Virus record (IMG/VR): IMGVR_UViG_3300020577_009322 | Span: 32,001-96,000 of that record | Length of the DNA stretch: 64,000 nt | Strand: one strand, 5' to 3' | Origin: a virus | Lineage: Duplodnaviria; Caudoviricetes | Part shown: positions 1-64,000 of the stretch, one piece after another | Layout: every line of letters starts with the position of its first letter | How positions within the stretch are numbered: position 1 is the stretch's first letter | The notes under the pieces: generated by a model | What the model was told of the DNA's origin: nothing | Seen by the model: only the letters and a program-made list of their open reading frames with translations | The model's database searches: none | Program-made: the position numbers and the translations under genes

Positions 1-77
1 AAGAAAATATATACCCCAGCTATCTGCATCCTCTAATCTTAATTGATTAAGACTTTCTATTGCTTCTTTATATTTGT

Positions 78-413
78 TCATTTATAATAATTTTTAAGTA
101 TTTCTTTACCTAGTTCTTGTAATTCCTCATCTGCAGACGCAAGTAATAATGTGAGCTTTTTTACTATTTTCTTATCTTTACATTTACGAGTAAATTCGCT
201 CCTTATTAGGAATAACATATCCTCTTCGTCAATAACATCGTTTTTTTCTTTTTCATACAGAGTATTTACATATCTATAATCCATATCAGCCTTATAAATA
301 TCTATAGGAATACCTAGATCTTTATAATATTTTACTAATTGACGTTTATAGCAATCAACCATCTTTTTTATTACCGTCTTATTAATCATATTATTTCTTT
401 TTGTAATATCCAC
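78..413 (-). CDS. Hypothetical protein, paralog of 391..702, C-terminal SxDxE-x3-LG motif
   Basis: Shares LFLIR..F..KCKDK...K.TL...S.D.E...L...I...YYK with the adjacent ORF. Confidence 0.7.
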   Translation of the reverse strand: MDITKRNNMINKTVIKKMVDCYKRQLVKYYKDLGIPIDIYKADMDYRYVNTLYEKEKNDVIDEEDMLFLIRSEFTRKCKDKKIVKKLTLLLASADEELQELGKEILKNYYK

Positions 414-702
414 TCATTATTTGTTCAGACAAGTCATGCATTTCTTTATCTTTAGACATTTGCATAAGAGTTATCTTTTCTAAAACATCTTTATCCTTAC
501 ACTTTTTGGAGAAAATTACTCTAATTAAAAATAATCTATCATCTAGTGATAATCCCTCATCATCCTTAAATGTATTTATTAATACATTAATAAATACATT
601 ATCAACATCTGATTCATATCCTGTAGGATACATGTTTATTGACTTATAATATTCTTTTACCTCTCTATCATAAGATTTAATCATCCTTAGAAATATATTC
701 AT
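391..702 (-). CDS. Hypothetical protein, paralog of 78..413
   Basis: Tandem similarity; start overlaps the primase stop. Confidence 0.7.
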   Translation of the reverse strand: MNIFLRMIKSYDREVKEYYKSINMYPTGYESDVDNVFINVLINTFKDDEGLSLDDRLFLIRVIFSKKCKDKDVLEKITLMQMSKDKEMHDLSEQIMSGYYKKK

Positions 703-1676
703 TTCAGTAACTTTTTATCTTTCATAAATTTTTCTAATCCACCTAATCCATACTTTCTTGCATATCCATAAGCGTCATTTATTTCCGGAAGTAGATCCTT
801 GGGAGTATTAATATACTTCCATTTGTTTGTGGAGGTAATTTCCTTACACTTTTTTACTCCATCCCAGTCACTTCCATACCATATCCAAGGACTCTTACTG
901 ATTCCATTAATCATTTCTACAGTACTCTTGTCAAATATTTTCACAGCCTCTGCTTGAGTAGCTATACAACAAGGTGTAATCATTGTAGTAACAATCATAT
1001 CCTTTACTGATTTTTGTACTATTAAATCATCACACTCCTTCATGTTATTATAATTCCATAGATGATGAAAGGATACATTATTACGAAAACGATCCCCTTT
1101 ATCTCTTTCTGGGAAGTATATCTTTACTGCATCCTCCTCTTCACAGTAATAAGCAAAGACCTTTTCTCCATCTCTTATTTTTACTCTTCTTCTATTTATA
1201 GCCAAATCCTTTACTGCAAAACAATTCATTTTTCTACAGTGAGTCTCTGTAACCCCTGCTTCGTTCCAGTATACATGATGTTCCTTACCAAATGGCTTTT
1301 CTGTAAAGGAAATAGGAATATAACTTCTATCTTCGTCTGGTTGAATAATAATAGAGGATTTTACTATATGAGTACTTTTCCCTAATCCAAACTCATTAAT
1401 TATTTTTTCCTTGGCTTCCTTATGAGTGAGATTAAACAACCTTTCAACAAATGTCATGGCGTTTCCTACTTCTTCTGTAGCCTGATCTTTCCAGAACCAT
1501 ATACCATTTTTAGGAAAAACACCCCATGACAAGTGTCTTTCTTTCTTTCCCCAGGGCCTATTCATTAGACGAGAAGCGCTTCCAAGATACTTATAATAGA
1601 TATCATAACCACCATTTGTAGCAGATAATATATCATCTACAGAGAGATAGTCTTCTCTTCTTACTCCTTTTATCAT
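699..1676 (-). CDS. crAss-like DNA primase (DnaG/TOPRIM-type)
   Basis: N-terminal WFWKD..GNAMTFVERLFNL primase-like segment, TOPRIM-like GSDWDG, replication-module context. Confidence 0.7.
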   Translation of the reverse strand: MIKGVRREDYLSVDDILSATNGGYDIYYKYLGSASRLMNRPWGKKERHLSWGVFPKNGIWFWKDQATEEVGNAMTFVERLFNLTHKEAKEKIINEFGLGKSTHIVKSSIIIQPDEDRSYIPISFTEKPFGKEHHVYWNEAGVTETHCRKMNCFAVKDLAINRRRVKIRDGEKVFAYYCEEEDAVKIYFPERDKGDRFRNNVSFHHLWNYNNMKECDDLIVQKSVKDMIVTTMITPCCIATQAEAVKIFDKSTVEMINGISKSPWIWYGSDWDGVKKCKEITSTNKWKYINTPKDLLPEINDAYGYARKYGLGGLEKFMKDKKLLK

Positions 1677-1863
1677 TGATAATTATTTTACATAAATTTC
1701 TCATTTCCTCATCTGCAGAAATCATCATAAGATAATGACGATACTCTGCCTCTGTTATTTGTCCTCTTCTTCTATACTTTCTTAAAGTACTGGATAGATA
1801 TTCTACTTCTAGCTTTTCCGAATAAGATTTCCATGTATTAGATCTCCACATCTTCCTTTTCAT
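1633..1863 (-). CDS. Hypothetical protein with SADEEMRNL motif
   Basis: Co-oriented ORF carrying the recurrent motif. Confidence 0.55.
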   Translation of the reverse strand: MKRKMWRSNTWKSYSEKLEVEYLSSTLRKYRRRGQITEAEYRHYLMMISADEEMRNLCKIIINDKRSKKRRLSLCR

Positions 1864-2043
1864 TAATATATTTATCTATAATCTTCATTACCTTTTTATT
1901 TTCCTTTAATAACTTCTCTTTTTCTTTCTTAGATCCTTTTAGATGAGAAAGATTCTCAGTATATCTGCTCTTAAAACTCTTTAGTTGAAGAAGAGACATA
2001 TTTTTAATAGCTTGCTGTAATATTTCCATTTTCTTATATTTTG

Positions 2044-2131
2044 TTACGGGGATACGATTCGAACGTATGCATAGTCATAATGCTATGGCCGGTTTCTCTC
2101 ACCAGTGGGCCAACCACTACCCCACCCTGCC
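2044..2131 (-). tRNA. Aberrant class-II tRNA-like element (anticodon loop GAGAGAA, no U33, weak acceptor stem)
   Basis: T-arm ATACG-TTCGAAT-CGTAT, D-loop AGTGG, stem CTGGT/ACCGG, long variable hairpin CATAG/CTATG; acceptor GGCAGGG/CCCCGTA has 2 mismatches. Confidence 0.6.
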
Positions 2132-2142
2132 GTGTTTAAATT

Positions 2143-2171
2143 AAAAAAGCCCTCCCTTTTACAGGAGGGCT
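2143..2171 (-). terminator. Intrinsic terminator
   Basis: GCCCTCC/GGAGGGC hairpin followed by a U-run on the minus strand. Confidence 0.7.
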
Positions 2172-2191
2172 CTCTTGTGATTATTCTAATA

Positions 2192-3073
2192 CTAGTAATT
2201 ACTATTGACTGGTGTAACCACTTTTGTTGATAGAGAGGCTGTAATATCCTTATCTCTATCATATTCTTTAATAGGGGCTAATTCAAAGTAGGCATCAAAT
2301 CCAAAATCTTTATCATTAACTCCTGTTTCAAAACGATTCCAAGCCTTTTTAGCATATTCATTAGGGAATACTTTATCTCCCCTCTTTTCTAACCCTTCGA
2401 TATATTCCATAAAGGATTTTGGAAGAAAAGATTTACCATAAACTTGCTGATATTGCTTTTCACTATCATTCTCATCTGTTCTAACACCGGTTAGAATAAC
2501 AAATGGTGTGTCATATTCTCCATCGATTAAATTTTGCAATTCACTGTAATCTCCGGAGAATAATGCTTTAGTATCAATCAAAACTGAACAATTTAAGTTT
2601 GTCCAGACCATTCTACCTAACCAAGAACGTAGAAAAATAGCTAATTCCTCTTCTCCTAGTAATGCTTTTCTATATTGTTTATCACCTATACTATGACCAT
2701 CCTTTTGAAAGGAAGTAAACCAGGTGGGTAAATTACTCTCTTCATCTGTCCATGCTGTTGTACATGTACAATTTACATATTGAGATTTCAATCCATCTTT
2801 GCTTAATCTTTCTCTATTGGTCAAATTAAATGAGTGAACAAAATAGTTTTTTAGATTATCATCATACAACCAGAATGATAAACGAACTCTTTCATTACCA
2901 TTTTGATCCTCAGACAAATAGACAATCTCCTTATCTTCTGGACTGTCTTCTTTTCCTAGTAATTTGTTTAATTGTGAACGTGTTGGATTAACTGCAGCAA
3001 CCTGCACCTTTGTAAATCCAACATACTTTGTTGTTGCTTTACTGGACTGACCAGTTTGATTTCCTTTTACCAT
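2192..3073 (-). CDS. Conserved replication-module protein, possibly ssDNA-binding
   Basis: 293-aa ORF between AAA_24 and primase; function inferred from context only. Confidence 0.45.
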   Translation of the reverse strand: MVKGNQTGQSSKATTKYVGFTKVQVAAVNPTRSQLNKLLGKEDSPEDKEIVYLSEDQNGNERVRLSFWLYDDNLKNYFVHSFNLTNRERLSKDGLKSQYVNCTCTTAWTDEESNLPTWFTSFQKDGHSIGDKQYRKALLGEEELAIFLRSWLGRMVWTNLNCSVLIDTKALFSGDYSELQNLIDGEYDTPFVILTGVRTDENDSEKQYQQVYGKSFLPKSFMEYIEGLEKRGDKVFPNEYAKKAWNRFETGVNDKDFGFDAYFELAPIKEYDRDKDITASLSTKVVTPVNSNY

Positions 3074-3111
3074 ACTTTTCTTCTTTTACTCTTTTTCCTT
3101 TCTCTTGATTC

Positions 3112-3903
3112 TTAAATAAATATCTTATCCCATTCTAAGGGACCGTTGTAACCAGTTAAATGCTTTGCTCTAGTTCCTCCAATCTTCTCCTCAGTTCCAG
3201 TGAAATTTACCTTCAAAGTTCCTTTATCATTATAAACATAACCAATAGCATCTACTTTTCTTGGTAAACTTTCTCTTAATTTTCCAGTTAAAGCTAACTG
3301 TTTTGTAACAACTGTCTCTGTTCTGTCAGGTAAAGGTATGAATTTATCTTCAATATGACATACAAAAATCACACATTTTTTTGCAACTTTCATAAATAAA
3401 TTAAAGATAGTCATTACTTCCTCTCTAGACCACTTGTAACCATAACCATCAGGAAGTGTATGTACACTCTGATAATCATCATCTGCAGGATCGAGGAAGT
3501 CTCCTCCTTTAATAGGATTTCCCTTAGCATCTTTAACTCTATTAAAGGATTTTCCTTGTACACTATTCATATAACGATAAGTACCACTCCACTCTGCCCA
3601 TTCATTTACTTCTGTTAGAGTATCCAATGCTACGTAATCGTATCTTTTTCCTTCACTTATCAATTTTTCAGCCACTTTTTTTAACCAGTTTATCTTACCA
3701 ACTGGTCCTCTATCCTCGGGGACTATTATAGCTTTTGCCCGAGATTTTAGAGATCCTCTTTCTGTGTCCACAATTAGACAATTTTCCAATTCTGATAGTG
3801 CAGTAGTTTTTCCACACTTTTCCTTACCAAATAGAATACATGAGCTCATGTTAATTTCTGGCTCATGTGGCTTATTTGGAAAAATAATTTCTTCTTCTAT
3901 CAT
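3112..3903 (-). CDS. AAA_24/Sak4-like P-loop ATPase (putative recombination protein)
   Basis: GKEKCGKT Walker A, IVDTERGS, VALDTLT, IFVCHIE. Confidence 0.75.
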   Translation of the reverse strand: MIEEEIIFPNKPHEPEINMSSCILFGKEKCGKTTALSELENCLIVDTERGSLKSRAKAIIVPEDRGPVGKINWLKKVAEKLISEGKRYDYVALDTLTEVNEWAEWSGTYRYMNSVQGKSFNRVKDAKGNPIKGGDFLDPADDDYQSVHTLPDGYGYKWSREEVMTIFNLFMKVAKKCVIFVCHIEDKFIPLPDRTETVVTKQLALTGKLRESLPRKVDAIGYVYNDKGTLKVNFTGTEEKIGGTRAKHLTGYNGPLEWDKIFI

Positions 3904-3935
3904 TTCCTTTTGTTTTAGGAAACAAAGATAAGAAA

Positions 3936-4370
3936 TTATTCTTCATTATCATTATTTTCATCCCTCTTTTTTCTCAGAAATCTTGCTATCATCTCAGAAA
4001 TGTCTCCCAGGCCGCCTATGCCAGTTAATTTCTTTTCCATAGAATGTTCTAGAGAAGCTTTCACGGATTGCATAATCATCATTCTTACCTTCATAGGATC
4101 TGCAGAAGTTATTTTCTCTAGTTCCTCTATTAGCTCTGAAGTTCTCTCACATTTTCTAGAAACATTGGCAAAGTCTTTATTTGCCTGTTCGACTAACTCT
4201 TTGGTAAGACCACAGGCTTCAAAGGAATTCTCTTTAGTGTGATCGTAAGATATAAATTCTACCTCTTTATCCACTAGATTATTACCAATGAATATAATTT
4301 CTTCTGATGTTAACTCTTGATTATCAAAGAGTTTTATCATTATTTGCTGTTTTTTTGTTACTTTTTCCAT
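3936..4370 (-). CDS. Hypothetical protein
   Basis: Co-oriented 144-aa ORF directly after the vWA gene. Confidence 0.65.
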   Translation of the reverse strand: MEKVTKKQQIMIKLFDNQELTSEEIIFIGNNLVDKEVEFISYDHTKENSFEACGLTKELVEQANKDFANVSRKCERTSELIEELEKITSADPMKVRMMIMQSVKASLEHSMEKKLTGIGGLGDISEMIARFLRKKRDENNDNEE

Positions 4371-4371
4371 T

Positions 4372-5544
4372 TTAATCTTCTGTTAAATAGTGATAGGTTC
4401 CGCCACTTCTATGACAAATATTTTTTAAATCTCTATTACTCTGCATTAGACAGAGGGCATGTATTTTTATTGTAGGATGAAAAGATGGATCAACAGAATC
4501 ACTTCCATCATTAATTATCATTATCTCAAAATGATCCTCAGATAGTTTATAGGGATCACCCATTCCCTTAAACTTTGGTAATTCTCTCTTCTTTATAAAT
4601 GAAATAGTATCCTTAACACACTGATTAACATCAGTTGTTCCTTTGTTTAAACATATAAAATTCAAGTCGGAATACTTCATTCCTTTCTCAATTTTAACAA
4701 ACCCAAAAACTTCTGTTATAAAAGTACCAATATAAACATTATGTGCTTCACAGTGATCTCTTAGCTTAAGAGTAATTGCTGCCTCTAACATTCCTTTCTT
4801 GATATAGTCACTCATACTACCGCTATCATCTATAAGTATAATGAGATTTTGTGCTCTATCAGCTTTGCTAAAACGGGCTCTTACGTATAAGTCTTTAGCT
4901 GTAAGCTTTCTGGAAAATCCTGGTAAAGCTACTTCTACCAAATCCATATTATGGATCTCTGAGAAGTCTTCCATAGGAGTATATTTAACCATCTTTCCAC
5001 CATTATCCTTTACTTTCCTTCCTGATATTGCCTGAAAGGCCTTTTTTCTTGAAAGTAATGCTAAATATTTTATAAAATTAACATTTAGAGAAAGAATACT
5101 ACCTAAGGAATTATCCTTTTCACCTTCACCTTGATTTTCACGATAGTGATTCAGTATGTTTTTTAGATGATTATCTATATCTCCTTCTCCTTCTCCTTCT
5201 TGTTCTCTGTTCTCAAATTTGTAAGATAATACAGTTGCTACCTTAAGCATATCTGTAAAAGAGAAAGATTCTTTACGGATTTTTTTAACAAACCTCTTCT
5301 CCTCATCTCTTAATTGATGAATACTATCTTTATCCCTCCTAGTTTTACAATTAAAGAAATCATAATTAATATCTTCAACCGTCTTAATATCCTCTCCTGC
5401 CATTGTACAGGAGAGAGAATTATAGAAATCTTTTACTCTATGAGGAGATACCTTTCCCTGAAGATTTTCCTTCTTCAGAAATTCATCTATCTCTTTAGTA
5501 GTAATAGCTTCTATATTAGCCGCTTTTTCGAAAAATCTATCCAT
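4372..5544 (-). CDS. vWA-domain protein (ViaA-like partner of MoxR ATPase)
   Basis: MIDAS IILIDDSGSM, KGTTD, IINDG. Confidence 0.85.
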   Translation of the reverse strand: MDRFFEKAANIEAITTKEIDEFLKKENLQGKVSPHRVKDFYNSLSCTMAGEDIKTVEDINYDFFNCKTRRDKDSIHQLRDEEKRFVKKIRKESFSFTDMLKVATVLSYKFENREQEGEGEGDIDNHLKNILNHYRENQGEGEKDNSLGSILSLNVNFIKYLALLSRKKAFQAISGRKVKDNGGKMVKYTPMEDFSEIHNMDLVEVALPGFSRKLTAKDLYVRARFSKADRAQNLIILIDDSGSMSDYIKKGMLEAAITLKLRDHCEAHNVYIGTFITEVFGFVKIEKGMKYSDLNFICLNKGTTDVNQCVKDTISFIKKRELPKFKGMGDPYKLSEDHFEIMIINDGSDSVDPSFHPTIKIHALCLMQSNRDLKNICHRSGGTYHYLTED

Positions 5545-6532
5545 TTAATATAATATTTGATATTTCACAAATTATTTGTCTCATTGCAGCACCTATAGAG
5601 TCCTTCAATTCTACATATGTAGCATATGTAGAGGATTCGTAAGAACGATTATCCAAATCAGAAATAATTACTCCTAGTTGCTCATACGTTTCCTTAAGAG
5701 ACTGTGTATTAGCACTATCTCTACCTGTGAATAGAGATTTATAATCACCCTCTTTCTTATAAAGAAAGTCTCTTTCTTGTTTTTCTTTCTTTTCCTTTCT
5801 TATTTTGTCAATAATTTCCTCAGTTAACCCAAAATATTTAAGGTTCTGAAGATCATTTGTTGCTTTATATACTTCTGCCATGTGAATAGCTGTACGAGGA
5901 CTAACGAAATCCCCACTCTCATTTATCTTGTGACATATTTGGGCTATTTCTGGATAGTTATTTTTCAAAACTTTTGCAAACATATGATCATAATCATTTG
6001 CTTCATATTTTGGCCACTCAATCTTCATCTCCAGTGGAAAACGTTCCAGCAAAGCCTTAACTGAGTTATCTTCACTTACTTCCTGTTTAGTACGGTTAGT
6101 AAGACATATTACCAATTCAGTACGAATCTTAAACTGTTGCTTACCTTGTCTAAAGATACCTGATGTTAGAATATCTTTTAAAGATAATAATACGTTCATA
6201 CGACTATCCAGTAATTCCTCAAAAACGACATATTTCTTGTTCATAAATGAGTTCTCTACGAGATATTCTATTTCACCAGTCCTCTGAAATTTCTTCATAT
6301 CAATTCCACCAAACATTTTATCTTCAGTCATACCTTCTCCACATGCTTGAACAAATGTCTCTTGACCATTCTTATCTATATACTTTAGAAATTCATTAAT
6401 TATTTCACTTTTAGCATGACCACCTCTTCCATACAAGAAGATATTTTTCTTGGTAAGAAAACCAATCTCTAATATATTAGCCACTTCTTCTGCATATACA
6501 AACTTTTCCAGTAATACGTCTCTTAAATTCAT
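5537..6532 (-). CDS. MoxR-family AAA+ ATPase (RavA-like)
   Basis: GRGGHAKS Walker A variant, VVFEEL Walker B, ALLERFPL arginine finger; coupled to the vWA gene. Confidence 0.8.
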   Translation of the reverse strand: MNLRDVLLEKFVYAEEVANILEIGFLTKKNIFLYGRGGHAKSEIINEFLKYIDKNGQETFVQACGEGMTEDKMFGGIDMKKFQRTGEIEYLVENSFMNKKYVVFEELLDSRMNVLLSLKDILTSGIFRQGKQQFKIRTELVICLTNRTKQEVSEDNSVKALLERFPLEMKIEWPKYEANDYDHMFAKVLKNNYPEIAQICHKINESGDFVSPRTAIHMAEVYKATNDLQNLKYFGLTEEIIDKIRKEKKEKQERDFLYKKEGDYKSLFTGRDSANTQSLKETYEQLGVIISDLDNRSYESSTYATYVELKDSIGAAMRQIICEISNIILNG

Positions 6533-6549
6533 TTTTAGTTATTTTTTTG

Positions 6550-7620
6550 TTAAATGTATTTTACTTTTTCCTTATCGAAGAACATCAAAGCTGTTGATAT
6601 TCTATCGATTTCAAAATCCTCATCGCTAACTACTATATGAATAGAAGCTTTTTTCTCAGGATTATCATATTCTAATCCTAGAAAACGACAAATCTTTTGT
6701 GCTGTATCTTCAGGATTTCCTGAAGTATAATTAATTAGTCCTATATTTATAGGAACAATTGTTAGACCAGACTGTGCCATTTTTATTGTTACTAAGCAAT
6801 TACCTTTCCCGTTACAGAAATTAGATAATACTCCCTTTTCTTTATTCTTGGAATGATACACGGGATATCCTAGCTTATCTGCTATCTCAGTAACTCCACA
6901 AAAGCATAGTACTCTTTTTCCAGAGAAGGAAGAGAGTAACTCTTTTGTTTTCTCCATCTTTGCTATAGAATTCTGAATAAGGGATATTTGCTTTAAATAA
7001 ACAAAAAAGGAGTCTTTTTTCTCCTTTTCTAATTTGCTATAGGCATTTTTCAATATCTCGAACTGTTTCTTTTCTGTTCGTTTATTAGGTAGCAACTTAC
7101 TATTATCTAAAGCTACTTTGTGAATGAAAATTTCATAATCACACAATATTCCTTCTTCAACAGCCTGTTCTATAGGATAGTCATAACACACATCAATATC
7201 TGCAAGATTACTTATTTCTTCCTGTGTTTTTTTGGTTATGGTACCACTTAAGGCTAATACCTTCTTTGGATTTATCTTCTTTACAGAACATAGTTGGTTA
7301 GAAGAGCATTCATGTATCTCATCTATAACTAATATATCATAATTGTTAATAGATACCTTATGAAGAGAGCGGTGAGTAGTATATTCTATCTCACCATCCC
7401 ATCCCCATTTTTCTTTGTCTTTTTCCCAACTATCCTTTATATCCAGACGTGGAATAGCTATTAGAGCCTTTTTAATCAAATCTCTCTTAAAGATATCTAA
7501 GGTAACCTTTATTTTTCCAAATCTAGGTGCACATTTAAGCAATGAATGGTATTTTCCACTATAACTATTTACTGCTTCTAACTGTCTTATCTTTCTTATC
7601 CCTTGGTCTTCTATTAGCAT
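6550..7620 (-). CDS. Superfamily 2 DExH helicase
   Basis: APRFGK, VIDEIH, LSGT, QKICR motifs. Confidence 0.8.
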   Translation of the reverse strand: MLIEDQGIRKIRQLEAVNSYSGKYHSLLKCAPRFGKIKVTLDIFKRDLIKKALIAIPRLDIKDSWEKDKEKWGWDGEIEYTTHRSLHKVSINNYDILVIDEIHECSSNQLCSVKKINPKKVLALSGTITKKTQEEISNLADIDVCYDYPIEQAVEEGILCDYEIFIHKVALDNSKLLPNKRTEKKQFEILKNAYSKLEKEKKDSFFVYLKQISLIQNSIAKMEKTKELLSSFSGKRVLCFCGVTEIADKLGYPVYHSKNKEKGVLSNFCNGKGNCLVTIKMAQSGLTIVPINIGLINYTSGNPEDTAQKICRFLGLEYDNPEKKASIHIVVSDEDFEIDRISTALMFFDKEKVKYI

Positions 7621-8260
7621 ATCTTTCTTTCTTTAATTCTGAATATGGTTTAACTTTATTCTCCTCGCTTGTTAGATAAATTAGATAATTTTTGTATTTA
7701 TGATCCTTTTTAGCATATCTATTCAATGTTCTATTTTTGGATCCTATATACTCTCTAAGTAATCCTATACTATTAAATCTTTTGATAAGAATTCCATTAA
7801 GAGTGAAAAGACTAACTTTAATTGAATGAATTTGTACTCGTTTAATAACACGCTTACCTTCTGCTATGGCCTTCTTCATAGATAAAGAAATCCTCTCTCT
7901 TGTAGAAATAGTTGGAGATATTTGATAGTTTAAATCTACTAATCTTCTCTTATTATACTCCGGAGAGATATAATCCATCCAATGTTGCTCACGATCCTTT
8001 AATAGTATTCTAATTTTATCTTTTGATAAATTTTCACAATCTAAAATCTCAAGAATCTTAATATCAAACTTATCAATTCCATATTTATTGAAAGCATTCT
8101 GTAAATGTTTATTATGAATTCTACCCGTCTTGTTAAGACAAAGATAAGTATGTAACCTATTATATAGGTCAATAGAAGATCCTATGTAAGACTTTCTATT
8201 GACCTTATTAATTATCTGATAGATTCCAGATTTGTATCTTATATTTTTCTCTATTTTCAT
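7565..8260 (-). CDS. Free-standing GIY-YIG homing endonuclease
   Basis: SGIYQIINKVNRKSYIGSS...HNKHLQNAFNKYG...REQHW. Confidence 0.9.
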   Translation of the reverse strand: MKIEKNIRYKSGIYQIINKVNRKSYIGSSIDLYNRLHTYLCLNKTGRIHNKHLQNAFNKYGIDKFDIKILEILDCENLSKDKIRILLKDREQHWMDYISPEYNKRRLVDLNYQISPTISTRERISLSMKKAIAEGKRVIKRVQIHSIKVSLFTLNGILIKRFNSIGLLREYIGSKNRTLNRYAKKDHKYKNYLIYLTSEENKVKPYSELKKERYANRRPRDKKDKTVRSSK

Positions 8261-8328
8261 AGAATGAATATAAAAAATTTCTAGAAACTTTCCAAATCTA
8301 TTTACTGGGAGCTACCTTTATTAAACCA

Positions 8329-8682
8329 TTATCTTACTATATTACATTTACCTCCTATACATAACTTCTTCAGAGTCTGTAAATTAATATTTCTGATGCA
8401 ATCTCCTGTATTGTGTTTACAGGCTTCTTTTACTTTTACATATCCCAACATGAGATCTTTCTGACTCTTTAGAAATTGACCGTTTATTACTCTTTTAGTA
8501 CCCTTCTTTGTAATAAATGTGGCTGTAAAGAAACGGCCCTTACTAGTAGACATTAGCTCATATGCCCTTTTTCTGGAAATTATATTTTTTACTATTTTAG
8601 GTATAGTAATTTTTGGTATTGGTATAGTAGTTATCTTAGTCTTGTTAGTGGAGACTACTACTGGTTTTAGTTTGTTTTTCAT
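8329..8682 (-). CDS. SH3-like beta-barrel (WYL_2-like) hypothetical protein
   Basis: GRFFTATFITKKGTKRVING...RNINL pattern. Confidence 0.45.
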   Translation of the reverse strand: MKNKLKPVVVSTNKTKITTIPIPKITIPKIVKNIISRKRAYELMSTSKGRFFTATFITKKGTKRVINGQFLKSQKDLMLGYVKVKEACKHNTGDCIRNINLQTLKKLCIGGKCNIVR

Positions 8683-8956
8683 ATTCTAGCTGTTTTTCAA
8701 ATAATTCATCTAATGTTAATTTTCTCTCCCTTTCTACCTTTTTATCATAATTCCTCTTTGGAAAGTATTCTTTATGAAAGTCTTTTTCCTCATATATTAA
8801 ACCCCATTGACCTCCAAATCTTTCATTCATTTTCTCGTATACTCTCTTTCTACCTGATATTCCCTCTATTTCATCAAATTCTATCCAATAATCTCTCATA
8901 CGCTCTCCAGTTATGGGATGTACATGAGAATATCCAAAAGTTACATAGTATTTCAT
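8645..8956 (-). CDS. Hypothetical phage protein
   Basis: Co-oriented ORF with overlapping neighbours. Confidence 0.6.
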   Translation of the reverse strand: MKYYVTFGYSHVHPITGERMRDYWIEFDEIEGISGRKRVYEKMNERFGGQWGLIYEEKDFHKEYFPKRNYDKKVERERKLTLDELFEKQLEYEKQTKTSSSLH

Positions 8957-9199
8957 ATTTTCTCAAATGTTAGTTTGAATTTTTCACCATTCTTGTGTTT
9001 AAGAACAGCGGAGATATTCTTACCTTTTGCTAAAGAAGCTCTCATTATATGAAGAATTTCTCCCACGCACTCTACCCCTTCAGTAAATAATTCATCTCTG
9101 TTATTTTCAGCTTCCTTCATCATTACGGGATTTTTGGTCACATCTTCTGGTAGGAAATTATCGATTTCTGCAGATAGTTGTTTATCATCCTCTACTACT

Positions 9200-9424
9200 T
9201 TATTCTGATTTTCTTGTTCGTTTGCTTGCATTGTCTTTATTTTTAATATGTTTGATTTCGTCTGCACCTAGTAATACTACCTTCTGCTCACTAATAAATT
9301 CTACCTCATAGTCGTTACCCGTAGGGTATACATGTACTATCGTTCCTATTTCTCCAGCTTTAACATGTTGTCCATCCTTCTTAACCTCAACTATATCTAA
9401 CTCTTTGAAAATATTTCTTTTCAT
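9200..9424 (-). CDS. DUF4926-like protein
   Basis: ELDIVEV...AGEIGTIVHVY...YEVEF. Confidence 0.75.
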   Translation of the reverse strand: MKRNIFKELDIVEVKKDGQHVKAGEIGTIVHVYPTGNDYEVEFISEQKVVLLGADEIKHIKNKDNASKRTRKSE

Positions 9425-10365
9425 TAGTACTCTTTTATTGTCATATTCTTGAAATTCTCCTTATAGTGTAGAATAAGATCATTATCACTATTTCTATTCT
9501 TTACTACATGAGCAAATAAATCATCATTTTCTATTGGAAAGTTGACTAATCCCCCTCTTTTTCCATACTGACGTATATTGTATTTGGATGGCTTATTTAG
9601 AACAACAATAGTTTCACTAAACATTGCTGCAGCATCCCCACCATATACATCTCCCTGTCTAGGAAAAGCCTTATCACTTCCATCATCTTGTCTTTCCTCA
9701 AATTCTCTATTAATTTGAGTAAGGAATATAAATGCTACTGGTAATCTTTTCTTTAAAGCATTAGCTGCCATAAGCAAATTAAGTAACATCTGTACCTGAT
9801 TGCCATCAGTAGTAGTCATTTTTGTTAGAAGGGTATGATCAACCCTTACTAATACTCTCTTTCCAGGATTATTGCTACAGAAATCTTCTACAGTCTTAGA
9901 AAAATCCTTAATAGAGAGTGGTTCTTCACAAAAAGTTATTGGTAACTGTCCATAATGATCTCTCAAGAGAGATTTTATTTCTTTAAGTTCTCTATTAGTA
10001 ATAGTATTATTATCTGCAGATATAATATACTTATATGTTTTCTTCAGACGAGCTGATAGTCTTCTAAGTAACATTACCCGAGATGATAATTCCCAATTAA
10101 AATCGAGCAATAGAAAGTTTGGTTTTCCATCACCTCCTAAATTATGCTCAAAACATCCATCAACTATACAGTCTGAAAATGCTGATTTACCAACAGAGGG
10201 TCTACCTCCTATAGTAACTATACTATTCCATTCAATTCCATCGATCATAGCCATATCTAACTTCCTAAAGCCTGTCTTTAAAGAAGTTATACGACCCTCC
10301 ATACGCCCTTCTACATAGTCTATTACTTCATCTATTGCTTCTTTTACCGTCTTTAAATGTGCCAT
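9424..10365 (-). CDS. dnaB: Replicative DnaB-like helicase (C-terminal RecA domain only)
   Basis: TGFRKLD, GGRPSVGKS, VDH, LTQINR, KNRN. Confidence 0.9.
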   Translation of the reverse strand: MAHLKTVKEAIDEVIDYVEGRMEGRITSLKTGFRKLDMAMIDGIEWNSIVTIGGRPSVGKSAFSDCIVDGCFEHNLGGDGKPNFLLLDFNWELSSRVMLLRRLSARLKKTYKYIISADNNTITNRELKEIKSLLRDHYGQLPITFCEEPLSIKDFSKTVEDFCSNNPGKRVLVRVDHTLLTKMTTTDGNQVQMLLNLLMAANALKKRLPVAFIFLTQINREFEERQDDGSDKAFPRQGDVYGGDAAAMFSETIVVLNKPSKYNIRQYGKRGGLVNFPIENDDLFAHVVKNRNSDNDLILHYKENFKNMTIKEY

Positions 10366-10970
10366 TATAATAACTTATGTCTGCTCTCCTTTACAGCTGG
10401 TTCTTCTTTTCCTTCACTTTCTAAATCTGTCACCATTTGAGAAAAATTATCCTTTAAGATATAATAATGCATTAAAGGAAACCAATTATCTATAGCGTGA
10501 CATCTCTCTATATGATTTATTAGAGTTCTTTCAATCTTATCATAATCTTTTAAACGATATAACTTCATGGCTTTCTGTATCTTAGCTGAGAAATCTCTAA
10601 CGTTACAGAGAAATGCTATAGATGTTTTTGCATCTTTTTTAATGGATGCTCTTACTTGCCTTAAACCGGTTAATTCGAATATTTTATCCTCACATTTCTT
10701 ATGCATTCTCCCTATACGTGTAGTAAGTGCTATAGATTCCCCTTTTTCCTCGATAATTTTAGGAAAATCACAATTTTCAACCAAATCTATACCTTTTTCT
10801 GTCAATTCATCATTCTCAATATATCCTTTCTTTATTAAGAGATTTAGAAAGCCTTGAATCCTTTTATTTCCTAGTGATTTAACACCATTCTTAATGTTAC
10901 ATAGCAAAACATAATGATCCAGGGTTAATCCATCATCTAAAATCTCGTGATATTTTTTGTCATCTATCAT
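10365..10970 (-). CDS. Putative replication initiator/helicase-loader-like protein
   Basis: wHTH-like LIKKGYIENDELTEKG; abuts dnaB; function inferred. Confidence 0.4.
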   Translation of the reverse strand: MIDDKKYHEILDDGLTLDHYVLLCNIKNGVKSLGNKRIQGFLNLLIKKGYIENDELTEKGIDLVENCDFPKIIEEKGESIALTTRIGRMHKKCEDKIFELTGLRQVRASIKKDAKTSIAFLCNVRDFSAKIQKAMKLYRLKDYDKIERTLINHIERCHAIDNWFPLMHYYILKDNFSQMVTDLESEGKEEPAVKESRHKLL

Positions 10971-11360
10971 ATTTTCCCTCCTTTTATCTTATCATCAAAG
11001 GTACGAAATCTCCGTTAATTTCGAATCCCAGTAATACAAATCTAGAAAACTTTGGATACTCTTTTCTCAGAAAAGAAATAGCATCTTCTCCACATCCCTC
11101 AATTATCTCCTCAAATTTCTCTTTAGTTTTGTAATCAACTACTCTAAAAACACTTGCAATCTCCATTCTTTTATTATTTAATATTTATTTTTTTATCCAT
11201 TCGAAACATATAAAACTATTTCTATAAGGATGTTGTATATATTTTACTCTTTTATGAAGAATCTCCAGGATACCTGCTATGTAGATTTTTCTCCAATGCT
11301 TTTTGTTTTCCCACTCTAATTCAATAGATGGGAGGAAAATTAATATCCAAAATAATAGTG

Positions 11361-11783
11361 TCATTTGTGACCTTGGTTTTTAAATTGTAATTGAGATTTC
11401 TTCTTGTCATGACGTAAGTCTTGTTTAACAGCTCTCTTCCTAAAAGAATGTTTAACTGACCATTTCTTTATTCTCTCTAAATCTGTCATAGGCTTCTGTA
11501 AAGAATAGAAGTGTTTAGTGGCAATCTCTCTCTTTTCTGGACATTTTCCGGGCTTTGCTATTCTGTATTCTCCGGTAATACCTAAATCCTCTAGAATATC
11601 ATCGGAGAAGGATATAGTGTTATTACAATAATAGGCTGCAATTAACTTAGCCTGATACTCTAATGCAAATGCATCAGCTACAGTAAGAGTTTTCAGTTGT
11701 CCTATTCCAACTATTGATTTTCTTGATAATGTTCTTAATAATATTGTCATAATATAATTGTTATTAAAAGTAACCAAATCCAT
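11361..11783 (-). CDS. Hypothetical protein
   Basis: Co-oriented ORF after polB. Confidence 0.6.
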   Translation of the reverse strand: MDLVTFNNNYIMTILLRTLSRKSIVGIGQLKTLTVADAFALEYQAKLIAAYYCNNTISFSDDILEDLGITGEYRIAKPGKCPEKREIATKHFYSLQKPMTDLERIKKWSVKHSFRKRAVKQDLRHDKKKSQLQFKNQGHK

Positions 11784-11786
11784 ATT

Positions 11787-13889
11787 TTAGAAAAGACTGG
11801 CTTGTTTAATCTTGAAAGTGTCTGCATAACTCTTAGCCATCTTAGTCTTCTGTATAGCATCTATTCTTTTTAATGTTTCCAGAATATAATAGCTATAATC
11901 TATATTGTAAGATGGCATATCTTTAGCAATATACCTATTAAAATAGGTAACCTTTGGTTGACACATCCAAGGAAAGTCATTATCTTGAGCCTCACAATGA
12001 TTATCCATATAATCCCCTTCATTATTAATACCTCTCTTCTTCATTATATTTCCATCCTTACTAACAAAATATCTTATTAGTTTTTTATGGATACGTGTCT
12101 CTTCCTTACTAACTATTTCTTCATAATGTAATTGTCCAAAAGCTTTCTTTGCAATACAAAAGTCAAAGATATTATTATGATTAGTAATAAAATCGACAGG
12201 GTTTTTACCATGAATAAAATAAGCTTCTAATGCTAATGCAATTATACGTTTATTTTTATTCTTATTTAAAAGAAAGGCGGTTAAGAATTTACCTTTTTTC
12301 TTAACTGATCCATCTATCTTCTTTCCAATATAGCTATTGATAGAGTCCTGCCATATACATTCAAACTGTGCAAATTCTAGCTTGCCCTGTTCTGTATTAC
12401 CTACCTTTTCTTCCCAATCCTTACATATTTTTAGATATTCTTCCCTTTTGTCTGAAGGATACATAGTCATAATACCATCAGTGTTACCACTAACTACTTG
12501 AAAACCAGCTCCTTCCATTGCTTCTATAAGCATTAATATCTCAATTTCATTACCCAGACATACTTTAAGTAGACCCTCTGGATAATGTAGGAAACTACCC
12601 ACCTGTCCTAATTTACCAAATAATCCACCATTATTACATAGCTTTAGCATTTCCTGCAGGCCGGTTAGAGGTCTAGCTTCTTCTTCTCTACCTTCTTCCT
12701 TAAGTATTTTTGCCTTCTTTTTATAATAGGAACGTTTTTCCACATTTCCTTTAGCTATATCAATAATAGTTCTCTTTAGATGAGGAGCATGAATTCCTTG
12801 CTTAATAATAAAATTAGGATATTGTCCACCAACATCAGCATCTTCTAAAGTCCAACCAGGTGGTGGTTTAAGAAGTCGATTCTTCTCGTTACTATGTAAC
12901 CCACCTTTAGCTATTGTATATGTTGTTGATCCCACTTTAAAAGGGAACTCTTGTTCCATATTCTTAACTACCTCTTTACCTAAGTTATCTATAAAGTCTA
13001 TAAATAACTTACTTTTAAAGGAGATAGTAGATGGAAAGAAGTTCTTAAATTTCTGCCCAAAAGGCTGTTTAACCTTCTTAGTGAAGAGAACACTTTCATC
13101 AGTAATTCCTTCAGCTAATTTATAATTTAATTTATTCCAATCTTCTCCAATCTTTACATCTGCCCAATTCAGGCATTTCATTCCTGTTTCTCTCTCAACA
13201 TCGATTCTATCCTGAATCATATTTTTTCCGTTATAATCTTCTAAATGCTCCAGAGATACATTATACCCAAACTTATCTCTAATCAAGCTTCTAACAGCAT
13301 CAAGATTCCCTAACGTAATATATAGAAGACATAGAGTAGCAAAAACATCATGTCTTCTATATATCTTAATTTCTTCTATCTCTTCTTGAGTTAATCCCGT
13401 TTTACTGTGATGAATTGGCATTTCCTCTACATCAATATCTAACATATACTCTACCCACTTTAGAGAAGTACGTTTAGCTTCATTATCAAAGTGATGTATT
13501 TTAAATAAATCAATTACAGCAGTAGAAAAGTTCCATTCTTTATATGGAGAAACTATTCCAAAATTTTGATCTTCAATTATTTTGCCAGCAAAATCTGCTA
13601 TTAATGATGCTATCTGTAGACCACTTAAATCAAACCAATTCTCATAATTATGAATAATATATTCTAGTACCTGATGATCAAATCCGATACCATTAAAAGA
13701 CACCCAATAATCATAGTCATTTTCTGTATAGAACTTTACTATCTTATATAGATCATTTCTATATGCAGATATTTCAAATTCTTCCCATTCCCCTATATCA
13801 GGGTTATATACACCTATATCAAATAATTCCCTATAGGTCTCTATATCCATTACTCCAATCTTCCTGTCAAATCCTTCCGCTAGCTTCAT
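11787..13889 (-). CDS. polB: Family B DNA polymerase with 3'-5' exonuclease
   Basis: Exo DIET, FNGIGFD, YRRHDV; pol DVGGQYP, KLCNNGGLFG, NTDG; C-terminal QASLF. Confidence 0.9.
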   Translation of the reverse strand: MKLAEGFDRKIGVMDIETYRELFDIGVYNPDIGEWEEFEISAYRNDLYKIVKFYTENDYDYWVSFNGIGFDHQVLEYIIHNYENWFDLSGLQIASLIADFAGKIIEDQNFGIVSPYKEWNFSTAVIDLFKIHHFDNEAKRTSLKWVEYMLDIDVEEMPIHHSKTGLTQEEIEEIKIYRRHDVFATLCLLYITLGNLDAVRSLIRDKFGYNVSLEHLEDYNGKNMIQDRIDVERETGMKCLNWADVKIGEDWNKLNYKLAEGITDESVLFTKKVKQPFGQKFKNFFPSTISFKSKLFIDFIDNLGKEVVKNMEQEFPFKVGSTTYTIAKGGLHSNEKNRLLKPPPGWTLEDADVGGQYPNFIIKQGIHAPHLKRTIIDIAKGNVEKRSYYKKKAKILKEEGREEEARPLTGLQEMLKLCNNGGLFGKLGQVGSFLHYPEGLLKVCLGNEIEILMLIEAMEGAGFQVVSGNTDGIMTMYPSDKREEYLKICKDWEEKVGNTEQGKLEFAQFECIWQDSINSYIGKKIDGSVKKKGKFLTAFLLNKNKNKRIIALALEAYFIHGKNPVDFITNHNNIFDFCIAKKAFGQLHYEEIVSKEETRIHKKLIRYFVSKDGNIMKKRGINNEGDYMDNHCEAQDNDFPWMCQPKVTYFNRYIAKDMPSYNIDYSYYILETLKRIDAIQKTKMAKSYADTFKIKQASLF

Positions 13890-14357
13890 ATTACATATTT
13901 ATCTATATTATCTGTCTTTGGTAGATTTACCCCACCACTGTTTCCTAATTCCTCAAAATTAGGAAATTTTTCCGTAACTTTCTCTCTTTTTCCATTTTCT
14001 TCATATATAATTATAGCGTGTCCACAATTCAATATCTGATATGCTATTATCTTCTTCATTTTTGTTGTTTTTCATCATATAACATATAGAACCACAAGAT
14101 TTTACTTAAAGGGAATACTTTCTTGTTTTTATCCAAAAACTCATTAAAATACATCTCATAAACAATATAGCCTTGGACATACTCAATACATCTACTGTTG
14201 TAGATACTCTGTAGATTACTTTCTACAAAATGACATCCTGTATCACTTATACAGATAGTTACCCTTACAGTATCTTGTGACATAATCTCTTTTGTATTTA
14301 TAGTTTGTGCAAAAACAAAGTTATGTACAAACATAAATGCTAGGAAAAGTAATTTTT

Positions 14358-14570
14358 TCATAATTTTCTATTTAATTTAACCTCTTTTATATCTTCAGAA
14401 GATATCTTTTCATGTTCAAATAATTCCATATATGTAGAATTAAATACTTTTCTACCTGTAAGAGTAGTCCCGTTATTCAATTTAACGTCAACTATTTGAT
14501 ATCCCATACCACTCTCCGGAAGATCTAGTAATATTTTTACAAATTTATCACTTAATTCTAATTTTCCCAT
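14358..14570 (-). CDS. Small hypothetical protein (LPESGMGYQIVDV)
   Basis: Co-oriented ORF. Confidence 0.6.
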   Translation of the reverse strand: MGKLELSDKFVKILLDLPESGMGYQIVDVKLNNGTTLTGRKVFNSTYMELFEHEKISSEDIKEVKLNRKL

Positions 14571-15383
14571 AAGATTATTATTTTCATTTCTCTTTTTTTA
14601 AAACCAACCGCCTACCAACTCCGCAGCCGCAGGAGTGGAGGAGGCTGCTCCCTTGTATATCCTCCTACATTGGCAGAGTCTTTGGTTGTCATTTTCTTTA
14701 CCCATTCTATAAGCACGTCTGCTGATATCTGTCCTTTTTCAACTTGCCATGCAAGTATTTCCAGTTTTTCAAAATCAATCCCTACATTGGTAGGGGTGGA
14801 CGGGGCTAATTTTTCAATCTGTTTTTCGAGTTCAAAAATCCTTTGCCTTAGAACAACACAAGCCCTTTCATCCATGTGTTTTTCAGCCATTTTCAATATT
14901 GACTTATTTTCATCAATCATCGCTTGTAATATTTCACGATTTTCATTCATAGTGGTTACTGTTTACTGGTTAATTAAAAGCTAAAAGAAGAAGGTAATAA
15001 TACAGGAAGATAGTCTCCTACATCATAACTTTTTCTTATTTCTAACTCTTTTTGGAGTTCTTCGACTGATATGGGATACATTATATCTTTCTTTGGCTTT
15101 TTTATCTTAGTTTTCTTCTTCATATGTTAATTTTTAATGAAAATGGCCACACGGGCCTTTTATTACAATATATTTATCAAATGCCATATTTTCTACAAAT
15201 GGATAAATATTTACTTCACTATAATCTTTATATTTGATACCTAACTGATTTTCATCAAACTCATCTCTCTCTTTTACCCATATAGCTTCCGATGATATTT
15301 CACCTATTACTTTAAATGAACCATATTTAGCTAACATTAAAGTTTCTGTAATCCAACCTCTGCCATAGTGACATTTCACAAAT

Positions 15384-16076
15384 CTATTCATAACTTACTT
15401 TTACAGGTATAATAGTATTTGTTTCTGGATTGGTGATTTTAATAGTGGAACATGAAGGCCATTTGCAATTATTATTTTTTCCACAACTTGCTCCTTCCAT
15501 TTTAATTCCTCCTAAAGAACAATCTAGTGCAAGCTCTATACTTGTAGGAATTTGTTTTGTTTGCAGAGATTTAATTAAATCTTCATAAGATAAATAGTCT
15601 TTATCTGTTGTTAGAACTGAGTTATTCATTCTTCCTTGCTCATAGGCTATTTTTATATCTTCTTCTGTATATTGTCCTTTAGCTTGAGCTGCTTTGTAAC
15701 CAATTTGAAACCCTATAACTTGTGGAAATTCTTTATGATGCTCTGCTATTGTATCAACGTAATATCTTTTTTTATACCATTGTAATGCTTCTATTTCAGC
15801 TTCATCAGGTAATTCTATCATTGGAACTCCTTTAAGTCTTTTAGTTCCTATTGTAGCTATTATTTTAAAACAATTAGCGTCATCACATTTATAAAGTTCT
15901 CGATTTGGGTTAAGAAAATAAAATGTACTTCGCATTGATTTTTTTATATCATTCTTGAATGTATTCCAATGAGTTGGGATTTTATCCTTATCAACCACAA
16001 CTATTAATCCTTCTTCTACAGAAATAATATCTTCTTTATTAAATGTTTTTGTCATCTTATTAAGTGTTTTAAACAA
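15384..16076 (-). CDS. Hypothetical early protein
   Basis: 230-aa ORF. Confidence 0.65.
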   Translation of the reverse strand: MFKTLNKMTKTFNKEDIISVEEGLIVVVDKDKIPTHWNTFKNDIKKSMRSTFYFLNPNRELYKCDDANCFKIIATIGTKRLKGVPMIELPDEAEIEALQWYKKRYYVDTIAEHHKEFPQVIGFQIGYKAAQAKGQYTEEDIKIAYEQGRMNNSVLTTDKDYLSYEDLIKSLQTKQIPTSIELALDCSLGGIKMEGASCGKNNNCKWPSCSTIKITNPETNTIIPVKVSYE

Positions 16077-16530
16077 TAAAGAATTGCTTGTTCTGTAGAT
16101 TTCTCTAAAGCAGCTTCTACATGAAGTTTAGTAAAAGTTATAAGTCCTTCAACTACAGAGCTTTGTGTTAGTGGTTCACCACTCAATTCCTCTTTAAAAA
16201 ATTCTTCTGCTGTGGGTATATTATTCATTAGTATTGAATTTGTTGTTTAACATTAAGAATAGAATTTCTATCAACAACATGTATCCATTCAGAAGAGTCA
16301 GGGTTTGAATATGTCCGTAATTCTACATTAGCTTCTTCAGCACATTTATCAATAACAACTTCTACTATTTCTTTAATAGCAGTTTGAAAATCAGAGTAGT
16401 TATTATAATCTTCCAATAATCCCTGTTTTGCAAAAAAACTCTTTAACATTTATATTTTTCATAGTTTATATTAATTTAAAAAAGGAGATAGGTTTCCCTA
16501 TCTCCTTCATCCGAGTATTTATTCTCTACT

Positions 16531-17937
16531 CTATTGAAATTCTGTCTTAACAACGGTATTTAGAAGTGTTGATACCTGTTTAGCCATATCATCAAGATTA
16601 GTTACTATAGTATGGTAGGTATATATCTCTTTCACTTGACCCAATTCTACACCTACACCAACAGTAACAAAGCCATCCCTTTTACATTTTTCAATAGTCT
16701 GCTTCATTTCCATAACAGCTGAACGACCACCATATCCTGAGGCACAGGGTAAACCATCTGAAATAACGATAAAGATAATATTATCGTCAGTAAAAGAACG
16801 AACCTTATCGTAAATGGCTTCAATAACAGGTCCGTCATAGTTTCCACTCCAGAAAGCATTCCTCTGCCATCCGATGGCTCTCTCAAAAATATGGTTGTAC
16901 TTATCATTGTAGATATTTATATGTGGCATGCCAGCATCATCTGTAGAATGACCATATACAAAAATCTTATCTGCAGGAAGGATGGATGATAGACATTTCC
17001 ATAATATCTTCATAATGGAATGCTGACTATCTGCTTTAGTAGAATGGTATTTTCCATCTATTCCTCCCATACTACCACTTTCGTCCATCAAGATACATAC
17101 GGAGAAAGGTTTGGTTGTCTGATTCTCTTGTTCATTATAATAGACATGAAAATTACCAGCTTTAACTTCTGCTAACTTTCTACTATCTAACTTTCCTGTC
17201 TTCAGACCATTTACTCTATCATGTTGCGGATCAAAAGATATATCAAGTAAGTTTACCAAGTGTCCTGCATATAGATTTTCTAATTCATTATACTTACAAG
17301 GTGCTCCCTTCGAAGGTACAACTCTCCATCTTACCTTATCCTTCATTTCACAAATAGATCCTTCTACATCTAACCATTTCGTTCTTCTCGGAATAACTTT
17401 CTCGATAAGTTCTCTGGCATTGTCTAGAGCAGCTTCAATACTCATTTCACCACTATCTCCTTCATCCTCACCACCCCCTTCTCCCCTACTATCCTCCTGA
17501 CCCTCACCTTCATCTCCTTCTTCTCCCTTACCTTCTCCATTTTCCTTTCCATCGTTCATTGGAAAAAGGAACTCACTTTTCTCGATTATACTCCGATAGT
17601 GAGTAAATAAATTCCCCAACTCAGTATCTTTAGCTACACTATCTAACACATTCTTTTTTGCTGTTTCAGATACAGAGAGAAACTTTTCCTCCTGACCAGA
17701 AAATGGATTTTTCCTTTCTATTGAGGTAGCTTTATCTAGAAAGTGATCTATTAACTTATTCTCTTTTATTTTGAGAAGAAATATATCAAGCAACTTGTTA
17801 GCAGAATATCCACTCAACTCTATACTTTTAGGTAATTCCCTCTCAATATCAAAGGGTACTTTAACTTCAGGATAGTCGAGTAAAACTTTATGATAACCAC
17901 CAAAGTAAGAAGATTCCCATTTAGTTGATGATTCCAT
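16531..17937 (-). CDS. vWA-domain protein (CobT/NorD-like) with acidic Gly/Glu linker
   Basis: ILMDESGSM MIDAS, GKLDSRKL, GNYDG, IVISDGLP. Confidence 0.85.
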   Translation of the reverse strand: MESSTKWESSYFGGYHKVLLDYPEVKVPFDIERELPKSIELSGYSANKLLDIFLLKIKENKLIDHFLDKATSIERKNPFSGQEEKFLSVSETAKKNVLDSVAKDTELGNLFTHYRSIIEKSEFLFPMNDGKENGEGKGEEGDEGEGQEDSRGEGGGEDEGDSGEMSIEAALDNARELIEKVIPRRTKWLDVEGSICEMKDKVRWRVVPSKGAPCKYNELENLYAGHLVNLLDISFDPQHDRVNGLKTGKLDSRKLAEVKAGNFHVYYNEQENQTTKPFSVCILMDESGSMGGIDGKYHSTKADSQHSIMKILWKCLSSILPADKIFVYGHSTDDAGMPHINIYNDKYNHIFERAIGWQRNAFWSGNYDGPVIEAIYDKVRSFTDDNIIFIVISDGLPCASGYGGRSAVMEMKQTIEKCKRDGFVTVGVGVELGQVKEIYTYHTIVTNLDDMAKQVSTLLNTVVKTEFQ

Positions 17938-20202
17938 TATTTTATCTTTGTTTGTCCTAAAATAGCCTCAATAGACTTTAATCCTTCCTTACTTCCAATT
18001 CCTTTACAGATAGTAAAGAATGAGTCATATATGGTAAAACCATCCCTAACCAATTCTGCTACTAGCTTTAAGTGCCTGATAGACAAATTAAAGGAGATAG
18101 TATACTTATCATGAGCAGTATTTATGTCCTCATAACACTTAACAATTCTGTCAATATCTTTAGGAGATACTGTTGGAGTATGGTAAGTTAATACTTCTTT
18201 AACTTGATTGGTTGTTAGTGGATCAATCTCAATAAGCATGAACCTATCTAATAAGGCTCTATCCAATTTATGTGTACCTGTATACTGACTACCCAAGTTA
18301 GCAGTAGAGATAAATACACATTCAGGATGTACCTTAATTGGCTCACAATCATCAAAACAGTATTCCATTGACAGTTCTTTCCTGAAATCCGTACATGGGA
18401 ATAGGAGGTTATTTGCGGCTGCTGGAGCCATATTGTTATCGTATCGACTCTTTATTCGATACTTCTGTATCTTTATCTATACATACAGTTCAGACTATAT
18501 CATCATGATTTCTCATGTCGGATGTTCGTGGATATATTATATTCTCTTTCGAGTTTCAATATCTAGTCGTTGAACTCGCACTAACCATTTAGATTAGTGA
18601 TAAGCTGCTGATTACCCTCTTCACTAAGGGCTTTCCAGCAATTTATCCGATTTTTTACAAGACGCTACTCCATATAGGAAAACGTGTATTTTTTCCGCAA
18701 AGTTTTACCCTTACCTAAGCAAATTGAAGAAATAGAAGCACAAGTAGAATCAAAGTTGTCATTTGACAGAGATCTGGCTGCTTCTGCTATATTTGCAAAT
18801 ATAGATTTTTTACCAGTTGATAATTCTGTCATGATAACTGACCTCCACTTCCACTTAGAGCGTTCTATCCCATAAGAATAGTTAGGAACTTCTATATAAC
18901 TCCAATAATAACCACCCGCACTAAAAATTTTACCTCTGGCACAAGCAGATATCATGTTATTACATACTTTTGTTTTTCTACCTGCCTCTCTGGTTGAAGG
19001 AAAATTAGCTAATAATCTACCATCTAAAGTATATTGATAAACTTCCTTACTAGTAGATGTGCAATTATTTTGAGTAGTTGGATCCAACTCACAATTAAGT
19101 GTTGGACCTAATAGATCTATCCATTTCTTCTCTATCTTTCTAACTTCAGAAGAATCTTCGGTCTCCAGGATTTCTAGTACTGAGAAATACATATAATCTT
19201 CTCCATATTTATTGAAGATATTCTGCATTCTTGGATTATCCGATTTCCCACCTCTCAACTTTTGCTTGTGTTCAGCTAATCTCTTCTTAATATTTATCGA
19301 ACTACCTACGTAATTCTGCTCCTTTGCTTTAATATAGTAAATACCCGATTTACTAATTACACGTTTTGATTCATCACTAAATAATTTGTACATTGTTTTT
19401 CTTACAATATACAAATATTTGATGAGATATCCTAATTTAATTTTTAACGACTTATTTCATCTAATAACACAATACCTGGTTTCTGAATAACCTCAGAGAA
19501 ACGACTCCTGATGAACTCGGAGGTGGTATGTCCATCTTTTACCTTAATAGCATGGGTTCCAACTAACGACATAACGGGATCACTCATTGTTCCCATATCG
19601 AAGATAGTTAATGGTAATCCCATTTTCTTTGCCAAATTACTAACCAATTCTGTTTTACCTCATCTTGTTATCGTAAAGATTCTTTATTCTTTACTTCTGC
19701 ATCTTTTTATATTCATGCAGTTCAGACTATATCATCACCATTTCTAGTGTCGGGCACTCGTGGGAGAGATTATTGTTGAGCTCACTCTCCTAGTCGTTGA
19801 ACCTTCTAAACTCCTTTATCTCAAGTTTAGCTTGGCTGCTGATTGGCCGTTTCACTACGGCTATTCCAGCAATTCACCCGATTTATACTGGGCTAGGTAA
19901 ACCTAACTCCTTATCCATCTAGTTAATTTCTTACAATGTACGAAAATTATTGACAAATAGGACTATTAGGCTATATTTATTTTAACACCAGTTGGACCCA
20001 ATAGCATACTATTGACGCCCTTCAATATATTCCTCTCCAGAATCTTATACACACCTACTTGTACCTTAAAGTAGTCATTCAAGGATACATAACCATTTGT
20101 AATCTTCAGATCAGCGGTACTTACTGCAGTTTTAATAGGATCTGTTTTTCTTTTTGCTCTTGGCTTACGTACTTTGGTCACCACTTCTCTTTCTGTTGTC
20201 AT
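17937..20202 (-). CDS. MoxR/CbbQ-type AAA+ ATPase in three exons (20202-19985, 19660-19447, 18428-17937; 307 aa spliced)
   Basis: Joining the exons restores GPTGV-GKT and LLDEISR-APA; exon 3 has ISTAN...LDRALLDRF; total 924 nt in frame. Confidence 0.92.
18429..19446 (-). mobile_element. Group I intron 2 (1018 nt) carrying a homing endonuclease
   Basis: Follows U, ends in G; core AATTGCTGGAA, AATCAGCAG, GTTCAACGACTAG, GATGATATAGTCTG; IGS 18657-18672 pairs both exons. Confidence 0.93.
18665..19393 (-). CDS. Intron-encoded GIY-YIG endonuclease with NUMOD1-like repeats
   Basis: SGIYYI...YVGSS...R; VYQYTLDG..FPSTREA..SAGGYYW; probable ATG start at 19393. Confidence 0.9.
   Translation of the reverse strand: MYKLFSDESKRVISKSGIYYIKAKEQNYVGSSINIKKRLAEHKQKLRGGKSDNPRMQNIFNKYGEDYMYFSVLEILETEDSSEVRKIEKKWIDLLGPTLNCELDPTTQNNCTSTSKEVYQYTLDGRLLANFPSTREAGRKTKVCNNMISACARGKIFSAGGYYWSYIEVPNYSYGIERSKWKWRSVIMTELSTGKKSIFANIAEAARSLSNDNFDSTCASISSICLGKGKTLRKKYTFSYME
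19661..19984 (-). mobile_element. Group I intron 1 (324 nt, no ORF)
   Basis: Same four core motifs at about 19723-19875; IGS TTTACCTAGCCCAGT (19887-19901) pairs exon1 ACTGGTGT and exon2 AGGTAAA; terminal G. Confidence 0.93.
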
Positions 20203-20295
20203 TTTTGATTTTTTAACATTATTAATGCTTTAGTCACTTTTCACTGATTAATAACAAAATAAACCTGTTATTTAGGTTATTTTACAATTTTGTTA

Positions 20296-20673
20296 CTATG
20301 ATCTGAGTTTTCTTTGATAAGTTAGATTTGATAGAGAAGCCACCTTAGCGAATGGTGTTTCATCAAAGATATATTCATTAAACTCACCTTGGCTCAATTC
20401 TACCTCATCCTTTATCTCCCATTCAAACATCGTTACGAGCTTATCATATTCTTCACTATTATCCACAGGACTTACTAGACTTACAGGAGAGAGTTTAGTA
20501 TCTCCTGTAGCTAACTTAGCTAACCTGTCCTCAAGCTGTTCCTTTGCCTCTAATTTATAGGCTTCCACAGCTTTTGCATACTCTACTTTATGCTTTTCCT
20601 TGTTTTCTTTAATTTTTTTAATCAATTCTTGTTTACTTACCATGATCATTCTGGCATCTTCTCTTTGTCTCAT
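20296..20673 (-). CDS. Hypothetical coiled-coil protein
   Basis: 125-aa ORF. Confidence 0.65.
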   Translation of the reverse strand: MRQREDARMIMVSKQELIKKIKENKEKHKVEYAKAVEAYKLEAKEQLEDRLAKLATGDTKLSPVSLVSPVDNSEEYDKLVTMFEWEIKDEVELSQGEFNEYIFDETPFAKVASLSNLTYQRKLRS

Positions 20674-20895
20674 ATTTTTTTATTCTTTTAAATTAGTTTG
20701 GATTAACTTCCCTTACAAAATAATAGACATCATCACCAAATGACAATGAGGATATTTTTACACTACAGAGCATCCATCCTGCATTTCCCCTTCTATTAAG
20801 AAATTCTTTTTCTTCAATACTACCTGTACTAAGTCTATTATCTCCAGAGAGTCTTACTGTATCATATTCATATTTCTTCATATATCTTACTTTTT

Positions 20896-21393
20896 CTATC
20901 TAATCATCTCGATTAATTCCTCTTTGCTCTTTTCCTTCAGTGTATCAGCTATCTCAGAGATAGTAGATTTCTTTATATCCTGAATCTCACCTTTCAGTTT
21001 TTCCCTTACTAACAAAGTCAATTCGTAAGGAATCTCTTTAGCTGAACTATCTGATGTAATAAAGTTACCAACACTTCCACCAGCAATAATTAGTAAAGCA
21101 TCTTTCTTACTTGGAGTAAAAACATACAATGTCCAGGTAACCAGACAGATAGAAAAGAACCAGAAAAATGTTGTCTTGATCGTTTTCATCCAATATTTGA
21201 ATGATTTCTCATCTTCTTCATCCCTAGTAACAGTATTGTCATTGTATATGGCAAATACTATCCAATATACTATAAAGAAGATTATACTAAAAGTTAGTGT
21301 TACATTAGATACTTTGTCAAAGAAGTTTTTTACACCATCGGCAATGGTCACCCAATAAAAAATACGATACCAACTCATACTTAATAAACTCAT
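20896..21393 (-). CDS. Membrane protein
   Basis: Two hydrophobic helices followed by PSKKDALLIIAGG. Confidence 0.7.
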   Translation of the reverse strand: MSLLSMSWYRIFYWVTIADGVKNFFDKVSNVTLTFSIIFFIVYWIVFAIYNDNTVTRDEEDEKSFKYWMKTIKTTFFWFFSICLVTWTLYVFTPSKKDALLIIAGGSVGNFITSDSSAKEIPYELTLLVREKLKGEIQDIKKSTISEIADTLKEKSKEELIEMIR

Positions 21394-21403
21394 AATTTTA
21401 ATT

Positions 21404-22126
21404 TTAATTTTTAAAAATCCATTTAAATCCCCCTGCTGTATTTCTATACTTTCGTTTTAGGCAGCACGCACTTATGTGACAAGAGGGTATATTCAATTTT
21501 TTACTTGCTTCAGTTGCACTCTTCCATTCTTTTATAGGATAGCCATTTATGTCTAACTGTATTATTGATTTTTTACTAGATTTAAAATGTTTCTTTATTG
21601 GCTGTAAATCCTCTAAAATATAGGACCATTGATAACCATAGGCTGTATTATTCTTCTTTTTCTTATTACAACAATTATATATGCAATTAGAAGAATAACT
21701 AAGTTCTCTCTCAATATCTTTTCCACATTCCCATTCTTTTTTAAATTTACCATTTAATTCGTACTGGTAAATCTTTTTAGAAAAAGGACTATTTAAACTT
21801 CTAGGTTTAAGATATCCTAAAAGTCCATCTCCACCTTCTGTTAAATTACAAAGTGTTCCGTAATATGATTTTCTACCATATAATTTTATTAATCGTTTTT
21901 CTTCTTCTTTAACATCATTATAGGAGTTTGATTCATAAATAATTTCTACTTTATATTCAGTTTTAGAGACTATTCTTTTCCACACAATATTTCTTCCTTT
22001 TCTTGTATAAGCTCTATAATATTTAGATTTAATAGTATTATAAGCTCTAGATGATTTAGTACCAATACCAATATAGAATATCTCATTGGTATCTAATCGA
22101 ATATGTTGATATGTATAATGTTTCAT
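21404..22126 (-). CDS. Free-standing GIY-YIG-like endonuclease with NUMOD1-like repeats
   Basis: YTYQHIRLDTNEIFYIGIG, LCNLTEGGDG, two YQYxLxG...TAxGxxW repeats; probable ATG start at 22126. Confidence 0.8.
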   Translation of the reverse strand: MKHYTYQHIRLDTNEIFYIGIGTKSSRAYNTIKSKYYRAYTRKGRNIVWKRIVSKTEYKVEIIYESNSYNDVKEEEKRLIKLYGRKSYYGTLCNLTEGGDGLLGYLKPRSLNSPFSKKIYQYELNGKFKKEWECGKDIERELSYSSNCIYNCCNKKKKNNTAYGYQWSYILEDLQPIKKHFKSSKKSIIQLDINGYPIKEWKSATEASKKLNIPSCHISACCLKRKYRNTAGGFKWIFKN

Positions 22127-22130
22127 ACTA

Positions 22131-22162
22131 ACAATATACAAATATTTCTATATTCTACCAAA
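22131..22162 (-). promoter_or_regulatory. Bacteroidota-type promoter of the endonuclease gene
   Basis: TTTG-N20-TATATTGT; similar elements precede the endonucleases starting at 8260 and 19393. Confidence 0.6.
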
Positions 22163-22464
22163 TTTCTAGTAGAAAATTTTGTACCAAATTCCTAAAATAG
22201 TTGTCATTTTTTAAAATTTAAATGTTAAGAAGGGGATAGCAGTATAACTATCCCCTGTTTGGACTCCTCATCCGACTGATTCATACTCCTGTTTAAAGGT
22301 CTGCTCAACTATCAGTATTGTTGAGACTGTTTATACTATCGTTTAGTCATCGTGATCATATCCCGGCTGTACATCGTCTGCAGGAAACCTATCTTTTGGA
22401 GGTTTCTCTTTAACTACTGGATCAGGAATAGGTTTGATATCTTTATCCATTTTTATTTTATTTA

Positions 22465-22824
22465 TTAAAAATATACTTTCTCTAATATTTCGAAATCAGC
22501 ATGACATTTCATTACCCCAAGTAATCTACATATAATATTTCCATAAATTATTGCTATACAGAAGTTGTCTTTTATGAAGATTTTTCCATTATAAAAATAA
22601 CGAGAATGGTAGATAGATTCTTTAACTGACTCAAATATAATCTTGTTTTTGTGAGTAGAAATACTTCCGAAAGTTTCTCCATATCTATATATATGAAAAG
22701 GAATTATAATACTACATTCCTCATAATTGCAATTATTTATAAGTAAAGTAATGCCTAATTCTATCATCTCCAGCTCTCTACTCACTATCATACCAGTTAT
22801 CTTCTCTTCAAACTCTTTAGTCAT
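22465..22824 (-). CDS. Hypothetical protein with N-terminal SRELEMIELG motif
   Basis: ORF plus recurrent motif. Confidence 0.6.
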   Translation of the reverse strand: MTKEFEEKITGMIVSRELEMIELGITLLINNCNYEECSIIIPFHIYRYGETFGSISTHKNKIIFESVKESIYHSRYFYNGKIFIKDNFCIAIIYGNIICRLLGVMKCHADFEILEKVYF

Positions 22825-22842
22825 TTTCTTTTTGTTAAAGTA

Positions 22843-22870
22843 AAAAAGCCGGCCCTCTCCAGGGCCGGCT
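22843..22870 (-). terminator. Intrinsic terminator
   Basis: AGCCGGCCCT/AGGGCCGGCT hairpin plus U-run. Confidence 0.8.
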
Positions 22871-22971
22871 AACTTTAAATGGCCTAATTACAATTCAATA
22901 TTGAATAATTCTTTTATTTTAGCCTTAGTTGAGGGTGAACCAGAAACTATTAACTTGTGCTGATGATAAAT

Positions 22972-24111
22972 TCATTCGTATTCTTTTCTGTTTAATTTAG
23001 TAATATATGGGAATCTCAGTTTACCTGCAGGCGTATATCCAAAGAACTGGATTGTTGCTTCAGTACCAATATAGGTATCTCTATTGTCCCACACTTCTTT
23101 TAAAAAGGAATGGACCCCTTTAACATTGCTTTTACAGCAATTAATTCTTTTCTTCTTATCATAGGGTTTAGATTTATCCAGAATTACCCAGAATTTACCG
23201 ATAGTTCCAGCTCTGCTACCCTTACCTTCTACATAATCAAAGATCTCAAATTCTTCATCAATAAAGTCTTTGTGTTTAAGTAACTGATCACATCTCTTAT
23301 TCTGGTATTCTGCAGTATCTGTACGAATAATGGTTCCTTCGTAACCTTCTTTTAGGAACTTTTTGTGATACTCTAATACTTCTTTATGACTATGTACTTC
23401 ATAAGTAGGTACCAGCTTAATTGAGGAATTATTCTGGGTAGAAAACCACTTTTTAAGAGCTTCATATCTAACCGAGAATACACCCTTTACTGAAGGATAG
23501 TCATAGGCCCAAAATTCCATTACTTTAGCTTCTTCCTTCTGTTCATCTGTCAGATCTTTACCACTTCTTATAAGAGACACAATCTTATTAAAGTCATCAT
23601 TATATGAGTGGGTATACAACTCTCCATCTAACTGAGTGGTATTTTGGTAGAGATGTGGACAAGAGGTAAAAGGCTTACCGTTTCTACTTGTTAGAGTATT
23701 ATTTTGACTATCTGAACGTAATCCATCTAGCTTGGGTTGAACAAATACTCTATACTTTCCCCATTCTACACCTACTCTTCTTTTTGGTTTAGATACTGAT
23801 ACTTCCCCATATGTCTCTGCAAGCATTGGTTCAAAGTAGTTCTTTTTCTCTGTTAGCACCTCATTATAGCTTTTATCTAGCTTACCTTTATGTTTAGAGG
23901 TGGCTTCAGCTAATGCTTGCTGTTCTGGAGTAGTCTCGTTTTTCTTACCAATATTCTTCCCTATGCAAATAGTTGGTTTACTGGTAGTTAGCTTTCCGTC
24001 CTTTATACCTTCAATAGTATAAAATTTATCTCCATCTACCACTATTTGCCATTGTTGGATGGCACCTTTTGTTGTATACTTATAAAGTATAGGAAATTCT
24101 TTCTTCATCAT
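22972..24111 (-). CDS. ATP-dependent DNA ligase
   Basis: EPMLA, QPKLDGLR, LDGELY, EGYEGTI, LLKHK, LRFP. Confidence 0.92.
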   Translation of the reverse strand: MMKKEFPILYKYTTKGAIQQWQIVVDGDKFYTIEGIKDGKLTTSKPTICIGKNIGKKNETTPEQQALAEATSKHKGKLDKSYNEVLTEKKNYFEPMLAETYGEVSVSKPKRRVGVEWGKYRVFVQPKLDGLRSDSQNNTLTSRNGKPFTSCPHLYQNTTQLDGELYTHSYNDDFNKIVSLIRSGKDLTDEQKEEAKVMEFWAYDYPSVKGVFSVRYEALKKWFSTQNNSSIKLVPTYEVHSHKEVLEYHKKFLKEGYEGTIIRTDTAEYQNKRCDQLLKHKDFIDEEFEIFDYVEGKGSRAGTIGKFWVILDKSKPYDKKKRINCCKSNVKGVHSFLKEVWDNRDTYIGTEATIQFFGYTPAGKLRFPYITKLNRKEYE

Positions 24112-24362
24112 AAATATATTTCGTTATAATCACCTTGTTTCAACCCTCTTTCTTCAAGCCATTTAAAACATTCATTTCTTGATTCAGATATAAATGAACT
24201 CCTCTTTCCTGCAGTAACTACATCATACCTAATGGAATGGCTACTAATTAGCCAGTATCTTCCTTCATCTTCATCTAGCCAGATTTCATATCTCATGTTA
24301 GTAATTTAAAAAAGGAGATCTCTTTATAGAGACCTCCTTTACATTATGACGACACCAATAAA

Positions 24363-25208
24363 TTAATCCTTCCATTCCACTGCTGGACATTCATTCTTAA
24401 TTGCCTTAAACAGTACCTCAAATATCCTTCCAACGATGCAATGGCCGGGGCTTTTAATCCTGGCGTTTTCTCAATTACTGAGTAGATGGCGTTTAGCTCC
24501 TCGTTTACACCTTCACTCTCGGCTTTAAAATGCACCTTTTTTACACCTTCATTTACACCTTCATTTACACCTTTAGTGGCTTTGGTTTTGATAGAAAGGT
24601 CTGGGAAAGCCGGTGGGGATGTGAGAAAGTGCCACTACCCCTAAATATCCCAGATATACCAGTAATAGTACTGTAGCAGTAGCTAACAGTATTAATAATA
24701 TCTTGCCAATAGGCTTGGCGTATTTAACAATCTTATTAATACGGTTTTTCCTGGCTATCATGGCCAACCTCTTCTTTTCTTCTTGCTCTCTTATTCTCTT
24801 CTCTCTTTCTAATCGGTACTTCTCTCTTTCTGTCTTTATTTTCTCAACCATTTCCTGAATCTTCTTAATAAAATCTCTGGATAAATTGTCTCCATACCAT
24901 AAATTCTTGTAATTGTCAGGTAAACACTGTCCTTCATACGTACTCATATACAGTTTCTCTGCAAGATCCTTTTGAACAATTTCATCAGAAGAAACTATTC
25001 TGACGAAGTTCTGTACCTTCTCTCTTTTTGCTACAGCCTTCTTAGTTTGGACATTTCTTATCCCTCTATCAATATAGAGCATAAAGTCTCTTACTCCTTC
25101 TGTTACCTTTCTGATAATAAAGTAAGGAACGAATAAGAAAAAGCTCACTACACATAACCAAAAGAATGGACACATATGAGTAAAATCATAGTAGTGAACA
25201 TTCCACAT
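24363..25208 (-). pseudogene. Membrane protein interrupted by a ~180-bp foreign segment
   Basis: ORF runs into a GC-richer EGVN-repeat segment (~24435-24615); a native-looking tail GRIFEVLFKAIKNECPAVEWKD* ends at 24363. Confidence 0.55.
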
Positions 25209-25562
25209 TCATTGTACCATTCGGGTATACCACCCGCTCTTCCTAAGAGTAAATACGTCTTTTATCATTTTTAAAGTTGTTTAGTTTGTAATCTTAATTT
25301 AGTTAAGTCTGATCTTTACTTTCTGTTTTGAAATTTCCAATTGGCTTTCATTGCAGCCAGTTTTATCTTTTCTTCTGGTGTCTTTTTGAAGACAGAGAAA
25401 TCAATGGAAAACTTCATTGAATTAATTTCTCTCTGAATGATACTCTTCTGAAGAGAGTATGCCTCACTTTCCATAATTTCTTTAAAGCTTGCTTCTTTTG
25501 CCATTTTTATTTGTTTTTAGAGTTAAAAAATGGTCACCTATAAGGATGGCCAAATCTGGTTG

Positions 25563-25995
25563 TGGAGGTGTTGGGTTACGAACCCAAGTCTTTCCCTGTT
25601 TCAATTTGTAAGTTACATGCATGTAGGTTTTTTATTGAGGTAACTACCCTCTATTCCTTGTGAAGGACAACTCTTTGTAATTTTTCAAGGTGATTTATGA
25701 AGAGATTACCAACTCTTCCTCATAACGGATTTCACATTCCTAGACAAGTGAATTGCTGTCTTATCCAATTTTGAAGTTACGCAGCTACTGCTACGTTAGC
25801 AAAAGCCATATTAATTAGCTTTGCACCCTCTGCTTGATGATCAACTGTGTTGTCATTTAATTGTTTGTATAAATTTGTTGGCTTTCCTTAACTTGTCCCG
25901 CTAGATGGGAGATCTCGGTACTTACTTTAGGCACTATATACTTTGAGCCTGCACGCCTACTCTTATTCACATTGAAATCAATTCAACTCACCCCC
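25563..25995 (-). ncRNA. ssrA: tmRNA
   Basis: Acceptor GGGGGTG/CACCTCC-A with G3:U70; T-arm TTGGG-TTCGTAA-CCCAA; tag ORF 25854-25777 DNTVDHQAEGAKLINMAFANVAVAA*. Confidence 0.92.
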
Positions 25996-26028
25996 ATATT
26001 ATTATGCAATATATATGAAACATTTTTA

Positions 26029-26412
26029 TTAGTAGTAAATCTGACCTGCAATTTCTGACTTCCTCTTAAATGAAACTAAGTGATTGTATAATTCTAGATT
26101 CTTTTCATCGTCTCTTTCAGGAGAATATTTAACGGATTGTCTATTAAATGTTCTACATTCAATCTTTGTAAGATTAGGAAATTCATATCCTCCGGATGAA
26201 AGTGGAAATTGAACTGATACTAGTTCCTTTTCAATTTCGGTTATAAATTCTGCCCTATAAAACAAATCAGAACTCTTAATAATTACCCATCTATTTTTGT
26301 TTATATTTACCCACCCTAGTACTTCTATATTAGGATTTCTTGGAATTCCTATATAGTTCATTTGGTTAATTTTAGACTTAGTTAGCTTTGTCGTTTTTAC
26401 TTCAATTTCCAT
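26029..26412 (-). CDS. Hypothetical protein
   Basis: 127-aa ORF. Confidence 0.6.
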   Translation of the reverse strand: MEIEVKTTKLTKSKINQMNYIGIPRNPNIEVLGWVNINKNRWVIIKSSDLFYRAEFITEIEKELVSVQFPLSSGGYEFPNLTKIECRTFNRQSVKYSPERDDEKNLELYNHLVSFKRKSEIAGQIYY

Positions 26413-26491
26413 GTTACTACTTTTTGTAAAAATTTTGATTAAATCATTCTACTACAAAGATACTATAATTATTAATATTGAGCAAATTTCT

Positions 26492-26899
26492 TTACTCTTT
26501 TTCCTTCTCCACTTTTACGGCCTTTATTTCCTTGTGGGTTGAAAAGGATATAGATACCTTCTTTTCAGGATCAAAGTCAGAATGACTATCGTCTAGTAAT
26601 TCCTTGCCTTCCATATCCTTAAAAACAGGATGTTCCATTATTGCGTCTTTATTTTCATTAGCTATTTCTGCTAATTCTCCAAGTTCTTCCTCAGAGCAAT
26701 CATTGATAAATTCTGCCATTAAATGAAGCATCTGAGCATTATTATAATCCTCTTCTGTCAATACATTCTGGCCGCATTTAGGACACGGTTTATTTAACCA
26801 TTCCTTATAATCCTCCATTTTTACACTTTCATTCTCCCAATCACAGTTAGGATTGTCACATTTTAATCCAGTTTCTTCTATCTCTATATTTTTTTCCAT
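26492..26899 (-). CDS. Zn-ribbon protein
   Basis: CDNPNC...CPKC. Confidence 0.7.
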   Translation of the reverse strand: MEKNIEIEETGLKCDNPNCDWENESVKMEDYKEWLNKPCPKCGQNVLTEEDYNNAQMLHLMAEFINDCSEEELGELAEIANENKDAIMEHPVFKDMEGKELLDDSHSDFDPEKKVSISFSTHKEIKAVKVEKEKE

Positions 26900-27930
26900 T
26901 ATTTTAAGTACTTTTTGAGTGTGTTAAATTCTGCCTATAGGGTTATTTCTGTCATAGTTTATTACTCTAAAGGTAAAGAATCTTTTTAATCTCAGTTCTT
27001 GGTAATTTTTCTACTACTGCTCTGTAAGCTCTTAGTATTCTATCACTATCGACAGGAATATCTTTACCATGAGAAGAACGATAAAAAGAGCATTTGAAGC
27101 CGAGGTAGCTACGAATATCCTCTACTATCTGTAATAGATCCTTACCAGTCTCCTCTTTAATAGCACGTATTTTCAGAAGAGTATCAGTCAATTTACTTTC
27201 CTCAATATTTAAGGGACGATTATAAATAGGCTCAAGAAATTTGTTTATCTCATTTCTACGATAAGCAATATTTTTGACATATTCTCTAGCTATTTTATCT
27301 ACCACCACTATATCATCAGAGCTGTAGATAATAGGGTTTCCAGGTTTTCCTGAATAGAGAGGTTTTCTTTTGGTTTGCATACAATTGACATTTAGATAGT
27401 TATGAAAGTAATACCCTTTATTTCATCTGTCTCAAGATAATCATCCAATTCTTTCTCATTAGTAAAGAATTTAGTATATGTTTTTCCGTCACTCATAGTA
27501 AACTCTATGTGAGGATAATAAAATACTCTCTTTTCCTCAAAGTAACAATTATCTGGAGGTTCCGATAACATATCTTCACTGAAACTAGTATAGAATCCTT
27601 CTTTTTGAGTAATAAATCCGAAGAATCTCATCTCCTTTCTGTATTTATACCAAAAATTTTCTCTTCTTCTATAAATAATTATAGTGGCTACTTGTGATTT
27701 ATTTAACATCATAATTTCTTTTTTAGTTCGTTTAATTGAGATATTCTTAGTAAGAGTATTTTATGCCATTTTTCTTTTACATCTTCTTTTACACATCTCT
27801 CATAAATACGAGTTGCATTAATAACGCTTCTCTTCATATACTCCACTTTCTGTTGTATACTTTCCATGATTGAATTTAAAAAAGGAGATCCTGTAATAGG
27901 ATCCCCTTATTTCTCTAGGTACTCTTATTA

Positions 27931-28998
27931 TTAGAATATCTTAAAAGAACTGTGTTTCACTTCTGATTTTCTTATAGAAATCATCATATTTTTGTAGTTA
28001 CTATCATTTCCATTCTTTTTAACAACAAAGTTCATTTTATCAAAGTCGGGCTCTTTCTGGATATAATATACATCACCATCATTGCTTGTAATGTAATTAC
28101 CTCTCTATCTTTTAGTTGCAGTAACTCTTTCAATACAAGAGCGTCCAACTTCTTCATGGATTACCACCTCTTTGCCACCGGAGATTTGAACGATATCATA
28201 AGTAAGATCTTTTCTCTCCAGATTGAAGTGTTCACAACAGGTATATGGCTCCTCCTTGTGGATATTTACTTCACTTACAATAGATTTTACGATATCTACT
28301 GTAATGATTTTTAATGGTTTGAGAAATTCCAGGATATTTTTCTTGAATTTTTTCTCAATGAGACAATCGTCCACGATCTCTGTAATTTGCTTTAGCGAGA
28401 GATCCTTGAAGGTTTTGAGATATCTTATCCTCCCAGGCCTGTTTAACATATTGTCATTGAGCCACAACTCATTAGTAGTCAGGATAAACACCTTCCTATA
28501 TCCCGTTTTGTATACTCCATCCATAAGGGATAGCAAAGTTGGATCACCATTGCTTTTGTCATAGCCGTATTCATCCTCACTGATACTACCCTTAAATGTC
28601 TTTTCGTACTCGTCAATTACAATAGTAACATTCTCCTGTAGATCAGAAAGAAAGCTATTTAATCCAGGATAGTTTGATGTTATTAGGAGGATTGGCTGCT
28701 TTAATTCATTAGCTAGTAATTCTGCAGTAATCGTTTTGCCAGTACCTTTTACCCCGTTCATCAGAACACCAAGATTACCTTTCGTAGAGAGATATGTTTT
28801 GCATACCCTTCTTACAAAGTCTGTCTCCATTCCATATACTTTGAAGTCAAACGTAAACGAGTCTGCCATTTCCTTCAGATATATTCCCTTGATATCATCG
28901 AATTCAATAGTATACACCTTCTTCTCAAGAATAGGAATAGTTCCTGTAATATCTTTCAAGAACAAACAATTTCCAGATTTAGCCCATGTTTTTTTCAT
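27931..28998 (-). CDS. AAA+ ATPase; single in-frame TAG at 28105-28107, frame stays open to TAA at 27931
   Basis: GVKGTGKT, IVIDEYEK, LLSLMDG, LTTN, RPGRIRY. Confidence 0.8.
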
Positions 28999-29001
28999 TA
29001 G

Positions 29002-29739
29002 TTACTTTTTAAGTTTAGTTAATTTCTTGTAATTAGAGGGATCTTCAATGTCACCATTCATAAATTTGTTTATGGCATCTTTAGAATGTCTTCTTTTCTT
29101 ATATCTGAATTCATCTCTCCAGTACCTTTTACCACCAGCACTTCTCCAGTACTCTTCCAAGTTATCCTCAAGAAAAGCCTTCTCCTTGAGTAATTCATTA
29201 TCAATGTCCTGTACCATATTAAGTATTCTCTTCCTTACCCCTACACATATATAGTATTCCGGAATGTTCAATTCATATCTGGTATCTTTGTGTATTTGTC
29301 CACCCCACCTACTTACCCTTTCCACAACCCTTTTAGTAAAGAACTTCTTTACGTCCTCCTCTACTCTTTCATATTTCTTTTCAGTAAGAGAAGATACAGA
29401 AGGTCCACTGTAATAGGTTTTTCCATCTGTATGTGTGTGGGTAAATAATGGTCTTATCTTGGATAATAAGGTATCTTTTCTTATAGTAGATATTTTTGAG
29501 GAGCTTTCTTTACTTACTTTATATCCATTATCACAATATGAGAGTGCTCTGGCCATTCTCTCTCCATCATCTCTCCTCCTAGCTTCAGGAGTTAATTTAA
29601 GAAATAGATTCCAGCCATCTTGAATAGGTATATCTAACTTTCTCCAGGGACTATTTCTAATAATATCCCTTATCTCATTTAGTCTCTTTTCATTAGCTAG
29701 AAACTCTTTTTCTTTCTGTTCTATTGTATCTTCTTTCAT
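29002..29739 (-). CDS. Hypothetical protein
   Basis: 245-aa ORF. Confidence 0.65.
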   Translation of the reverse strand: MKEDTIEQKEKEFLANEKRLNEIRDIIRNSPWRKLDIPIQDGWNLFLKLTPEARRRDDGERMARALSYCDNGYKVSKESSSKISTIRKDTLLSKIRPLFTHTHTDGKTYYSGPSVSSLTEKKYERVEEDVKKFFTKRVVERVSRWGGQIHKDTRYELNIPEYYICVGVRKRILNMVQDIDNELLKEKAFLEDNLEEYWRSAGGKRYWRDEFRYKKRRHSKDAINKFMNGDIEDPSNYKKLTKLKK

Positions 29740-30011
29740 AGTGTTGATATTGGCGGGAATAGATATTCTTCCTGTTGTTGATTTTCTTCCTTATTTTCTT
29801 CACATAATTTTATACGATCAATTGACACCCCAAAGTATGTGTTTGATAGAGTAGAGATATAATTAGAAGGTACTATATGATCTCTATACCATCCTATAGT
29901 CTTCTCTAACTCTATAATTGCCATACTTCCTCGATCGATCAGGAGTACAATAATTGCTTTCTCTGGAATATCATTTTTATTTATAAATGTAACCCTATCA
30001 TACATTTTCAT
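29736..30011 (-). CDS. YLFPPI-tail paralog 4
   Basis: Ends EEYLFPPISTL. Confidence 0.75.
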   Translation of the reverse strand: MKMYDRVTFINKNDIPEKAIIVLLIDRGSMAIIELEKTIGWYRDHIVPSNYISTLSNTYFGVSIDRIKLCEENKEENQQQEEYLFPPISTL

Positions 30012-30286
30012 AATTGTGATATTGGTGGAAATAAATAGCTTTCTTTATTGTTGAATATATCTGTATCAGGAGCACTCTTTACTAATTCTAATCTTTCTAG
30101 AGGTATTGCATAGTATTTTCCTGATAGAGAGGGTATATAATCTTCTTCTATTCTGAGATGAGAATTATTTCCAGCTGACCATCCATAATCAGGATTCGAA
30201 GTTTCAATAATACAAATATTACCTCCAATATTCTTTACGAATATTCCCTCTCTATTATCACCTCTTACATAATCACCTTTTTTCAT
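30008..30286 (-). CDS. YLFPPI-tail paralog 3
   Basis: Ends ESYLFPPISQL. Confidence 0.75.
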   Translation of the reverse strand: MKKGDYVRGDNREGIFVKNIGGNICIIETSNPDYGWSAGNNSHLRIEEDYIPSLSGKYYAIPLERLELVKSAPDTDIFNNKESYLFPPISQL

Positions 30287-30555
30287 AATTCATTTATTGG
30301 TGGAAATAAATAATCATTATCATGTTCTGTAGTATCATTATTGGAAAGAAATGTGAGATCTTCTCTACTAACAAAGTAGTACAAGTTACATCCCTTACTA
30401 ATATATTCATCAGGTACATCCCTATCTCTAGGCCAACCACGTTTATTTGGTTCACTTAACTCCAGTAAAACATACTCATTATCGTCATCCCTTACAAAAA
30501 ATCCAATTACAGTCTCTCCATATAGATTAAATTTTACTATATCATACACATTCAT
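30283..30555 (-). CDS. YLFPPI-tail paralog 2
   Basis: Ends NDYLFPPINEL. Confidence 0.75.
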   Translation of the reverse strand: MNVYDIVKFNLYGETVIGFFVRDDDNEYVLLELSEPNKRGWPRDRDVPDEYISKGCNLYYFVSREDLTFLSNNDTTEHDNDYLFPPINEL

Positions 30556-30878
30556 AACTTAGATATTTCAGGAAATAAATATTCTTCTTCTTTATGAGGA
30601 TCCTTTAAAGGAATCCCTTTCTTAGATAGATGAGGAAAGGACATATAAGATAAGATAATATATGTATTAGTGGCTCTTGATTGGTACTCTCTGATAAGAG
30701 TTGAGCTGTCCCATCCTGATATATTTTCTCCATTTATTACCTCTAATATCATATTACGATAGCCGTCATAGTAGCGAGGTCCATACATTCTTACAAAATG
30801 AAAATCACCTTTACAGTTGCCCTCTCTGTAGAATAATATATCTCCAGGTGATAATTCCTCTATTTCTTTCTTATTCAT
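30552..30878 (-). CDS. YLFPPI-tail paralog 1
   Basis: Ends EEYLFPEISKL. Confidence 0.75.
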   Translation of the reverse strand: MNKKEIEELSPGDILFYREGNCKGDFHFVRMYGPRYYDGYRNMILEVINGENISGWDSSTLIREYQSRATNTYIILSYMSFPHLSKKGIPLKDPHKEEEYLFPEISKL

Positions 30879-30894
30879 TTTTAATTAATTTTTG

Positions 30895-30968
30895 TGATCC
30901 GGATTGGATTCGAACCAATGACCACCAGCTTAGAAGGCTGATGCTCTATCCAACTGAGCTACCGGACC
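30895..30968 (-). tRNA. tRNA-Arg(TCT)
   Basis: Canonical cloverleaf GGTCCGG/CCGGATC-A, loop CTTCTAA, GGTTCGAATCC; CCA not encoded. Confidence 0.93.
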
Positions 30969-30970
30969 AA

Positions 30971-31085
30971 TGTAGAAAGGGATGTCTTACTTAAACGACA
31001 GATGATATCCATTCCGTACTTATACATAGCAGGTTTGAGGGTCCGGATCATCTGAAAAGGATTCGAACCTTTTATATCCCTTACT
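30971..31085 (-). ncRNA. Circularly permuted tRNA-like RNA (3' half precedes 5' half)
   Basis: AGGGA-TAT-AAAAGG-TTCGAAT-CCTTTT-CAGATGA-TCC, ~39-nt spacer, TCATCTG-TC-GTTT-AAGTA-AGAC-A-TCCCT-TTCTA. Confidence 0.7.
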
Positions 31086-31092
31086 TTTTTAA

Positions 31093-31317
31093 TTACTTCT
31101 TCTTCTTTTCTTTCTTTCCTGCTCTTATCTTGTCCTGGTGAGCACGGATAGCCTTCATCTTTATTTTCCTTCTTTCTTTACGGAGAGCCCTGTATTCTTC
31201 GACAGTGGCAAGACCATTTTTTCTCATGTTTCTTAACATTGTTTTGGAATAGCCAAAATTTTTCTTAAATGTTTGGCCCTTTGTTGGCTTAGAAACTACT
31301 GTGTTTTCAGTACTCAT
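31093..31317 (-). CDS. Small highly basic protein
   Basis: K/R-rich 74 aa. Confidence 0.65.
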   Translation of the reverse strand: MSTENTVVSKPTKGQTFKKNFGYSKTMLRNMRKNGLATVEEYRALRKERRKIKMKAIRAHQDKIRAGKKEKKKK

Positions 31318-31928
31318 GATTGTGGTTTATGTGTGAAATTTTATTTTTTACTAATTTTACCTTCCTTAGTTAGCCTTCGTGTATGGTTGTTGATTTAATC
31401 GGAAAGTCCTCTCTTACAATATTGACTATATCATCTAAGTCAGATTCAGAAAAACCTATTTGGCAGGCCTGTACCTTAGCATATAGTCTTGTATATCTCT
31501 TATCCTTAAGGATAACATGTGTTGATTTCCCCTTTGATAATATTATCTTATCCTTCTTCTGTAGCTTTTGTTTTTCCATTTCTGATTTAATTGCTTGTTG
31601 TGTTTGCGTACTCATAATATGTGCTTGTTTAAATGATTTTAGTACTTTATTCAGAAGATAAGGAAAACTCTCTATTTAACTGATTCGATTAGTTCTCTTA
31701 ATTGTCGTACAGCATGATCGAAATCTTCTGTTTTTTCTATCTCCTGCTTCCCAGAAGTTTTTCCATTCTGAAATTCTACTGATCCTGACCATATCCCGCG
31801 TCCCCAATTACCCATAAAGAGGTTAATATGTGTCACACAGTCTTTTTTGAAGGGATCTTTTATAACAGAAGGTAGTTGAGATTTACCGTTACCTAATAGA
31901 TTATCAAACATATTTTATATTTTATTAG

Positions 31929-32342
31929 TTAGGATGTTTTACATGATAGTATCTTCAAATGTTGAGAAAATGCATATAATACGTTAAATATTGCTAATTT
32001 CTTTGTAGAAGCAACACATGAAGTACTATAGCCATTAGCAGTATTTTTGTAATCAAAATCATACACACTTACTTCACATCTATTTATATTTACATACCAT
32101 CCATTTTCTTCTATCCATTCGATTGCTTGGAGCTGCCAGTTGGCATCACTATGAAATTTGAGTAAACTATCACAATGATAGCGTTTACCATCAGGATATT
32201 TACCCCTTTCAGGAAAAGCCAAGTGGATACCAGTGGATCTAGTGTCCTTATTGGATGGATACCATTGTTCCTCTACAGAACCAATCATCTTTGCTATCTC
32301 CCTATTCATTTCTATTTCTTGAAGTGTTTCTTCATTTATCAT
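31929..32342 (-). CDS. Hypothetical protein, paralog of 32339..32740
   Basis: Shared N.EIAKM, L.FH.D.NWQ..AIE.IE, TKK.AIF..L..FSQHLK. Confidence 0.75.
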   Translation of the reverse strand: MINEETLQEIEMNREIAKMIGSVEEQWYPSNKDTRSTGIHLAFPERGKYPDGKRYHCDSLLKFHSDANWQLQAIEWIEENGWYVNINRCEVSVYDFDYKNTANGYSTSCVASTKKLAIFNVLYAFSQHLKILSCKTS

Positions 32343-32740
32343 GATAATGTTTTTAAGTGTTGAGAAAACTGAAAAAGAGCATCAAATATAGCCTCTTTTT
32401 TAGTAGGTTGGTAGGAGTGGCAGTTGCAGAAAAACTTCCAAACATCTGGAAAAATCGATCTGTTTTTATCTATGACATGCTCTTCACTGTGAATAGAACA
32501 ATGTTTTTTAGTTACCTGAACATAGTAAAATTTCTCTCCAAACTCCTGCAAATTCTCTATATATTCAATTGCCTCATGTTGCCAATTGCAATCATCATGA
32601 AAACGGAGTTCCCTAAAGGCAGCAATCCTGATTCCATCAGGTTTTTCCCATTCCCAATATAAGTTATTGACTAGGACTGATCTCCACTTAAGCATTTTAG
32701 CTATCTCCTCGTTCTTTCTCGATAATGTTAGTGATTTCAT
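32339..32740 (-). CDS. Hypothetical protein, paralog of 31929..32342
   Basis: Same shared motifs as 31929..32342. Confidence 0.75.
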   Translation of the reverse strand: MKSLTLSRKNEEIAKMLKWRSVLVNNLYWEWEKPDGIRIAAFRELRFHDDCNWQHEAIEYIENLQEFGEKFYYVQVTKKHCSIHSEEHVIDKNRSIFPDVWKFFCNCHSYQPTKKEAIFDALFQFSQHLKTLS

Positions 32741-32987
32741 TGATTTGTTCTTCAGAAGGTGGTAAAATAGTTGGGTTCTTTATTAATAAAGGTAATGCAC
32801 ATTGTAGACATATAGCTTCTACTTCAAGAGAAGGGTTTTTAACCATTTCTGCTGTAAATATAGCTTCTGAAGTATCACTTAGCCATACTTTTTCTCCACA
32901 CTTTTGACAATTCTTTTCTGTTCCCTTTGTTTGCGGATTTCTGTCCTCTATTCTTTGACAGATTATAGTAAATTTGTTGTCTTCCAT
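32697..32987 (-). CDS. Zn-finger protein
   Basis: CQKC...CLQC. Confidence 0.65.
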   Translation of the reverse strand: MEDNKFTIICQRIEDRNPQTKGTEKNCQKCGEKVWLSDTSEAIFTAEMVKNPSLEVEAICLQCALPLLIKNPTILPPSEEQINEITNIIEKERGDS

Positions 32988-32999
32988 AGATATTAATTT

Positions 33000-33033
33000 A
33001 AAAAGGAGTTCCTTTATAATTAAAGGAACTCCC
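33000..33033 (-). terminator. Intrinsic terminator
   Basis: GGAGTTCCTTTA/TAAAGGAACTCC hairpin plus U-run. Confidence 0.8.
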
Positions 33034-33158
33034 GAATCTATCTAACTTTATTTCTCTATTATATCGGTCATTTAACTGTGACCTTTAATCATTAAATTAT
33101 TAAATTATTATAATAGAGGAGTTGGTCCTCTGTTTCTTGTTAACATAGTGATCGATTT

Positions 33159-33617
33159 TTAAGCCATTACAGCTTCTGGTTTATTAACAGGTTGCAACAC
33201 CGTTTTTACTTTTCTTTCTCTGTAAGTCTTCCAGAAAAGAGTACGGATTAGTTTATTCTCCTTTCTTCTCTCATCATTATCAAATGAGGGAGGAAATAAG
33301 GAAAAGAGAACTTTGGTGAGAGAATAACAGCGTGCCTTTTCTACATCATGTTTTTCTCCCGGCACCAGGCGTACCATTTCTCTTGCAATTTCCTCATTCT
33401 GTTCGTTACTGATTACACAGATGGTGATATCTGGTGTAGGTAGGCACTTTGCCCTCACTAATCTCATAACTTTCCTCAACTCAAATGCTAGGTCAGGCTT
33501 TGTCATCTTCTTTACTGCACTCTCGTCAATTCCGGCTACGTCCAACCATTTCTCCAGGGTAGTATTTTTATACTGCCATCTGATTTTAAATTTTTGCTCG
33601 TTGTGAACTACTTGCAT
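33159..33617 (-). CDS. Hypothetical protein
   Basis: 152-aa ORF. Confidence 0.65.
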   Translation of the reverse strand: MQVVHNEQKFKIRWQYKNTTLEKWLDVAGIDESAVKKMTKPDLAFELRKVMRLVRAKCLPTPDITICVISNEQNEEIAREMVRLVPGEKHDVEKARCYSLTKVLFSLFPPSFDNDERRKENKLIRTLFWKTYRERKVKTVLQPVNKPEAVMA

Positions 33618-33657
33618 AAAACTTTATTTTATTTGTTAATAATTATTGCATTTCTTG

Positions 33658-33897
33658 TTATTCTATTACTATCTGATTTTCTTTAGTAAAATTAATGTTA
33701 GAAAATTTCTCATCAACACATCTCTCACATATGTGAGCTCCCCATCTCTCCATATCTTTATTAGAACCAAATCCCCACTTTGCTAACATTGTCATATATT
33801 CAAAACCATAATCAGTCTTACAAGATTTACCACAGCAATCACAGATAATATCTTCTACTATCTCCTGTTCTTTTACTTCTTTCTTTACTTTTCTCAT
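33658..33897 (-). CDS. Zn-ribbon protein
   Basis: CDCCGKSC...HICERC. Confidence 0.7.
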   Translation of the reverse strand: MRKVKKEVKEQEIVEDIICDCCGKSCKTDYGFEYMTMLAKWGFGSNKDMERWGAHICERCVDEKFSNINFTKENQIVIE

Positions 33898-34037
33898 TGT
33901 TATTATATTGGTTGTTCATTATGCCAGTCATTATCTGTAAAGAGATAATCAGGTGATTCATACTCTACTATATCTACTTCTTGAAAGAATAGAGATAAAA
34001 TAAGTTTTACTATCTTTTTCATGTTGATAAGTTTTAA

Positions 34038-34110
34038 GGGGTCTCATACAAGATTCGAACTTGTGATCTTCTCCATCAAGGAGATGAGTTCCCACTTCTC
34101 CAATGGACCC
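34038..34110 (-). tRNA. Aberrant tRNA-like element (5-nt anticodon loop TTGAT, bulged acceptor stem)
   Basis: GGGTCCAT/ATG(A)GACCC, D-arm GAG-AAGTGGGAA-CTC, TCTCC-TTGAT-GGAGA, ACAAG-TTCGAAT-CTTGT. Confidence 0.65.
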
Positions 34111-34638
34111 ATATTAAAAAGAGGGGACTATCCTACGATAATCCCCTTCTTGTGTGCTCTCTTTCTCCCTTAACGAGAAAAGTCATGGAGTACTTAGATC
34201 TAGAGATTTTTAATCATCTCAACCATCTTATTAAGAGACGGCCAGACGCAACTATATCTCACAGTTAATTGGTAAAAACCAATCATTTTTTATCATGCAG
34301 TAAGAAAAGACTGCAGCCTACTGCCAATATAACTAACCAAATACACCCTTGTGGATAATTATGATAATTTTTAGCTGTTAAGTAGCCCGACATGAATAAT
34401 AAGAAACATGAGAGGATAAAATTACCTAGTTTCATTCTTTTTTAGGTTCTAGAGTTTCAATAATGGTTACTTCTGCAGAAGTGTCTAGCGGTGATGGATG
34501 TAATATGATATCATTATCATCTACTCTCTCACCCCTCTCCTTTAGATACATAACGATAGCTTGCTTGATATCTTTGATATCGAGTAGCAATGTTCTTTTT
34601 CTTGTTTCTTTAATTTCCATAAATAACGTTTAAATTAG

Positions 34639-34797
34639 TGCGGGAGAAATGGATTCGAACCACTGACCTCCACCTTATCAGGGTGGTGCTCTATTATTCT
34701 CTTTACATTATAATCGTTCCAAGCTATCTATTGTACACTAGATAACGTACTTAGCTATAACATATTTAGATGAGAAATTCCACTGAGCTACTCCCGC
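34639..34797 (-). tRNA. tRNA-Ile(GAT) with an 86-nt insertion (34694-34779) in the D-loop
   Basis: GCGGGAGTAGCTCAGTGG-[86 nt]-TAGAGCACCACC-CTGATAA-GGTGGAGGTCAGTGGTTCGAATCCATTTCTCCCGCA. Confidence 0.85.
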
Positions 34798-34801
34798 TGT
34801 T

Positions 34802-35116
34802 TTAAAATCTGTATATCTCTAATGCTTCTTGTAAGCAAGGGACTAATTCCTTGATCTTTACTATATTATATAGCTTAAATCCACAGTTTACTACATCTGT
34901 ATCAGACAGACCATAATATATAGCCCAATCATGTATCTGGCCCCTTTTGGCTACCCACTTAATCGTATTCGGCAAGGAAGGCAATGAGAATGGTATTTTT
35001 ATTACATCATCTGTACCATTTTCTATATTACCTGTAGCAAAGATAGTCCCTGGCTTCATTTCCCTTAGATCATCAAGTGATAACTGTGGTGTTATTGGAG
35101 GAAATAAATATTCCAT
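34802..35116 (-). CDS. Hypothetical protein with N-terminal YLFPPI motif
   Basis: Starts MEYLFPPITPQL. Confidence 0.7.
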   Translation of the reverse strand: MEYLFPPITPQLSLDDLREMKPGTIFATGNIENGTDDVIKIPFSLPSLPNTIKWVAKRGQIHDWAIYYGLSDTDVVNCGFKLYNIVKIKELVPCLQEALEIYRF

Positions 35117-36690
35117 TATTTTTTCTTTAATATTTTACTTATTGAGACTATTAAATAGATACCTAAACTAACTCCTTGCTCAAAAAGCAGATACAATAGT
35201 AGGAATATAGGATTAAGGGTTATTGCCATTATTAGCGGTGCAACAATTAATAGTATCCAAACTATTATAAAGAGTAGTATATATCTCATGTTATTAGTTT
35301 TAATTAAAAAAGCAGGAACCACCTAAGTGATTCCCGCTAATTTTGTACAAGTAGCCTTATTATAAGCTTAAGACGACTTGCAGATTGCCTGCCAATTCCA
35401 GTGATCTCAGAGATGTAGTAACAATACATTCTTTCTTCATGCTGTGGCTAGTTTTAGGTTTTCCAGTTTTTTCTTATAATAAGAGAGATATTCTTCTGAA
35501 GAAATAATCATCTCTTTTACTATTAAAGATTGGTTAGGTATTGTTTTAAGATACTTAATATAATCTTCCTCCCTGTTTACAGTACTCTGTAAAGATAGGA
35601 TAAGCCTGTTTTCTTGCATACAGCTATTTGATTAATGGATAATTATAGTTACTTTAGTCAACTTATATTCCTTCAATTGTTTTAATACAATTGGATGAGA
35701 TTTTGTACATTTTATTAAGAGCTCTTTTGGTTGTTTTATTTCCAAAGAGATGAGGTGAGGAACATTCTGCTATTTCCAGAAGATTGTTTACCTGTATTAT
35801 GTGACCAAATATACCCGGAAGTTTCTTGTGTTGCAATGTTTTAAATATCATGATTCGTTGATTTGCTGTTCAATGATACGAGATAATAGATGCTGAAATT
35901 TTGTCATAGTAATAAATTTAAGAAGTTAGGAAAATATAGAAATATTCTCCGCTCTAATCCATAAAAGTTGTGATACATTACAGTTTCATAATAACCTCCT
36001 GTTTTAAAGATTTCTAAAAAATACTCAAATAAAAAAAGCAGTGACCATAGCCACTGCCTTTAACCTAAAACTTGCCTACAACGAACCAAAAGTTATGAAG
36101 CTAACTTATACTCTCTTACTGTGAAGAAGTCCAGATTTGGATATCTGGCAAATAACTTATTACGTAGTTCCCTTCTGTTTTTTTCGTAATTACAAGATGT
36201 AATAAAGCCAATCCGATATGAGGATCCATTTTTACCCCAACACCGGGCAATTAGGTGAGTTACCATTCTTTACCAATTTTAGAGTTGATTGATATAAATT
36301 TGTAGAAGTAGCCCAATTGACATCTAGAGGATATCCTCCCCATATCATAGAGCATATTACTTCATAAAGTTCTTTTTCTCTCTTCTTCCATTGATAGGGT
36401 AATGTCTTTCCATTTACCTCTTCATAGAAGTAGGTTATCTTCTTAGACATATATTATCTTGGTATTTTGATTATCATATTGCAGGGTGTCCAGGTTTGAG
36501 AAGGTTAAAAGAACAAAACAGGATAATCTGGACAAAAACATGGACAAAGCCAGCATGATGCTCTGGGCACCCTGTGAAATAGCCAAGATAACTGTCTTTT
36601 TCTGCATTCAGTTAAGCCCCATTTCAAAAGACGATTGCTACCTGGCGATCTCGATCTTTACTTTTTTATTCTTGATCTTCTCTTTTTTGA

Positions 36691-36975
36691 TCAGTTCCAG
36701 CCAATTAATACTGTTACTTTATCATTACCTCTTAATTGCACCTTTCCGTCTTGAACTGTTACGCCTGGCAAATTTTGCATTGTTTGTAAAACCGAACCTC
36801 CACTTTGACTGATGTTATCTTCAACTTTAAAAGTCTTTTTATCCATTTCGGTAGTAGCAAGAGTAATTATTGTTCCCTTCTCTGTCTTTGTTCCCAATTT
36901 TAGTTGACTTTTAAGGCGCTCCAATGCGTCTTTTCTACGAATGTTTACCTGTCCACTACTTTGTGATAGCTTCAT
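36691..36975 (-). other. Chimeric ORF: phage N-terminus fused to a TonB-dependent receptor plug fragment
   Basis: MDKKTFKVEDNISQSGGSVLQTMQNLPGVTVQDGKVQLRGNDKVTVLI matches Bacteroidota TBDR plug-domain sequence. Confidence 0.7.
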
Positions 36976-36991
36976 ACAAGAATTTTAATTA

Positions 36992-37201
36992 TTAATTAAT
37001 TGTTACATCACTTTCTGTCAGAAGAGATAATAATGCTCCTACAATATCCTTTACTGTAGCAACATCTCCGTTCTCTGATCCGGGAAATATTTCCTTAACG
37101 GAAGTATCTTCCCTCTTTCCATTAAGATCTTCACGTACCTGGTTCAGCCAATTCTTGTATTCTTCTTTTCTCTTCTTTAGATCTTCAAATCTGTATACCA
37201 T
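36992..37201 (-). CDS. Hypothetical protein (probable start MVYRF at 37201)
   Basis: The upstream part of the track ORF overlaps the lipoprotein in another frame. Confidence 0.55.
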   Translation of the reverse strand: MVYRFEDLKKRKEEYKNWLNQVREDLNGKREDTSVKEIFPGSENGDVATVKDIVGALLSLLTESDVTIN

Positions 37202-37208
37202 AAAAATA

Positions 37209-37697
37209 TTAATGTCTGCCTGGGCTTGAGTAGCTACGGCTGGGTGAGGAATAACTTCTTGAAGGAGAAGAGTAACTTCTGCTTGGTGAAGAATACGATC
37301 GGGGAACAGTATAATCTCTGCTAGGTGGAATATACGTACCATTCGATTTTGAGGAATAGTTATTTCTGCTTGGCGAGGAGTAGTAACTACTGGTCTTAGG
37401 AGTATACTTCTGACTATAGTTACTATACTTAGCTGGTGTATAGTTAGTAAACTCCACAGGATGGCCCTGATAATAGCGATACACATTACTATAACCACCA
37501 TTGTTGAACAATGTATGAAACAGCATATAGTTCATAAAGAAACTACTCTGATCCCCATTGTCATTAACATAAGTTACATTAACCACGCTGTCCTTGCCAT
37601 CAGGTGACCACTCTGCTGTATGACTGGATTGAACACCTGTATTACAGGAAGATAATAGCATTATACCAATTGATAAAGCTATAAAAAACTTCTTCAT
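37209..37697 (-). CDS. Lipoprotein with C-terminal (YSSPSRS)n heptads
   Basis: MKKFFIALSIGIMLLSS-C lipobox; 21-nt repeats. Confidence 0.8.
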   Translation of the reverse strand: MKKFFIALSIGIMLLSSCNTGVQSSHTAEWSPDGKDSVVNVTYVNDNGDQSSFFMNYMLFHTLFNNGGYSNVYRYYQGHPVEFTNYTPAKYSNYSQKYTPKTSSYYSSPSRNNYSSKSNGTYIPPSRDYTVPRSYSSPSRSYSSPSRSYSSPSRSYSSPGRH

Positions 37698-37724
37698 TTT
37701 TATTTCTTTTTAGTTGTTAATAAT

Positions 37725-38205
37725 TAGCACCCTCTTGTCTTACTTACACAAGCCTTTCAACCTTGATTAAGTATTAATGACCAGTAAGAGTAGGGTCACA
37801 TAGTTGATTGATTGATCTCCTTACAGTACTCTTCAGATGCATCATGTATTACTACATTACTTAGTCTTGCACTGAGATATGGACCATCTTCCTACAAGGA
37901 TCGGCTCTTATCAAGCCTTGCATTACTACATCAACTACTGCTGAGAACTCATTCGTATTATGGTACCATAGTTTAGACAAGTGTACTTATTACCTTTTAA
38001 TCTATGCTTTCTTTCTCAAGGAAATAATACGTCTACCATTACTGATAGAATTTGTTATGTAGGGAACAGTGCGACACCTTTCGGTGGCTTCCTTCATACG
38101 TCATTACACGTTCTACAAAGTAGGACTTTGATAACCTCGTTGATTATAAGAACAGTGCCCAGTCTATCAACTACATACAGTTTATGTATTATCCTGCATG
38201 GGTAA
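37725..38205 (-). ncRNA. Candidate large structured ncRNA (~480 nt)
   Basis: No sense-strand ORF in the track; several GNRA-capped hairpins and long-range complementarities. Confidence 0.65.
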
Positions 38206-39043
38206 AAGATTTATGATAAAGCAATAATTGCTGTAATAGGGGAACCTATCAATGCACAAGCAGCTGCTGCTGTAAATCCATATACGGCCCCAACAATTGC
38301 TACTATAATAATAAATAGTATAAGTACGAATAAAGTTATTTTATCTTGTTTTGTCATTTTTCAAATTTTTATATACTAAATAAGTTATTTATCTACCGGA
38401 ACACACATCATATCCTCAACTTGTTCCGCAATATCTTCAGGAGGTAAAATTTCTCTTATGTGAGATAGTGGAAAACCAAGTTCATAATTATGAATATTAT
38501 ACCCAATTATACCTTCCTCAAAGAAAACAACTACTTCTTTTGTTCCTTCACACATACATTCATCCCTAATCATGTATGGTGTTTTTTCATCCATTTGAGG
38601 AAGCCATTTTACATAAGGTTCGTTTATATCACCAACAGCGATTTTTCTACAGACTACGATAGATCCTGGTTTCATATGTAATTGTTTTAAAGATTAGTCA
38701 CTTGTATCAACAGAGCAGAATACTTTCTTAACATGATAAACGTACATGGTATCATACCCATCTCTATTCCATTTGATAGATTCCTCCTTTCCATTATCAG
38801 CTGTTTCTTCTCGATATTTTTGGATATCGACAGCACTCCATGAGTTCATCCATCCAAGATTTTTATATCCCAACTTCTCCAGATGATTACGATAATCCTT
38901 ACTACTATTAAACTCACCCAATTCTGTTTTCATATATAACTATTGATTAATAATACCTTACTGTAGGAGTAGTATATTGAACGTTAATAAATAACAATTT
39001 CTCAACAACAGAAATGTATAAACCTTAAAGATTATTTATACAA

Positions 39044-39625
39044 TTATGGTATATATAGAATTGTTGGATTGTTTTTATGAATATCAATATTCGGATAAAC
39101 CGATTTAAATGCTTGAACATCAAATGGTCTTGTAATTAAATGAACTCCATTTTTTGTGTTAAGAATACTTATAAGTTTCGTTCCTTCTGGTCTCAGTGTT
39201 TCAATTAATTTAAGTACGTCATTCACTACCCTACCCTTTTCATCAATATCTACAATCCATTTTTTAGTTCCATTCTCATTGCTAAATGAGCCGCAACATG
39301 AATTATAAGATTTTCTTACACTAGTAAAATCCTTATTCATTATATGGTCAGTAATGCTTTTTAAATTGTGGTAACATATTCTTTCAAAACTTCTTTTGTT
39401 AAGATTGATACATACCCTTGCATTATGGAAATCTGCCAAACACTTCATTTCACCCCAATCCAATTCCAATTCCTCAATAGATTTAATGTAATAGGTTTTT
39501 ATAACATGACTATTACTACCAAGTTCCGCATTGTCTTTTTTGCGCTTTAATATTTGACAGAAGTAAAAATCATCCTTACTATCAAATAAAAGTAGTTTTT
39601 TTATATCGTCAAAATTATCTATCAT
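39044..39625 (-). CDS. Conserved phage protein with AEP/PrimPol-like motifs
   Basis: WIVDIDE and TKNGVHLI. Confidence 0.55.
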   Translation of the reverse strand: MIDNFDDIKKLLLFDSKDDFYFCQILKRKKDNAELGSNSHVIKTYYIKSIEELELDWGEMKCLADFHNARVCINLNKRSFERICYHNLKSITDHIMNKDFTSVRKSYNSCCGSFSNENGTKKWIVDIDEKGRVVNDVLKLIETLRPEGTKLISILNTKNGVHLITRPFDVQAFKSVYPNIDIHKNNPTILYIP

Positions 39626-39928
39626 TTTATTGTTAATTTAAGAATGACATAATAAAGCCCCCTCCTATTTGCCAGATAGAAGGGAGCAATGAGCTTAGAG
39701 CATCGTGGAGAAGAATTCCATAAAGGTAATTCCCTTGGTTATCCAATAATATAACATTTACACAAGGCATAATGTTATTCCTCCAGATTTCGTCTAGTTT
39801 TTTAATATAAATAATACATCTCTATTATAGACCTTATATAGTCTATAGTCTAACCCATGAGGAACCTAAATTCCTCATGACGCTCTTGGGCTTAATAGCT
39901 TTGGAGAAACTCCCTGGCCCAGACCAGA

Positions 39929-40267
39929 TTAAAGGAAGCTGTAGTACATGTTTGGTGCAGCAGCTTTTACAGCCTTTTTGAAAGCATCATAATCTCCATC
40001 TGCATGGAACTGTTGCCTTGCTGTTTCCAGTGCCACTACCAGATCTTTGGCTTCTTTTTCTTGTTGCCTGATACGGCGTAATGAAGCAACAGAGGCTGAT
40101 ACTACAGTCTGAGCAAGAGAAAGTTGCTCAATGAGCTTCTCCTGCTGTTCTTTGTTCTGTTGTTCTTTCAAACTTTCCAGCGCTTTTTTCACTGAATCAC
40201 TGGTTGGTTTACCTGACATTGAGGCCAATAATTTTTCGGCATCAACTTTTGTTGTAGGTTTTGACAT
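39929..40267 (-). CDS. Coiled-coil hypothetical protein
   Basis: 112-aa helical ORF. Confidence 0.65.
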   Translation of the reverse strand: MSKPTTKVDAEKLLASMSGKPTSDSVKKALESLKEQQNKEQQEKLIEQLSLAQTVVSASVASLRRIRQQEKEAKDLVVALETARQQFHADGDYDAFKKAVKAAAPNMYYSFL

Positions 40268-41184
40268 GTTTTTAGTTTTTAAAATGAGGAATTTTGATAA
40301 TTTCTATATTAATATTCGTAGAAACTCCCTTCCCATGCGAATTGTTTCTTTTGTTTTACATGCACGAATACTAAATGAAGCCCCCGTTCGTTTATTAGTT
40401 AGTAATCTCAACACAATGTACTTGAGAGATAATCAGATGCAGGATATCCTTCTCTGTACATATCATATACAGATTGTCTGTCCTAATACTTTCTCACTTT
40501 TGATAGGTCCATCATAACCTACTAAGCATACCATGAATGTTTTCATTTTGTTCGTTTATAGGTTAACAGCTATATCTTGCTCCAAGTCCATTTTGTCAGT
40601 TGCCTGTCATAATGTCTGGTTTTCGTTTGTTTTTTAGTCTAATACCTCCTTCAATCCCTCCTTATCCACAACAATAACTGGCTGATACTCAACGGGAAAC
40701 TGGTTACACCGCTCATCAAAGTTCCAATCGAGGAACCGTAATACCTGCCATAACACAAACCATATTACAGGGAAGTATACCCATCTCTGCAGAGTAGTGT
40801 GAGGTTCTAAACCAAGTAATCCGGTTAATAAAGCTAATAGTATTACGATCAAACCATAAGTAACCCAATAAGTAAATCTCATATTCTTCTTTTTTTATTT
40901 AGCTGATGAAAAATAAGGGAGTATATAGAAATACACTCCCATTAAAACCCTCAATTTATGAACAAATACCGTGAGAGGTTATGGATTCGAACCAATCTAG
41001 TCCCTATAACTCCTCTCATAAAATAGTAATAATCAGAGTAAAAATGAATAAAAACTCTGCTCTTTTGTCATGACACAATGTCAGATAGAGATATTACCTA
41101 AAGCCATTTTAACATTCTTCACATCAGTAAAGGAAGCTGCCATTACGGCAGCCTCCCTAACTTATCATTAATCAAACAGCGATC

Positions 41185-41652
41185 TTAGTCCTGTACAGCC
41201 GGTTTCAGTGTGCGTTTGGTAGAACCCACTGACTGACCGTTCTTAGCGTAGATGCTGTAACGCTCTTTTTGAGCATTCTGCCTGAACTCGTTTGCAGAGG
41301 CACTGAAAGGCTTGGTTGTCAACCATACGCTCCTGTCACGTTTTGCAACGTCCAGAACCAGGTCTTCACCTTCATAGTGACCCATTTGGGTCTCATCATC
41401 CCAGGTAAAATTCTCGTTGTCTTCAAAGGCATCCTGATGCACTTTGATTTCCACCACGTTCTCTGCAGTAACCGGATACACTTCACCATCCAATTCTACC
41501 GTCTGTGAACCCCTCACTTTATCCATTGGTTCCGCCAGCTCCAGGATAGCCACTTTTGTACCATCACTTGTGGTTTGTGGTGTGATCATAGTGAAATCGA
41601 AAGATACCAGAGATAGGTCTTTGATTTTCTTAAACAATGCTACTTTTGCCAT
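41185..41652 (-). CDS. Early protein, paralog of 41781..42263 (probable start MAKVALF)
   Basis: Shared SDG.KV, LAEP.DKV, ENVVE.KV, DL.LD, VWLT..FS. Confidence 0.75.
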   Translation of the reverse strand: MAKVALFKKIKDLSLVSFDFTMITPQTTSDGTKVAILELAEPMDKVRGSQTVELDGEVYPVTAENVVEIKVHQDAFEDNENFTWDDETQMGHYEGEDLVLDVAKRDRSVWLTTKPFSASANEFRQNAQKERYSIYAKNGQSVGSTKRTLKPAVQD

Positions 41653-41780
41653 CTTCTTAAATTTTAGATGATTTGAATAATATATTATCCATCCTCCCAA
41701 CAGTTGGTTTGTGTAAGGGGCAGAAATAAAAAAGAAAGCACACCTTATTAGATGTGCCTTCTTATTAAAGCTATCAGTGA

Positions 41781-42263
41781 TCAATTCTTAGCATACCTTG
41801 ACCATCTTGCCTTGTTCTTCTCGTTCCTCATGTTCTGGCCAAACTTACTGAATTTTACATCAGTCAGCCAAACCTCATCATTACCTGATAAATCCAAGAT
41901 TAAATCACCGCTGTAACTACCAGTCTTGGTCAATTCACTGGTTGGATCATTAGGATCAACCAAGTCAAAGACCCATTTGTTGTCTGGCTCATCTTTCTCT
42001 AAGGCTTTCTCGATCAATTCAACCTTTACCTTCACCTCAACCACGTTCTCCTTGTATGGATGAACACGTTGACTGGCATCATCTGGATTGGCAATGAATG
42101 TTGATGATACAACCTTGTCAATTGGCTCAGCGAGAGTGAAGATTAAGAAATCAACCTTGTTTCCATCAGAATCTGCTGAAGATACCTCTCTTCTGAAGTC
42201 AACAAAAGAGAATTTGCTCATCGGCATTTCAGCCAGTTTGGCACGTAATGAGAACTTTTCCAT
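41781..42263 (-). CDS. Early protein, paralog of 41185..41652
   Basis: Same shared motifs as 41185..41652. Confidence 0.75.
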   Translation of the reverse strand: MEKFSLRAKLAEMPMSKFSFVDFRREVSSADSDGNKVDFLIFTLAEPIDKVVSSTFIANPDDASQRVHPYKENVVEVKVKVELIEKALEKDEPDNKWVFDLVDPNDPTSELTKTGSYSGDLILDLSGNDEVWLTDVKFSKFGQNMRNEKNKARWSRYAKN

Positions 42264-42310
42264 AAATAGACAGATTTACAATTAGCTCTGTTAGGCGTTT
42301 TGATTAATGA

Positions 42311-42352
42311 GAACCAGCCAGGGAATCGAACCCTGGTTGTTCCAAACTGGTT
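42311..42352 (-). ncRNA. Mini tRNA-like element (acceptor stem plus T-arm only)
   Basis: AACCAGT-TTGGAACAAC-CAGGG-TTCGATT-CCCTG-GCTGGTT-C. Confidence 0.6.
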
Positions 42353-42807
42353 ATTCTTTATCAACATCCAGTAAATACATCATCTTATTCAGACATTGCT
42401 GACTGGTATTAGTAGGAAATGATGCATCAAATGTTCTCCTCCCAATTACTGAGCCTATCTTCTGTATTATTTCAAGCTGAGCTTTATTATTCTCAATTTT
42501 ACCAATTACAGATGTCTTTTCTTCAGTATTGATGATGAACAGACTTTCGTTACTAACTGCAGCCAGCAATCCGCTGGGCATTTGATAATATTTCATAGCT
42601 ATTGTTTATGGATTAATAATATACTCACAGTTGTGTCCTGCAATTGTGTAGTTTTTCCAGTTGGCTGGAATGATGCATGACCATTCTTAACAGTCATCAC
42701 CATTGGTGTAACAACATATTTAGTTGATACACAGCTTGTTAATAACAAAGCTAATAATAGAATTTTCATGATTAATGATTTAAATGGTTAATGATTTAAA
42801 TGGTTAA

Positions 42808-43164
42808 TTAATCCTCTTCTGTAGAGATATCTTTGAGCAGATCATCCACTTCCCAGCTTCTGAAGACTGTTATTTTGTCATCATTCTTCCTGACAGAAAC
42901 CTTAAAGGTCTGCCTCTCCTCCTTTGATAGTAAGAAGCTGAGCAATCCCCACAATGAAATGCCCTTTGTTATCCCTGCCTGATACATTCTGCAAAGAAGT
43001 GGATTAGTTACCAATTTCATATGCACTTCACATACAATACGTTCTTTTCCCACATCTTCTGCGGGAAATGTAATTTCTACGTATGATCCGTTCTCACATC
43101 CTTCCATTGCGGATTTGATAACACCGATCACATGTTCTGTTGTTTCTAAGAATCTTTGTTCCAT
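42808..43164 (-). CDS. Hypothetical early protein
   Basis: 118-aa ORF. Confidence 0.6.
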   Translation of the reverse strand: MEQRFLETTEHVIGVIKSAMEGCENGSYVEITFPAEDVGKERIVCEVHMKLVTNPLLCRMYQAGITKGISLWGLLSFLLSKEERQTFKVSVRKNDDKITVFRSWEVDDLLKDISTEED

Positions 43165-43612
43165 AAATATGAGTTGGTTGACCTATACACCATAAGGTTT
43201 TAGTAAGTAATTGGTTTTAAATGAGTTAGTCATTTCCTGACCCTTCCCATTGTTGATTAAGTAATATTATGTCTCTCCTTTCTTCCTCTGCCAGATTATT
43301 ATATCCAACAGCTACAGTGAAGCAGGCAATTGATACAATGACAAGGAAAATGTTGTCTGCAAATAAAAGCAGCAAGATACCTGCCACAAGAAAGGCAGTT
43401 GCAATTGAATTGAAGGTGTTTGTTTTCATTTTGTTTTGTTTTAATGATTAATGATTATTGTTTATTTTACTTTTTGACTAACTTTTTTCATTTCTAACCA
43501 GACTATACTAAAATTCTCTATATAGAAAGGTGGGGGATACCGGCAGATGACTTCCAATGACCGGGGCCAAATCCTTATATCCTCTCTAAATTAACAGATA
43601 AATAAAAAATAA

Positions 43613-43644
43613 TTTGGAGAATTAATTACTACTAACTATCTTTA
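43613..43644 (+). promoter_or_regulatory. Bacteroidota-type promoter at the strand switch
   Basis: TTTG-N20-TATCTTTA, ending 13 nt before the ATG at 43658. Confidence 0.65.
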
Positions 43645-43657
43645 CCAAAAGAAATAT

Positions 43658-44854
43658 ATGACAACAATATGGACTGGGATACTCCTGGCAACTATAGGGG
43701 GGATAGTCTTATCACTTAAGAATATACCTCATCTTATATATAATAAGATAAAACAGCAAATAGTATATACTGTTAAAGTTTATCAGTATGATGATTTGTT
43801 TGATATGTTAGAGAAATGGTTATCTATTAACCACACCAAACAATATAAGGATGTGGAGGCTTCTCTGCATATTCAGCAAGATTCTCTTCCCCAAGTAGAT
43901 TCTCCCACCAAACATACTCTATCTTATAAGCAGGAGGATACTACCTTTGTTATTAAGTGGGAAGGAAAACGTATTCTAATAACAAAGGAGAAAGAGAAGA
44001 TGGAGAAGATCCAATTAATAAAAGATATATGGTTCCGTAAATATTCCTTAACTTCTATAAAGGGAAAAAGTGAAACTGACTCTCTATTAAAAGAGATAAT
44101 AAGATCCTGCAGAGAGGATGAGAGTAAGAATACTATTAAGGTATACTAAAATAGTTGTTATGGGGATTGGTTTAATGGATCTTTAGTAACCGTTAAACCT
44201 TTGGAGAAAACAATTCTAAATCCTGATAAGAAGAAATATATTATTACCGATATTACCAATTTTACTAACTCAGAAGAATGGTATATAAATGTCTCAATAC
44301 CATATAAGAGGGGATATTGTTTTTATGGACCCCCTGGTACAGGTAAAACTACTCTTGCTCTTGGTATAGCCAATCATCTAAAAAGAAATATTTACTGTCT
44401 TAACTTAAATTGTTTAGAGGATGATAGTAGATTACCTGTTCTTTTTTCTAGTTTACCAGCTAACTCTGTATTATTAATAGAGGATATAGATAAGGTATTC
44501 TCAGGAAGAGAAAATGTAAAGGAAGGAAGTAAAATAACCTTCTCTGGTCTTCTAAATTGTATGGATGGAGCTTTTTATAAACACGGGTTGATTATGATTA
44601 TTACCACCAATCATATAGATAAGTTAGATGAAGCCCTATTACGTACTGGACGTATAGATATAAAAATGGAGATACCTCGTCCCTCAGATAAGGAAATCTC
44701 TGCATATTTGTCATTGTTTTATAATAGTAACATATGTATTACTGGAAATTTTTCACTAACAATGTCTGATATACAGGAGATATGCTTACATAATAGAGAT
44801 TCATCCTCTTCAGCTTATACTGAAATTCTCTCTAAAAATAATTTGCCATGTTAA
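43658..44854 (+). CDS. BCS1-like membrane-anchored AAA+ ATPase with one in-frame TAA (44147-44149)
   Basis: N-terminal TM helix; IPYKRGYCFYGPPGTGKT, LLIEDID, ITFSGLLNCMDG, TTNH, LDEALLRTGRID; the two track ORFs are in frame. Confidence 0.8.
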
Positions 44855-44872
44855 TTATTCTCCATATCTTTG
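44842..44872 (+). promoter_or_regulatory. Bacteroidota sigmaA consensus promoter
   Basis: TTTG-N19-TATCTTTG, a perfect -33/-7 match. Confidence 0.8.
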
Positions 44873-45841
44873 TGTTATGGAAAAATATTCTAAAGAAGGT
44901 GGTATATGTATTACTACTCACTATTCTAGAATTACTTATTCTCAAATATTAATAAAAGAATTATAATGGAAGTATATACAGATTACGAAAAAGCAATAGA
45001 TATGGATAAGTTATATGGATGGTGGTTTACTTACTCACCATTTATCCAGCAATGGATGGCCTGCAAGACAGAGGATAGAGAAGCCGTATATAATGATTAC
45101 TCCTCACCTAAAGTTATTAAGAGTAAGAAAATAGAAACTCTACAGGAACTGATCATTAGAAGTAATGGAAATATTGAAGAAATGAATAAGATATGTATAG
45201 AATAGATACACAGACTGGTAAGATATTTACTAAAGAAGAGTTTGAGGAATATTGGAAATCTTGTTGCATATGTGAATATAAGGACCTAGAAAAGGTATGG
45301 GATTCACTGGAGATACTCCCTCCTACGAATAATATTGAGGAGGTAAGAAGAAAGATGTCATATATATATGGATTACCTATTCCTGTAAAGGGAGATCTTA
45401 TAAAACATTCTATTAGTGATCCTAACTCATATTTTGTTGAGAATGTAATTGATGAAGATATATATGTAAGTAATATAGTTACTTATGAGAATAGTAAATG
45501 GATAGGTCCTTATATTAAAATAGAATCTACTACAATTTCCCTCATGAGACAACAACAGATACTGTATAATATATGTATGAATAAATTAAAAAATTTGGTA
45601 GAAGAATGTGTAAAGAAATAACAGTACAGATAAAAACAACAGATGAATTAGGTTTTTCTAATTATTCCTGTTTACATATTTCAACTTTAGAAGAAAAATT
45701 AGGAGATAAATTACCAAAGAGTCTCTCTAAAGAGGCTAGAAAAAAACTAGAATACATTTACTTAAATGATCCTGTTGAGGATCTAATCAAATCAATAAAC
45801 AATAATCCACATTTACATGGATTAATCAAAGCAACAAGAAT

Positions 45842-46120
45842 ATGATACAACAAGCATTAATAATAACAATGATAGTGATGTTCCTTCATGCAACAACATG
45901 GGAAGGAATGATTTTTGGAAAAATAAATAATATAATTAAACCAGAATCAATACTTTATAAGCCTGTATATGCATGTCCAATATGTATGACACCTTGGTGG
46001 GGAACAATTATATATCTACTATTTTTTCATATATCATTTATTGACTGGGTATTAACTATTGGTTGTGCTGGTGGATTCTCCACATTATCTCTTGCTATTC
46101 TTTCACTTATGAATAAATAA
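45842..46120 (+). CDS. Small membrane protein (DUF1360-like CPxC motif)
   Basis: KPVYACPICMTPWWG between hydrophobic helices. Confidence 0.55.
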   Translation: MIQQALIITMIVMFLHATTWEGMIFGKINNIIKPESILYKPVYACPICMTPWWGTIIYLLFFHISFIDWVLTIGCAGGFSTLSLAILSLMNK

Positions 46121-46163
46121 ATTTGGTAATAATAATTTTATTTGTTATTTTTACAAAAACAAT

Positions 46164-46517
46164 ATGAGAAACTTAGATCATTTATTTACATTTCCAATCA
46201 TAATGGTTGATGGAGATAACGAGGAAAGAAAGGAAGAGAGAAATAGTTTATTGGCTATTGATAATAGTGGAGATGTAGATATAATTGAAGGACAGGCAGA
46301 TGTACCATACTATGATTTTATATCAGTTAGTGATCGTTGGAAACCAACTGAAGAATCTTTAAATAAAGCCATTAATGGAAAATTTGACGCATGTGCTGTA
46401 TTATTTGCTCATTCTGGAACATTTATTGTTCCTTGGACAAAAAAGAAATTTCTCTCTGAATTAAGGGAATTCATTGAAAAACAACCTGAGAGGGGAGATA
46501 TTATTATAGGATTATAA
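46164..46517 (+). CDS. Hypothetical protein
   Basis: ORF preceded by TTTG-N20-TATTTTTA (46122-46153). Confidence 0.65.
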   Translation: MRNLDHLFTFPIIMVDGDNEERKEERNSLLAIDNSGDVDIIEGQADVPYYDFISVSDRWKPTEESLNKAINGKFDACAVLFAHSGTFIVPWTKKKFLSELREFIEKQPERGDIIIGL

Positions 46518-47047
46518 TGGAGAAGTATTATACTATATCTACAGAGAAGGAAATTTTGGACAGCTATAAATTAGCTGAAATGATTAAAAAGGATAATTGG
46601 ATTGATGAGACTACTATTATAGTAACATGTTCTCCGGATTATTCTTCCATAGTTAGTCAGATAGTTAATCATCAATTATCTCCCGCTAATAATAATGAGT
46701 TACACGGGCAAATGTTTTTAGAGATGCCATATCCAACAATGTCTCAGGTATGGAATAGTGAGAGTGGAGAGTGGGAAATGTTTGATAAATATCTTTCTTC
46801 CTGGTTCTTAAAATTAGATAAAAATAATAAATATCTATTCTTAGATAGTGGTACTTTAAGAGGAAAGAATTTTTCCAAAATAAAGACGTTAGCAAGAGGA
46901 AGAATTGACTTTAAGTTAGGAACGCTCTATTTAGAGGAGCAATCAATAGTTACTCCTGATTATTTTGTCGAGAAGTTTTCTTCTGAAGAAAAAGGTGGAC
47001 TATTATTTCAGTGGGAAAACCCACTTAATCCAAATTGGAATTACTAA
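46517..47047 (+). CDS. Phosphoribosyltransferase-fold-like protein
   Basis: YLFLDSGTLRGKNF resembles the PRPP loop; ends FQWE. Confidence 0.5.
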   Translation: MEKYYTISTEKEILDSYKLAEMIKKDNWIDETTIIVTCSPDYSSIVSQIVNHQLSPANNNELHGQMFLEMPYPTMSQVWNSESGEWEMFDKYLSSWFLKLDKNNKYLFLDSGTLRGKNFSKIKTLARGRIDFKLGTLYLEEQSIVTPDYFVEKFSSEEKGGLLFQWENPLNPNWNY

Positions 47048-47349
47048 TGGAGAAAATAATAGGAATGCTGAAATTAGCAGATATAGAGATGGTTCGTTTA
47101 GCTATAAACATATTAATACAGAATGGGATTGTAGAAGCTGAGTTATTAATGTTACTCTCTAATATTAATCCTAAATTTATATATGAATGGAATTCAGATG
47201 ATTCTATAGAAATTGTGGAAAGAGATATAATATGGAAAATGAAAAAGAAGGTAGGAATACCTCTACTTGATATGATGACGATGACTGAAATAAATAGAAT
47301 AGAGTATAATGAAGACAAATGGAAATTCACCCTTCCCACAGGAAATTAA
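47035..47349 (+). CDS. Hypothetical protein with LADIEMVRLA motif
   Basis: Recurrent motif. Confidence 0.6.
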   Translation: MELLMEKIIGMLKLADIEMVRLAINILIQNGIVEAELLMLLSNINPKFIYEWNSDDSIEIVERDIIWKMKKKVGIPLLDMMTMTEINRIEYNEDKWKFTLPTGN

Positions 47350-47605
47350 GAAATTACTTATTAGTGGTGATAAGGAGATGAGAAATTTAGGGAATGCACT
47401 TTTACCAAATTATATAGATAGTAAGACGCTAAAAATGCTAAGTAGTCCTGATAAAGAAATGGTTAATTTGGGAATTACTATATTAGCAAAGGATTATTCA
47501 TATGATGATATGATTATATTAACAAATAATTTACCACATGTAACAGTATTCTTAATGTGGAATATCTTTGATGGGAAAATGGAGTGGAAAATAAAAGACA
47601 AATAA
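47309..47605 (+). CDS. Hypothetical protein with two SxDKEMxNLG repeats
   Basis: LLISGDKEMRNLG and MLSSPDKEMVNLG. Confidence 0.65.
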   Translation: MKTNGNSPFPQEIKKLLISGDKEMRNLGNALLPNYIDSKTLKMLSSPDKEMVNLGITILAKDYSYDDMIILTNNLPHVTVFLMWNIFDGKMEWKIKDK

Positions 47606-48277
47606 CAATAAAAAAACAAAATAGATATGGGAAAGAAAAATTCTACAGAAAACAAAACAGGTATTAATCAATTAACTCCTGAACAAGAACAAATGCGTAT
47701 GCAGGTTGTAGATCTGGAAATGAAGGCTCGTTATTGGAAGGCTCAATTTGAGATCCGTAATTACACCCTGGAGAGTGAGAAGTTACAGAAACCTTATGAT
47801 GAATTCCTTCTTAAAACTAAGGAAGCGCAAGATAAGGCATACGCAGAATTTATGGCAGCAATGGAAAAAGAGAAAGCTAATACAGTACAAGAACCAGAAC
47901 AAAGGGAGGTATCAGATGTCAGTAAGTAAAAAGAGTGATTTTCATACTGCTCCACAAAATTATCAGGATGTAGATGGAATGAAAACTTTTACTGTTATTG
48001 ATCATGATGTGAAGAGTAAAATGTATGGAAAGGTATCTATGAAGATAGATGAATATAATGAGTTTCTAAAACAATACAGAAAAGAATTAATAGAGAGAAT
48101 ATTAGCTATTCCTGCAGTATTTTGTCCAGAACCTTTTCAATCATTTGTAATCAGAAATGCAGATTCTCCTACCATACAATGGAATGAAGTAATGTTAAGA
48201 GATGAAGGAGTTACTCAAGACAATTTGCGTAATCTCTGTATAATGCTAGAAAATAGTATTTAATTTAATAAATTATT

Positions 48278-48339
48278 TTAACCTACCAAATTATTATCTA
48301 AAATAAATTTGGTAGGTTAATTTATTTTTCGTATATTTT
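48278..48339 (+). promoter_or_regulatory. Promoter overlapped by an inverted repeat
   Basis: TAACCTACCAAATT...AATTTGGTAGGTTA; TTTG-N20-TATATTTT. Confidence 0.55.
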
Positions 48340-48352
48340 AGAAAACCAACTA

Positions 48353-48721
48353 ATGGAAATCAAGGCTTTCAAAGAAACAGTTTTATTATCAGAGAAGAGA
48401 GATGTTTTACGTTTACACTTATATTTTAAGTTGATCGAGAAACATATAAAGCCTTTTGAGAATGATATAAATATCATGTTAGAGTTATATGAGTTTGGTG
48501 GTTACTCTAATAGTGAAGAACAAAATAACTTTATCAAGAACTGTATAGATAAGAAATTAAAGAAATCACCACAATCTTTACGTAATACCTTATCTAAATA
48601 TGTTAGTATGGGAGTTTTTAAGAAGCCTAAGAACACTATTTTATATATTAATGAAGAGTTCTTACCTAAAGTACAGTGTGATAAGTTGATTCTTCAACAC
48701 ACAATTAGTCATGCAAAGTAA
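48353..48721 (+). CDS. Hypothetical protein, possibly wHTH DNA-binding
   Basis: SPQSLRNTLSKYVSMGVFKK pattern. Confidence 0.55.
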   Translation: MEIKAFKETVLLSEKRDVLRLHLYFKLIEKHIKPFENDINIMLELYEFGGYSNSEEQNNFIKNCIDKKLKKSPQSLRNTLSKYVSMGVFKKPKNTILYINEEFLPKVQCDKLILQHTISHAK

Positions 48722-49112
48722 CACAAAAGAAATATATAAATTAACTGCAGAGAGAACGGGTGGTGAGGAACAGACATATAAGGATATAGGTAATTTTGTT
48801 TTTACTGCTCTTTATAGACAATTAAGACGACCTAACTCATTAATAATCAGATTAAGAGGAATAGGTTATTGGTATCTACGTCGTCTAAGGATGCAAGCAA
48901 TGGTTGATTTATTTCCTCCTAATTATGAGTTAACAAGAGAAGATTTTAAGGAAGATTACGAATACTTAAAGATAGAAAATAAAAGAGAAGTATATGAGAT
49001 CTTTCAGAAAAGATTAGTTGACTATGCTGAGTATATTAAAGAAAAGAAGGAGATTAGAGATATACGTAATAAAACACAATTCCTCTTAACAGAAGTAGAT
49101 GATGAAAGTTAA
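48711..49112 (+). CDS. IHF/HU-like DNA-binding protein
   Basis: TKEIYKLTAERTG...IRLRGIGYW; typical crAss packaging-region gene. Confidence 0.55.
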   Translation: MQSNTKEIYKLTAERTGGEEQTYKDIGNFVFTALYRQLRRPNSLIIRLRGIGYWYLRRLRMQAMVDLFPPNYELTREDFKEDYEYLKIENKREVYEIFQKRLVDYAEYIKEKKEIRDIRNKTQFLLTEVDDES

Positions 49113-49410
49113 TAACAGTGAGATACGCTTGGGACCATTAAAATATGGTAATACTTATAAGTTTTCCTATGTCATAACAAATACATATAATTCAGAAGTT
49201 GAATTAAAGTTAATTATGGGATGTAAAAGTTGTACATCGGCTACAATTAAAAAGAATCCACTCCCTAAGGGAGAGGAAACACAAATAGAAGTTCAGTTTA
49301 CCCCAGGCAGTACTGGAGAGCAATTAAAGACTATTACAGTAGTAATAATGACAGGAACAGTAAGAAGACCAGATTTGGTCTTGAAATTTAAAGGAATGGT
49401 TAATGAGTAG
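49099..49410 (+). CDS. DUF1573 Ig-like protein
   Basis: ITNT...GCKSCT...PLPKGEETQIEVQF...KTITV. Confidence 0.75.
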   Translation: MMKVNNSEIRLGPLKYGNTYKFSYVITNTYNSEVELKLIMGCKSCTSATIKKNPLPKGEETQIEVQFTPGSTGEQLKTITVVIMTGTVRRPDLVLKFKGMVNE

Positions 49411-50203
49411 GATAAAATTTATTGAGAAGTCACATAGATATCTAACAGAAGATGGTGAAGATTTAATTAGTGTTAGTAAGTTTACTGAAAGATTTAAGGA
49501 GAAATTAGATTGGGATGCCATAGCTAAGAAATCAGCAGCTAAAGCAACTAAAGCAGGTACACCAACCACTAAACAAGATATCTTAGATAAATGGGCAAAT
49601 AAAAGAGATCGTTCATCAGAAGTTGGTACTCTTTTTCACAGTATCAGGGAAACTGAATTAATTAATGAACATCAACCTATCTTTTATGATGTGATTTGTA
49701 GTAAAAAATTCTCCACTTATGGAGATAATGATAAGTTATCTATTCCCATAAATGAGTTGGAAAATAATACTGTCTATCCAGAATTGATGATATATGATAT
49801 AGAACATATGATTTGTGGTCAATCAGATAAAGTTATTGTTGTAGATAACAAAATACATATTTGGGATTATAAAACTGATGCTGAGATATCCTTTAAAGGT
49901 TATTCTAGTGAATGGGTAAAACCTAGAAAATTACTTGGTCCATTATCACACTTAGATGATGTTAATGGTAATATATATTCTGTAAAGATGTCTCTTTATA
50001 TGTATATGTTATGGAAAGCTAATAAAGGACGCTTTAAACCAGGTGATATTATTATAGAACATGTTGAGTTAGAGAGAGATCCAGAGAATGACAATATACC
50101 AGTACTGAGAGATGGAAAACCAGTAGTATTATCTGTCAAGAAAATACCTCTTCCATATAGAAAGAAAGAGGTAATGAACATGTTAAAAACAATAAAATTA
50201 TAA
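49403..50203 (+). CDS. PD-(D/E)XK (RecB-like) nuclease
   Basis: ISVSKF, GTLFH, CGQSD, IWDYKT, SLYMYML. Confidence 0.8.
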   Translation: MSRIKFIEKSHRYLTEDGEDLISVSKFTERFKEKLDWDAIAKKSAAKATKAGTPTTKQDILDKWANKRDRSSEVGTLFHSIRETELINEHQPIFYDVICSKKFSTYGDNDKLSIPINELENNTVYPELMIYDIEHMICGQSDKVIVVDNKIHIWDYKTDAEISFKGYSSEWVKPRKLLGPLSHLDDVNGNIYSVKMSLYMYMLWKANKGRFKPGDIIIEHVELERDPENDNIPVLRDGKPVVLSVKKIPLPYRKKEVMNMLKTIKL

Positions 50204-50712
50204 TGGTACCTAAAATATTAGATTATGAGGATGGGAGAATAGTAGTAACAGCTAATGCTGCACTTATTCCTGAGATAAAGAATATTATAGACAAATATCC
50301 TAATCCTGAACCATATCTGGCTTATGTGCATTTAATGACTGCTCCTGATTCTCCTTATATTAATTTAGAAGATGATGAGAAAGGTGATACAGTAATATAT
50401 GATATCATACAAACATTAGGTGATTTTGATTCAGATGATGAATTATTAGAGTTAGCTTTAGATAGATTTAAACAATTCTATTCATCTACAGCAAAGAATT
50501 ACTACGATTCTTTGAAGATATCTATAGATAAAATGGCTAAATATTTAAGAGATGAGCCTATTGTTTCTGGTAGAGATGGTAATTTATCTGAAATTATTCG
50601 TATTCATAAAGAAGGGGCAACCAATATCCGTAATTTTAAGGATATTGAGAAACAAGTAGATGAGGAGTTAAAGACTAAAATGAGGGGAAAAAGTAATTTA
50701 GGAGAATATTAA
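50203..50712 (+). CDS. Conserved protein upstream of terL, possible small terminase
   Basis: Position and helical composition only. Confidence 0.45.
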   Translation: MVPKILDYEDGRIVVTANAALIPEIKNIIDKYPNPEPYLAYVHLMTAPDSPYINLEDDEKGDTVIYDIIQTLGDFDSDDELLELALDRFKQFYSSTAKNYYDSLKISIDKMAKYLRDEPIVSGRDGNLSEIIRIHKEGATNIRNFKDIEKQVDEELKTKMRGKSNLGEY

Positions 50713-50714
50713 TT

Positions 50715-52961
50715 ATGAGATTATGGGAATTTCCATTAACCGTTCAGTCCTATTCTACAAAGGAAGATGCCTGGTCAACTAAAGAGTTTACCACAAAGAA
50801 AGATTTAATAGATTATATTTATTCTGGTTTTAAAATACCAGGAGAATACAATCTTAGAAATACTAAGAAGTGGCAGGAAACAGGCAATCATTATGTTAAT
50901 ACAGTAACTCGTCCTAACTTTGAAGGTGGGCGTTATCATAATTATACTCGTAACTCTATTCAATATAAGAGATGGAGAGATACGGAAAAAGATCGTATTC
51001 TTAAAGGTGTAATATATGATGATATATTCATTCCTCCATTTTATTATTGGTATTTAAATTTCTGTCCAATTTATGATGATTTACTTAAGAAGAAACGTTT
51101 TGGTGATGTATGGGATAGTGATTTGTGGTATATGCAATATTGCATGCTAGCTATCTTACAAGGTAAACATATTGGTGGAGTTAAGGGTAGACAGAAAGGT
51201 TATTCATATAAACATATGGCCATTCTTTATTGGTCATATTGCTGGTTTGAAAACTCTGTTAATACAGTAGGTGCCTATGATGAAAAATTGGTTAAGAAAA
51301 GTTGGAGATTCTTAGAGGGATATCGTGCTCATATTAATAACAATACTCCGTGGAGAAGGGGTCCAACTATTCCAAAAGCACTAGAATGGAATGAATCTCA
51401 GATGGATGAAAATAATCAACCTCATGGTAATCAGGCTATTTTAAAGGGTGTTACCTTTAAACAAAATCCTGAGAATGATGTCGGTGGTAGTCAGACCTTC
51501 TTTAATTATGAAGAGCCTGGTGTTTCTCCAACTATTCTAGAGACAATGGAGTTTATACGACCTGCTGTAGAAAAGGGTAGTGAAACAACTGGTATAATTA
51601 TTGCTTGTGGATCTGTTGGTAATCTGGAGGATGCTGAAGGTATAAAAACAATCTTCTATAACCCAAGAGCTAATAATTTTCTTCCATTAAAAAATATTTG
51701 GGATAAAAGAACAGGATCTTCAGAAGAATGTTGTATCTTTATCAGTGAAGCCTATAATATGATAGGTACTGATGATATTACAGGACGTCCATTTATGGAT
51801 AATAATGGTAATAGTGATGTAAAATTAGCTTTAGATTGGATTGAAAGAAAGAAACAAGAATTAAGAAACTCAAATAAAAAGGGAGAACTAAAACAATTAG
51901 CCATCTCTCAAAAATGTATATCTCCAGAAGAAGCTTTTGATCAGCGTGCAACATCTGAATTTCCTGTTAATTTACTAAGAAAACAGCAAGAAAGAATAGA
52001 ATTAAAATATAAGGAGAACCTATGGGAGTATAAACCACGAAAAGGATTACTGGAAGAAAGAGAAGGAAAAGTAATCCTAAACACAACTAACCCACCAAAA
52101 GAGCATGAATATCCTATTCAGCCAGAGTGGGAAGATAAAAGAGGAGTATGGACTATCTATGAACCACCGGATGAAAAACTGGAAATGTTCACATACTTTG
52201 CTTGTGTTGATGCTATCGAGGTAGATGTTACTGACACCTCCCCGTCAGTTGCCTCGATAGACATATTTAAAACAACTGTAGAAGTTACCTATAAAGACAA
52301 TAATGGAAAACTACAGACACGTATAGAAGGTGATAAGCTAGTAGCAAATTACAGAGGTCGTTTCGACACACCTAAAAAAACCAATGAACAAATATGGCTA
52401 GGTATTAAAATGTATAATGCATTTACATATGCTGAGCGTAATAAACCAAACTTTATCAATTACATGAGAGAGAATGGTAGAGCTGAAAGATATTTAGCTA
52501 AGGAAAGTGATGTTCCTATATTTAAAGATCTAAATATAAAAAATGGTAATTTCCAAGCTAATACCAAATTTGGATTTCATAAAGGAGATAATACAGAAAT
52601 TTGGAGACACTTCAAGGCAACAACAAAAGAGTATTTTTCTACAGAGTATGGCAGAACTACCATGATAAAGAATGGAGAAGAAGAGACTTTGAAGGTTTTT
52701 ACTGGAATTGATAGAATAGATGATTATTGGTTACTGGAAGAATTTATTAGATATGTTGAAGGAAAAGGTAACTATGATAGATTGGTATCTTTTATGGGTG
52801 CATTATTTATCTGTAAAGTATACCAACAAAATCGAATTATCAAAAGAAGAAGTGAAGTAAAAGAAGAGAAAAAAGAAGAAAGACCTATATACAAACCTAT
52901 TAGTATGCTGGGTGGTGGCTACTATCCTGGAAAAAACAGGAGACCTCAATCATTAATATAA
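50715..52961 (+). CDS. terL: Terminase large subunit
   Basis: YYWYLNFCPI, KGRQKGYS Walker A, YEEPG Walker B, GSVG, YFACVD, ERN, GNYDRLVS. Confidence 0.9.
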   Translation: MRLWEFPLTVQSYSTKEDAWSTKEFTTKKDLIDYIYSGFKIPGEYNLRNTKKWQETGNHYVNTVTRPNFEGGRYHNYTRNSIQYKRWRDTEKDRILKGVIYDDIFIPPFYYWYLNFCPIYDDLLKKKRFGDVWDSDLWYMQYCMLAILQGKHIGGVKGRQKGYSYKHMAILYWSYCWFENSVNTVGAYDEKLVKKSWRFLEGYRAHINNNTPWRRGPTIPKALEWNESQMDENNQPHGNQAILKGVTFKQNPENDVGGSQTFFNYEEPGVSPTILETMEFIRPAVEKGSETTGIIIACGSVGNLEDAEGIKTIFYNPRANNFLPLKNIWDKRTGSSEECCIFISEAYNMIGTDDITGRPFMDNNGNSDVKLALDWIERKKQELRNSNKKGELKQLAISQKCISPEEAFDQRATSEFPVNLLRKQQERIELKYKENLWEYKPRKGLLEEREGKVILNTTNPPKEHEYPIQPEWEDKRGVWTIYEPPDEKLEMFTYFACVDAIEVDVTDTSPSVASIDIFKTTVEVTYKDNNGKLQTRIEGDKLVANYRGRFDTPKKTNEQIWLGIKMYNAFTYAERNKPNFINYMRENGRAERYLAKESDVPIFKDLNIKNGNFQANTKFGFHKGDNTEIWRHFKATTKEYFSTEYGRTTMIKNGEEETLKVFTGIDRIDDYWLLEEFIRYVEGKGNYDRLVSFMGALFICKVYQQNRIIKRRSEVKEEKKEERPIYKPISMLGGGYYPGKNRRPQSLI

Positions 52962-52966
52962 ATATC

Positions 52967-53485
52967 ATGACAGATAGAAAAGAATACAATAAGGAATATT
53001 GAAAAACTTACAAAAGACCTAGTAGGAAGAAAGGTGCCGTACCTAAGTCTAAGAAGGAATGTGTAAGTTGTACAAAAGAGTGGAAAAGAGAATATTATTT
53101 GAAAAATAAAGAAAAGATACACAAGAGGAACCATAAATGGGAAATGGAAAGAATGAAAAAGGATAGTGTATTTAAGTTGAAAGTATTAATAAGATATAGA
53201 ATAAGAAAGAAAGTTAAGAAAAATAACAACACAACTTCTAATATTCTCGGATGTTCATATAAAAAATTTCACAAATATTTAGAATCCAAATTTGAACCTT
53301 GGATGAATTGGGAAAATCATGGTTTATTCAATAATGAGGAAAACTATGGTTGGGACCTAGATCATATAATACCTATAGCCTCAGCTAAGACTGAGGAAGA
53401 TTTATTAAAATTAAACCATTACAGTAATTTCCAACCTCTTTGTAGTTATATAAATAGGGTTGTTAAAAGAGATAAACATGTCTAA
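52967..53485 (+). CDS. HNH endonuclease; in-frame TGA at 53000-53002 near the N-terminus
   Basis: WDLDHIIPIASA...LNHYSNFQPL; ATG 52967 is in frame with the track ORF. Confidence 0.75.
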
Positions 53486-56246
53486 TAGATTAATTTGGGG
53501 TGCTGACCTCTACAAAGGATTTAAATTAGAAAGAAATACAATGCTTGGAGGAGCGGTAAATGATATTTTACCATTCCAAATGCTTACTTTAGAAGAGAAA
53601 ACAATAGACTGGATTAAAGCTGTTGCTGATTTTTATGAGGTATGTGGTTGGAATAATGTTGAGAGACGTGCCCCAAAAATAGATCGAAATTATAAAATGA
53701 GACAAGGATTACTCAATCCTAGTGATTATATTATTAATCCTGATAATGATTTATCACAAGCTATTGGACTAATAGTTCCTCCTCAAAATCAATCCCCCCT
53801 TGAACAATTCTATCCACTTGCTCCAAACTTTGTTGATGTTCTAAGGGGTGAATTTATAAAAAGAGATAACAGGTGGACAATCGAAGCAGTAGACCCTTAC
53901 TCTACCGCTGAAGCTTTTGATAATAAGAAGAGTCAGTTTGAGCAGATAATAATACAGCAAACTCAATTACATAAACAACAGACGTTGGCTGAAATGGGAT
54001 TAACTCAACAAAGTAACCCTCAACAATACGAAGCTGAGATGCAGAAGGCAATGGCTCAATTAACTGAAATAGAATTAAAGAGTAAAAACTTTAGAACTGT
54101 TGGTGTTAAATGGGCTGAAAAAGTATTAAAAATTCATGAAAAGAGATATAATTTACATGAATTAGAACCAGATGCATTTGAGTGTGGCTTAATTACCGAT
54201 AGTGAATTTTGGCATATAGATCTACTTGATGATGATTTCAAGATTGAGTTACTTAATCCAAAGTGGTGTGATTATCATAAAGGTCCTAATGTTAAATATG
54301 TTAGTGATGGGGATTATTTCTTATGGTTTGATTTCATGTCTTCTGGAGATATAGTTAATAAATTTGGAAGAAGAATGAAGGAAGAAGATCTTCTTAAGTT
54401 AAAGGAGATATATGTAAGGAGTGCAAATATTATCGTTCCTGATTATTTAAAGAGTCATCAAGGAAGTCATTATGATTTATCAAAGAGTTGGACGGATGCT
54501 ACAGATTTAAACCCTGTACGTAATGATGCATTACTTGGTCAGGAATTAGCCTATAACTTCATGAGAACCCCAAATTTCGATCATAATATGGAGGTTGATA
54601 TATTCAATCCTGTATTTGGCAGAATGGTTACAGGACGTCCTCAAATGTTTAGGGTGATGAGATTATATTGGAGATCAATGAAAAGAATAGGTTGGTTAAC
54701 TAAGATAGAGAGAGATGGTACTATTAATCCTCCAGAATGGGTGGATGAAAATTATAAGGTTACAGTAGAACCACAATATGATGTATCCGTTGTTAAAGAT
54801 AAAAGTAAGAATAATCTAATATATGGTGAGCATATAGATTGGACATGGACATCTGAATGGAGACAAGTAATAAAAATATCACCTAATCAAAAGCATACTT
54901 TCTGGTTAAATAGTCAGAATACTCTAGAATCTATTTATATCGATGGAGGACCTGTTCCATTCCAATTTAAAGGAAAAAATAATCCATTTGATAGTTTACC
55001 ACCGGTAGAAGGATGTTCATTTTCTTATATTAATAGTACCCCACATTCATTTATTGATCGAATCAGACCTCTACAGATTATCTATAATATCTGTATGAAT
55101 AAGGTACCAAGAAAGTTCTTGGCCGATTATGGTAATAAAGTAGTATTTGATAGAAGAGGAATGGCAGTAAATACCTCTTCTAATGGTGGAAATACTGTAG
55201 ATCCTGTAGAGGCTTATGAGGATAAATTACGTAACTCAGATATATTAGATTATTCATTTAATAGAGAAAGTCTGGAAGGACTTGGTCAACCAGGTTTTCC
55301 ACAAGTTTTACAGTTATCCACAGTTCAGGAGGCCCAAATGTATTTCCAATTAGGAATGCAAATAAAAATGGAAGCAGGAGAAATTATCGGTATATCTAGA
55401 AATAGATTGGGTCAAAATAAAGCTAGTGAAACTGCAACAGGGATTAATCAGGCTATTTCTTATTCTGAAACTCAAACAGAAAAATATTATGAACAGCATA
55501 GTAATTTAATGCAACGTTTTAGACAGAGAATGCTTGATGCTGCTCAATATTATTCTACATTTAAAGAGACCACAAGAGAAGTATATATGAATGAAATGGA
55601 TGAGAATGTATTCCTTGATATAGAAGGAATGGATAATCTATTACCTCATTATAATATATATCTACAGACTCGTGCTAATGTTAGATCTGCATTACAACAA
55701 ATTTCCCAATTCTTAATGGAAGAAAATACTCTTCCTATTAAAGCATCGGCTAAGGTTGAAGCAATTGTTGAGAACAGTATTCCTAAAATTCTATCACTTA
55801 TTAGACAAAGTGAATTGGATCAGGAACAGATTGAGTTACAAAAACAACAAGCTGAGCAGCAACAATATGCTGATCAACTTAAACAGCAGATTGAAATGCA
55901 GAAAGCTAATCTTGCTCATGAAGATCTACAGAAAGATAAGGATAGGGAAACTCAAATTGAAGTTGCTACAATTCGTGCAGAAGGTGGATTACAATCAGAT
56001 AATAATAAAAATGGTCAATTAGATGCTGCTGAGAATTTAACACCTTATTTAAAACAACAAGAAATAGTTAATAAGCAAAAATCTGAAGAAGCTAAAATTG
56101 CAGCAAAACAAACAGCTGATACTAATCAAATGATATTAGCCAGAGAACGTGCAAGAATGGAAATAGAGAAGGAAAAAATTAAGCAAGAGGGTGCATTAAA
56201 AGTAGCTAAGGAAAATAAAACAAAATCCGAGTTAGGAAAAAAGTAG
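53478..56246 (+). CDS. Portal protein
   Basis: ~920 aa after terL; YPLAPNFVDVLRGEF, GISRNRLGQ..ETATGI, coiled-coil tail. Confidence 0.85.
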   Translation: MSNRLIWGADLYKGFKLERNTMLGGAVNDILPFQMLTLEEKTIDWIKAVADFYEVCGWNNVERRAPKIDRNYKMRQGLLNPSDYIINPDNDLSQAIGLIVPPQNQSPLEQFYPLAPNFVDVLRGEFIKRDNRWTIEAVDPYSTAEAFDNKKSQFEQIIIQQTQLHKQQTLAEMGLTQQSNPQQYEAEMQKAMAQLTEIELKSKNFRTVGVKWAEKVLKIHEKRYNLHELEPDAFECGLITDSEFWHIDLLDDDFKIELLNPKWCDYHKGPNVKYVSDGDYFLWFDFMSSGDIVNKFGRRMKEEDLLKLKEIYVRSANIIVPDYLKSHQGSHYDLSKSWTDATDLNPVRNDALLGQELAYNFMRTPNFDHNMEVDIFNPVFGRMVTGRPQMFRVMRLYWRSMKRIGWLTKIERDGTINPPEWVDENYKVTVEPQYDVSVVKDKSKNNLIYGEHIDWTWTSEWRQVIKISPNQKHTFWLNSQNTLESIYIDGGPVPFQFKGKNNPFDSLPPVEGCSFSYINSTPHSFIDRIRPLQIIYNICMNKVPRKFLADYGNKVVFDRRGMAVNTSSNGGNTVDPVEAYEDKLRNSDILDYSFNRESLEGLGQPGFPQVLQLSTVQEAQMYFQLGMQIKMEAGEIIGISRNRLGQNKASETATGINQAISYSETQTEKYYEQHSNLMQRFRQRMLDAAQYYSTFKETTREVYMNEMDENVFLDIEGMDNLLPHYNIYLQTRANVRSALQQISQFLMEENTLPIKASAKVEAIVENSIPKILSLIRQSELDQEQIELQKQQAEQQQYADQLKQQIEMQKANLAHEDLQKDKDRETQIEVATIRAEGGLQSDNNKNGQLDAAENLTPYLKQQEIVNKQKSEEAKIAAKQTADTNQMILARERARMEIEKEKIKQEGALKVAKENKTKSELGKK

Positions 56247-56352
56247 GAAAATAGCTAATAATGTAACAATGTATATAACAAGGTTATTTTTATTTGGTGA
56301 ATTAACTTAAAATGTTTATAATCATATTAGTAGAATTAAAAACCAACAAATA

Positions 56353-57552
56353 ATGGCAATAGAAGATGTAAATTTAAAAGATTTTGGTAATCTCTTTGGT
56401 GATCTAAAAGACATAGGAAATACCACACCTGGATTTGGAATGTCAAATGATACAGATGTAGATCTGTTGAATAATGATAATAAGGATGATGTAGATGATC
56501 AAGGCAACCAAAATAATCAGGATGATAATCAGAATACAGATGATCAATCTAAAGATGATAAGGAAAAGAAAGATGCTGATATTCTAAGTACTGATAATAA
56601 AGGTGGTAGAAAACCAAAGTATGATTTCACTGACACATCTGGATATTTTCAAGATAGATTTAAATCTGGAAAATTTGTTCCAATTGAAATGGATGGAGAA
56701 GATGGTAAACCTGTACAATTTATCCCAAAAACGCCTGAAGAATTTGATGAAGTAATCGATTTACAGGTTGATTATAGATTAGAGAAAAAGGCTAAAGAAT
56801 TAGAGGAAAATTGGTATGCAACTAAATCTCCAGCTTGGCAGGCAGTAGCTAAATATGCTGAAATGACTGATGATCCTAGTGAAATTCTTCCATTTCTTCA
56901 AGGTGTTAGAACATTAGAAAGTGTTAGAGATCTAGATCCATCAGATGCAGCTTCTGCAGAAAAAATTGTAAGAGTACGTCTGCAACAGAGGGGGGATGAT
57001 GATGAGACCATAAATGAGCAGATAGATGCTTTAAGAACAACAGATAAGCTAATAACAACGGCTCAGAAATATAAACCATCAATTCTACAGGAAGAGCAGC
57101 AGCAATTAGCTAGTATGCTTAACGAAAAACAAAAGCAACAAAAAGAATATATTCAGATGGTATCTCAAATAAGAGAGAGTGCAATTAAAGCAATTGAAAC
57201 TCCTTTATTTGGAAAGGTTAAACTGAAACAAGATGAGAAAGCTGCTATTTATGAAATGATAGCTGAACCATCAAAAGAAACACAAGGATATCCAATCTAT
57301 TCAGCAATTGATGATTTATTTGCTAAAAATGATATGGAAAAGCTAAAGAAAATAGCACTTATCCTAGCAAAAGAAGATGCATATATGGGATATATCTCAA
57401 ATAATGCAGCAACAAAAACTGCTGGAGACTTACAAACTAAATTAAGAGTGGCAACAGATTCTCGTTCTTCATCAGGAAGTGATGATGATATAGAGGATAA
57501 AAGAGCAATACAAAGAAAACAGTATACTACTGGTGCTCGTTTTGGAAGATAA
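56353..57552 (+). CDS. Acidic protein between portal and capsid, putative scaffold
   Basis: D/N-rich N-terminus; synteny. Confidence 0.6.
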   Translation: MAIEDVNLKDFGNLFGDLKDIGNTTPGFGMSNDTDVDLLNNDNKDDVDDQGNQNNQDDNQNTDDQSKDDKEKKDADILSTDNKGGRKPKYDFTDTSGYFQDRFKSGKFVPIEMDGEDGKPVQFIPKTPEEFDEVIDLQVDYRLEKKAKELEENWYATKSPAWQAVAKYAEMTDDPSEILPFLQGVRTLESVRDLDPSDAASAEKIVRVRLQQRGDDDETINEQIDALRTTDKLITTAQKYKPSILQEEQQQLASMLNEKQKQQKEYIQMVSQIRESAIKAIETPLFGKVKLKQDEKAAIYEMIAEPSKETQGYPIYSAIDDLFAKNDMEKLKKIALILAKEDAYMGYISNNAATKTAGDLQTKLRVATDSRSSSGSDDDIEDKRAIQRKQYTTGARFGR

Positions 57553-57573
57553 ATTTAAAAACAAATATAAAAT

Positions 57574-59262
57574 ATGATACAATCATCAATTCTGGGCCTT
57601 GGAACATTAGGTCATCCTGGGATATTTATGGGACAATCTAGATCACTTGGTATCAAGAACCATGTTGATATTCCATATGTAACAGCTTTAGCACCTGAAA
57701 AGCCATTGGACTTTGGTGTTCTTGATTTGTGGGCTCTTAAACAGAGAACGGAATCTCCACTTTTGACTATGGCTATAGATAATGCACAAGTTATTTATAC
57801 TGATGCAGACTACTATACATTTGAGTTGCCACAGGCTACTGAATCAACTACACGTTTAGTTAGTGGTGGATTAGATAAAGATAAAATGGGTATGGATGGT
57901 GAAGAAATTCCATTCGTTGTTACTAAAAGAGATTTATCTCCTGGTTCTATCTTTAAATTTGACTTGACATCTCGTATATCATTTACGGTTGTTGATAGAC
58001 CTATTGAACAAATGGGTGAACACTTTAAAGTTTGGGCAGTATTAAATACTAATGCTCAAGTTAAATGGGTTACAAAAGCTGAATTCCAACCACAACGTCA
58101 GATTATAAAATTAGCTGATATAAGAGGTCTTGACTTTTCATCTAACAAAGCAGCTTGGCAATTGTCAGGTGTTGGTATGGCAAAATATAAGAATTATCTA
58201 TCTAATGCCATGCTTCAACAATCATATCGTGTTACATCTGGTGCAGTAGAGTATTTAAATACTAATACACGTATCGATGGTAAACAAATTGCTATGATGG
58301 AAGAAACTATTCTTCAGTTCTATCAAGTAAGAGGAATTGCTGATAATAAGGTTATTGATATGACTAATAGTGAAAACTATAAGACATATTGGGAAAAGTT
58401 ACAAGAAGCTAAAAGTAAAGGTGCTGGTGAAGCTGCTTTTGTTAACTTCTTGGATAGTATTTGTATTAACTTAATGCAGAAGCAAAATAATGACTTAATG
58501 ATCTGGGGTGATCAGGTTAACATCTTGAGAGATGGTTATGATACAACTCGTCTTGTACCAGGTGTATGGTTCCAGTTAGATTTGGCTGGTTACAAACATA
58601 CCTACTCAATTGACACATTTTCACTAGATACATTAACTAATGCTATTAAAGATTTTGAATTTGGTAAAGTTCCATTAAGAGAATCTATCTCAACTAATAC
58701 TTATGTTATTAAAACAGGTAGAGGCGGTTCTGAACTTATTTATCAAGCTTTCATGAAGAAAGGATTCCAAATCCCAGCTCAGGTTCAAAATGGTGATCAT
58801 GGATTTATTACAGGTCAGGCTAATAACTTAACCTATAATGCTCCACGTTTCATTAAATATCAAATTCCAAATATTGGTTACTTGCAGGTAGATTGGGAAC
58901 CAGGTTTTGATCCGGTAAAAGCTGATGAATTTGTTAATCCAGTATTAGCAGGTGGATATCGTCTTACATCTTATACTATGTTAATTGAGGATTATAATAC
59001 CTCTCGTGATAACATTGCTATTATTCGTAAGAATGGTACAAAAATGAGAATGATTGTTGAAGCAGGTGATCAAACTCACCCTCTTTTAAGAATGTCTAAC
59101 AATATTAGTGGTAATAACATTCAGGTTCATGCTGCAAGTGATGAATTGAGTGGTTATCAAGTTAAGTTTGTTAGTAAAGCTGATACAGCAATTGTTAAGG
59201 ATCCAACTAAACTTTTAAAGTTAGTTCCAAAGAATCCACGTACAGGTATTGCAGCTCTTTAA
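57574..59262 (+). CDS. Major capsid protein
   Basis: 562 aa; crAss synteny; LMIWG, GVWFQL, KTGRGG. Confidence 0.8.
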   Translation: MIQSSILGLGTLGHPGIFMGQSRSLGIKNHVDIPYVTALAPEKPLDFGVLDLWALKQRTESPLLTMAIDNAQVIYTDADYYTFELPQATESTTRLVSGGLDKDKMGMDGEEIPFVVTKRDLSPGSIFKFDLTSRISFTVVDRPIEQMGEHFKVWAVLNTNAQVKWVTKAEFQPQRQIIKLADIRGLDFSSNKAAWQLSGVGMAKYKNYLSNAMLQQSYRVTSGAVEYLNTNTRIDGKQIAMMEETILQFYQVRGIADNKVIDMTNSENYKTYWEKLQEAKSKGAGEAAFVNFLDSICINLMQKQNNDLMIWGDQVNILRDGYDTTRLVPGVWFQLDLAGYKHTYSIDTFSLDTLTNAIKDFEFGKVPLRESISTNTYVIKTGRGGSELIYQAFMKKGFQIPAQVQNGDHGFITGQANNLTYNAPRFIKYQIPNIGYLQVDWEPGFDPVKADEFVNPVLAGGYRLTSYTMLIEDYNTSRDNIAIIRKNGTKMRMIVEAGDQTHPLLRMSNNISGNNIQVHAASDELSGYQVKFVSKADTAIVKDPTKLLKLVPKNPRTGIAAL

Positions 59263-59414
59263 GTTATTAAAATATACTACAATGGCAAAGAAAAAAGGAA
59301 AAAAAGGATGTTAAAATAAGGAGTCGAAAGACTCCCGGCACAAGAGTAACGCCTCCACGATGGCTGTGCTGGATACCCAACCAAGTTACTAATTAAAAAC
59401 CAACAATTTAGAAT

Positions 59415-60404
59415 ATGAGTACAAGATTTGTAATTAAAAGTACAGCTAGTAAAGCTGAAAAAGAAGGTGATGTTATTATCAGATATACTGGAGTATCAGA
59501 ACCATTTATCAGAGTATCTGAAAGATCTGCAACAAAAGTAGGTGTTGATGGTGCAGGAAATCCAAAACTGATATATAATACAGGTTTAAATCCTGAAAAA
59601 GTAGATTTTTATCAGTGGTATAATAATGAAGAGAAGAAGGCTGTAGTTAAGCAAATAAAGGAATTAAGACCAGAGATAGTAAAAGCATATGGTGGTGAGG
59701 ATGTTATTAATGAAACAAATGCTTATTTCTGGGGAGAAACAAGAGATGTTAATAGATTATCTCTTACTAATAACGATATGGATGTCTTTTATGACACTAA
59801 AATTCCTGTTCATGCATTATTATATTTATCAATAATTTCTGGAGCATTTGGAGAAATAGTTTCTCCAACAAGAGATTGGGCTGAAAGACATCAGATACCA
59901 CACTATCTGGCACTAGAAACTGAAGAATCATTTGATGAAGAAGATGGAATTAAGAGAAGTGATGCTCATGCTGCTTTAGCAGAATTGAGAAGAGATGAAA
60001 CTCCAGAAGCACTATTTATATTAGCATGGTGTATTCAATATGATACAAATGCATTTGGTGCTTATCTTAAGAGTACTCCAATGAAAGATCTGATAAATTA
60101 TCATATCAAATATATTGATGGTAAGTTAGTAACAAAGAGAAAGAAAGATACAGCAAGAGTATTTATTGAATATGCTGAGAAATGGAAAGGGCAACAAACA
60201 CGTCCAGCATTATATGTAGAAGCCTATGTTAAGGCAGGAGAATACTACAACTTTATAAATCAGAGAGAAAAGAAATATGTGATGAATGATGGAACAGTTC
60301 TTGGAAATACAATAGAAGATGCTGTTGCAAATTTGATGAAACTTAAGTACACTCAGGATCTCGAGAAATTGAGAAAGCAAGTGGAAGATAAATGGAAAGA
60401 ATAA
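59415..60404 (+). CDS. Conserved structural-module protein
   Basis: Follows the major capsid gene. Confidence 0.65.
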   Translation: MSTRFVIKSTASKAEKEGDVIIRYTGVSEPFIRVSERSATKVGVDGAGNPKLIYNTGLNPEKVDFYQWYNNEEKKAVVKQIKELRPEIVKAYGGEDVINETNAYFWGETRDVNRLSLTNNDMDVFYDTKIPVHALLYLSIISGAFGEIVSPTRDWAERHQIPHYLALETEESFDEEDGIKRSDAHAALAELRRDETPEALFILAWCIQYDTNAFGAYLKSTPMKDLINYHIKYIDGKLVTKRKKDTARVFIEYAEKWKGQQTRPALYVEAYVKAGEYYNFINQREKKYVMNDGTVLGNTIEDAVANLMKLKYTQDLEKLRKQVEDKWKE

Positions 60405-61060
60405 TGACTCTCAGAGATATATCAAAAAAAATAGATTTAAGATTAAATAAAGGTGCTTCTGGAGATTATGATAATATCTGGAATTACCAAAAAGAAGAAG
60501 CTCTTAATAAAGCTATTAATGAGTGGGTTAGAAGACAAAAGAGAGGAAAGAATAGTACTCAGGAAGGTGATGAAGAAACTGTAGACAGAATAGACGATTT
60601 ACAGTTATTATTAAAAACTGAAGTTCTTACCACAAGAGATAAAGGTATATTCAATCAAACAAATAAATTACCTATAGATTACTTGTACTTTAAGAGATTA
60701 AGTCCATTAGTTAGTAAAGGAATATGTAAAGGGATAAATATAAAATCTCATCTAAGAGAAGAGGCAAATGTTAACGATTTGATAACAATGCCATCATTTG
60801 AATTTGAAGAGACCTTTCATACAATAATAAATAATAAAATACATATCTATCATAATAAAGAATTCTCAATAGATAAGGTAGAATTAACATACTATAGAAA
60901 ACCTAAAGTATATTCCTTTAAGAAATTAGATACAGTATTAGAGTTTAAAGATGATGTTTGTGAGTTACTTGTAGACGATACATGTAAAATTTTATCATCA
61001 GATATTGAATCAATTAATCAAAAAAACTTGGCACAAGAACGAGCCGAATTCAATAATTAA
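60404..61060 (+). CDS. Putative head-tail connector/ring protein
   Basis: EEALNKA, LPIDYLY, LTYYRKP; synteny. Confidence 0.55.
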   Translation: MTLRDISKKIDLRLNKGASGDYDNIWNYQKEEALNKAINEWVRRQKRGKNSTQEGDEETVDRIDDLQLLLKTEVLTTRDKGIFNQTNKLPIDYLYFKRLSPLVSKGICKGINIKSHLREEANVNDLITMPSFEFEETFHTIINNKIHIYHNKEFSIDKVELTYYRKPKVYSFKKLDTVLEFKDDVCELLVDDTCKILSSDIESINQKNLAQERAEFNN

Positions 61061-61082
61061 TAACAAAAATAAATAGAAATTT

Positions 61083-63293
61083 ATGGAAAATTTTAGCTAT
61101 CACGTACCCTTTTATGTGGTTACTGGTGGAATCGACACAGCGGGACATTCATCAGAATTAACAGCTGGTCAAGTTGGTCTGTTTGACAGAGCAACATTTA
61201 GTGTAGCAACAGCTGCAGGAAACGGTAAAGAGCTGTTTTTTGCTCAGGGTGCTATTGGAGGTAAAGATTGGTATGGTCAACCTGTTACCGAATCTCATAA
61301 ATCTCCTTTCTTTTATGGTAAGGATGTTAGTAATATGTACTTATCCCTTCCACAAACTATTCAGAACGAAGAATGGGTTATTGGATTCAATGGTGCTGCG
61401 TCTTCTAAAAGCCTAAAATTTGAGAAAGGTAGAGCAACAAGAGTTAAATTCTTCTTCCACGGAAATCCTATTAATCGTTTCTTTGGAGGTCCAAAAGAGT
61501 ATGTAGTATCATATACACCATCTGAAGATTGTAGTGATCCTTGTGATGGTAATGATTGTCCAGAAGGAATTACTGACTGTCTAACTCATACACAAACATT
61601 AATAGATAGTATTAATACACACACAGAATTAAAGAAATTTGGCGTAACGGCTAAGTTGGTTAACACACCTTATTCTGCAGTAGCTACTAATATGACAAAA
61701 TGGTGTCTTAATGTATGTGATAATGGGGATGTGCAGGCACTTCAGGCTGTAAAAGCTCAGTATCCTTCTCTTTCTATTGTTAGAAAAAGTAGAGTTGGTT
61801 CAACATCAACTTATGAGTTTTGTCAACCAGATGCCCTGGCATGGGAACCAGCTGACTACCGTCAGTCAGGAAGTGTTTCTTTAGCAGTTTGTGGTGTGTG
61901 TCCAGCTGGATCTACATTAACTGCAGGGGCTGATACTTACTTTGTTGATAGAACTGTTACTCCATCTACTGATTTATCAACAGGTGGTGCACAGCAAACT
62001 TATGCTGATTCAGTGGGTACTGCTTATGAAGCAAGCTTAGCTGCTACAATTGCTACAGCTGATGTTAATACTACTACAGATGTTATTACAGAAACTGCTC
62101 ATAATTTTGTTACTGGTCAACCAGTTACTTATGATGATGGTGGTGGTGCTGCAATGACTGGATTAGTAGATAATGCTGTATACTACGTTATTAAATTAAC
62201 AGCAAATACATTTAAGGTAGCTACCACTTTAGCTAATGCTTTAGCTGGAACAGCAATTAATATCACAGGTACAGGTAATAATGCCCAGTCATTTACTCCA
62301 ATCATTACTGCTTCTTTTGTAGCATTAAATGGTTCAGTAGCTCGTGTTAAATTATCAATTGCTCAAGGAGCAACACTTAATACATTACTTGCTGATGAAG
62401 TAAACTTTGAACAATCAGTTGGTGCAACTTGTGTTTTTTCTGCCCCTTCTGATATTGCATGGGTAACTTGTGGAACTGGTATCTCTTCAGAGAGAACAAT
62501 GAAAATTGAAGCTCTTCAAAGAGAGGATTGTAATGGAGGTGATAGATTAGCTGATTTGACATCAATTTTATCAGGTGTTAAAGGAATTAAAATTAATACA
62601 TTAACTAAAATTGCTGGAACAAATTGTGCTGATGATTATACAGTTGTTCAGTCTTCAATTGACTGCTTAGCAGAAGATTGTTTGACAAACAATGTAACTT
62701 TTACTTATGATGAGTTACCAGCATTTGAAAGCAAATATTGGAAACTAGTTCCTCCAGCAGTATCTGCAGATCCTACAAGAAAATGTGGTATTCGTGTTAC
62801 AGCTGGTTATATTGATCCTCAATTTGGTAATTGTTCATTCCAACCAGATGATTTCTATGAAACTGAACCAATTAAAATGGAAGTTTCATTACTTGGTGAG
62901 AATGATAGCAATTGTGATGTAGCTAACTGGCCTTCAGTTCAACAGACAAGAGTTGGTAGAACAGCAAGACAATCAGGTGAATGGGTAGTAAGAGAAGTTA
63001 TCATGAAAACTGATGCCTATCTTAAACACATTAATCAATATTCTTCTGATCCAAGAATGAGAGAAGCATTTGATCAGAATTTGTTAGGAATGGTTGATAG
63101 AAAAGCTTTTTATAAACTATACTATATTACTTATTCTGCTAGTTATGGTCACTCTTTCAGAAAAAATGAGCAAGAGAAGTTTACTACTATCTTTGCTTTC
63201 AAAGAAACAGATCCAACCGTTGCTAGTTTTGAAACTAACATCATTGATGTTCTTACTGGAAAATCTGGTGTAGTTCTTCACGTAAACAGTTAA
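61083..63293 (+). CDS. Cys-rich virion structural protein with an inserted beta-rich domain
   Basis: 736 aa; AHNFVTGQPVTY...YYVIKLTANTFKVAT insert. Confidence 0.65.
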   Translation: MENFSYHVPFYVVTGGIDTAGHSSELTAGQVGLFDRATFSVATAAGNGKELFFAQGAIGGKDWYGQPVTESHKSPFFYGKDVSNMYLSLPQTIQNEEWVIGFNGAASSKSLKFEKGRATRVKFFFHGNPINRFFGGPKEYVVSYTPSEDCSDPCDGNDCPEGITDCLTHTQTLIDSINTHTELKKFGVTAKLVNTPYSAVATNMTKWCLNVCDNGDVQALQAVKAQYPSLSIVRKSRVGSTSTYEFCQPDALAWEPADYRQSGSVSLAVCGVCPAGSTLTAGADTYFVDRTVTPSTDLSTGGAQQTYADSVGTAYEASLAATIATADVNTTTDVITETAHNFVTGQPVTYDDGGGAAMTGLVDNAVYYVIKLTANTFKVATTLANALAGTAINITGTGNNAQSFTPIITASFVALNGSVARVKLSIAQGATLNTLLADEVNFEQSVGATCVFSAPSDIAWVTCGTGISSERTMKIEALQREDCNGGDRLADLTSILSGVKGIKINTLTKIAGTNCADDYTVVQSSIDCLAEDCLTNNVTFTYDELPAFESKYWKLVPPAVSADPTRKCGIRVTAGYIDPQFGNCSFQPDDFYETEPIKMEVSLLGENDSNCDVANWPSVQQTRVGRTARQSGEWVVREVIMKTDAYLKHINQYSSDPRMREAFDQNLLGMVDRKAFYKLYYITYSASYGHSFRKNEQEKFTTIFAFKETDPTVASFETNIIDVLTGKSGVVLHVNS

Positions 63294-63316
63294 TATCTAA
63301 AATAAAGAAAAGGTTG

Positions 63317-63348
63317 AGCGTGGTAGGCAGTAGTCTGCCACGCTTTTT
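63317..63348 (+). terminator. Intrinsic terminator
   Basis: AGCGTGGTAGGC/GTCTGCCACGCT plus TTTT. Confidence 0.8.
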
Positions 63349-63397
63349 AATTTAGAGAATTATTTTAATTTATCATATTTTTTAACTATATTCTACT

Positions 63398-63961
63398 GTG
63401 AATAGAACTGAATTAAATTTAGATGTAGCTAAATCTTTTAATCTTAAGATTATGAGATTAGTAGATACATCTAATTATTTTGATGGAGAAGAAATAGATA
63501 ACTATTTAATAGAAGTTTTACCAGTAAACAGATCAAAATGGGTAACTTTTAATGTTGCAAAAGATTTTTCACTAGTATTAAATTCTTCTAACTTAGGATA
63601 TCAAAAAGTAGATAAAAGCATAGGATTAGCTGATTTACCAGATGGAATATATGAAATAAAACAATCATATAAACCAAATAGTCAAACGGTTGGTCACTAT
63701 TATCATTTACGTACATCTTCATTAATTCTTAAATATATAGAAGTATTAGGAGAACATTTTTCAGAACAATGTGCCAAGGATAAAAGAACATATAGAGAGG
63801 AAGAAGATTTATTAGTATCTATTAGACAATATATAGAAGCTGCGGAATATATGGTTAGTGAAAAGTTAGATAAAGATTCTGGAATCAAATTTTATAATCA
63901 GGCAGTAGATTTAATAAAAAAACTAGAAGATGACTGTGGATGTAGACCTGTTAAAAGATAG
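63398..63961 (+). CDS. Conserved structural-module protein
   Basis: DLPDGIYEIKQS motif. Confidence 0.6.
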   Translation: MNRTELNLDVAKSFNLKIMRLVDTSNYFDGEEIDNYLIEVLPVNRSKWVTFNVAKDFSLVLNSSNLGYQKVDKSIGLADLPDGIYEIKQSYKPNSQTVGHYYHLRTSSLILKYIEVLGEHFSEQCAKDKRTYREEEDLLVSIRQYIEAAEYMVSEKLDKDSGIKFYNQAVDLIKKLEDDCGCRPVKR

Positions 63962-64000
63962 ATTTGTCACTGAAATGGCAAATAAATATAATCAAGAGAT

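Follow-up and report, generated by a model that had tools for sequence, protein, structure and literature searches.

In plant mitochondria, t-elements were found by a screen with the motif GGTTCRANYCC; their ends were mapped to cleavage by RNase P and RNase Z, and C or CA is added to them (Forner et al. 2007, PMC1920247). The YrlA RNA of M. smegmatis, which has a 7-bp acceptor stem, is cleaved by RNase P and gains CCA (PMC4201824). Both the defences that target tRNAs and the tRNA counter-measures of phages are amply documented (PMC10264068, PMC11464382, PMC12851939). In addition, the tmRNA remnant of mycobacteriophage DS6A, which retains only the tRNA-like domain (TLD), is a precedent for a tmRNA inhibitor, possibly one that titrates SmpB (PMC4131195).

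The early half of a 155-kb crAss-like phage contains eight tRNA-type T-arm hairpins. In the window (the whole stretch of DNA analysed, 64,000 nucleotides), TTCGAWT or TTCGTAA loops closed by a perfect 5-bp stem occurred 8 times, compared with 0.17 times expected from dinucleotide shuffles (n = 300; highest count in a shuffle, 2), and seven of the eight were on the coding (transcribed) strand of the early arm. The bare heptamer TTCGAWT was not enriched (19 observed, 14.7 ± 3.9 expected). ARAGORN at its default threshold gave three hits in the real window and none in the shuffles. The seven non-canonical elements that the first-pass annotation had listed besides a normal tRNA-Arg were all present on the minus strand, at or within 1–3 nt of where it had placed them (Table 1). 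A canonical tRNA should reach the GA of RF00005 and have an acceptor stem of 7 bp and an anticodon loop of 7 nt; by this measure only tRNA-Arg was canonical, and the Leu-like, Ser-like and Ile elements were not. T-arms of the GGTTCGAATCC or GGTTCGATTCC type, which match the t-element motif, were found in six elements. A second, independent sequencing run matched positions 39952–51652 at 100% identity, and therefore the two minihelices in this interval are not assembly errors; the only other copies found were 100% identical.

Table 1. Positions of the T-arm elements and adjoining features in the window.
Feature	Position	Strand	Basis or structure
Class II Leu(GAG)-like aberrant tRNA	2043–2131	−	ARAGORN, T-arm scan
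Hairpin with T6 run, directly upstream of the Leu-like element	about 2172–2140		
tmRNA	25560–25995	−	Rfam RF00023, 37.4 bits, E 2e-11
Canonical tRNA-Arg(UCU)	30894–30968	−	Rfam, 70.9 bits; ARAGORN
Circularly permuted tRNA-like module	30971–31085	−	MFE fold, helix table
Highly basic 74-aa ORF, adjoining the permuted module on its upstream side	31093–31317	−	tblastn, alignment
'Ser(UGA)-like' aberrant tRNA without long variable arm	34038–34110	−	Rfam tRNA, 38 bits (GA 29); ARAGORN
Terminator, about 12 nt before the start of the Ser-like element	34147–34122		
D-loop-interrupted tRNA-Ile(GAU)	34639–34797	−	Sequence; partial Rfam match, 28.5 bits, model positions 7–64
Insert of the Ile element	34694–34779		86-nt AT-rich hairpin
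Terminator, about 30 nt downstream of the weak minihelix	40940–40917		
Weak minihelix	40971–41018	−	7-bp helix TGAGAGG/CCTCTCA around T-arm
Minihelix	42311–42353	−	6-bp helix AACCAG/CTGGTT, 10-nt linker TTTGGAACAA, 6-bp T-arm CCAGGG-TTCGATT-CCCTGG
ORF with its stop codon exactly at the start of the minihelix	42351–42596		

Although the score of the tmRNA with RF00023 was below GA (47), the full length of the model was aligned; the tmRNAs of relatives scored 99.2 and 70.7 bits, and ARAGORN made no call at this position. Both parts of the tRNA-like domain are present, namely an acceptor GGGGGTG/CACCTCC with G3:U70 and a T-arm TTGGG-TTCGTAA-CCCAA in which 5 of 5 pairs form. An in-frame tag (...VDHQAEGAKLINMAFANVAVAA) with a hydrophobic end in AA is followed by a stop codon. 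The tag is conserved, and between the versions here (...DHQAEGAKLINMAFANVAVAA, then stop) and in the related phage L017 (DHQAEGAKLINMCFADVAVAA, then stop), six codon differences were synonymous and two were non-synonymous. The gene is syntenic with that of L017, where it likewise lies downstream of an AAA ATPase. SmpB (PF01668) was not found in the phage genome. Judged by its sequence, the tmRNA appears functional; it would be an ordinary gene with a translated, conserved tag, and would rely on the SmpB of the host.

The permuted module, which ends 8 nt ahead of tRNA-Arg, has the order of YrlA: a variable region is followed by a T-arm (AAAGG-TTCGAAT-CCTTT), a 7-bp acceptor helix (CAGATGA/TCATCTG) capped by a 42-nt loop and, after a 'TC' 3' of the acceptor, a D-like hairpin (GTTT-AAGTA-AGAC), with the arms enclosed by a closing stem (AAGGGA/TCCCTT). 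This four-way junction was recovered in the MFE fold. The loop that closes the acceptor contains CCGGACC, complementary to the 5' acceptor strand of tRNA-Arg. Five such modules were found in four phages of the clade, the other copies being in L015, L017 and G001 (twice); their sequences differ, and the T, acceptor and D helices are intact in each. Four of the five immediately precede a gene for a tRNA, a tRNA-like RNA or a tmRNA. In addition, L017, L027 and L015 have homologues of the 74-aa ORF that stand ahead of a permuted module, of tRNA genes or of a tRNA-like gene, and the module is syntenic with that of L017, behind the ORF homologue. The Rfam YrlA model (RF02553) gave no match to the module at E ≤ 10, also when 191 nt were searched, and scored 36.9, 33.2 and 26.9 bits on those of L015, G001 and L017, respectively, all below GA (69). 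The closing helix has only 6–9 bp, and the Ro60-binding motif GNCGAA was missing from the 5' flank (...AAAAAAGTAAGGGAT). TROVE/Rsr (Ro60; PF05731) was not found in this genome, G001, G002 or G003, and a control search did match in B. thetaiotaomicron. DUF7873 (PF25283), whose gene adjoins the permuted module in L015 only, was not found in this genome or in G001. We infer that the module is a functional tRNA mimic acted on by the tRNA enzymes of the host. By analogy, cleavage by RNase P inside the closing loop is plausible because the acceptor helix is 7 bp, as in M. smegmatis YrlA.

The stems of the Leu-like, Ser-like and Ile elements are essentially free of substitutions, all their lesions are indels, and the nucleotides for tertiary interactions (G18G19, T54-A58 and the Levitt pair) are kept. 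In the Leu-like element, the D arm, the anticodon arm, the long variable arm and the T arm are all intact, with a perfect T-arm stem (ATACG/CGTAT). Its acceptor stem is flawed, with two of 7 pairs mismatched in the ARAGORN reading or, in another reading, 6 bp and a 2-nt bulge; position 33 is A, not U, and no Rfam tRNA match was obtained at E ≤ 10. The Ser-like element has normal D and T arms, one bulged base in the acceptor stem, and a 5-bp anticodon stem with a loop of only 5 nt (alternatively, 4 bp and a 7-nt loop); in the Rfam alignment, the anticodon loop is shortened and the acceptor has a gap. The insert of the Ile element is placed after G18G19 of the D-loop, and its GC content is 26.7% compared with 53–67% in the exons. 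It is single-copy, has no group I core and matched no Rfam ribozyme, and no similar interrupted Ile was found in IMG/VR. An extra T is present where the T stem meets the acceptor stem. With the insert deleted in silico, the remainder is a 74-nt tRNA-Ile(gat). The first-pass annotation had stated that the T-loop is retained while the anticodon arms are altered; T-loops with full stems are indeed enriched, but the anticodon arm of the Ile element is fully canonical (CCACC-CTGATAA-GGTGG) and its lesion lies in the D-loop. Because a complete 24-gene tRNA array elsewhere in the phage genome already supplies Ile(GAT), Leu and Arg(TCT), the early-arm Ile, Leu and Arg copies are redundant. tRNA-Ser(UGA) is absent from the array.

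The weak minihelix is identical to the T-arm of tRNA-Arg over 15 of 15 nt, followed by two changes that break two pairs, and only three of its five T-stem pairs form. The T-arm is not always spared, since these two substitutions disrupt the T stem itself. The other minihelix shares homology with tmRNA 3' ends in relatives (GTTTGGAC plus the T-arm), with 29 of 29 identities and two indels against L017 and 22 of 24 identities against G001, and it lacks the mRNA/pseudoknot part, as in a TLD-only RNA of the DS6A type. It forms a perfect 6 + 6 bp coaxial stack (fold z = −2.45), and its acceptor helix has neither the GGGG of tmRNA nor G3:U70.

No orthologue of the Leu-like, Ser-like or Ile element or of the Arg-type minihelix was present in any relative, and the genes flanking and between the minihelices are ORFans. 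The first-pass annotation had named intact tRNAs at these loci in relatives, with substitutions evenly distributed over the arms, as evidence against its mimic system. This was partly borne out by the tRNA genes that L027 (Glu, Thr, Phe and Arg) and G001 (Arg, Leu, Met and Leu) carry, intact, in the corresponding region. Different aberrant tRNAs of the relatives' own lie among intact ones in the same region, with a hairpin in place of the anticodon loop (L015:9138-9229), a 6-nt loop (L027:4622-4695) or extra sequence inserted where the T stem leads into the acceptor strand (L009:7031-7100), as expected from ongoing gene turnover.

On balance, we hold with moderate confidence that the T-arm elements are a heterogeneous set that arose as tRNA and tmRNA genes were rapidly gained, rearranged and eroded, and not one coordinated mimic system. 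This crAss-like phage is rich in tRNAs, and in its accessory early region tRNA-Arg and the tmRNA, as ordinary working genes, would stand with a permuted mimic kept in at least four phages of the clade, beside three damaged tRNA genes and two fragments. The Leu-like, Ser-like and interrupted Ile elements and the Arg-type minihelix with its broken T stem would be lineage-specific derivatives, and the minihelix at 42311–42353 would be a piece of the 3' end of a tmRNA. These five are probably young pseudogenes or fragments that are unable to decode. If they retain any activity, as substrates of RNase P and RNase Z, it would be incidental, and any processing of the elements is presumed. The single system proposed earlier disagrees with the different origins of its members (a tmRNA 3' end, an Arg-type T-arm, and three full tRNA genes with indels), as well as with the missing orthologues and the ORFans between the minihelices; the label of tRNA mimic suits the tmRNA and the permuted module, which has counterparts of the same layout in related phages, and not all seven. 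The T-arm appears spared because the search was seeded on T-loops, a bias of which the first-pass annotation had itself warned, because no other 17 nt of a tRNA or tmRNA are as easy to recognise as the T-arm, and because the relics are young, being still GC-rich with intact stems. On the other hand, lesions confined to indels and the kept tertiary nucleotides would also be expected from selection for an L-shaped, non-decoding RNA, five non-functional relics are many, given the deletion pressure on the genome of a lytic phage, and the coaxial stack of one minihelix is perfect. Similar oddities in every relative examined could reflect a clade-wide use of tRNA-like RNAs instead of decay.

It is unlikely that the non-decoding elements are kept as signals for RNase P and RNase Z, which, as with t-elements, would set the 5' and 3' ends of mRNAs or stabilise early transcripts. 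All the elements are co-oriented with transcription in intergenic gaps, the acceptor helix and T-arm that they keep are the parts read by these enzymes, plant mitochondria and M. smegmatis YrlA offer precedents, and one minihelix begins exactly at a stop codon. However, intrinsic terminators are enriched on the early arm (19 compared with 7.4 expected), which indicates short units; the arm is therefore not one long transcript in need of the punctuation that had been suggested. The Leu-like and Ser-like elements come immediately after terminators and one minihelix just before one, bulges and mismatches in the acceptors should weaken recognition by RNase P and RNase Z, the minihelix layout is not above chance (13 compared with 7.9), and no relative conserves any of these elements.

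Still less probable is that the elements are decoys, which would titrate host proteins acting on tRNA or tmRNA and so protect phage translation. Candidate targets would be SmpB in the case of the TLD-like minihelix, Ro60/Rsr in that of the permuted module, and defence nucleases or toxins that act on the elbow or the acceptor end. The documented defences and the DS6A precedent favour this, as do the homology of one minihelix to the tmRNA 3' end and the YrlA topology of the permuted module, given that Bacteroidota can encode Ro60, as the TROVE match shows. Anticodon nucleases recognise the anticodon loop or stem-loop. Decoys for such enzymes, as had been proposed, are not supported, since this stem-loop is missing, shortened or opened in most elements. 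Furthermore, a TLD-type inhibitor would also block the full tmRNA of the phage itself, the minihelix has no G3:U70, the permuted module has no recognisable Ro60-binding motif and no YrlA model score, and no partner gene is encoded in cis. Bacterial SerRS requires a long variable arm and, to our knowledge, the BHB splicing endonuclease is absent from bacteria. That the three full-length aberrant elements are working but unusual tRNAs, with the Ile insert spliced out by some route and the Ser-like element supplying the missing UCN decoding, is very improbable: the array without tRNA-Ser(UGA), the excellent tRNA formed by the Ile exons, and the intact stems and tertiary nucleotides would fit, but a 5-nt loop cannot present an anticodon normally, the Ser-like element lacks the arm needed by SerRS, the insert has no recognisable ribozyme, and no RNA ligase or RtcB was found in the phage genome.

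The three aberrant tRNAs resemble the tRNA pseudogenes of tRNA-rich phages in being lineage-specific, in duplicating intact isoacceptors encoded elsewhere, and in their geometry-breaking indels; they differ in their nearly substitution-free stems and in the 86-nt structured D-loop insertion, an atypical lesion. Like plant mitochondrial t-elements, the elements are non-canonical and tRNA-like, with a GGTTCRANYCC T-arm and an acceptor helix, and lie between genes in co-transcribed positions, and both were picked up with the same kind of motif screen; the ends of t-elements are mapped, whereas the elements here are known from sequence in a terminator-rich context. The tmRNA shares with those of the mycobacteriophage Bxz1 group and Bacillus phage G (PMC4131195) an acceptor with alanine identity, a T-arm, a tag ORF that ends in AA and the absence of smpB from the phage. 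In contrast to them, its tag is unusually long (21–25 codons), its T-loop (TTCGTAA) is divergent with an Rfam score under the gathering threshold, and its host clade is of the crAss-like/Bacteroidota type. The minihelix at 42311–42353 recalls the DS6A remnant (Hudson et al. 2014, PMC4131195), having an acceptor helix, a short linker, a T-arm and little else; unlike that remnant, it lacks a G3:U70 or GGGG acceptor, is only 43 nt long and shares its genome with a complete phage tmRNA. The permuted module corresponds to YrlA (RF02553; Chen et al. 2014, PMC4201824) in its variable region, T-arm, loop-closed acceptor stem, D-arm and closing stem, and to M. smegmatis YrlA in the length of its acceptor helix. 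It differs in a D-loop without GG and in showing no visible GNCGAA Ro60-binding strand, and whereas YrlA lies next to rsr, the phage modules lie directly upstream of tRNA or tmRNA genes.

T-loops closed by a full 5-bp stem occurred eight times in the window compared with 0.17 expected (at most two in 300 dinucleotide shuffles), and seven of the eight, all between 2052 and 42335, were on the minus strand. The excess of T-arms behind the repertoire that the first-pass annotation had described on the early arm is therefore real. The bare heptamer TTCGAWT was not enriched (19 against 14.7 ± 3.9 expected in the window), and its count was dropped in favour of the stem-closed test. The eighth T-arm (52841-52825), with an A/T-rich stem and G:U pairs, lies inside a late gene and looks like a chance occurrence. 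When the rest of the genome was scanned, stem-closed T-arms were confined to the tRNA array. There, a perfect T-arm (GAGAG-TTCGATT-CTCTC; genome 104445-104461, plus strand) lies between tRNA-Leu(TAA) and tRNA-Ser(GCT) and belongs to no called tRNA. ARAGORN found three genes in the window at default stringency and none in shuffles, whereas relaxed stringency gave 28 versus 27; this lack of excess indicates that there is no concealed crowd of additional relics. An independent SRA assembly was 100% identical across 39952-51652, which excludes an assembly artefact as the source of the two minihelices. The MFE z-scores of the elements (−1.1 to −2.5) were uninformative. Two initial descriptors, one for acceptor enclosure and a loose one for permuted modules, were rejected as too permissive.

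The virus record is complete (155,463 bp, with direct terminal repeats; the window spans bases 32001-96000). The portal protein (53460-56246) shares only 21-27% identity with the portals of crAss-like, Cellulophaga and Leptolyngbya phages, and the virus is therefore a divergent crAss-like phage. Megablast matched no GenBank phage, and second genome copies were 100% identical, with no microdiversity. The minus strand carries the genes at 1-43,400, and the plus strand those that follow. The early arm encodes replication proteins, a DNA ligase, an AAA ATPase, GIY-YIG endonucleases, and a MoxR/vWA pair split by two group I introns; GIY-YIG/NUMOD1 endonuclease ORFs lie close to these introns. The tRNA array, outside the window at genome positions 99,976-104,647, contains 24 canonical genes covering all 20 amino acids, among them Ile(GAT), Arg(TCT), Leu(TAG), and Leu(TAA). 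SmpB, RtcB, an Rnl-type RNA ligase, a CCA-adding enzyme, TROVE/Ro60, and DUF7873 were all absent from the phage genome.

Positions of tRNA-like elements and group I introns (unprefixed, window; L, loci and G, genomes of related phages)
Feature	Position	Strand	Description
Leu(GAG)-like	2043-2131		class II cloverleaf; D, anticodon, variable and T arms perfect
Group I introns	18471-18690; 19704-19978	-	64.1 and 88.9 bits; MoxR-type AAA ATPase gene region
tmRNA	25560-25995	-	37.4 bits, below Rfam threshold 47; E = 2e-11 over whole model
tRNA-Arg(UCU)	30894-30968	-	70.9 bits; ordinary gene
Permuted module	31085-30971	-	closing stem AAGGGA/TCCCTT; T-arm AAAGG-TTCGAAT-CCTTT; acceptor-type helix CAGATGA/TCATCTG (7/7 pairs, 42-nt closing loop, then TC); D-like hairpin GTTT-AAGTA-AGAC
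Ser-like	34038-34110		38 bits as tRNA
tRNA-Ile(GAU)	34639-34797		86-nt hairpin inserted after G18G19
Second minihelix	41018-40971		
tmRNA-like minihelix	42353-42311		AACCAG / 10-nt linker / CCAGGG-TTCGATT-CCCTGG / CTGGTT; fold z = −2.45
Permuted module	L015:16176-16285		T GTGGG/CCCAC; acceptor CCCCCGA/TCGGGGG; D GTTC/GAAC; YrlA 36.9 bits
Permuted module	L017:3488-3630		T GCGGG/CCTGT; acceptor CGGGATA/TCTCTCG; D GCTC/GAGC; YrlA 26.9 bits
Permuted module	G001:4377-4255		T ACGGG/CCCGT; acceptor ACACATC/GGTGTGT; D GCTC/GAGC; YrlA 33.2 bits
Permuted module	G001:171215-171134		T AGCGG/CCGCT; acceptor TCTCCCC/GGGGAGA; D GCTC/GAGC
Altered tRNA	L015:9138-9229		anticodon loop replaced by 8-bp hairpin; z = −5.0; Rfam 50.9 bits; no ARAGORN call
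Altered tRNA	L027:4622-4695		anticodon loop 6 nt
Arg(CCT)-like	L009:7031-7100		6-8 nt inserted between T stem and acceptor strand

The tmRNA has an acceptor with G3:U70 and a T-arm with 5/5 pairs. It is located downstream of the same AAA ATPase gene in this phage and in the related locus L017, whose tmRNA (12477-12871) scored 70.7 bits; that of the more distant relative G001 scored 99.2 bits. The in-frame tag reads ...VDHQAEGAKLINMAFANVAVAA, followed by a stop, and that of L017 reads DHQAEGAKLINMCFADVAVAA. Over 22 codons, the two tags differ at six synonymous and two non-synonymous positions, which indicates selection on the translated tag. The tag (25835-25770, minus strand) comprises 21-25 codons, roughly double what is usual in bacteria. 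On the 5' side of its DHQ... codons, 25 nt are also nearly identical in this phage and L017, and the actual resume codon may therefore be further upstream. Phage tmRNAs are already known (PMC4131195).

The MFE fold of the permuted module is a four-way junction, and its order (V, T, closed acceptor stem-loop, D) is that of the tRNA-like domain of YrlA Y RNAs. From pairing probabilities, we estimated that, given the T-arm, the 7/7 helix, D hairpin, and 6-bp closing stem would occur together by chance with a probability of about 0.0015. Modules of relatives were located via the neighbouring AAA ATPase and small basic ORF; their layout was kept and their sequences were different. The module is syntenic with that of L017, because each comes after a homologous basic ORF of 74-82 aa. 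An RNase P substrate was found just downstream of four of the five permuted modules: tRNA-Arg at 8 nt in this phage, an odd tRNA-like gene at about 55 nt in L015, and, in the 176-kb relative G001 (loci L026 and L018), the tmRNA at about 28 nt and a canonical tRNA at about 24 nt. A strict permuted descriptor gave seven hits compared with 1.9 expected in all sequence analysed; the hits in L010 and L016 were discarded as AT-rich chance matches. MAFFT alignment of the modules was unusable because of their variable loops.

The loop of the module (31046-31040, minus strand) contains CCGGACC, the exact complement of the tRNA-Arg 5' acceptor strand GGTCCGG (30968-30962), with which the tRNA's own 3' strand, CCGGATC, makes one G:U pair. 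The complementarity would fit either descent from a tandem tRNA-Arg copy or an alternative pairing, which could compete with tRNA-Arg folding. At G001:4377-4186, an upstream flank CACGC can pair with the tRNA 5' strand GCGTG. In several related phages, a family of small K/R-rich basic proteins (31093-31317, minus strand; L017:3230-3478; L015:8244-8474; L027:3001-3147; L028; L030) is encoded directly before tRNA genes, an aberrant tRNA, or a permuted module; such a protein could be an RNA-binding partner. We also considered whether the permuted element could be a two-piece amber-suppressor tRNA (CUA), a reading that we discarded: its "anticodon stem" runs on as a helix, the late genes are intact under code 11, and RNA ligase and RtcB are absent.

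The module does not belong to YrlA itself, since the Rfam YrlA model (RF02553) gave no hit even in a 191-nt search, no GNCGAA strand was visible, the D-loop lacks GG, and an rsr gene is absent from this phage and its relatives. Two sub-threshold YrlA hits, in the related genome G003 and in the phage's own tRNA array, were rejected as tandem-tRNA artefacts, of which the original YrlA paper had warned (PMC4201824). The L015 module adjoins a DUF7873 gene, a gene absent from both this phage and G001; the order at L015:15295-16423 is DUF7873 gene, permuted module, GC-rich hairpin, and a second odd tRNA-like element (16347-16423).

Each of the three full-length aberrant tRNAs departs from the canonical form in its own way. 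The Leu-like element, missed by Rfam, has a flawed acceptor stem and an A at position 33. In the alignment of the Ser-like element, the acceptor stem has a one-base gap and the anticodon loop is two bases short; unlike bacterial tRNA-Ser, the element has no long variable arm. The insert of the Ile element has a GC content of 26.7% compared with 53-67% for the exons; with the insert removed in silico, what remained was a tRNA-Ile of 74 nt whose acceptor stem has one extra T-T at its base. The insert occurs as a single copy, and it matched no ribozyme or intron family. A gapped pattern search of IMG/VR found nothing similar to this interrupted tRNA, and none of 185,579 species genomes matched its anticodon/T-arm pattern exactly. 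The earlier view that the anticodon arms are altered does not hold for the Ile element, whose arm is normal. None of the three has an orthologue in relatives; in the same region, the relatives have intact tRNAs interspersed with other oddities of their own. In L015:9138-9229, for example, the acceptor, D, and T arms are normal, and the extended hairpin is ACCCC-GT-GCAGC...GCTGC-CT-GGGGT.

The minihelix at 42353-42311 matched the 3' end of the L017 tmRNA (AGTTTGG..ACCAGGGTTCGATTCCCTG..GCT) at 29/29 positions with two indels and that of G001 at 22/24; it did not align to this phage's own tmRNA. These matches indicate that it derives from the tRNA-like domain (TLD) of a tmRNA. The second minihelix shares 15/15 nt of its T-arm with tRNA-Arg, and the next two bases are changed, breaking two pairs. 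With only 3/5 T-stem pairs left, the T-arm is not spared in this element. By our own arithmetic, a 6-bp enclosing helix within 25 nt of a given T-arm has a chance of about 0.13, and the minihelix layout was not above chance (13 against 7.9 expected in the material analysed). The genes between the two minihelices, ORF 41185-41784 included, had no homologue among 5.8 billion proteins. G001 shares only four early proteins with this phage and is too distant for synteny.

The best-supported reading is that two working genes are accompanied by a conserved mimic of YrlA type, and that the other five elements are young derivatives, specific to this lineage, of tRNA/tmRNA gene turnover. The single system of mimics proposed by the first-pass annotation does not fit these heterogeneous origins in tRNA genes, a tmRNA fragment, and a class of permuted modules. 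A function of the five derivatives is possible, given the near absence of substitutions in their stems and the lack of relatives at a useful distance. It is also possible that the elements are decoys for readers of the acceptor/T-elbow such as SmpB, Ro60, and tail-cleaving nucleases, e.g. Cas12a3 (PMC12851939).

That the clade deliberately maintains a toolkit of non-decoding tRNA/tmRNA mimics seems to us improbable. Such a toolkit would comprise the permuted modules upstream of tRNA/tmRNA genes, the TLD-only minihelix, and the anticodon- or D-loop-altered tRNAs. Without a phage protein partner, it may target host RNase P/Z, CCA enzyme, SmpB, Ro60, or acceptor-end defence nucleases, and its purpose may be to control the maturation of the adjacent tRNA/tmRNA or to weaken immunity directed at tRNAs. 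Current interpretation treats phage tRNA genes mainly as counter-measures to tRNA-cleaving immunity, and an organised decoy set would, if true, be important for that reason.

The idea that the elements punctuate long early transcripts is weakened by the terminator-like hairpins of the arm: 25000-43600 contains 19 compared with 7.4 ± 2.6 expected, the strongest nearly all on the minus strand, so the accessory early region is apparently split into many short transcription units. The Ser-like element has such a hairpin about 12 nt upstream, and the second minihelix has another about 30 nt downstream; the Leu-like element is preceded by a hairpin and then T6. An intergenic match to the Pistol self-cleaving ribozyme (39849-39928, minus strand; full model length) was sub-threshold (29.8 bits against a gathering threshold of 34.5; E 0.17), and a strong terminator (39687-39657) adjoins it. 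Decoys against anticodon nucleases are unlikely, because it is the anticodon loop that such enzymes recognise, and this loop is missing or altered in the elements. Context for these nucleases is given in PMC10264068.

Most of the apparent repertoire is thus better read as turnover debris around two ordinary genes, an outcome that is a caution for motif-seeded surveys. The permuted YrlA-type mimics recur in the crAss-like clade, characteristically immediately upstream of tRNA/tmRNA genes, with no Ro60 gene and, in this phage and G001, no DUF7873 gene; this position points to a role in tRNA/tmRNA maturation or in host-factor interaction. Two unusual single cases, the tmRNA-derived minihelix and the D-loop-interrupted tRNA-Ile, could illustrate the recycling of tRNA-like domains. 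For residual processing by RNase P/Z, the closest proven precedent is the t-elements of plant mitochondria (PMC1920247). The tmRNA-derived minihelix, which lacks G3:U70, is comparable to the "TLD only" sequence of mycobacteriophage DS6A; such molecules inhibit tmRNA, perhaps by titrating SmpB (PMC4131195).

What the first reader, a model, noticed from the sequence alone, without database searches (positions are those of the whole stretch)
30971..31085. Circularly permuted tRNA-like RNA with CUA (amber) at the anticodon position
Seen, minus strand, in this order: the 3' strand of an anticodon stem (AGGGA, 31081-77), a short variable region, a T-arm (AAAGG-TTCGAAT-CCTTT), a 3' acceptor strand CAGATGA followed by T-C-C, and a ~39-nt spacer. 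Then come the 5' acceptor strand TCATCTG (31005-30999), T8, a D-arm GTTT-AAGTA-AGAC, A26, TCCCT and T32-T33-C-T-A. All four cloverleaf stems pair, but the halves are swapped. The CTA ends 4 nt before tRNA-Arg, so RNase P processing of tRNA-Arg would define the 3' end. Known: permuted tRNA genes occur in some algae and an archaeon; bacterial YrlA Y RNAs share this T-acceptor-D order; some crAss-like phages carry amber suppressors. Inference: it could be a ligation-activated suppressor tRNA, a Ro-independent Y-like RNA, or an anticodon-less decoy. Caveats: the D-loop lacks GG, there is one extra nt after the T-stem, and no Ro60 or RNA ligase gene was recognised in the window.
Basis: partly seen in the sequence, partly recalled or inferred. 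Interest (0 to 1): 0.85.

Follow-up and report, generated by a model that had tools for sequence, protein, structure and literature searches.

The report
Orphan inside-out tRNA mimic in phage
Just upstream of a normal arginine tRNA gene, this 155-kb environmental phage carries a ~115-base stretch that folds like a tRNA with its halves swapped, its acceptor end looped shut and no anticodon loop; it is most likely a tRNA look-alike RNA, not an amber suppressor, and it lacks every protein partner known for such RNAs.

Summary
On the minus strand at 31082-30977, four perfect helices form a tRNA cloverleaf in swapped order, and the free-energy fold recovers it. ARAGORN calls the re-joined halves a tRNA(cta).

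The suppressor reading does not hold:
- The genome shows no TAG recoding and encodes no RtcB, Rnl2-type ligase or splicing endonuclease.
- The 'anticodon stem' runs on to 7-9 bp and swallows part of CUA.
- The counterpart in a related phage (G002) has other letters there.

G002 has the same four helices, rebuilt from different bases, in the same neighbourhood. There the module is the core of a larger RNA, about 1 kb downstream of a DUF7873 gene. All 10 DUF7873 loci I fetched carry such a module, with strong covariation. This scan had already found that pairing on other DNA.

A model built only from those modules ranks the window's element first (35.4 bits, 21/21 pairs). That model also hits permuted tmRNA and tRNA-tRNA junctions, so it shows architecture, not family membership.

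The complete genome has no DUF7873, no Ro60 and none of the family's flanking motifs, and the D-loop lacks GG.

Best reading: a stripped-down, non-decoding tRNA mimic of YrlA-like topology, released with tRNA-Arg. A decaying relic is the main rival. No transcript data exist.

The parts
31076..31082 (-). 5' strand of the closing helix (AAGGGAT).
   Evidence: Sequence. Pairs with 30983-30977 in the MFE fold. All these pairs are standard when aligned to models R1-R3.
31055..31073 (-). T-arm: stem AAAGG/CCTTT, or 6 bp with A31073-T31055. The loop TTCGAAT is canonical.
   Evidence: Folded as a 6-bp hairpin. It is one of four T-arms in the genome that ARAGORN assigns to no tRNA.
31048..31054 (-). 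3' strand of the acceptor-like helix (CAGATGA).
   Evidence: Seven Watson-Crick pairs with 31005-30999.
31006..31047 (-). 42-nt cap that closes the acceptor-like helix. It begins TCC-GGA, and UCCG pairs with UGGA to lengthen the helix by 4 bp past a 2-nt bulge.
   Evidence: MFE fold. 'UC[UC]' follows the acceptor 3' strand in all 10 DUF7873-linked modules as well.
30999..31005 (-). 5' strand of the acceptor-like helix (TCATCTG).
30984..30998 (-). T8, C9 and the D-arm GTTT/AAGTA/AGAC. The loop is 5 nt, with A14 and A21 but no G18-G19.
   Evidence: The related modules have an almost invariant AGUGGUA loop instead.
30977..30983 (-). 3' strand of the closing helix (ATCCCTT).
30969..30976 (-). 8-nt tail TCTACATT, holding the 'CTA'. 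In the fold, C30975 and T30974 pair with G31084 and A31085.
   Evidence: The tail is not conserved in G002 or in the DUF7873-linked modules.
30894..30968 (-). Canonical tRNA-Arg(TCT), directly downstream. Its 5' maturation would set the element's 3' end.
   Evidence: ARAGORN. Rfam tRNA at 70.9 bits. The role of RNase P is inferred.
31093..31317 (-). Upstream ORF of 74 aa, very Lys/Arg-rich. Its stop codon lies 10 nt before the closing helix. It is context only and is not shown to be a partner.
   Evidence: No Pfam family above cut-off. No relative found. No minus-strand promoter-like or terminator-like site lies between it and the element.

Best explanation
The stretch most likely encodes a small non-decoding tRNA mimic. 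It is a four-way junction in which a canonical T-arm, a 7-bp acceptor-like helix capped by a 42-nt loop, and a reduced D-arm radiate from a 7-9-bp closing helix made by the two ends of the RNA.

This is the topology of YrlA Y RNAs and of the tRNA-like modules of the RNAs that follow DUF7873 genes. A related phage (G002) carries the DUF7873-type RNA in the same genome neighbourhood. The window's copy is therefore probably a stripped-down descendant or cousin that kept only the tRNA-shaped core.

Inferred mechanism:
- It is transcribed with the flanking minus-strand genes.
- Its 3' end is made when RNase P cuts 5' of tRNA-Arg, 4 nt beyond the 'CTA'.
- The product acts through its tRNA shape. It may occupy or recruit a host protein that recognises the T-arm/acceptor domain. 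It may instead act as a stable 3' structure or processing signal for the tRNA-linked transcript.

Shown: the fold, its non-random nature, the compensated counterpart, and the absence of decoding context and of known partners. Inferred: transcription, processing and any binding.
For: 1. All four helices are perfect. The element is the only strict hit in the genome, and chance completion given a T-arm is 0.4-0.7%.

2. G002 has the same architecture with zero mismatches. Its terminase is 67% identical. Its element lies on the same strand, about 19.6 kb upstream of the terminase as here, in a region sharing homologs of the 245-aa protein and the ATPase. The single-sequence model R1 aligns it with all 22 pairs standard, although almost every stem base differs. 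Its fold has z = -3.9.

3. G002's module lies about 1 kb downstream of a DUF7873 gene (PF25283, E 1e-37). All 10 DUF7873 loci fetched from viral contigs and bacterial genomes have such a module, and in the other 9 it lies within about 140 nt of the gene's end. On that alignment 96% of cells are paired, 19 of 22 pairs change on both sides, 0 of 500 shuffles reach this, and slid controls give 36-50%.

4. Model R3, built from those 10 sequences without the window's, ranks the window's element first in 64 kb on both strands: 35.4 bits, E 1e-8, 21/21 pairs, next hit 17.6 bits.

5. 'UC[UC]' follows the acceptor 3' strand here and in all 10 family members.

6. There is no decoding role:
- No TAG read-through signal: 32 of 191 long ORFs end in TAG, and the longest ORF is 3912 codons under the standard code.
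- The genome has 27 tRNAs covering all 20 amino acids.
- No RtcB, Rnl2-type ligase or splicing endonuclease.

7. Precedent from the literature (PMC4201824): YrlA has the order V-T-AS-D. M. smegmatis YrlA, which has a 7-bp acceptor stem, is cut by RNase P and receives CCA.
Against: - Only one genome carries this exact version. Metagenome contigs from river and wastewater runs are identical over it, so there is no covariation within its own lineage and no sign of ongoing selection.
- There is no RNA data.
- The D-loop lacks the G18-G19 that is almost invariant in the related modules, and there is an extra base or pair at the T-stem/acceptor junction. The tRNA elbow may therefore be impaired.
- The complete genome lacks DUF7873 and Ro60. 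It also lacks the conserved flanks of the DUF7873-type RNA.
- R3 is not family-specific. It gives 56.8 bits to the tRNA-like domain of a permuted tmRNA and 30-38 bits to junctions of adjacent tRNA genes, although those junctions have many unpaired positions.
- A search through default filters missed the window's element.
- That the G000 and G002 elements share ancestry rests on position and architecture, not on sequence similarity.
Confidence: 0.5

Rival explanations
1. Decaying relic. An ancestor carried the DUF7873 gene and its large double tRNA-mimic RNA, as G002 still does. This lineage lost the protein and the RNA's flanking domains. What remains is a no-longer-functional module that happens still to fold.
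For: - DUF7873 is absent from a complete genome with direct terminal repeats.
- The family's 5' GAAAGCCA motif, its 3' motif and its AAGGAUAUUGA hairpin are all missing.
- The D-loop has lost the family's AGUGGUA. The T-stem/acceptor junction is irregular.
- An ORF and a tRNA gene press directly against both ends.
Against: - All 21 modelled pairs, and the extra closing pairs, are intact (20 Watson-Crick), although the stems share almost no bases with G002. Neutral decay should hit 42 or more paired positions as readily as the D-loop.
- The T-loop is still canonical.
- The element occupies a tight, apparently co-transcribed slot rather than a degenerating gap.
Confidence: 0.27
2. Two-piece, possibly chargeable tRNA-like RNA. 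RNase P cuts 5' of TCATCTG, the cap is trimmed after U73 and CCA is added, as in M. smegmatis YrlA and two-piece tmRNA. The result is two base-paired pieces with a free acceptor end.
For: - A 7-bp acceptor helix plus T-arm is the main RNase P determinant. M. smegmatis YrlA, with such a stem, is cut and receives CCA (PMC4201824).
- The acceptor 3' strand is followed by U-C-C.
- A related phage (G010) encodes a permuted tmRNA, so permuted tRNA-like genes are processed in hosts of this clade.
Against: - In the fold, UCCG is base-paired and extends the helix to 11 bp. That would hide the cleavage site.
- There is no G3:U70 or other recognisable identity set.
- There is no experimental data.
- The same 'UC[UC]' in the DUF7873-type modules is not known to be a CCA precursor.
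Confidence: 0.12
3. Circularly permuted tRNA gene that is matured by end-joining into an amber-suppressor tRNA(CUA).
For: Swapping the halves gives a cloverleaf that ARAGORN accepts, with CTA at positions 34-36 and T33.
Against: - No TAG recoding in the genome.
- CUA is not conserved in the counterpart or in related modules.
- The closing helix extends through positions 32 and 34-35.
- No RtcB, Rnl2-type ligase or splicing endonuclease is encoded.
- The D-loop lacks G18-G19, and the acceptor/T stack is one base too long.
- Known permuted tRNA genes depend on the archaeal/eukaryal splicing endonuclease. This last point is from my own knowledge and was not tested here.
Confidence: 0.03
4. Chance, or a by-product of two tandem tRNA genes each truncated at one end, with no RNA of its own.
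For: - Tandem duplication followed by loss of the outer halves would give complementary strands for free.
- Junctions of neighbouring tRNA genes score 30-38 bits with R3.
Against: - No tRNA in the genome resembles it: the best global match is 48 of 70 positions.
- It has non-tRNA features shared with the related modules: the extended closing helix, the capped acceptor and UC[UC].
- A compensated counterpart lies at the same place in G002.
- Chance completion is 0.7% or less.
Confidence: 0.05

Closest known systems
YrlA (Y RNA-like A; Rfam RF02553; Chen et al. 2014, PMC4201824; Wang et al. 2018, bioRxiv 10.1101/312249)
   Same: - The order of elements is the same: T-arm, loop-capped acceptor-like stem, D-arm.
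- The 'anticodon' stem is formed by the RNA's two ends.
- There is no anticodon loop and no free CCA end.
- YrlA is also found in phages.
- The M. smegmatis form likewise has a 7-bp acceptor stem.
   Different: - No Rfam YrlA match on the element at E up to 10.
- No Ro60/TROVE gene in the complete genome.
- No GNCGAAN0-1G motif upstream, where an ORF ends 10 nt before the element.
- The D-loop lacks GG, so the tertiary contacts documented for YrlA may not all form.
tRNA-like modules of the large RNAs that follow DUF7873 (PF25283) genes. These were found by this scan on other DNA and re-verified here. I found no paper naming DUF7873.
   Same: - The core architecture is identical, and all 21 modelled pairs form.
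- UC[UC] follows the acceptor 3' strand.
- A related phage carries the full DUF7873-type unit in the equivalent region.
   Different: - No DUF7873 gene anywhere in the genome.
- No conserved 5' GAAAGCCA motif, no 3' motif with its hairpin, and no second module.
- The cap is 42 nt against about 20 nt.
- The D-loop is AAGUA instead of AGUGGUA.
- It abuts a true tRNA gene.
Permuted (two-piece) tmRNA genes (Rfam RF04321)
   Same: - The T-arm and acceptor 3' strand come before the acceptor 5' strand.
- A helix closes the tRNA-like domain.
- A relative (G010) has one, and my model R3 hits it at 56.8 bits.
   Different: - No RF04321 or other tmRNA match on the element.
- There is no room for a tag reading frame or pseudoknots, because tRNA-Arg starts 11 nt after the closing helix.
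- No G3:U70.
Circularly permuted tRNA genes of the red alga Cyanidioschyzon merolae, other algae, and an archaeon (from my own knowledge; not read here)
   Same: The 3' half is encoded before the 5' half, and the swapped halves give a valid cloverleaf.
   Different: - Those genes are rejoined through a bulge-helix-bulge motif, the splicing endonuclease and a ligase, and they decode.
- Here none of the endonuclease or ligase families tested was found.
- The anticodon region is not conserved.
- The host is presumably bacterial.

Membership tests
YrlA (RF02553) | Match to the Rfam covariance model at or above 69 bits | tested here: not met
   cmscan of 30850-31250 at E up to 10 gives no YrlA row. 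RF02553 run over the whole genome gives only weak hits at tRNA genes, including 12.3 bits inside tRNA-Arg, and none on the element.
YrlA (RF02553) | Encoded next to, and bound by, a Ro60/Rsr (TROVE) protein | tested here: not met
   PF05731 is absent from the complete genome and from G002, while the controls were detected. Binding to a host Ro60 cannot be tested here.
YrlA (RF02553) | GNCGAAN0-1G motif near the 5' end | tested here: not met
   There is none in the 60 nt upstream. G002 has GTCGAAAG, but in the other DUF7873 loci the same place reads xGAAAGCCA, and only 2 of 10 fit the motif.
YrlA (RF02553) | tRNA-like domain in the order T-arm, capped acceptor stem, D-arm, closed by the terminal stem | tested here: met
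   the order is given in PMC4201824.
DUF7873-associated tRNA-mimic RNA | DUF7873 (PF25283) gene just upstream on the same strand | tested here: not met
   No PF25283 match in G000 at E up to 0.1. tblastn with the G002 protein finds nothing. The 245-aa neighbour is unrelated by hhalign (probability 0.1).
DUF7873-associated tRNA-mimic RNA | Core module fits a covariance model built from family members only | tested here: inconclusive
   It is the top hit in the window at 35.4 bits, E 1e-8, 21/21 pairs. Family members score 67-88 bits, a permuted tmRNA scores 56.8, and tRNA junctions score 30-38. The model therefore tests architecture, not family.
DUF7873-associated tRNA-mimic RNA | Conserved flanks (5' GAAAGCCA; 3' UAAGCUU...CACAAAA plus a hairpin with AAGGAUAUUGA) and an AGUGGUA D-loop | tested here: not met
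   The flanks are an ORF end and tRNA-Arg. The hairpin motif is not found near the element. The D-loop is AAGUA.
Functional circularly permuted tRNA gene / suppressor tRNA | Swapped halves give a valid cloverleaf | tested here: met
   ARAGORN at default threshold: tRNA(cta), 72 nt.
Functional circularly permuted tRNA gene / suppressor tRNA | Anticodon conserved in homologs, and a need for it (in-frame TAG codons) | tested here: not met
   G002 and the related modules have other letters there. There is no TAG read-through signal in the genome.
Functional circularly permuted tRNA gene / suppressor tRNA | Machinery for end-joining (RtcB or another RNA ligase, splicing endonuclease) | tested here: not met
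   PF01139, PF09414 and PF01974 are absent while their controls were detected. PF09511 is also absent, but its control detected nothing, so that one is inconclusive. Host enzymes were not examined.
Permuted tmRNA (RF04321) | Model match, tag reading frame, pseudoknots | tested here: not met
   No tmRNA-family row at E up to 10. Only 11 nt lie between the closing helix and tRNA-Arg.

The most novel reading that the evidence does not exclude
The element is a self-sufficient, partner-less tRNA mimic. It is cut out of an early phage transcript by the host's own tRNA-processing enzymes, with RNase P acting at the adjoining tRNA-Arg. It then works as a decoy or sponge for a host factor that recognises the tRNA acceptor/T-arm domain, such as a tRNA-directed defence nuclease or a processing or modification enzyme. 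That would make it a minimal, Ro60- and DUF7873-independent branch of the permuted tRNA-mimic RNAs.
Probability: 0.2. Interest if true: 0.7.

Novelty: new variant of a known kind. Interest (0 to 1): 0.45.

Why it matters
RNAs with a tRNA body in permuted order are known as partners of Ro60 (YrlA). This scan has also found them repeatedly as partners of DUF7873.

An intact module with neither protein, fused to a working tRNA gene, would show that the tRNA-shaped core can be kept on its own. It would also offer a small, tractable object for asking what that core binds: about 115 nt, with one clear processing site.

The result also removes a tempting but wrong annotation, a phage amber suppressor. 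It adds a crAss-like environmental phage clade (river and wastewater) to the lineages that carry such mimics. Within that clade, one relative holds the full DUF7873 unit and another holds a permuted tmRNA.

Tried and rejected
- **Neighbour proteins as bait.** The 74-aa and 108-aa neighbours found no relatives in viral contigs. The ATPase gave one locus. The alignment of the 245-aa neighbour gave nothing in viral contigs. In metagenome contigs it gave two short contigs without the element.
- **Exact DNA pattern of the element.** No match in viral contigs.
- **blastn of the locus against GenBank phages.** Only the tRNA-Arg matched. blastn against nine relatives likewise matched only the tRNA-Arg.
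The 74-kb and 120-kb contigs that hold 50%-identical homologs of the 245-aa neighbour (P0003, P0004) could not be inspected. They are the best place to look for closer copies.
- **Model R2 and R3 over 32 related viral records.**
  - With R2, only G000 and G002 had true modules, and the G005 hits were junctions of adjacent tRNA genes.
  - R3 over the same records mostly returned tRNA junctions and missed the window's element through the first-look filter.
- **Sequencing runs.** River and wastewater DNA contigs are identical over the element, so they give no variants. The RNA runs share only a few words, and I did not lay them. There is therefore no expression evidence either way.
- **GNCGAAN0-1G match in G002.** It turned out to be part of a different conserved motif.
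- **DUF7873 structure.** The AlphaFold model was good (pLDDT 87), but there was no convincing fold match: Foldseek PDB E of 0.02 or worse, and VIA-align best Z 7.4 to generic helical proteins.
- **Family hairpin motif near the element.** None found.
- **Other checks.**
  - The 74-aa basic ORF has no similarity to the ORF upstream of G002's RNA.
  - No sigma-70-like promoter or intrinsic terminator lies on the minus strand around the element. The scan does not cover Bacteroidota-type or phage-polymerase promoters.

Full report
**What is there**

The window is bases 32001-96000 of a complete 155,463-bp virus record with direct terminal repeats. Its polymerase, ligase, terminase, portal and capsid genes, and terminase relatives among crAss-like and Flavobacterium/Bacteroides phages at about 25% identity, place it among large environmental crAss-like phages. 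Identical DNA occurs in river and wastewater metagenomes.

On the minus strand the elements come in this order:
- a 74-codon ORF, whose stop is at 31095-31093
- the flagged element
- 4 nt later, a canonical tRNA-Arg(TCT) at 30968-30894 (70.9 bits)
- four small ORFs

No promoter-like or terminator-like site lies on that strand around the element. Co-transcription is the simplest reading, but it is an inference.

**Checking the observation**

RNAfold recovers the four-way junction without guidance. Re-joining the halves in silico gives a 72-nt cloverleaf that ARAGORN calls tRNA(cta) at its default threshold.

A strict descriptor finds this site alone in both strands of the genome. If the T-arm is kept and the flanks are shuffled or replaced by random genomic sequence, the other three helices complete in 119 and 210 of 30,000 trials.

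Two details change the picture:
- The 'anticodon stem' is really a 7-bp helix (AAGGGAT/ATCCCTT). In the fold, two further pairs use the C and U of 'CUA'.
- The T-stem can be 6 bp, which absorbs the 'extra' T.

The D-loop (AAGUA) has A14 and A21 but no G18-G19.

**Is it a suppressor tRNA?**

I find nothing in favour beyond the letters CTA.
- Under the standard code the genome has ORFs up to 3912 codons. TAG ends 32 of 191 long ORFs. Reading through TAG merges no credible gene pair.
- ARAGORN finds 27 tRNAs covering all 20 amino acids.
- The complete genome has no RtcB, no Rnl2-type RNA ligase and no tRNA-splicing endonuclease, and the controls for these searches were detected. The Rnl1 search was uninformative.
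- Most directly, the letters are not conserved in the counterpart described next.

**A compensated counterpart in a related phage**

Terminase searches gave nine to eleven related viral contigs. Scanning their full sequences with the descriptor found one more perfect permuted cloverleaf, in G002 (terminase 67% identical). It lies on the same strand and about 19.6 kb upstream of the terminase, as here. The region also holds homologs of the window's 245-aa protein and ATPase.

Its stems share almost no bases with the window's. Even so, a model built from the window's sequence alone aligns it with all 22 pairs standard.

It has a canonical AGUGGUC D-loop and a strong hairpin in the acceptor cap. 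Its closing helix is 8 bp and continues after an internal loop. Its fold has z = -3.9. Where the window has UUCUACA, G002 has UUAGAGC.

**What G002's element is**

G002 encodes a full-length DUF7873 protein (PF25283, E 1e-37) about 1 kb upstream on the same strand.

DUF7873 is highly conserved in metagenomes, with 171 clusters at E of 1e-5 or better. All 10 DUF7873 loci I could fetch carry a permuted tRNA-like module downstream. Seven are viral contigs including G002, after dropping L167 (scored identically to L166), and three are bacterial assemblies. In the nine other than G002 the module starts within about 140 nt of the gene's end.

On that alignment:
- 96% of cells are paired.
- 19 of 22 pairs show changes on both sides.
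- No shuffle of 500 reaches this, and slid partners give 36-50% pairing.

The alignment was fitted to the structure, which inflates the figures somewhat. These RNAs are larger than the module. They share a 5' GAAAGCCA motif, a 3' UAAGCUU...CACAAAA stretch, a hairpin with AAGGAUAUUGA in its loop, and often a second module. G002 has all of these flanks.

G002's apparent match to the YrlA Ro60-binding motif is part of GAAAGCCA and is not general.

**Does the window's element belong to that family?**

A model built only from the 10 DUF7873-linked modules ranks the window's element first in 64 kb on both strands: 35.4 bits, E 1e-8, no non-standard pair, next hit 17.6 bits. Its row forms 21 of 21 pairs. 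It also shares 'UC[UC]' after the acceptor 3' strand.

The model is not specific, however:
- Family members score 67-88 bits.
- The tRNA-like domain of a permuted tmRNA in another relative (G010) scores 56.8 bits.
- Junctions of adjacent tRNA genes reach 30-38 bits, though with many unpaired positions.

The window's genome has no DUF7873 by profile or tblastn. It has none of the RNA's flanking motifs, no TROVE/Ro60, no YrlA model match and no tmRNA features.

I therefore file it as sharing the architecture of these families, and probably sharing ancestry with G002's module. I do not file it as a member of any of them.

**Mechanism**

Shown:
- a non-random four-helix fold in permuted order
- no decoding context
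- no known partner gene
- direct abutment on a tRNA gene

Inferred from established tRNA biology and from YrlA (PMC4201824; 10.1101/312249): RNase P cutting at G30968 would leave the element with an 8-nt 3' tail. Its T-arm plus 7-bp helix is the part of a tRNA that RNase P, TruB, the CCA-adding enzyme and several other tRNA-binding proteins recognise.

I think the most likely role is a tRNA-shaped decoy or scaffold, or a structured 3' end for the upstream message. I put about even odds on it being a working non-decoding mimic.

The main rival, at about one in four, is a relic left after loss of DUF7873 and the flanking RNA domains. Against that, 21 or more pairs are intact while the D-loop is the only degraded part.

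A two-piece, CCA-tailed form, as in M. smegmatis YrlA, is possible. In the fold, however, the UCC after the acceptor strand is paired.

**Limits**
- One lineage only, with no variants and no RNA reads.
- DUF7873 itself gave a confident model but no informative fold match, and I found no paper that names it. The family's function is therefore also open.

Noticed in passing
window 42319-42335 (-), within about 42242-42353; also G001:82028-82044 and 82618-82634 (+), and G002:15427-15443 (-): A T-arm that no tRNA caller claims. It is flanked by a 6-7-bp acceptor-like helix whose 5' strand lies only about 12-20 nt upstream, so it forms a minihelix (acceptor plus T-arm) with no D-arm or anticodon arm. 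The same layout recurs in two relatives, which suggests a second small tRNA-like RNA family in this clade.
   Followed up: partly
genome G000:C1:104445-104461 (+), outside the window (locus L160); similar at G003:8186-8202 (-) and G004:116611-116627 (-): An orphan T-arm at the edge of the big tRNA cluster. An acceptor pair (GGAAGAG/CTCTTCC) lies only 58 nt upstream, with a ...CUGAAAAC... loop between. ARAGORN does not call it. It is conserved in layout in two relatives.
   Followed up: no
L176 (G010:169619-172718), minus strand 972-1616: A related 176-kb phage encodes a circularly permuted tmRNA. It matches Rfam tmRNA_permuted at 58.6 bits and tmRNA at 99.2 bits. Its tRNA-like domain has a full D-arm, and a tag-like frame ends ...RLAA. 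It sits among four tRNA genes.
   Followed up: partly
L064:5033-5110 (+), 85 nt upstream of tRNA-Arg(TCT) at L064:5194-5266: The same relative has a normal-order tRNA-like gene at a place comparable to the window's element, just upstream of tRNA-Arg(TCT). Its anticodon loop reads TTCCTAA, and 6-7 extra bases lie between the T-stem and the acceptor 3' strand. ARAGORN does not call it.
   Followed up: no
L045 (G002) minus strand: 6627-6706, 5109-5181, 5000-5016, 4944-4960, 3841-3857: G002's early region is dense in odd tRNA-like pieces. These include a sub-threshold tRNA-like element (25.9 bits) about 145 nt after the permuted module, an ARAGORN 'tRNA-SeC(tca)' call, and three more T-arms outside any called tRNA.
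   Followed up: no
window 31093-31317 (-): The ORF that ends 10 nt before the element encodes a 74-aa, extremely Lys/Arg-rich protein that ends in KKEKKKK. It has no family match and no relatives in the searches I made. A nucleic-acid-binding role is only a guess.
   Followed up: partly
genome G000:C1:102403-102475 (+), compared with window 30894-30968 (-): The phage carries two tRNA-Arg(TCT) genes. The solitary one next to the element looks bacterial-canonical. The one in the cluster has an unusual T-loop (GTTTGACCC).
   Followed up: no
window 18471-18690 and 19704-19978 (-): Two group I introns reach Rfam's gathering score (64.1 and 88.9 bits). Another note of this scan places them inside a MoxR-type ATPase gene.
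   Followed up: no

What the first reader, a model, noticed from the sequence alone, without database searches (positions are those of the whole stretch)
34639..34797. tRNA-Ile(GAU) carrying an 86-nt hairpin inside the D-loop
Seen: deleting 34694-34779 gives a near-canonical 73-nt tRNA-Ile. The insert sits right after G18G19 and folds back on itself (TTCTC/GAGAA, TTATAG/TTATAA, TATCTA/TAGATA). It has no group I core or terminal G. Known: bacterial tRNA introns are self-splicing and mostly lie in the anticodon loop, whereas short D-loop introns are archaeal-type. Inference: this is either an enzyme-spliced intron in a bacteriophage or a retained extra arm at the elbow, which could shield the tRNA from host nucleases or act as a decoy. 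Standard tRNA finders may well miss it.
Basis: partly seen in the sequence, partly recalled or inferred. Interest (0 to 1): 0.8.

Follow-up and report, generated by a model that had tools for sequence, protein, structure and literature searches.

The report
Phage tRNA-Ile split by D-loop hairpin
A 155-kb phage carries a second isoleucine tRNA gene cut in two by a precise 86-base hairpin insert at the tRNA's elbow; it matches no known intron type, and I found shorter inserts at the same spot in a few other viral tRNA genes.

Summary
On the minus strand (34797 to 34639) lie an 18-nt tRNA 5' piece, an 86-nt AT-rich insert and a 55-nt tRNA 3' piece. ARAGORN and Rfam miss the locus. Deleting exactly 34694-34779 gives a tRNA-Ile(GAU) that ARAGORN accepts, and only these boundaries restore the D-loop AGUGGUA. 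One oddity remains, an extra U between the T-stem and the acceptor strand.

A second assembly is identical, so this is not an assembler artefact. The insert is not a group I intron, has no bulge-helix-bulge fold, is not tRNA-shaped and is single-copy. The phage encodes no recognisable splicing endonuclease, RNA ligase or RNase III. It has an intact tRNA-Ile(GAU) elsewhere. Thirteen relatives lack both this gene and the insert.

Pattern scans of IMG/VR found nine other loci (seven genes) with 35-54-nt gaps after G18G19. One family shows compensatory changes inside the insert.

Earlier notes of this scan that I saw describe anticodon-loop inserts in phage tRNAs, not this D-loop type.

I slightly favour a live gene whose insert is removed after transcription (0.38) over an insertion-killed pseudogene (0.35) or a retained arm (0.22). 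No RNA data were available, so function is unresolved.

The parts
34780..34797 (-). 5' piece of the tRNA: acceptor 5' strand GCGGGAG, U8, A9, D-stem 5' strand GCUC, D-loop A14-G19 (AGUGG)
   Evidence: Sequence. 7/7 pairing with 34640-34646 and 4/4 D-stem pairing with 34688-34691. 29 of the first 30 nt equal a Bacteroidota tRNA-Gly(GCC) once the insert is removed.
34694..34779 (-). 86-nt AT-rich insert between G19 and U20. It folds as a long imperfect hairpin: a 5-bp basal helix UUCUC/GAGAA, a middle helix of about 10 bp, and an 8-bp apical helix with an 8-nt loop.
   Evidence: Folds. Single copy in the genome. No Rfam family at E<=10. Not tRNA-shaped. No match in GenBank phages, in 401 sampled Bacteroidota genomes, or for its central 20-mer in IMG/VR.
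34639..34693 (-). 3' piece of the tRNA: U20, A21, D-stem 3' strand, anticodon arm (GAU at 34679-34677), variable loop, T-arm, extra U (34647), acceptor 3' strand, A73 (34639). No CCA is encoded.
   Evidence: Rfam tRNA partial match, 28.5 bits. 78-86% identity to the 3' parts of tRNA genes annotated Ile, Val, Met and Thr in GenBank phages. ARAGORN accepts the gene after the deletion.
34802..35116 (-). Upstream same-strand ORF (104 aa, unknown function). Its stop codon lies 4 nt before the tRNA 5' end.
   Evidence: Its relatives at about 40% identity in IMG/VR are not followed by a tRNA.
34432..34620 (-). Downstream same-strand ORF (62 aa, unknown function). It starts 18 nt after the tRNA 3' end, so the 159-nt element fills nearly all of the 181-nt gap between two co-oriented genes.

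Best explanation
This is a live second tRNA-Ile(GAU) gene of a 155-kb phage whose host is probably in Bacteroidota. It is interrupted between G19 and U20 by a precise 86-nt intervening hairpin that is not self-splicing.

Shown:
- The two tRNA pieces are flawless apart from one extra U.
- The whole 159-nt transcript can fold as a cloverleaf with a fifth arm projecting from the D-loop, at essentially the same energy as the unconstrained optimum.
- The element sits between two co-oriented genes, so it would be co-transcribed with them.

Inferred:
- RNase P and the 3'-end nucleases trim the tRNA-shaped precursor.
- Protein endonucleases then cut out the fifth arm. At about 25 bp of imperfect duplex, it is long enough in principle to be an RNase III-type substrate.
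- The two pieces are either rejoined by a host ligase, or they stay together as a nicked two-piece tRNA held by the acceptor and D stems, as rRNA fragments do after removal of an intervening sequence.

It would belong with the unexplained ('enigmatic') inserts reported in tRNA genes of Lak megaphages of Prevotella, but at a different site.
For: 1. All 21 stem pairs of the two pieces are standard pairs, one of them G-U. U8, A14, G18G19, A21, U33, A37, the G53-C61 pair, the T-loop UUCGAAU and A73 are all present.
2. The deletion boundaries are unique and restore a natural 7-nt D-loop, with no target-site duplication.
3. The cloverleaf-constrained fold with the arm is -42.8 kcal/mol against an MFE of -43.2. 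The spliced form folds to a cloverleaf on its own, at -28.6.
4. Independent assembly is identical.
5. The architecture recurs. IMG/VR scans found nine loci (seven genes: CUA suppressor, Asn, Lys-UUU, two variants of Lys-CUU, Phe, Gly) with a 35-54-nt gap between G18G19 and A21. All become ARAGORN-valid on removal of the gap sequence, and several encode CCA.
6. In the Lys-CUU family, 8 of 35 predicted pairs show compensatory changes, 3 of them inside the insert.
7. The record holding the CUA case also has a tRNA with about 45 extra nt in its anticodon arm.
8. A circularly permuted tRNA(CUA)-like gene 3.7 kb away is ARAGORN-valid when its halves are rejoined, and it has the same odd extra U. This hints at a shared cut-and-join route.
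9. Published precedent for unexplained phage tRNA inserts: PMC6784885.
Against: - No RNA evidence of any kind.
- The phage has no detectable EndA, RtcB, Rnl1, Rnl2, 2H ligase or RNase III, so every processing step would rest on host or unknown enzymes.
- RNase III products (5'-P/3'-OH) are not RtcB substrates.
- The phage already has an intact tRNA-Ile(GAU) at genome 103771-103844, so this copy is dispensable.
- None of 13 relatives at 64-70% aa identity has the gene or the insert, so nothing shows conservation of THIS insert.
- The insert's folding energy is not above chance.
- The other D-loop cases have unrelated, shorter inserts, so the RNase III idea does not generalise.
- Two of those genes lie next to integrases and carry stem mismatches.
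- My pattern forced the insert position, so 'the same site' is partly ascertainment.
Confidence: 0.38

Rival explanations
1. Insertion-killed tRNA gene. A tRNA-Ile(GAU) acquired in a hypervariable accessory region was hit by an 86-bp palindromic insertion, for example filler DNA from break repair or a lone palindromic element. It no longer yields a decoding tRNA. At most its acceptor/T-arm half still serves as an RNase P/Z cleavage signal in the polycistronic transcript.
For: - It is redundant with an intact tRNA-Ile(GAU).
- The gene is absent from all 13 relatives and from the distant homologous contexts.
- The region also holds host-derived gene fragments and other aberrant tRNA-like pieces.
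- It has an extra U in the acceptor/T junction.
- No splicing mechanism or enzyme could be identified.
- Two of the other D-loop-insert genes (Phe, Gly) have stem mismatches.
Against: - Both pieces are otherwise flawless, in a compact phage genome where dead DNA is usually lost. A recent insertion would explain this too.
- The insert has no target-site duplication, only 5-bp subterminal inverted repeats, and no second copy, so it does not look like a transposable element.
- The same architecture occurs in otherwise perfect tRNA genes with an encoded CCA, and with covariation in one family.
- The same extra U occurs in the neighbouring permuted tRNA-like gene, which argues against random decay.
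Confidence: 0.35
2. Retained fifth arm. The 159-nt RNA is the final product, a tRNA-shaped RNA with a roughly 25-bp arm at the elbow. It either decodes despite the arm, or more likely has a non-decoding role: a decoy for a host tRNA-cleaving defence nuclease, a sponge for a tRNA-binding protein, or a handle for a phage protein.
For: - The insert enters at the length-variable part of the D-loop (position 20, an established property of tRNA structure), with 3-nt linkers on each side.
- The cloverleaf plus arm is energetically as good as the MFE.
- In the Lys-CUU family the loops of the insert are conserved as well as its helices, and that RNA has other non-canonical features: a bulged nucleotide in the acceptor stem and C33.
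- The same accessory region holds several acceptor/T-arm look-alikes.
Against: - From general knowledge of tRNA-ribosome and RNase P contacts, an arm next to the G19-C56 pair should collide with partners that stack on the elbow. Normal decoding therefore seems unlikely.
- No partner protein is known.
- This insert has no conserved motif and no relatives.
- Its fold is no better than shuffled sequence.
Confidence: 0.22
3. Assembly or library artefact: a chimeric palindrome inserted into a normal tRNA gene during metagenome assembly.
For: This is metagenome-derived sequence, and the insert is a near-palindrome. That is a form some amplification artefacts take.
Against: Two assemblies made by different pipelines agree base for base over 2.7 kb: the JGI contig of 155,386 bp and a Logan contig from SRR32380193. 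The same reads may underlie both, so this excludes assembler error but not a library artefact.
Confidence: 0.03

Closest known systems
'Enigmatic' introns in tRNA genes of Lak megaphages of Prevotella (Devoto et al. 2019, PMC6784885)
   Same: These are phage tRNA genes, in phages of Bacteroidota, interrupted by short inserts with no recognisable ribozyme class. They are missed by bacterial tRNA finders, present in some genomes and absent in others, and have no known mechanism.
   Different: The Lak inserts were called with eukaryote-mode tRNAscan, which models anticodon-loop introns, and one is itself tRNA-like. Here the insert lies in the D-loop (19/20), is a plain 86-nt hairpin, and is not tRNA-shaped.
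Archaeal and Cyanidioschyzon-type tRNA introns at non-canonical positions, including the D-loop, cut at bulge-helix-bulge motifs by the splicing endonuclease and joined by RtcB
   Same: A short protein-spliced insert can lie in the D-loop. Such genomes also hold permuted tRNA genes, as this phage may.
   Different: There is no BHB at the junctions and no EndA in the phage. The host is bacterial: the phage carries group I introns and a Bacteroidota gene fragment.
Group I introns in bacterial and phage tRNA genes (Rfam RF00028)
   Same: A precise insertion in a tRNA gene without target duplication. This same phage window has two true group I introns.
   Different: 86 nt is far below group I size. 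There is no RF00028 match even at E<=10. The 5' exon ends in G, not U, and the insert ends in A, not G. The site is the D-loop, not the anticodon loop.
Intervening sequences of bacterial 23S rRNA and palindromic repeat elements co-transcribed into RNA (Correia, ERIC, Rickettsia palindromic elements); from general knowledge
   Same: An extended imperfect hairpin replaces a loop of a structural RNA. Such hairpins are removed by RNase III without rejoining, or are tolerated.
   Different: Those elements are multi-copy or lie in rRNA. This insert is single-copy, has no TA duplication and has only a 5-bp subterminal inverted repeat. Fragmented tRNAs made this way are not known.

Membership tests
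Canonical tRNA (Rfam RF00005 / ARAGORN) | Contiguous cloverleaf scoring at or above the gathering score (29 bits), or an ARAGORN call | tested here: not met
   The full locus gets no ARAGORN call, even at 90% thresholds or with the intron option. The only Rfam hit is partial, 28.5 bits, model positions 7-64.
Canonical tRNA (Rfam RF00005 / ARAGORN) | A cloverleaf with the invariant nucleotides once the insert is removed | tested here: met
   ARAGORN calls tRNA-Ile(gat) after deleting 84-86 nt, and the MFE of the spliced form is the cloverleaf. Caveat: one extra U lies between the T-stem and the acceptor 3' strand.
Group I intron in tRNA | A P1-P9 catalytic core (RF00028 match), U before the 5' splice site, terminal G, size of about 200 nt or more | tested here: not met
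   No RF00028 hit at E<=10 in 33800-35200, whereas two real ones in the same window score 64 and 89 bits. The preceding base is G, the insert ends in A, and it is 86 nt long.
Archaeal-type BHB intron | Two 3-nt bulges separated by a 4-bp helix at the exon-intron junctions | tested here: not met
   In the cloverleaf-constrained fold the junctions lie in a 5 x 2-nt internal loop between a 2-bp extension of the D-stem and the 5-bp UUCUC/GAGAA helix.
Archaeal-type BHB intron | A splicing endonuclease (PF01974) and an RtcB ligase are available | tested here: not met
   Neither is found in the phage genome. The true host's enzymes could not be examined. The Bacteroides thetaiotaomicron control has RtcB and only a weak PF01974 signal.
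tRNA-shaped phage tRNA inserts (Lak-type 'tRNA in tRNA') | The insert lies in the anticodon loop and itself folds like a (mini-)tRNA | tested here: not met
   The insert is in the D-loop. ARAGORN finds no tRNA within the insert; even at 70-80% thresholds or in mitochondrial mode its few low-grade calls all run into the 3' tRNA piece.
Palindromic mobile element (MITE-like) | Multiple copies, terminal inverted repeats, target-site duplication | tested here: not met
   It is single-copy in the genome and absent from the relatives. A central 20-mer has no exact match in IMG/VR. There is no duplication at unique boundaries, and the inverted repeat is 5 bp and starts 3 nt in from the ends.
Phage tRNA genes with a hairpin insert after G18G19 (set assembled here, not a described family) | 5' piece ending ...G18G19, a hairpin-forming insert, 3' piece starting at 20/21, 7/7 acceptor pairing, a valid tRNA on removal | tested here: met
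   Met by this locus. Loci L405, L406 and L411 show the same layout with 7/7 acceptor pairing. L407, L412, L413, L390, L391 and L398 pair at 6/7 (a bulged nucleotide or a mismatch). All nine are ARAGORN-valid on removal. The inserts share no sequence, so common origin is not shown.

The most novel reading that the evidence does not exclude
Hairpin inserts in the D-loop, between G19 and position 20, are a new class of protein-dependent tRNA intervening sequence in bacteriophages, neither group I nor BHB. This phage, which also carries a circularly permuted tRNA(CUA) gene with the same odd acceptor/T junction, uses a cut-and-join pathway for tRNA that has not been described in bacteria. The pathway would use host or unknown phage enzymes and might time or protect tRNA supply during infection.
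Probability: 0.25. Interest if true: 0.85.

Novelty: new variant of a known kind. Interest (0 to 1): 0.58.

Why it matters
In bacteria and their viruses the only tRNA introns with a known mechanism are self-splicing ones. A handful of 'enigmatic' phage tRNA inserts have been reported without explanation.

If this insert is removed or tolerated, bacteria or phages must have a tRNA processing route, or a tolerance for an extra arm, that is not in the textbooks. Standard tRNA finders would then undercount phage tRNAs. That includes suppressor tRNAs: one of the other cases found here reads the amber codon.

If it is a dead gene, it is a clean example of how such genes decay, and the finding is ordinary.

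Tried and rejected
1. Close relatives to test conservation. There is no DNA match in GenBank phages. Relatives of the upstream ORF (about 40% aa) lack the tRNA, and the downstream ORF has no relatives. The 13 relatives at 64-70% aa in a 928-aa protein lack both gene and insert. Five of them scanned by script (four complete records plus 100 kb of a fifth) show no other split tRNA.
2. Metagenome scan with the anticodon-arm 22-mer. It found only high-GC bacterial tRNA-Ile genes.
3. Host capture. There was no exact 31-mer match in 185,579 species genomes and no near-identical tRNA in 401 sampled Bacteroidota genomes or 10 candidate-host genomes. The best look-alikes are tRNA-Val, tRNA-Arg and tRNA-Gly, so this is not a recent host copy.
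5. Known ribozymes or RNA families in the insert: none.
6. Promoter or terminator inside the insert. There is one weak sigma-70-like match, no better than shuffles, and no terminator.
7. IMG/VR scan for 60-90-nt D-loop inserts.
8. GenBank counterparts of the other D-loop-insert tRNAs: none.
9. The 'DNA ligase' at 22972-24111 is an ordinary phage ATP-dependent DNA ligase, not an RNA ligase family member.

Full report
**What is there.** The window is bases 32001-96000 of a complete 155,463-bp IMG/VR virus record with direct terminal repeats. It is about 32% G+C, has replication genes on the minus strand and has two group I introns.

The finding lies on the minus strand:
- 34797-34780 reads GCGGGAG-UA-GCUC-AGUGG.
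- 34779-34694 is an 86-nt AT-rich insert.
- 34693-34639 reads UA-GAGC-A-CCACC-CUGAUAA-GGUGG-AGGUC-AGUGG-UUCGAAU-CCAUU-U-CUCCCGC-A.

ARAGORN and Rfam at gathering score do not report the locus. Infernal sees only the 3' part, at 28.5 bits against a cut-off of 29. After in-silico deletion ARAGORN calls tRNA-Ile(GAU).

**Boundaries and chance.** With the insert removed, 29 of the first 30 nt equal a Bacteroidota tRNA-Gly(GCC), including its 7-nt D-loop AGUGGUA. Only the deletion 34694-34779 restores this, so the insert sits between G19 and U20 and has no target-site duplication.

Chance is not a serious explanation. A whole-genome scan for a T-arm with a perfect acceptor complement up to 420 nt upstream gave only this locus, apart from by-products of neighbouring complete tRNAs. 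The 5' piece also carries U8, A9, the D-stem complement, A14 and G18G19.

One departure from a standard tRNA remains: an extra U (34647) between the T-stem and the acceptor 3' strand.

**Is the DNA real?** The upstream 104-aa protein is encoded on a JGI contig (sample 3300033065) and on a Logan contig from run SRR32380193. The Logan contig is 100% identical to the genome over 2,696 bp, insert included. This excludes an assembler artefact. It does not exclude a shared library artefact if the reads are the same.

**What the insert is not.**
- It is not a group I intron. There is no RF00028 match even at E<=10, it is too short, and both end nucleotides are wrong.
- It has no bulge-helix-bulge fold. 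In the cloverleaf-constrained fold the junctions lie in a 5 x 2-nt internal loop.
- It is not tRNA-shaped, unlike inserts noted in other phages.
- It is not a repeated element. It is single-copy here and absent from the relatives, from GenBank phages and from 401 sampled Bacteroidota genomes. A central 20-mer has no exact match in IMG/VR.
- Its hairpin is real, but its energy is no better than that of shuffled sequence (z = -1.2).

The whole 159-nt RNA can form a cloverleaf with a fifth arm at -42.8 kcal/mol, against -43.2 for the unconstrained optimum.

**Context that argues for an ordinary dead gene.**
- The genome has 27 ARAGORN tRNAs, including an intact tRNA-Ile(GAU) and a tRNA-Ile(UAU) in the main cluster. 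The intact copy is only 49/73 identical to this one.
- None of 13 relatives at 64-70% aa identity has this gene. A script scan of five of them found no other split tRNA.
- The phage has no detectable splicing endonuclease, RtcB, Rnl1, Rnl2, 2H ligase or RNase III.
- The region is an accessory one. It holds a host-derived TonB-receptor fragment and other odd tRNA-like pieces.

**Context that argues for a live gene.**
- Both tRNA pieces are flawless.
- The gene is not a recent host copy.
- I scanned IMG/VR with patterns that allow a 30-60-nt gap after AGCUCAG(Y)UGG, which is too short to arise from two adjacent tRNAs. This returned 29 stretches.
  - Most are a 5' tRNA fragment followed by a complete tRNA.
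  - Nine loci (seven genes) are tRNAs split exactly here: a CUA suppressor (L405), Asn (L406), Lys-UUU (L411), Lys-CUU (L407, L413, L412), Phe (L390) and Gly (L391, L398).
  - Three pair 7/7 in the acceptor stem and the other six 6/7. All are accepted by ARAGORN once the gap sequence is removed, and several encode CCA.
- In the Lys-CUU family, 8 of 35 predicted pairs have compensatory changes, three of them inside the insert.
- The record holding L405 also has a tRNA with about 45 extra nt in its anticodon arm.

The caveats on this set are as follows. The inserts share no sequence with ours and are shorter. The Phe and Gly cases lie next to Bacteroidota-type integrases and have stem mismatches. 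My pattern fixed the insert position.

Finally, the permuted tRNA(CUA)-like gene at 30971-31085 that another note flagged becomes ARAGORN-valid when its halves are rejoined. It shows the same extra U as this gene, which is hard to credit to random decay.

**Literature.** Lak megaphages of Prevotella carry tRNA genes with 'enigmatic' introns of no known class (PMC6784885). My searches found no description of a D-loop insert in a bacteriophage tRNA. The library holds open-access papers only.

**Verdict.** I give 0.38 to a live gene whose hairpin is removed after transcription, 0.35 to an insertion-killed pseudogene, 0.22 to a retained arm with a non-decoding role, and 0.03 to an artefact. The removal mechanism is inferred, not shown. 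The recurrence of the architecture is the new element and deserves a proper census and an RNA test.

Noticed in passing
window 30971-31085 (minus strand): A circularly permuted tRNA-like gene: the 3' half, a 39-nt spacer, then the 5' half ending in anticodon loop UUCUACA (CUA). It lies directly upstream of tRNA-Arg(UCU). Rejoining the halves in silico gives an ARAGORN-valid tRNA(CUA) with the same extra U (a U.U eighth pair) as the split tRNA-Ile. There is no counterpart in five relatives.
   Followed up: partly
window 34038-34109 (minus strand): The 72-nt 'tRNA-Ser(UGA)' called by ARAGORN is aberrant. It has no long variable arm, an odd anticodon loop (Infernal aligns a 5-nt loop), a bulged A in the acceptor 3' strand, and scores only 38 bits.
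   Followed up: no
window 42319-42335 and 31056-31072; relative G009 at 82028, 82618 and 91224: Orphan T-arms (GGUUCGAUUCC type) flanked by acceptor-like complements, that is tRNA minihelices, occur outside called tRNAs in this phage and in a relative. They may be RNase P/CCA-enzyme substrates or processing signals.
   Followed up: no
G000:C1:104387-104469 (outside the window): An 83-nt tRNA-like gene in the main tRNA cluster is not called by ARAGORN. It has a perfect acceptor and T-arm, and a homologous uncalled gene exists in relative G010. It is probably a class II tRNA-Ser(UGA).
   Followed up: no
window 36702-36848: A 147-bp stretch inside a phage ORF is 95-99% identical at the DNA level to TonB-dependent receptor genes of diverse Bacteroidota MAGs (Cytophagaceae, Saprospiraceae and others), with sharp boundaries. 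It is a host clue, or a widely exchanged module.
   Followed up: partly
L405 (2617-2745), L406 (2151-2262), L411, L407, L412, L413, L390, L391, L398: Other IMG/VR tRNA genes with hairpin inserts right after G18G19 (35-54-nt gaps). The Lys-CUU family has a conserved insert core (GAAGGCCC.AGGCAU.GGACAGUAA), a bulged nucleotide in the acceptor stem and C33. The Phe and Gly cases sit beside tyrosine integrases.
   Followed up: partly
L410 (IMGVR_UViG_3300043788_000023): A tRNA-like gene with two anticodon-type arms in tandem, the first with CUA, between one D-arm and one T-arm. It resembles an architecture noted earlier in this scan for a tRNA-Ile.
   Followed up: no
G424:C1:155507-155622 (L415): A 116-nt tRNA in a 174-kb contig (estimated 50% complete), with 58 nt where the 13-nt central part of the anticodon arm should be. 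This is an anticodon-arm insert in the same genome as the D-loop-split tRNA(CUA).
   Followed up: partly
window 18471-18690 and 19704-19978 (minus strand): Two group I introns (64 and 89 bits) about 1 kb apart in the replication-gene region.
   Followed up: no

What the first reader, a model, noticed from the sequence alone, without database searches (positions are those of the whole stretch)
37725..38205. Candidate ~480-nt ornate non-coding RNA
Seen: a long gap in an otherwise dense minus-strand gene run. GNRA-capped hairpins read on the coding strand: CACC-GAAA-GGTG, CTATCA-GTAA-TGGTAG, CTT-GAGA-AAG, TGTA-GTAA-TGCA, ATGTA-GTAA-TACAT, GGTT-GAAA-GGCT. Long-range pairs include TAGTTGAT/ATCAACTA and CTTGTCT/AGACAAG. 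A hairpin loop TACTCTT is complementary to an upstream AAGAGTA (possible pseudoknot), and GCACTGTTC occurs twice. Known: ROOL and GOLLD are large ornate phage RNAs found near tRNAs. Inference: a compact relative of these or a new class.
Basis: partly seen in the sequence, partly recalled or inferred. Interest (0 to 1): 0.75.

Follow-up and report, generated by a model that had tools for sequence, protein, structure and literature searches.

The report
New large structured RNA of crAss-like phages
The gap holds a real, roughly 480-nt folded non-coding RNA that belongs to a previously unclassified family carried, usually once per genome, by well over a hundred environmental crAss-like phages, and whose counterpart in a cultured phage probably corresponds to a very abundant RNA reported with unknown function.

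Summary
Six GNRA-capped hairpins are present, against 0.43 expected from shuffles.

The region matches no Rfam family, including ROOL, GOLLD, group I, RNase P and tmRNA. It is a member of a large undescribed family:
- A second motif added about 50 more contigs.

The consensus fold runs in this order:
- An optional 5' hairpin with an AAACAUUGA loop.
- A GNRA hairpin (P1).
- A three-way junction (P2, P2a, P2b).
- An invariant P2a loop, UGAGAA, complementary to the downstream UUCUCA.
- A second junction (P3, P4, P5) ending in GGGUGCUAA.

Covariation is strong: 95.5% of cells are paired, no shuffle out of 500 does as well, and slid controls give 35-57%.

The RNA is single-copy in 45 of 49 genomes. 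It often abuts tRNA or tmRNA genes, and no protein neighbour is conserved.

Cellulophaga phage phi14:2 carries a member, in the region where published RNA-seq most likely places an abundant, persistent lncRNA of unknown function.

Best reading: a stable trans-acting structured RNA gene. Its function is unknown. The scan flagged look-alike stretches in three other genomes.

The parts
37724..38205 (-). Whole RNA unit, about 480 nt: a 5' accessory domain plus the conserved core.
   Evidence: It fills the gap between the upstream stop codon (38213-38211) and the conserved 3' end GGGUGCUAA (37732-37724).
38172..38188 (-). 5' hairpin UACAU-AAACUGU-AUGUA. This is the P0-like hairpin of the window's subtype.
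   Evidence: The block AUAAUACAUAAASUGUAUGUAGUUGAUA is conserved in 7 other contigs. It resembles, but does not equal, the family P0 loop AAACAUUGA.
38139..38171 (-). Accessory stem GUUGAU (38171-38166) paired with AUCAAC (38144-38139), enclosing a variable insert.
   Evidence: The stem is kept in L138, L224, L227 and L228 with inserts of different length, and through G.U pairs in L226. Coordinates.
38063..38138 (-). Rest of the 5' accessory domain. It includes the CACC-GAAA-GGUG hairpin (38086-38075) and the second GCACUGUUC copy.
   Evidence: The stretch GAGGUUAUCAMAGUCC after the accessory stem is shared with the 7 related contigs. The structure here is not resolved.
38049..38062 (-). A-rich single-stranded linker CUACAUAACAAAUU. 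The family consensus here is UUUACAUAAAGAUA.
   Evidence: Alignments A2 and A4.
38033..38048 (-). P1: the GNRA hairpin CUAUCA-GUAA-UGGUAG.
   Evidence: All 6 pairs covary across 103 sequences.
38025..38031 (-). P2, 5' strand: CGUAUUA.
   Evidence: It pairs with 37960-37954 (UAAUACG). It is a compensated version of the consensus UGUGUUG/CAACACA. Helix P2 is 99.3% paired and 6 of its 7 pairs show double changes.
38008..38024 (-). P2a: stem UUUC/GAAA with the 9-nt loop CUUGAGAAA. UGAGAA (38018-38013) is the 5' half of the proposed pseudoknot.
   Evidence: All 4 stem pairs covary. The loop core UGAGA is nearly invariant.
37961..38007 (-). P2b: a variable peripheral hairpin region.
   Evidence: Its length and sequence vary across the family.
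37954..37960 (-). P2, 3' strand: UAAUACG.
37942..37953 (-). Conserved junction AAUGAG followed by UUCUCA (37947-37942), the 3' half of the pseudoknot.
   Evidence: 98.2% of cells are complementary to the P2a loop in 103 sequences. The only variants found are wobble-compatible (C to U, A to G) or at the terminal pair.
37939..37941 (-). P3, 5' strand GCA. It is proposed to pair with UGC at 37729-37727 and close the 3' junction.
   Evidence: The complementarity is invariant. It is not proven: the GCA-to-ACA variants in L271 and L275 are not compensated.
37800..37938 (-). P4: GUAGUUGAU (37938-37930) paired with AUCAACUAU (37808-37800), around a 121-nt insert that carries two GUAA hairpins.
   Evidence: P4 forms with at least 4 contiguous bp in 75 of 88 members, usually 7-10 bp, with many compensated variants. 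All 7 pairs show double changes in A2.
37796..37799 (-). Conserved junction GUGA.
37730..37795 (-). P5: CCCUACUCUUAC (37795-37784) paired with GUAAGACAAGAGGG (37743-37730), with an internal bulge and a variable apical insert.
   Evidence: A compensated variant AUCC/GGAU is seen in the second copy in L165.
37724..37729 (-). 3' end UGCUAA: the P3 3' strand plus a conserved UAA tail.
   Evidence: It is the invariant end of the family. In other phages a tRNA or tmRNA starts 4-5 nt after it.
37209..37697 (-). Downstream gene: a 162-aa predicted lipoprotein (MKKFFIALSIGIMLLSSC...). It is not part of the RNA.
   Evidence: Its ATG lies 26 nt after the RNA's 3' end. No family was found for it.
38211..38357 (-). 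Upstream gene: a 48-aa hydrophobic ORF. It is not part of the RNA.

Best explanation
The gap encodes one copy of a previously unclassified family of large structured non-coding RNAs. Members have cores of 190-350 nt and run to about 300-520 nt with 5' accessory parts. The family is carried by environmental crAss-like phages of Bacteroidota and a few other large phages.

Shown:
- A conserved, covarying fold: P1 GNRA hairpin, a P2/P2a/P2b three-way junction, and a P3/P4/P5 junction.
- Near-invariant junction strands.
- Minus-strand orientation, the same as the neighbouring genes.
- One copy per genome as a rule.
- No conserved protein partner and no conserved downstream gene.

Inferred:
- The RNA is transcribed with its neighbours and released as a discrete, stable, abundant RNA. 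In other phages tRNA or tmRNA genes abut it within 2-5 nt, so RNase P/Z-type processing would set its ends.
- It acts in trans as a compact folded particle. The proposed compaction comes from the loop-strand pseudoknot UGAGAA/UUCUCA and from the P1 GUAA loop docking onto a helix.
- It binds, or acts on, a highly conserved host or phage component. The most likely target is the RNA-processing or translation machinery, whose phage-borne RNAs (tRNAs, tmRNA) it travels with.

The biochemical activity is not known.
For: Family size and specificity:
Nearly all carry the full motif set.
- Model R1 gave 103 hits at E < 0.01 in 100 loci.
- A second motif found 103 contigs, about half of them new.
- In 185,579 prokaryote species genomes there were 25 hits. 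Only 5 are true members, all on MAG contigs.

Structure:
- On an unbiased MAFFT alignment, 89.4% of cells are paired, 29 of 44 pairs have double changes, 0 of 500 shuffles do as well, and slid controls give 36-48%.
- For the 5' domain on 103 sequences, 95.5% are paired, against 35-57% when slid.
- P4 and P5 were parsed directly.
- The P0 stem covaries.
- G.U pairs argue for RNA read from this strand.

The window copy scores 81.9 bits, E = 3.9e-18.

Gene-like rather than site-like behaviour:
- One copy in 45 of 49 genomes, and one in the window's own 155-kb genome.
- No conserved neighbouring protein; the best cluster covers 20 of 113 loci.
- What lies downstream varies: ORFs, tRNA or tmRNA.
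- All 52 tRNA or tmRNA genes within 2.5 kb are on the same strand, and they peak just downstream.
- In L126 a 5' domain is followed by a hairpin plus U-run.

Expression:
- Cellulophaga phage phi14:2 has a member scoring 90.6 bits, in a 685-nt gap between genes.
- Drobysheva et al. (bioRxiv 10.1101/2020.03.07.982082) report two long intergenic regions in this part of the genome. They are transcribed rightward, more strongly than most protein genes, from the earliest time point and without later decline.

Constraint: the core is about 90% identical among phages whose TerL proteins share only 23-31% identity.
Against: - There is no direct expression data for the window's phage.
- Assigning the phi14:2 lncRNA to this locus rests on my reading of a gene numbering that differs from GenBank's.
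- About 45% of members have an ATG ORF starting 10-40 nt after the 3' end, and no terminator was found after the window copy. A cis role for the downstream gene is therefore not excluded.
- The pseudoknot and P3 are supported only by invariant complementarity and wobble-compatible variants, not by compensatory double changes.
- The single-sequence MFE is ordinary.
- No partner or activity has been identified.
Confidence: 0.6

Rival explanations
1. A cis-acting 5' leader. The folded RNA stays attached to the downstream transcript. It either protects it (a 5' stabiliser or exonuclease block), boosts translation initiation in SD-less Bacteroidota, or modifies RNA polymerase for processive antitermination, as put RNA does in HK022.
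For: - It is always co-oriented with the downstream genes.
- An ORF starts 10-40 nt after the conserved 3' end in about 45% of members, including the window (26 nt).
- No terminator-like site follows the window copy.
- A three-way junction plus a loop-strand pseudoknot is also the plan of exonuclease-resistant RNAs. That comparison is from my own knowledge and was not tested.
Against: - It is single-copy in 45 of 49 genomes, whereas leader or antitermination sites usually recur at several operons.
- What lies downstream is unrelated from phage to phage and includes tRNAs and tmRNA, which need no translation.
- tRNA genes abut both ends within 2-5 nt, which implies excision.
- The phi14:2 transcript outlasts the other early mRNAs.
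Confidence: 0.18
2. A self-cleaving or otherwise catalytic processing RNA. It would cut the polycistronic transcripts of RNA islands and free neighbouring tRNA, tmRNA or mRNA.
For: - The junction nucleotides are near-invariant (AAAUGAG, GUGA, UGCUAA) within a pseudoknotted core.
- It abuts tRNA or tmRNA genes directly.
- In some contigs a 5' domain alone is fused directly upstream of a tRNA: the second copy in L034, L128 and L122.
- Small ribozymes are known next to phage tRNAs. This is from my own knowledge.
Against: - It is far larger than any known self-cleaver.
- It matches no hammerhead, twister, pistol, hatchet, HDV-like, glmS or group I model.
- RNase P and RNase Z can already do this job.
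- No cleavage-site signature was identified.
Confidence: 0.1
3. A riboswitch-like ligand sensor that controls the downstream gene.
For: It has a compact, conserved, pseudoknotted core with invariant junctions, and it lies upstream of ORFs in about half of the cases.
Against: - There is no expression platform: no terminator or start-site sequestering helix is conserved after GGGUGCUAA.
- The downstream genes are unrelated and include tRNAs and tmRNA.
- It matches no Rfam riboswitch.
Confidence: 0.04
4. A divergent member of ROOL, GOLLD or another known large RNA (group I intron, RNase P, tmRNA, 6S).
For: It shares the habit of being a large ornate RNA in phages near tRNA genes.
Against: No Rfam family reaches even E = 0.1 on the window copy or the phi14:2 copy. 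The same scan found two genuine group I introns and a tRNA in this window, so the search works here.
Confidence: 0.03
5. A DNA-level element such as a promoter array, an origin or a packaging site, with no functional RNA.
For: - In many members the 3' arm of the P0 hairpin plus UUUG reads TACCTTTG, which fits the Bacteroidota -7 promoter box TAnnTTTG.
- A sigma-70-like match (11 of 12) lies at 38170-38143.
Against: - More than 30 base pairs covary, and the G.U pairs form only on this strand.
- The P0 stems covary even where no TTTG follows.
- The homologous region in phi14:2 is strongly transcribed.
Confidence: 0.02

Closest known systems
The 'long non-coding RNAs' of the early region of Cellulophaga phage phi14:2 (Drobysheva et al., bioRxiv 10.1101/2020.03.07.982082; later in Nature)
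   Same: phi14:2 carries a clear member of the family (R1 90.6 bits, record about 2913-3369) in a 685-nt gap between genes. The paper reports rightward transcription of two long intergenic regions there. It is stronger than for most genes and runs from early to late infection.
   Different: The paper gives no sequence family, structure or function. Equating its 'g004-g005 junction' with this gap is my inference from gene spacing. The second region is a tmRNA by ARAGORN. GenBank annotates small antisense ORFs over both regions.
ROOL and GOLLD (large ornate RNAs of phages and prophages)
   Same: They are large, multi-junction, phage-borne RNAs, frequently beside tRNA genes, with no associated protein and unknown function (their properties as recalled and as in PMC12286853, listed).
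   Different: There is no model match. This RNA is smaller and has a different architecture. Its hosts are Bacteroidota crAss-like phages. Oligomerisation was not tested.
HK022 put RNAs and other processive-antitermination leader RNAs
   Same: They are structured RNAs that phages encode in the transcribed leader ahead of varied genes.
   Different: put RNAs are about 70 nt and occur at each early operon. This RNA is 300-500 nt and single-copy. The comparison is from my own knowledge and was not tested.
Stable RNAs of the T4 tRNA cluster (species 1 and 2 RNAs)
   Same: They are phage RNAs of unknown function, co-transcribed with tRNA genes and cut out alongside them.
   Different: No sequence relation was tested and those RNAs are much smaller. 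Recalled from memory only.
Group I introns, two of which are present elsewhere in this window
   Same: GNRA loops, multi-junction fold, pseudoknot and variable peripheral hairpins.
   Different: This RNA is not inside a gene, has no flanking exons and does not match the group I model. The true introns at 19704-19978 and 18471-18690 score 88.9 and 64.1 bits.

Membership tests
New family defined here (5' domain model R1) | Significant match to the covariance model of the 5' domain (P1, P2, P2a and the pseudoknot strand) | tested here: met
   Window 38064-37937, minus strand: 81.9 bits, E = 3.9e-18. The window copy was one of the 63 seed sequences. Independent support comes from the collinear blastn blocks with G001 and G003.
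New family defined here (5' domain model R1) | 3' domain: P4 closing stem, GUGA, P5 (CCCU.../...AGGG) and the terminal GGGUGCUAA | tested here: met
   A 9-bp P4, GUGA at 37799-37796, P5, and GGGUGCUAA at 37732-37724.
New family defined here (5' domain model R1) | P2a loop UGAGAA complementary to the downstream UUCUCA | tested here: met
   38018-38013 and 37947-37942. Across the family 98.2% of cells are complementary. True covariation could not be shown.
New family defined here (5' domain model R1) | 5' P0 hairpin with the loop AAACAUUGA | tested here: inconclusive
   The canonical P0 lies 111-317 nt upstream of 80 cores. The window instead has the hairpin UACAU-AAACUGU-AUGUA, from an alternative 5' accessory domain shared with 7 contigs.
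New family defined here (5' domain model R1) | Single copy per phage genome, co-oriented with its neighbours | tested here: met
   One significant hit in the 155,463-bp genome. 45 of 49 other genomes also have one.
New family defined here (5' domain model R1) | Accumulates as a discrete abundant RNA | not testable with these tools
The only evidence is the published report for the phi14:2 region, and the mapping to this locus is inferred.
ROOL / GOLLD | Match to the Rfam covariance model | tested here: not met
   There is no hit at the gathering threshold or at E up to 10, on the window copy or the phi14:2 copy.
Group I intron | Match to the Rfam Intron_gpI model and a position inside a gene | tested here: not met
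   No hit. The element is intergenic. Two true introns in the same window serve as positive controls.
Riboswitch | Association with a consistent gene set, followed by an expression platform | tested here: not met
   The downstream genes are unrelated and include tRNA and tmRNA. No conserved terminator or sequestering helix is present.
Processive antitermination leader RNA (put-like) | Present in the leader of each regulated operon, directly after a promoter | tested here: inconclusive
   The single copy argues against it. Promoter positions are unknown. TAnnTTTG-like boxes occur upstream in 48 of 113 members, but most of them are the P0 arm itself.

The most novel reading that the evidence does not exclude
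This is a new class of large functional RNA specific to crAss-like phages. It would be either a ribozyme or a self-assembling RNA particle of the kind recently shown for ROOL and GOLLD. It would be made in large amounts throughout infection to act on host or phage RNA or translation machinery. Its invariant pseudoknotted core would be the active or binding site.
Probability: 0.2. Interest if true: 0.92.

Novelty: new variant of a known kind. Interest (0 to 1): 0.8.

Why it matters
crAss-like phages are among the most abundant viruses of Bacteroidota, and their biology is still thinly understood. This work defines a large RNA with strong covariation and near-invariant core strands. It is far better conserved than the phages' hallmark proteins: the core is about 90% identical where TerL is 23-31% identical. 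It is present in well over 150 phage contigs and absent from Rfam.

It very probably corresponds to one of two highly abundant, persistent 'long non-coding RNAs' seen in the only transcriptome of a cultured environmental crAss-like phage, whose function the authors left open. A consensus structure, defined boundaries and a cultured, genetically accessible system (phi14:2 on Cellulophaga baltica) make that open question directly testable.

The same analysis suggests that the second of those RNAs is a phage tmRNA. It also shows that GenBank's small antisense ORFs over both regions are probably spurious.

Tried and rejected
- Relatives through the flanking proteins. The 162-aa lipoprotein and the 96-aa ORF have no relatives in IMG/VR.
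- blastn or megablast of the element and of 16 kb around it against GenBank phages: no match. The cultured member was found only by querying with a consensus-like copy.
- Rfam at the gathering threshold and at E up to 10: only noise such as miRNA and snoRNA models.
- Single-sequence folding. Both strands are unremarkable (z = -1.1 and +0.1), and the phi14:2 copy gives z = +1.3, so MFE is uninformative here.
I used a 5'-domain model plus direct parsing of the 3' domain instead.
- RNAalifold on the raw MAFFT alignment recovered only P1, P2 and the base of P5. The other helices were set by eye and then tested.
- A conserved protein partner: none was found. The commonest downstream protein (20 of 113 loci) and the neighbours in the window have no informative PHROG or Pfam match.
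- P0 as a general promoter. The motif is essentially confined to the region upstream of this RNA, and only one other exact copy exists in phi14:2, so it is not a reused promoter.
- Gut crAss-like phages (Carjivirus communis, a Kehishuvirus, cr50_1), Flavobacterium phage FpV4 and Azobacteroides phage: no significant R1 hit.
- Literature searches for a described family found nothing beyond the phi14:2 transcriptome remark.

Full report
**The locus**

The window is positions 32001-96000 of a complete 155,463-bp IMG/VR phage genome with direct terminal repeats. Its large terminase is related only to those of crAss-like phages (Crassvirales), at about 26% identity. It is therefore a distant crAss-like phage, probably of a Bacteroidota host. 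The gene downstream of the finding starts with a Bacteroidota-style lipoprotein signal.

The finding sits in a run of minus-strand genes. It lies between a 48-aa ORF (38357-38211) and a 162-aa ORF (37697-37209), and the gap holds no minus-strand ORF of 40 aa or more.

**Checking the observation**

Six GNRA-capped hairpins of at least 4 bp occur in 481 nt. Shuffles give a mean of 0.43, and none of 2000 reaches six.

Folding energy alone is unremarkable, with z = -1.1 on the minus strand and +0.1 on the plus strand. No Rfam family matches at the curated thresholds or at E up to 10. The same scan found two group I introns and a tRNA elsewhere in the window, so the search does work on this sequence.

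**Finding relatives**

The flanking proteins and blastn against GenBank phages gave nothing. Phage contigs related through the terminase did help. blastn of the element against them showed short collinear conserved blocks, twice in one genome and once in another.

The best-conserved block, ACRAAYGAGTTCTCAGCA, was then scanned against IMG/VR. Almost all hits also carry the other blocks at the right spacing.

A second block from the 3' end, AAGAAAGAGGGTGCTAA, hit 103 contigs. About half were new, and nearly all the new ones I inspected were members with small changes in the first block.

The same 18-mer found 25 places in one genome for each of 185,579 prokaryote species. Twenty are chance hits inside genes. 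Only five are real members, and all five lie on metagenome-assembled contigs. The element is therefore phage-specific and has not been seen as a prophage in an isolate.

**Consensus architecture**

Read 5' to 3':
- **P0**, optional: a hairpin with a variable stem and the conserved loop (C)UAAACAUUGA(A). It lies 15-200 nt upstream of the core.
- An A-rich strand, UUUACAUAAAGAUA.
- **P1**: CUAUCA-GUAA-UGGUAG.
- **P2**: (U)GUGUUG paired with CAACAC(A). It encloses P2a (UUCC, the loop CUUGAGAAA, GGAA) and a variable hairpin P2b.
- The junction AAAUGAG, then UUCUCA, which is complementary to the UGAGAA of the P2a loop.
- **P3**: GCA, paired with UGC at the 3' end.
- **P4**: GUAGUUA paired with UAACUAC, around a variable insert.
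- The junction GUGA.
- **P5**: CCCUACUCUUAU paired with AUAAGAAAGAGGG, with an internal bulge and a variable insert.
- The tail UGCUAA.

**Covariation**

On a plain MAFFT alignment of 36 compact members:
- 89.4% of cells are paired.
- 29 of 44 pairs carry changes on both sides.
- No shuffle out of 500 reaches any of the measures.
- Sliding the 3' partners by 1-3 columns drops pairing to 36-48%.

On 103 sequences aligned to a 5'-domain model:
- 95.5% of cells are paired, against 35-57% when slid.
- Every pair of P1 and P2a, and 6 of 7 pairs of P2, show double changes.

P2 is replaced wholesale in some members: GUAUUA/UAAUAC in the window, CGUGAGU/ACUCACG in L239 and UUACUG/CAGUAG in the second copy in L074. 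P4 forms in 75 of 88 members, with variants such as GAUGAUUA/UAAUCAUC and GCAAUUA/UAAUUGC. The P0 stems covary widely. The frequent G.U pairs can form only in RNA read from this strand.

The loop-strand pseudoknot is 98% complementary but almost invariant. The variants I found are:
- C to U opposite G.
- A to G opposite U.
- Changes at the terminal pair.
- A one-base deletion.

All of these fit pairing, but none is a compensatory double change. P3 is weaker still, because two members have ACA for GCA without compensation.

**The window copy**

It maps fully onto this plan; coordinates are under 'parts'. It is one of the largest members, for three reasons:
- P5 carries a 40-nt insert.
- A 5' accessory domain of about 140 nt replaces the canonical P0 arrangement.

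That accessory domain is itself conserved in seven other contigs. It comprises the hairpin UACAU-AAACUGU-AUGUA, the stem GUUGAU/AUCAAC around a variable insert, and then GAGGUUAUCAMAGUCC.

- 'CTT-GAGA-AAG' is really the P2a loop.
- The TACTCTT 'loop' is really the P5 5' strand.
- The pairs CTTGTCT/AGACAAG and TACTCTT/AAGAGTA are not conserved.

The pair TAGTTGAT/ATCAACTA is P4 and stands.

**Genomic behaviour**

The RNA is single-copy in the window's genome and in 45 of 49 other carrier genomes. The rest have two copies, sometimes in tandem.

Neighbouring proteins are not conserved. The best cluster covers 20 of 113 loci and has no known family.

What follows the 3' end varies:
- An ATG ORF within 10-40 nt in about 45% of members, 26 nt in the window.
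- A tRNA or tmRNA in about 10%.
- Other non-coding sequence in the rest.

In several contigs a tRNA or tmRNA begins 4-5 nt after UGCUAA, and a tRNA ends 2 nt before P0. All 52 tRNA or tmRNA genes within 2.5 kb are co-oriented with the RNA. A few contigs carry only the 5' domain, followed directly by a tRNA or by a hairpin plus U-run.

Of 25 near-complete carrier genomes, 18 have a terminase related to the window's at 23-31% identity. Seven show no detectable relation, and these include phages of 270-373 kb. The RNA core is thus far better conserved than the hallmark protein, and it occurs beyond one phage lineage.

It was not found in three gut crAss-like phages, Flavobacterium phage FpV4 or the Azobacteroides phage.

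**Link to experiment**

A consensus-like copy hit one cultured phage, Cellulophaga phage phi14:2 (Crassvirales, host Cellulophaga baltica). The model scores 90.6 bits there. P0 starts right after gp006, and GGGUGCUAA ends at about record position 3369. Both lie inside a 685-nt gap that GenBank fills with three tiny antisense ORFs.

The phi14:2 transcriptome paper states that two long intergenic regions, the 'g004-g005 and g005-g006 junctions', are transcribed rightward at higher levels than most protein genes. They are present from the first time point and do not decline, and their functions 'remain to be determined'.

The paper's numbering is not GenBank's. Under GenBank numbering the g005-g006 gap would be only 18 nt. 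The only two consecutive long gaps in this part of the genome are 2905-3589, which holds this RNA, and about 4102-4601, where ARAGORN calls a tmRNA. I therefore assign the first lncRNA to this family, at about 80% confidence. I found no later paper that describes the family.

**Interpretation**

Several features point to a stable, trans-acting RNA gene that works as a compact folded particle, rather than a regulatory site:
- It is a single-copy, gene-like element.
- Its core is extremely conserved while its peripheral hairpins vary freely.
- It has no fixed protein or downstream partner.
- It sits among tRNA and tmRNA genes that would be cut away by RNase P/Z.
- It is probably abundant and persistent in phi14:2.

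What it binds or catalyses is unknown. Because it travels with phage tRNAs and tmRNA, the RNA-processing or translation machinery is my first guess. That guess is inference only.

The main rival is a cis-acting leader (stabiliser, translation aid or antiterminator). It stays alive because ORFs start so close to the 3' end. A processing ribozyme, a riboswitch, a disguised known family and a DNA-level element are progressively less likely, for the reasons given under rivals.

**Novelty**

This is a new RNA class with the general habit of ROOL and GOLLD: large, ornate, phage-borne and near tRNA genes. It shows no detectable relation to them. The transcript has probably been seen before in one phage, but it was never defined as a family or given a structure.

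Earlier first-stage notes of this scan flagged look-alike non-coding stretches in three other genomes. I did not examine those genomes.

Noticed in passing
window 18471-19978, minus strand: Two group I introns lie here (Rfam 64.1 bits at 18471-18690 and 88.9 bits at 19704-19978). Between them is a GIY-YIG/NUMOD1 homing-endonuclease ORF (18665-19414). The interrupted host gene was not identified; the flanking ORFs have no Pfam match.
   Followed up: partly
L173 3403-3872 (KC821624.1, about 4031-4500): ARAGORN calls a tmRNA (tag GSSVQKLAMVA*) in the second long gap between genes in phi14:2. Rfam's tmRNA models do not reach threshold there. It is probably the second published 'lncRNA'. GenBank annotates small antisense ORFs (gp013, gp014) over it, and gp007-gp009 over the new RNA. 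All five are likely spurious.
   Followed up: partly
window 36992-37697, minus strand: Two same-strand ORFs overlap by about 290 nt in different frames (37209-37697, 162 aa, and 36992-37501, 169 aa). This could be a frameshifted or programmed-frameshift gene, or one ORF could be spurious.
   Followed up: no
window 38170-38143, minus strand: A sigma-70-like promoter match, TTGATA-16-TATAAT (11 of 12), lies inside the 5' accessory domain. The spacing is not kept in the closest relative (G001 copy B), and Bacteroidota promoters differ, so it is probably fortuitous.
   Followed up: partly
window 38173-38166 and 37937-37930: The P4 5' strand, (G)UAGUUGAU, is duplicated in the 5' accessory domain. 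In principle either copy could pair with AUCAACUA (37808-37801) or AUCAAC (38144-38139), which hints at alternative conformers. The duplication is also present in G001 copy B.
   Followed up: no
L049, L107, L123 (about 10-60 nt after GGGUGCUAA); L037, L104; L109, L139: Other conserved non-coding blocks follow the RNA in several contigs, for example AAAACUACUUGAGUA...GGUCAAUCAACAA. This suggests further unclassified RNAs in the same 'RNA islands'.
   Followed up: no
L247 and L248 (last 90 nt before GGGTGCTAA): Two contigs share only the P5/3'-end module (CCCUACUCUUAU...AUAAGAAAGAGGGUGCUAA) behind an unrelated upstream sequence. L226, L224 and L227 share the window-type 5' accessory domain and P1 but diverge afterwards. 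The family looks modular.
   Followed up: no
window 38007-37961 (P2b); L109, L113, L130: In some members, including the window, the apical loop of P2b carries a P0-like motif (CUAAACUAUGG or AAACUAUGA). The same loop module may have been moved to another helix.
   Followed up: no
window 2043-2131, 30894-30968, 34038-34109, minus strand: There are three phage tRNA genes: Leu-GAG, Arg-TCT and Ser-TGA. The nearest lies 3.6 kb downstream of the RNA, so this copy, unlike many relatives, does not abut a tRNA.
   Followed up: no
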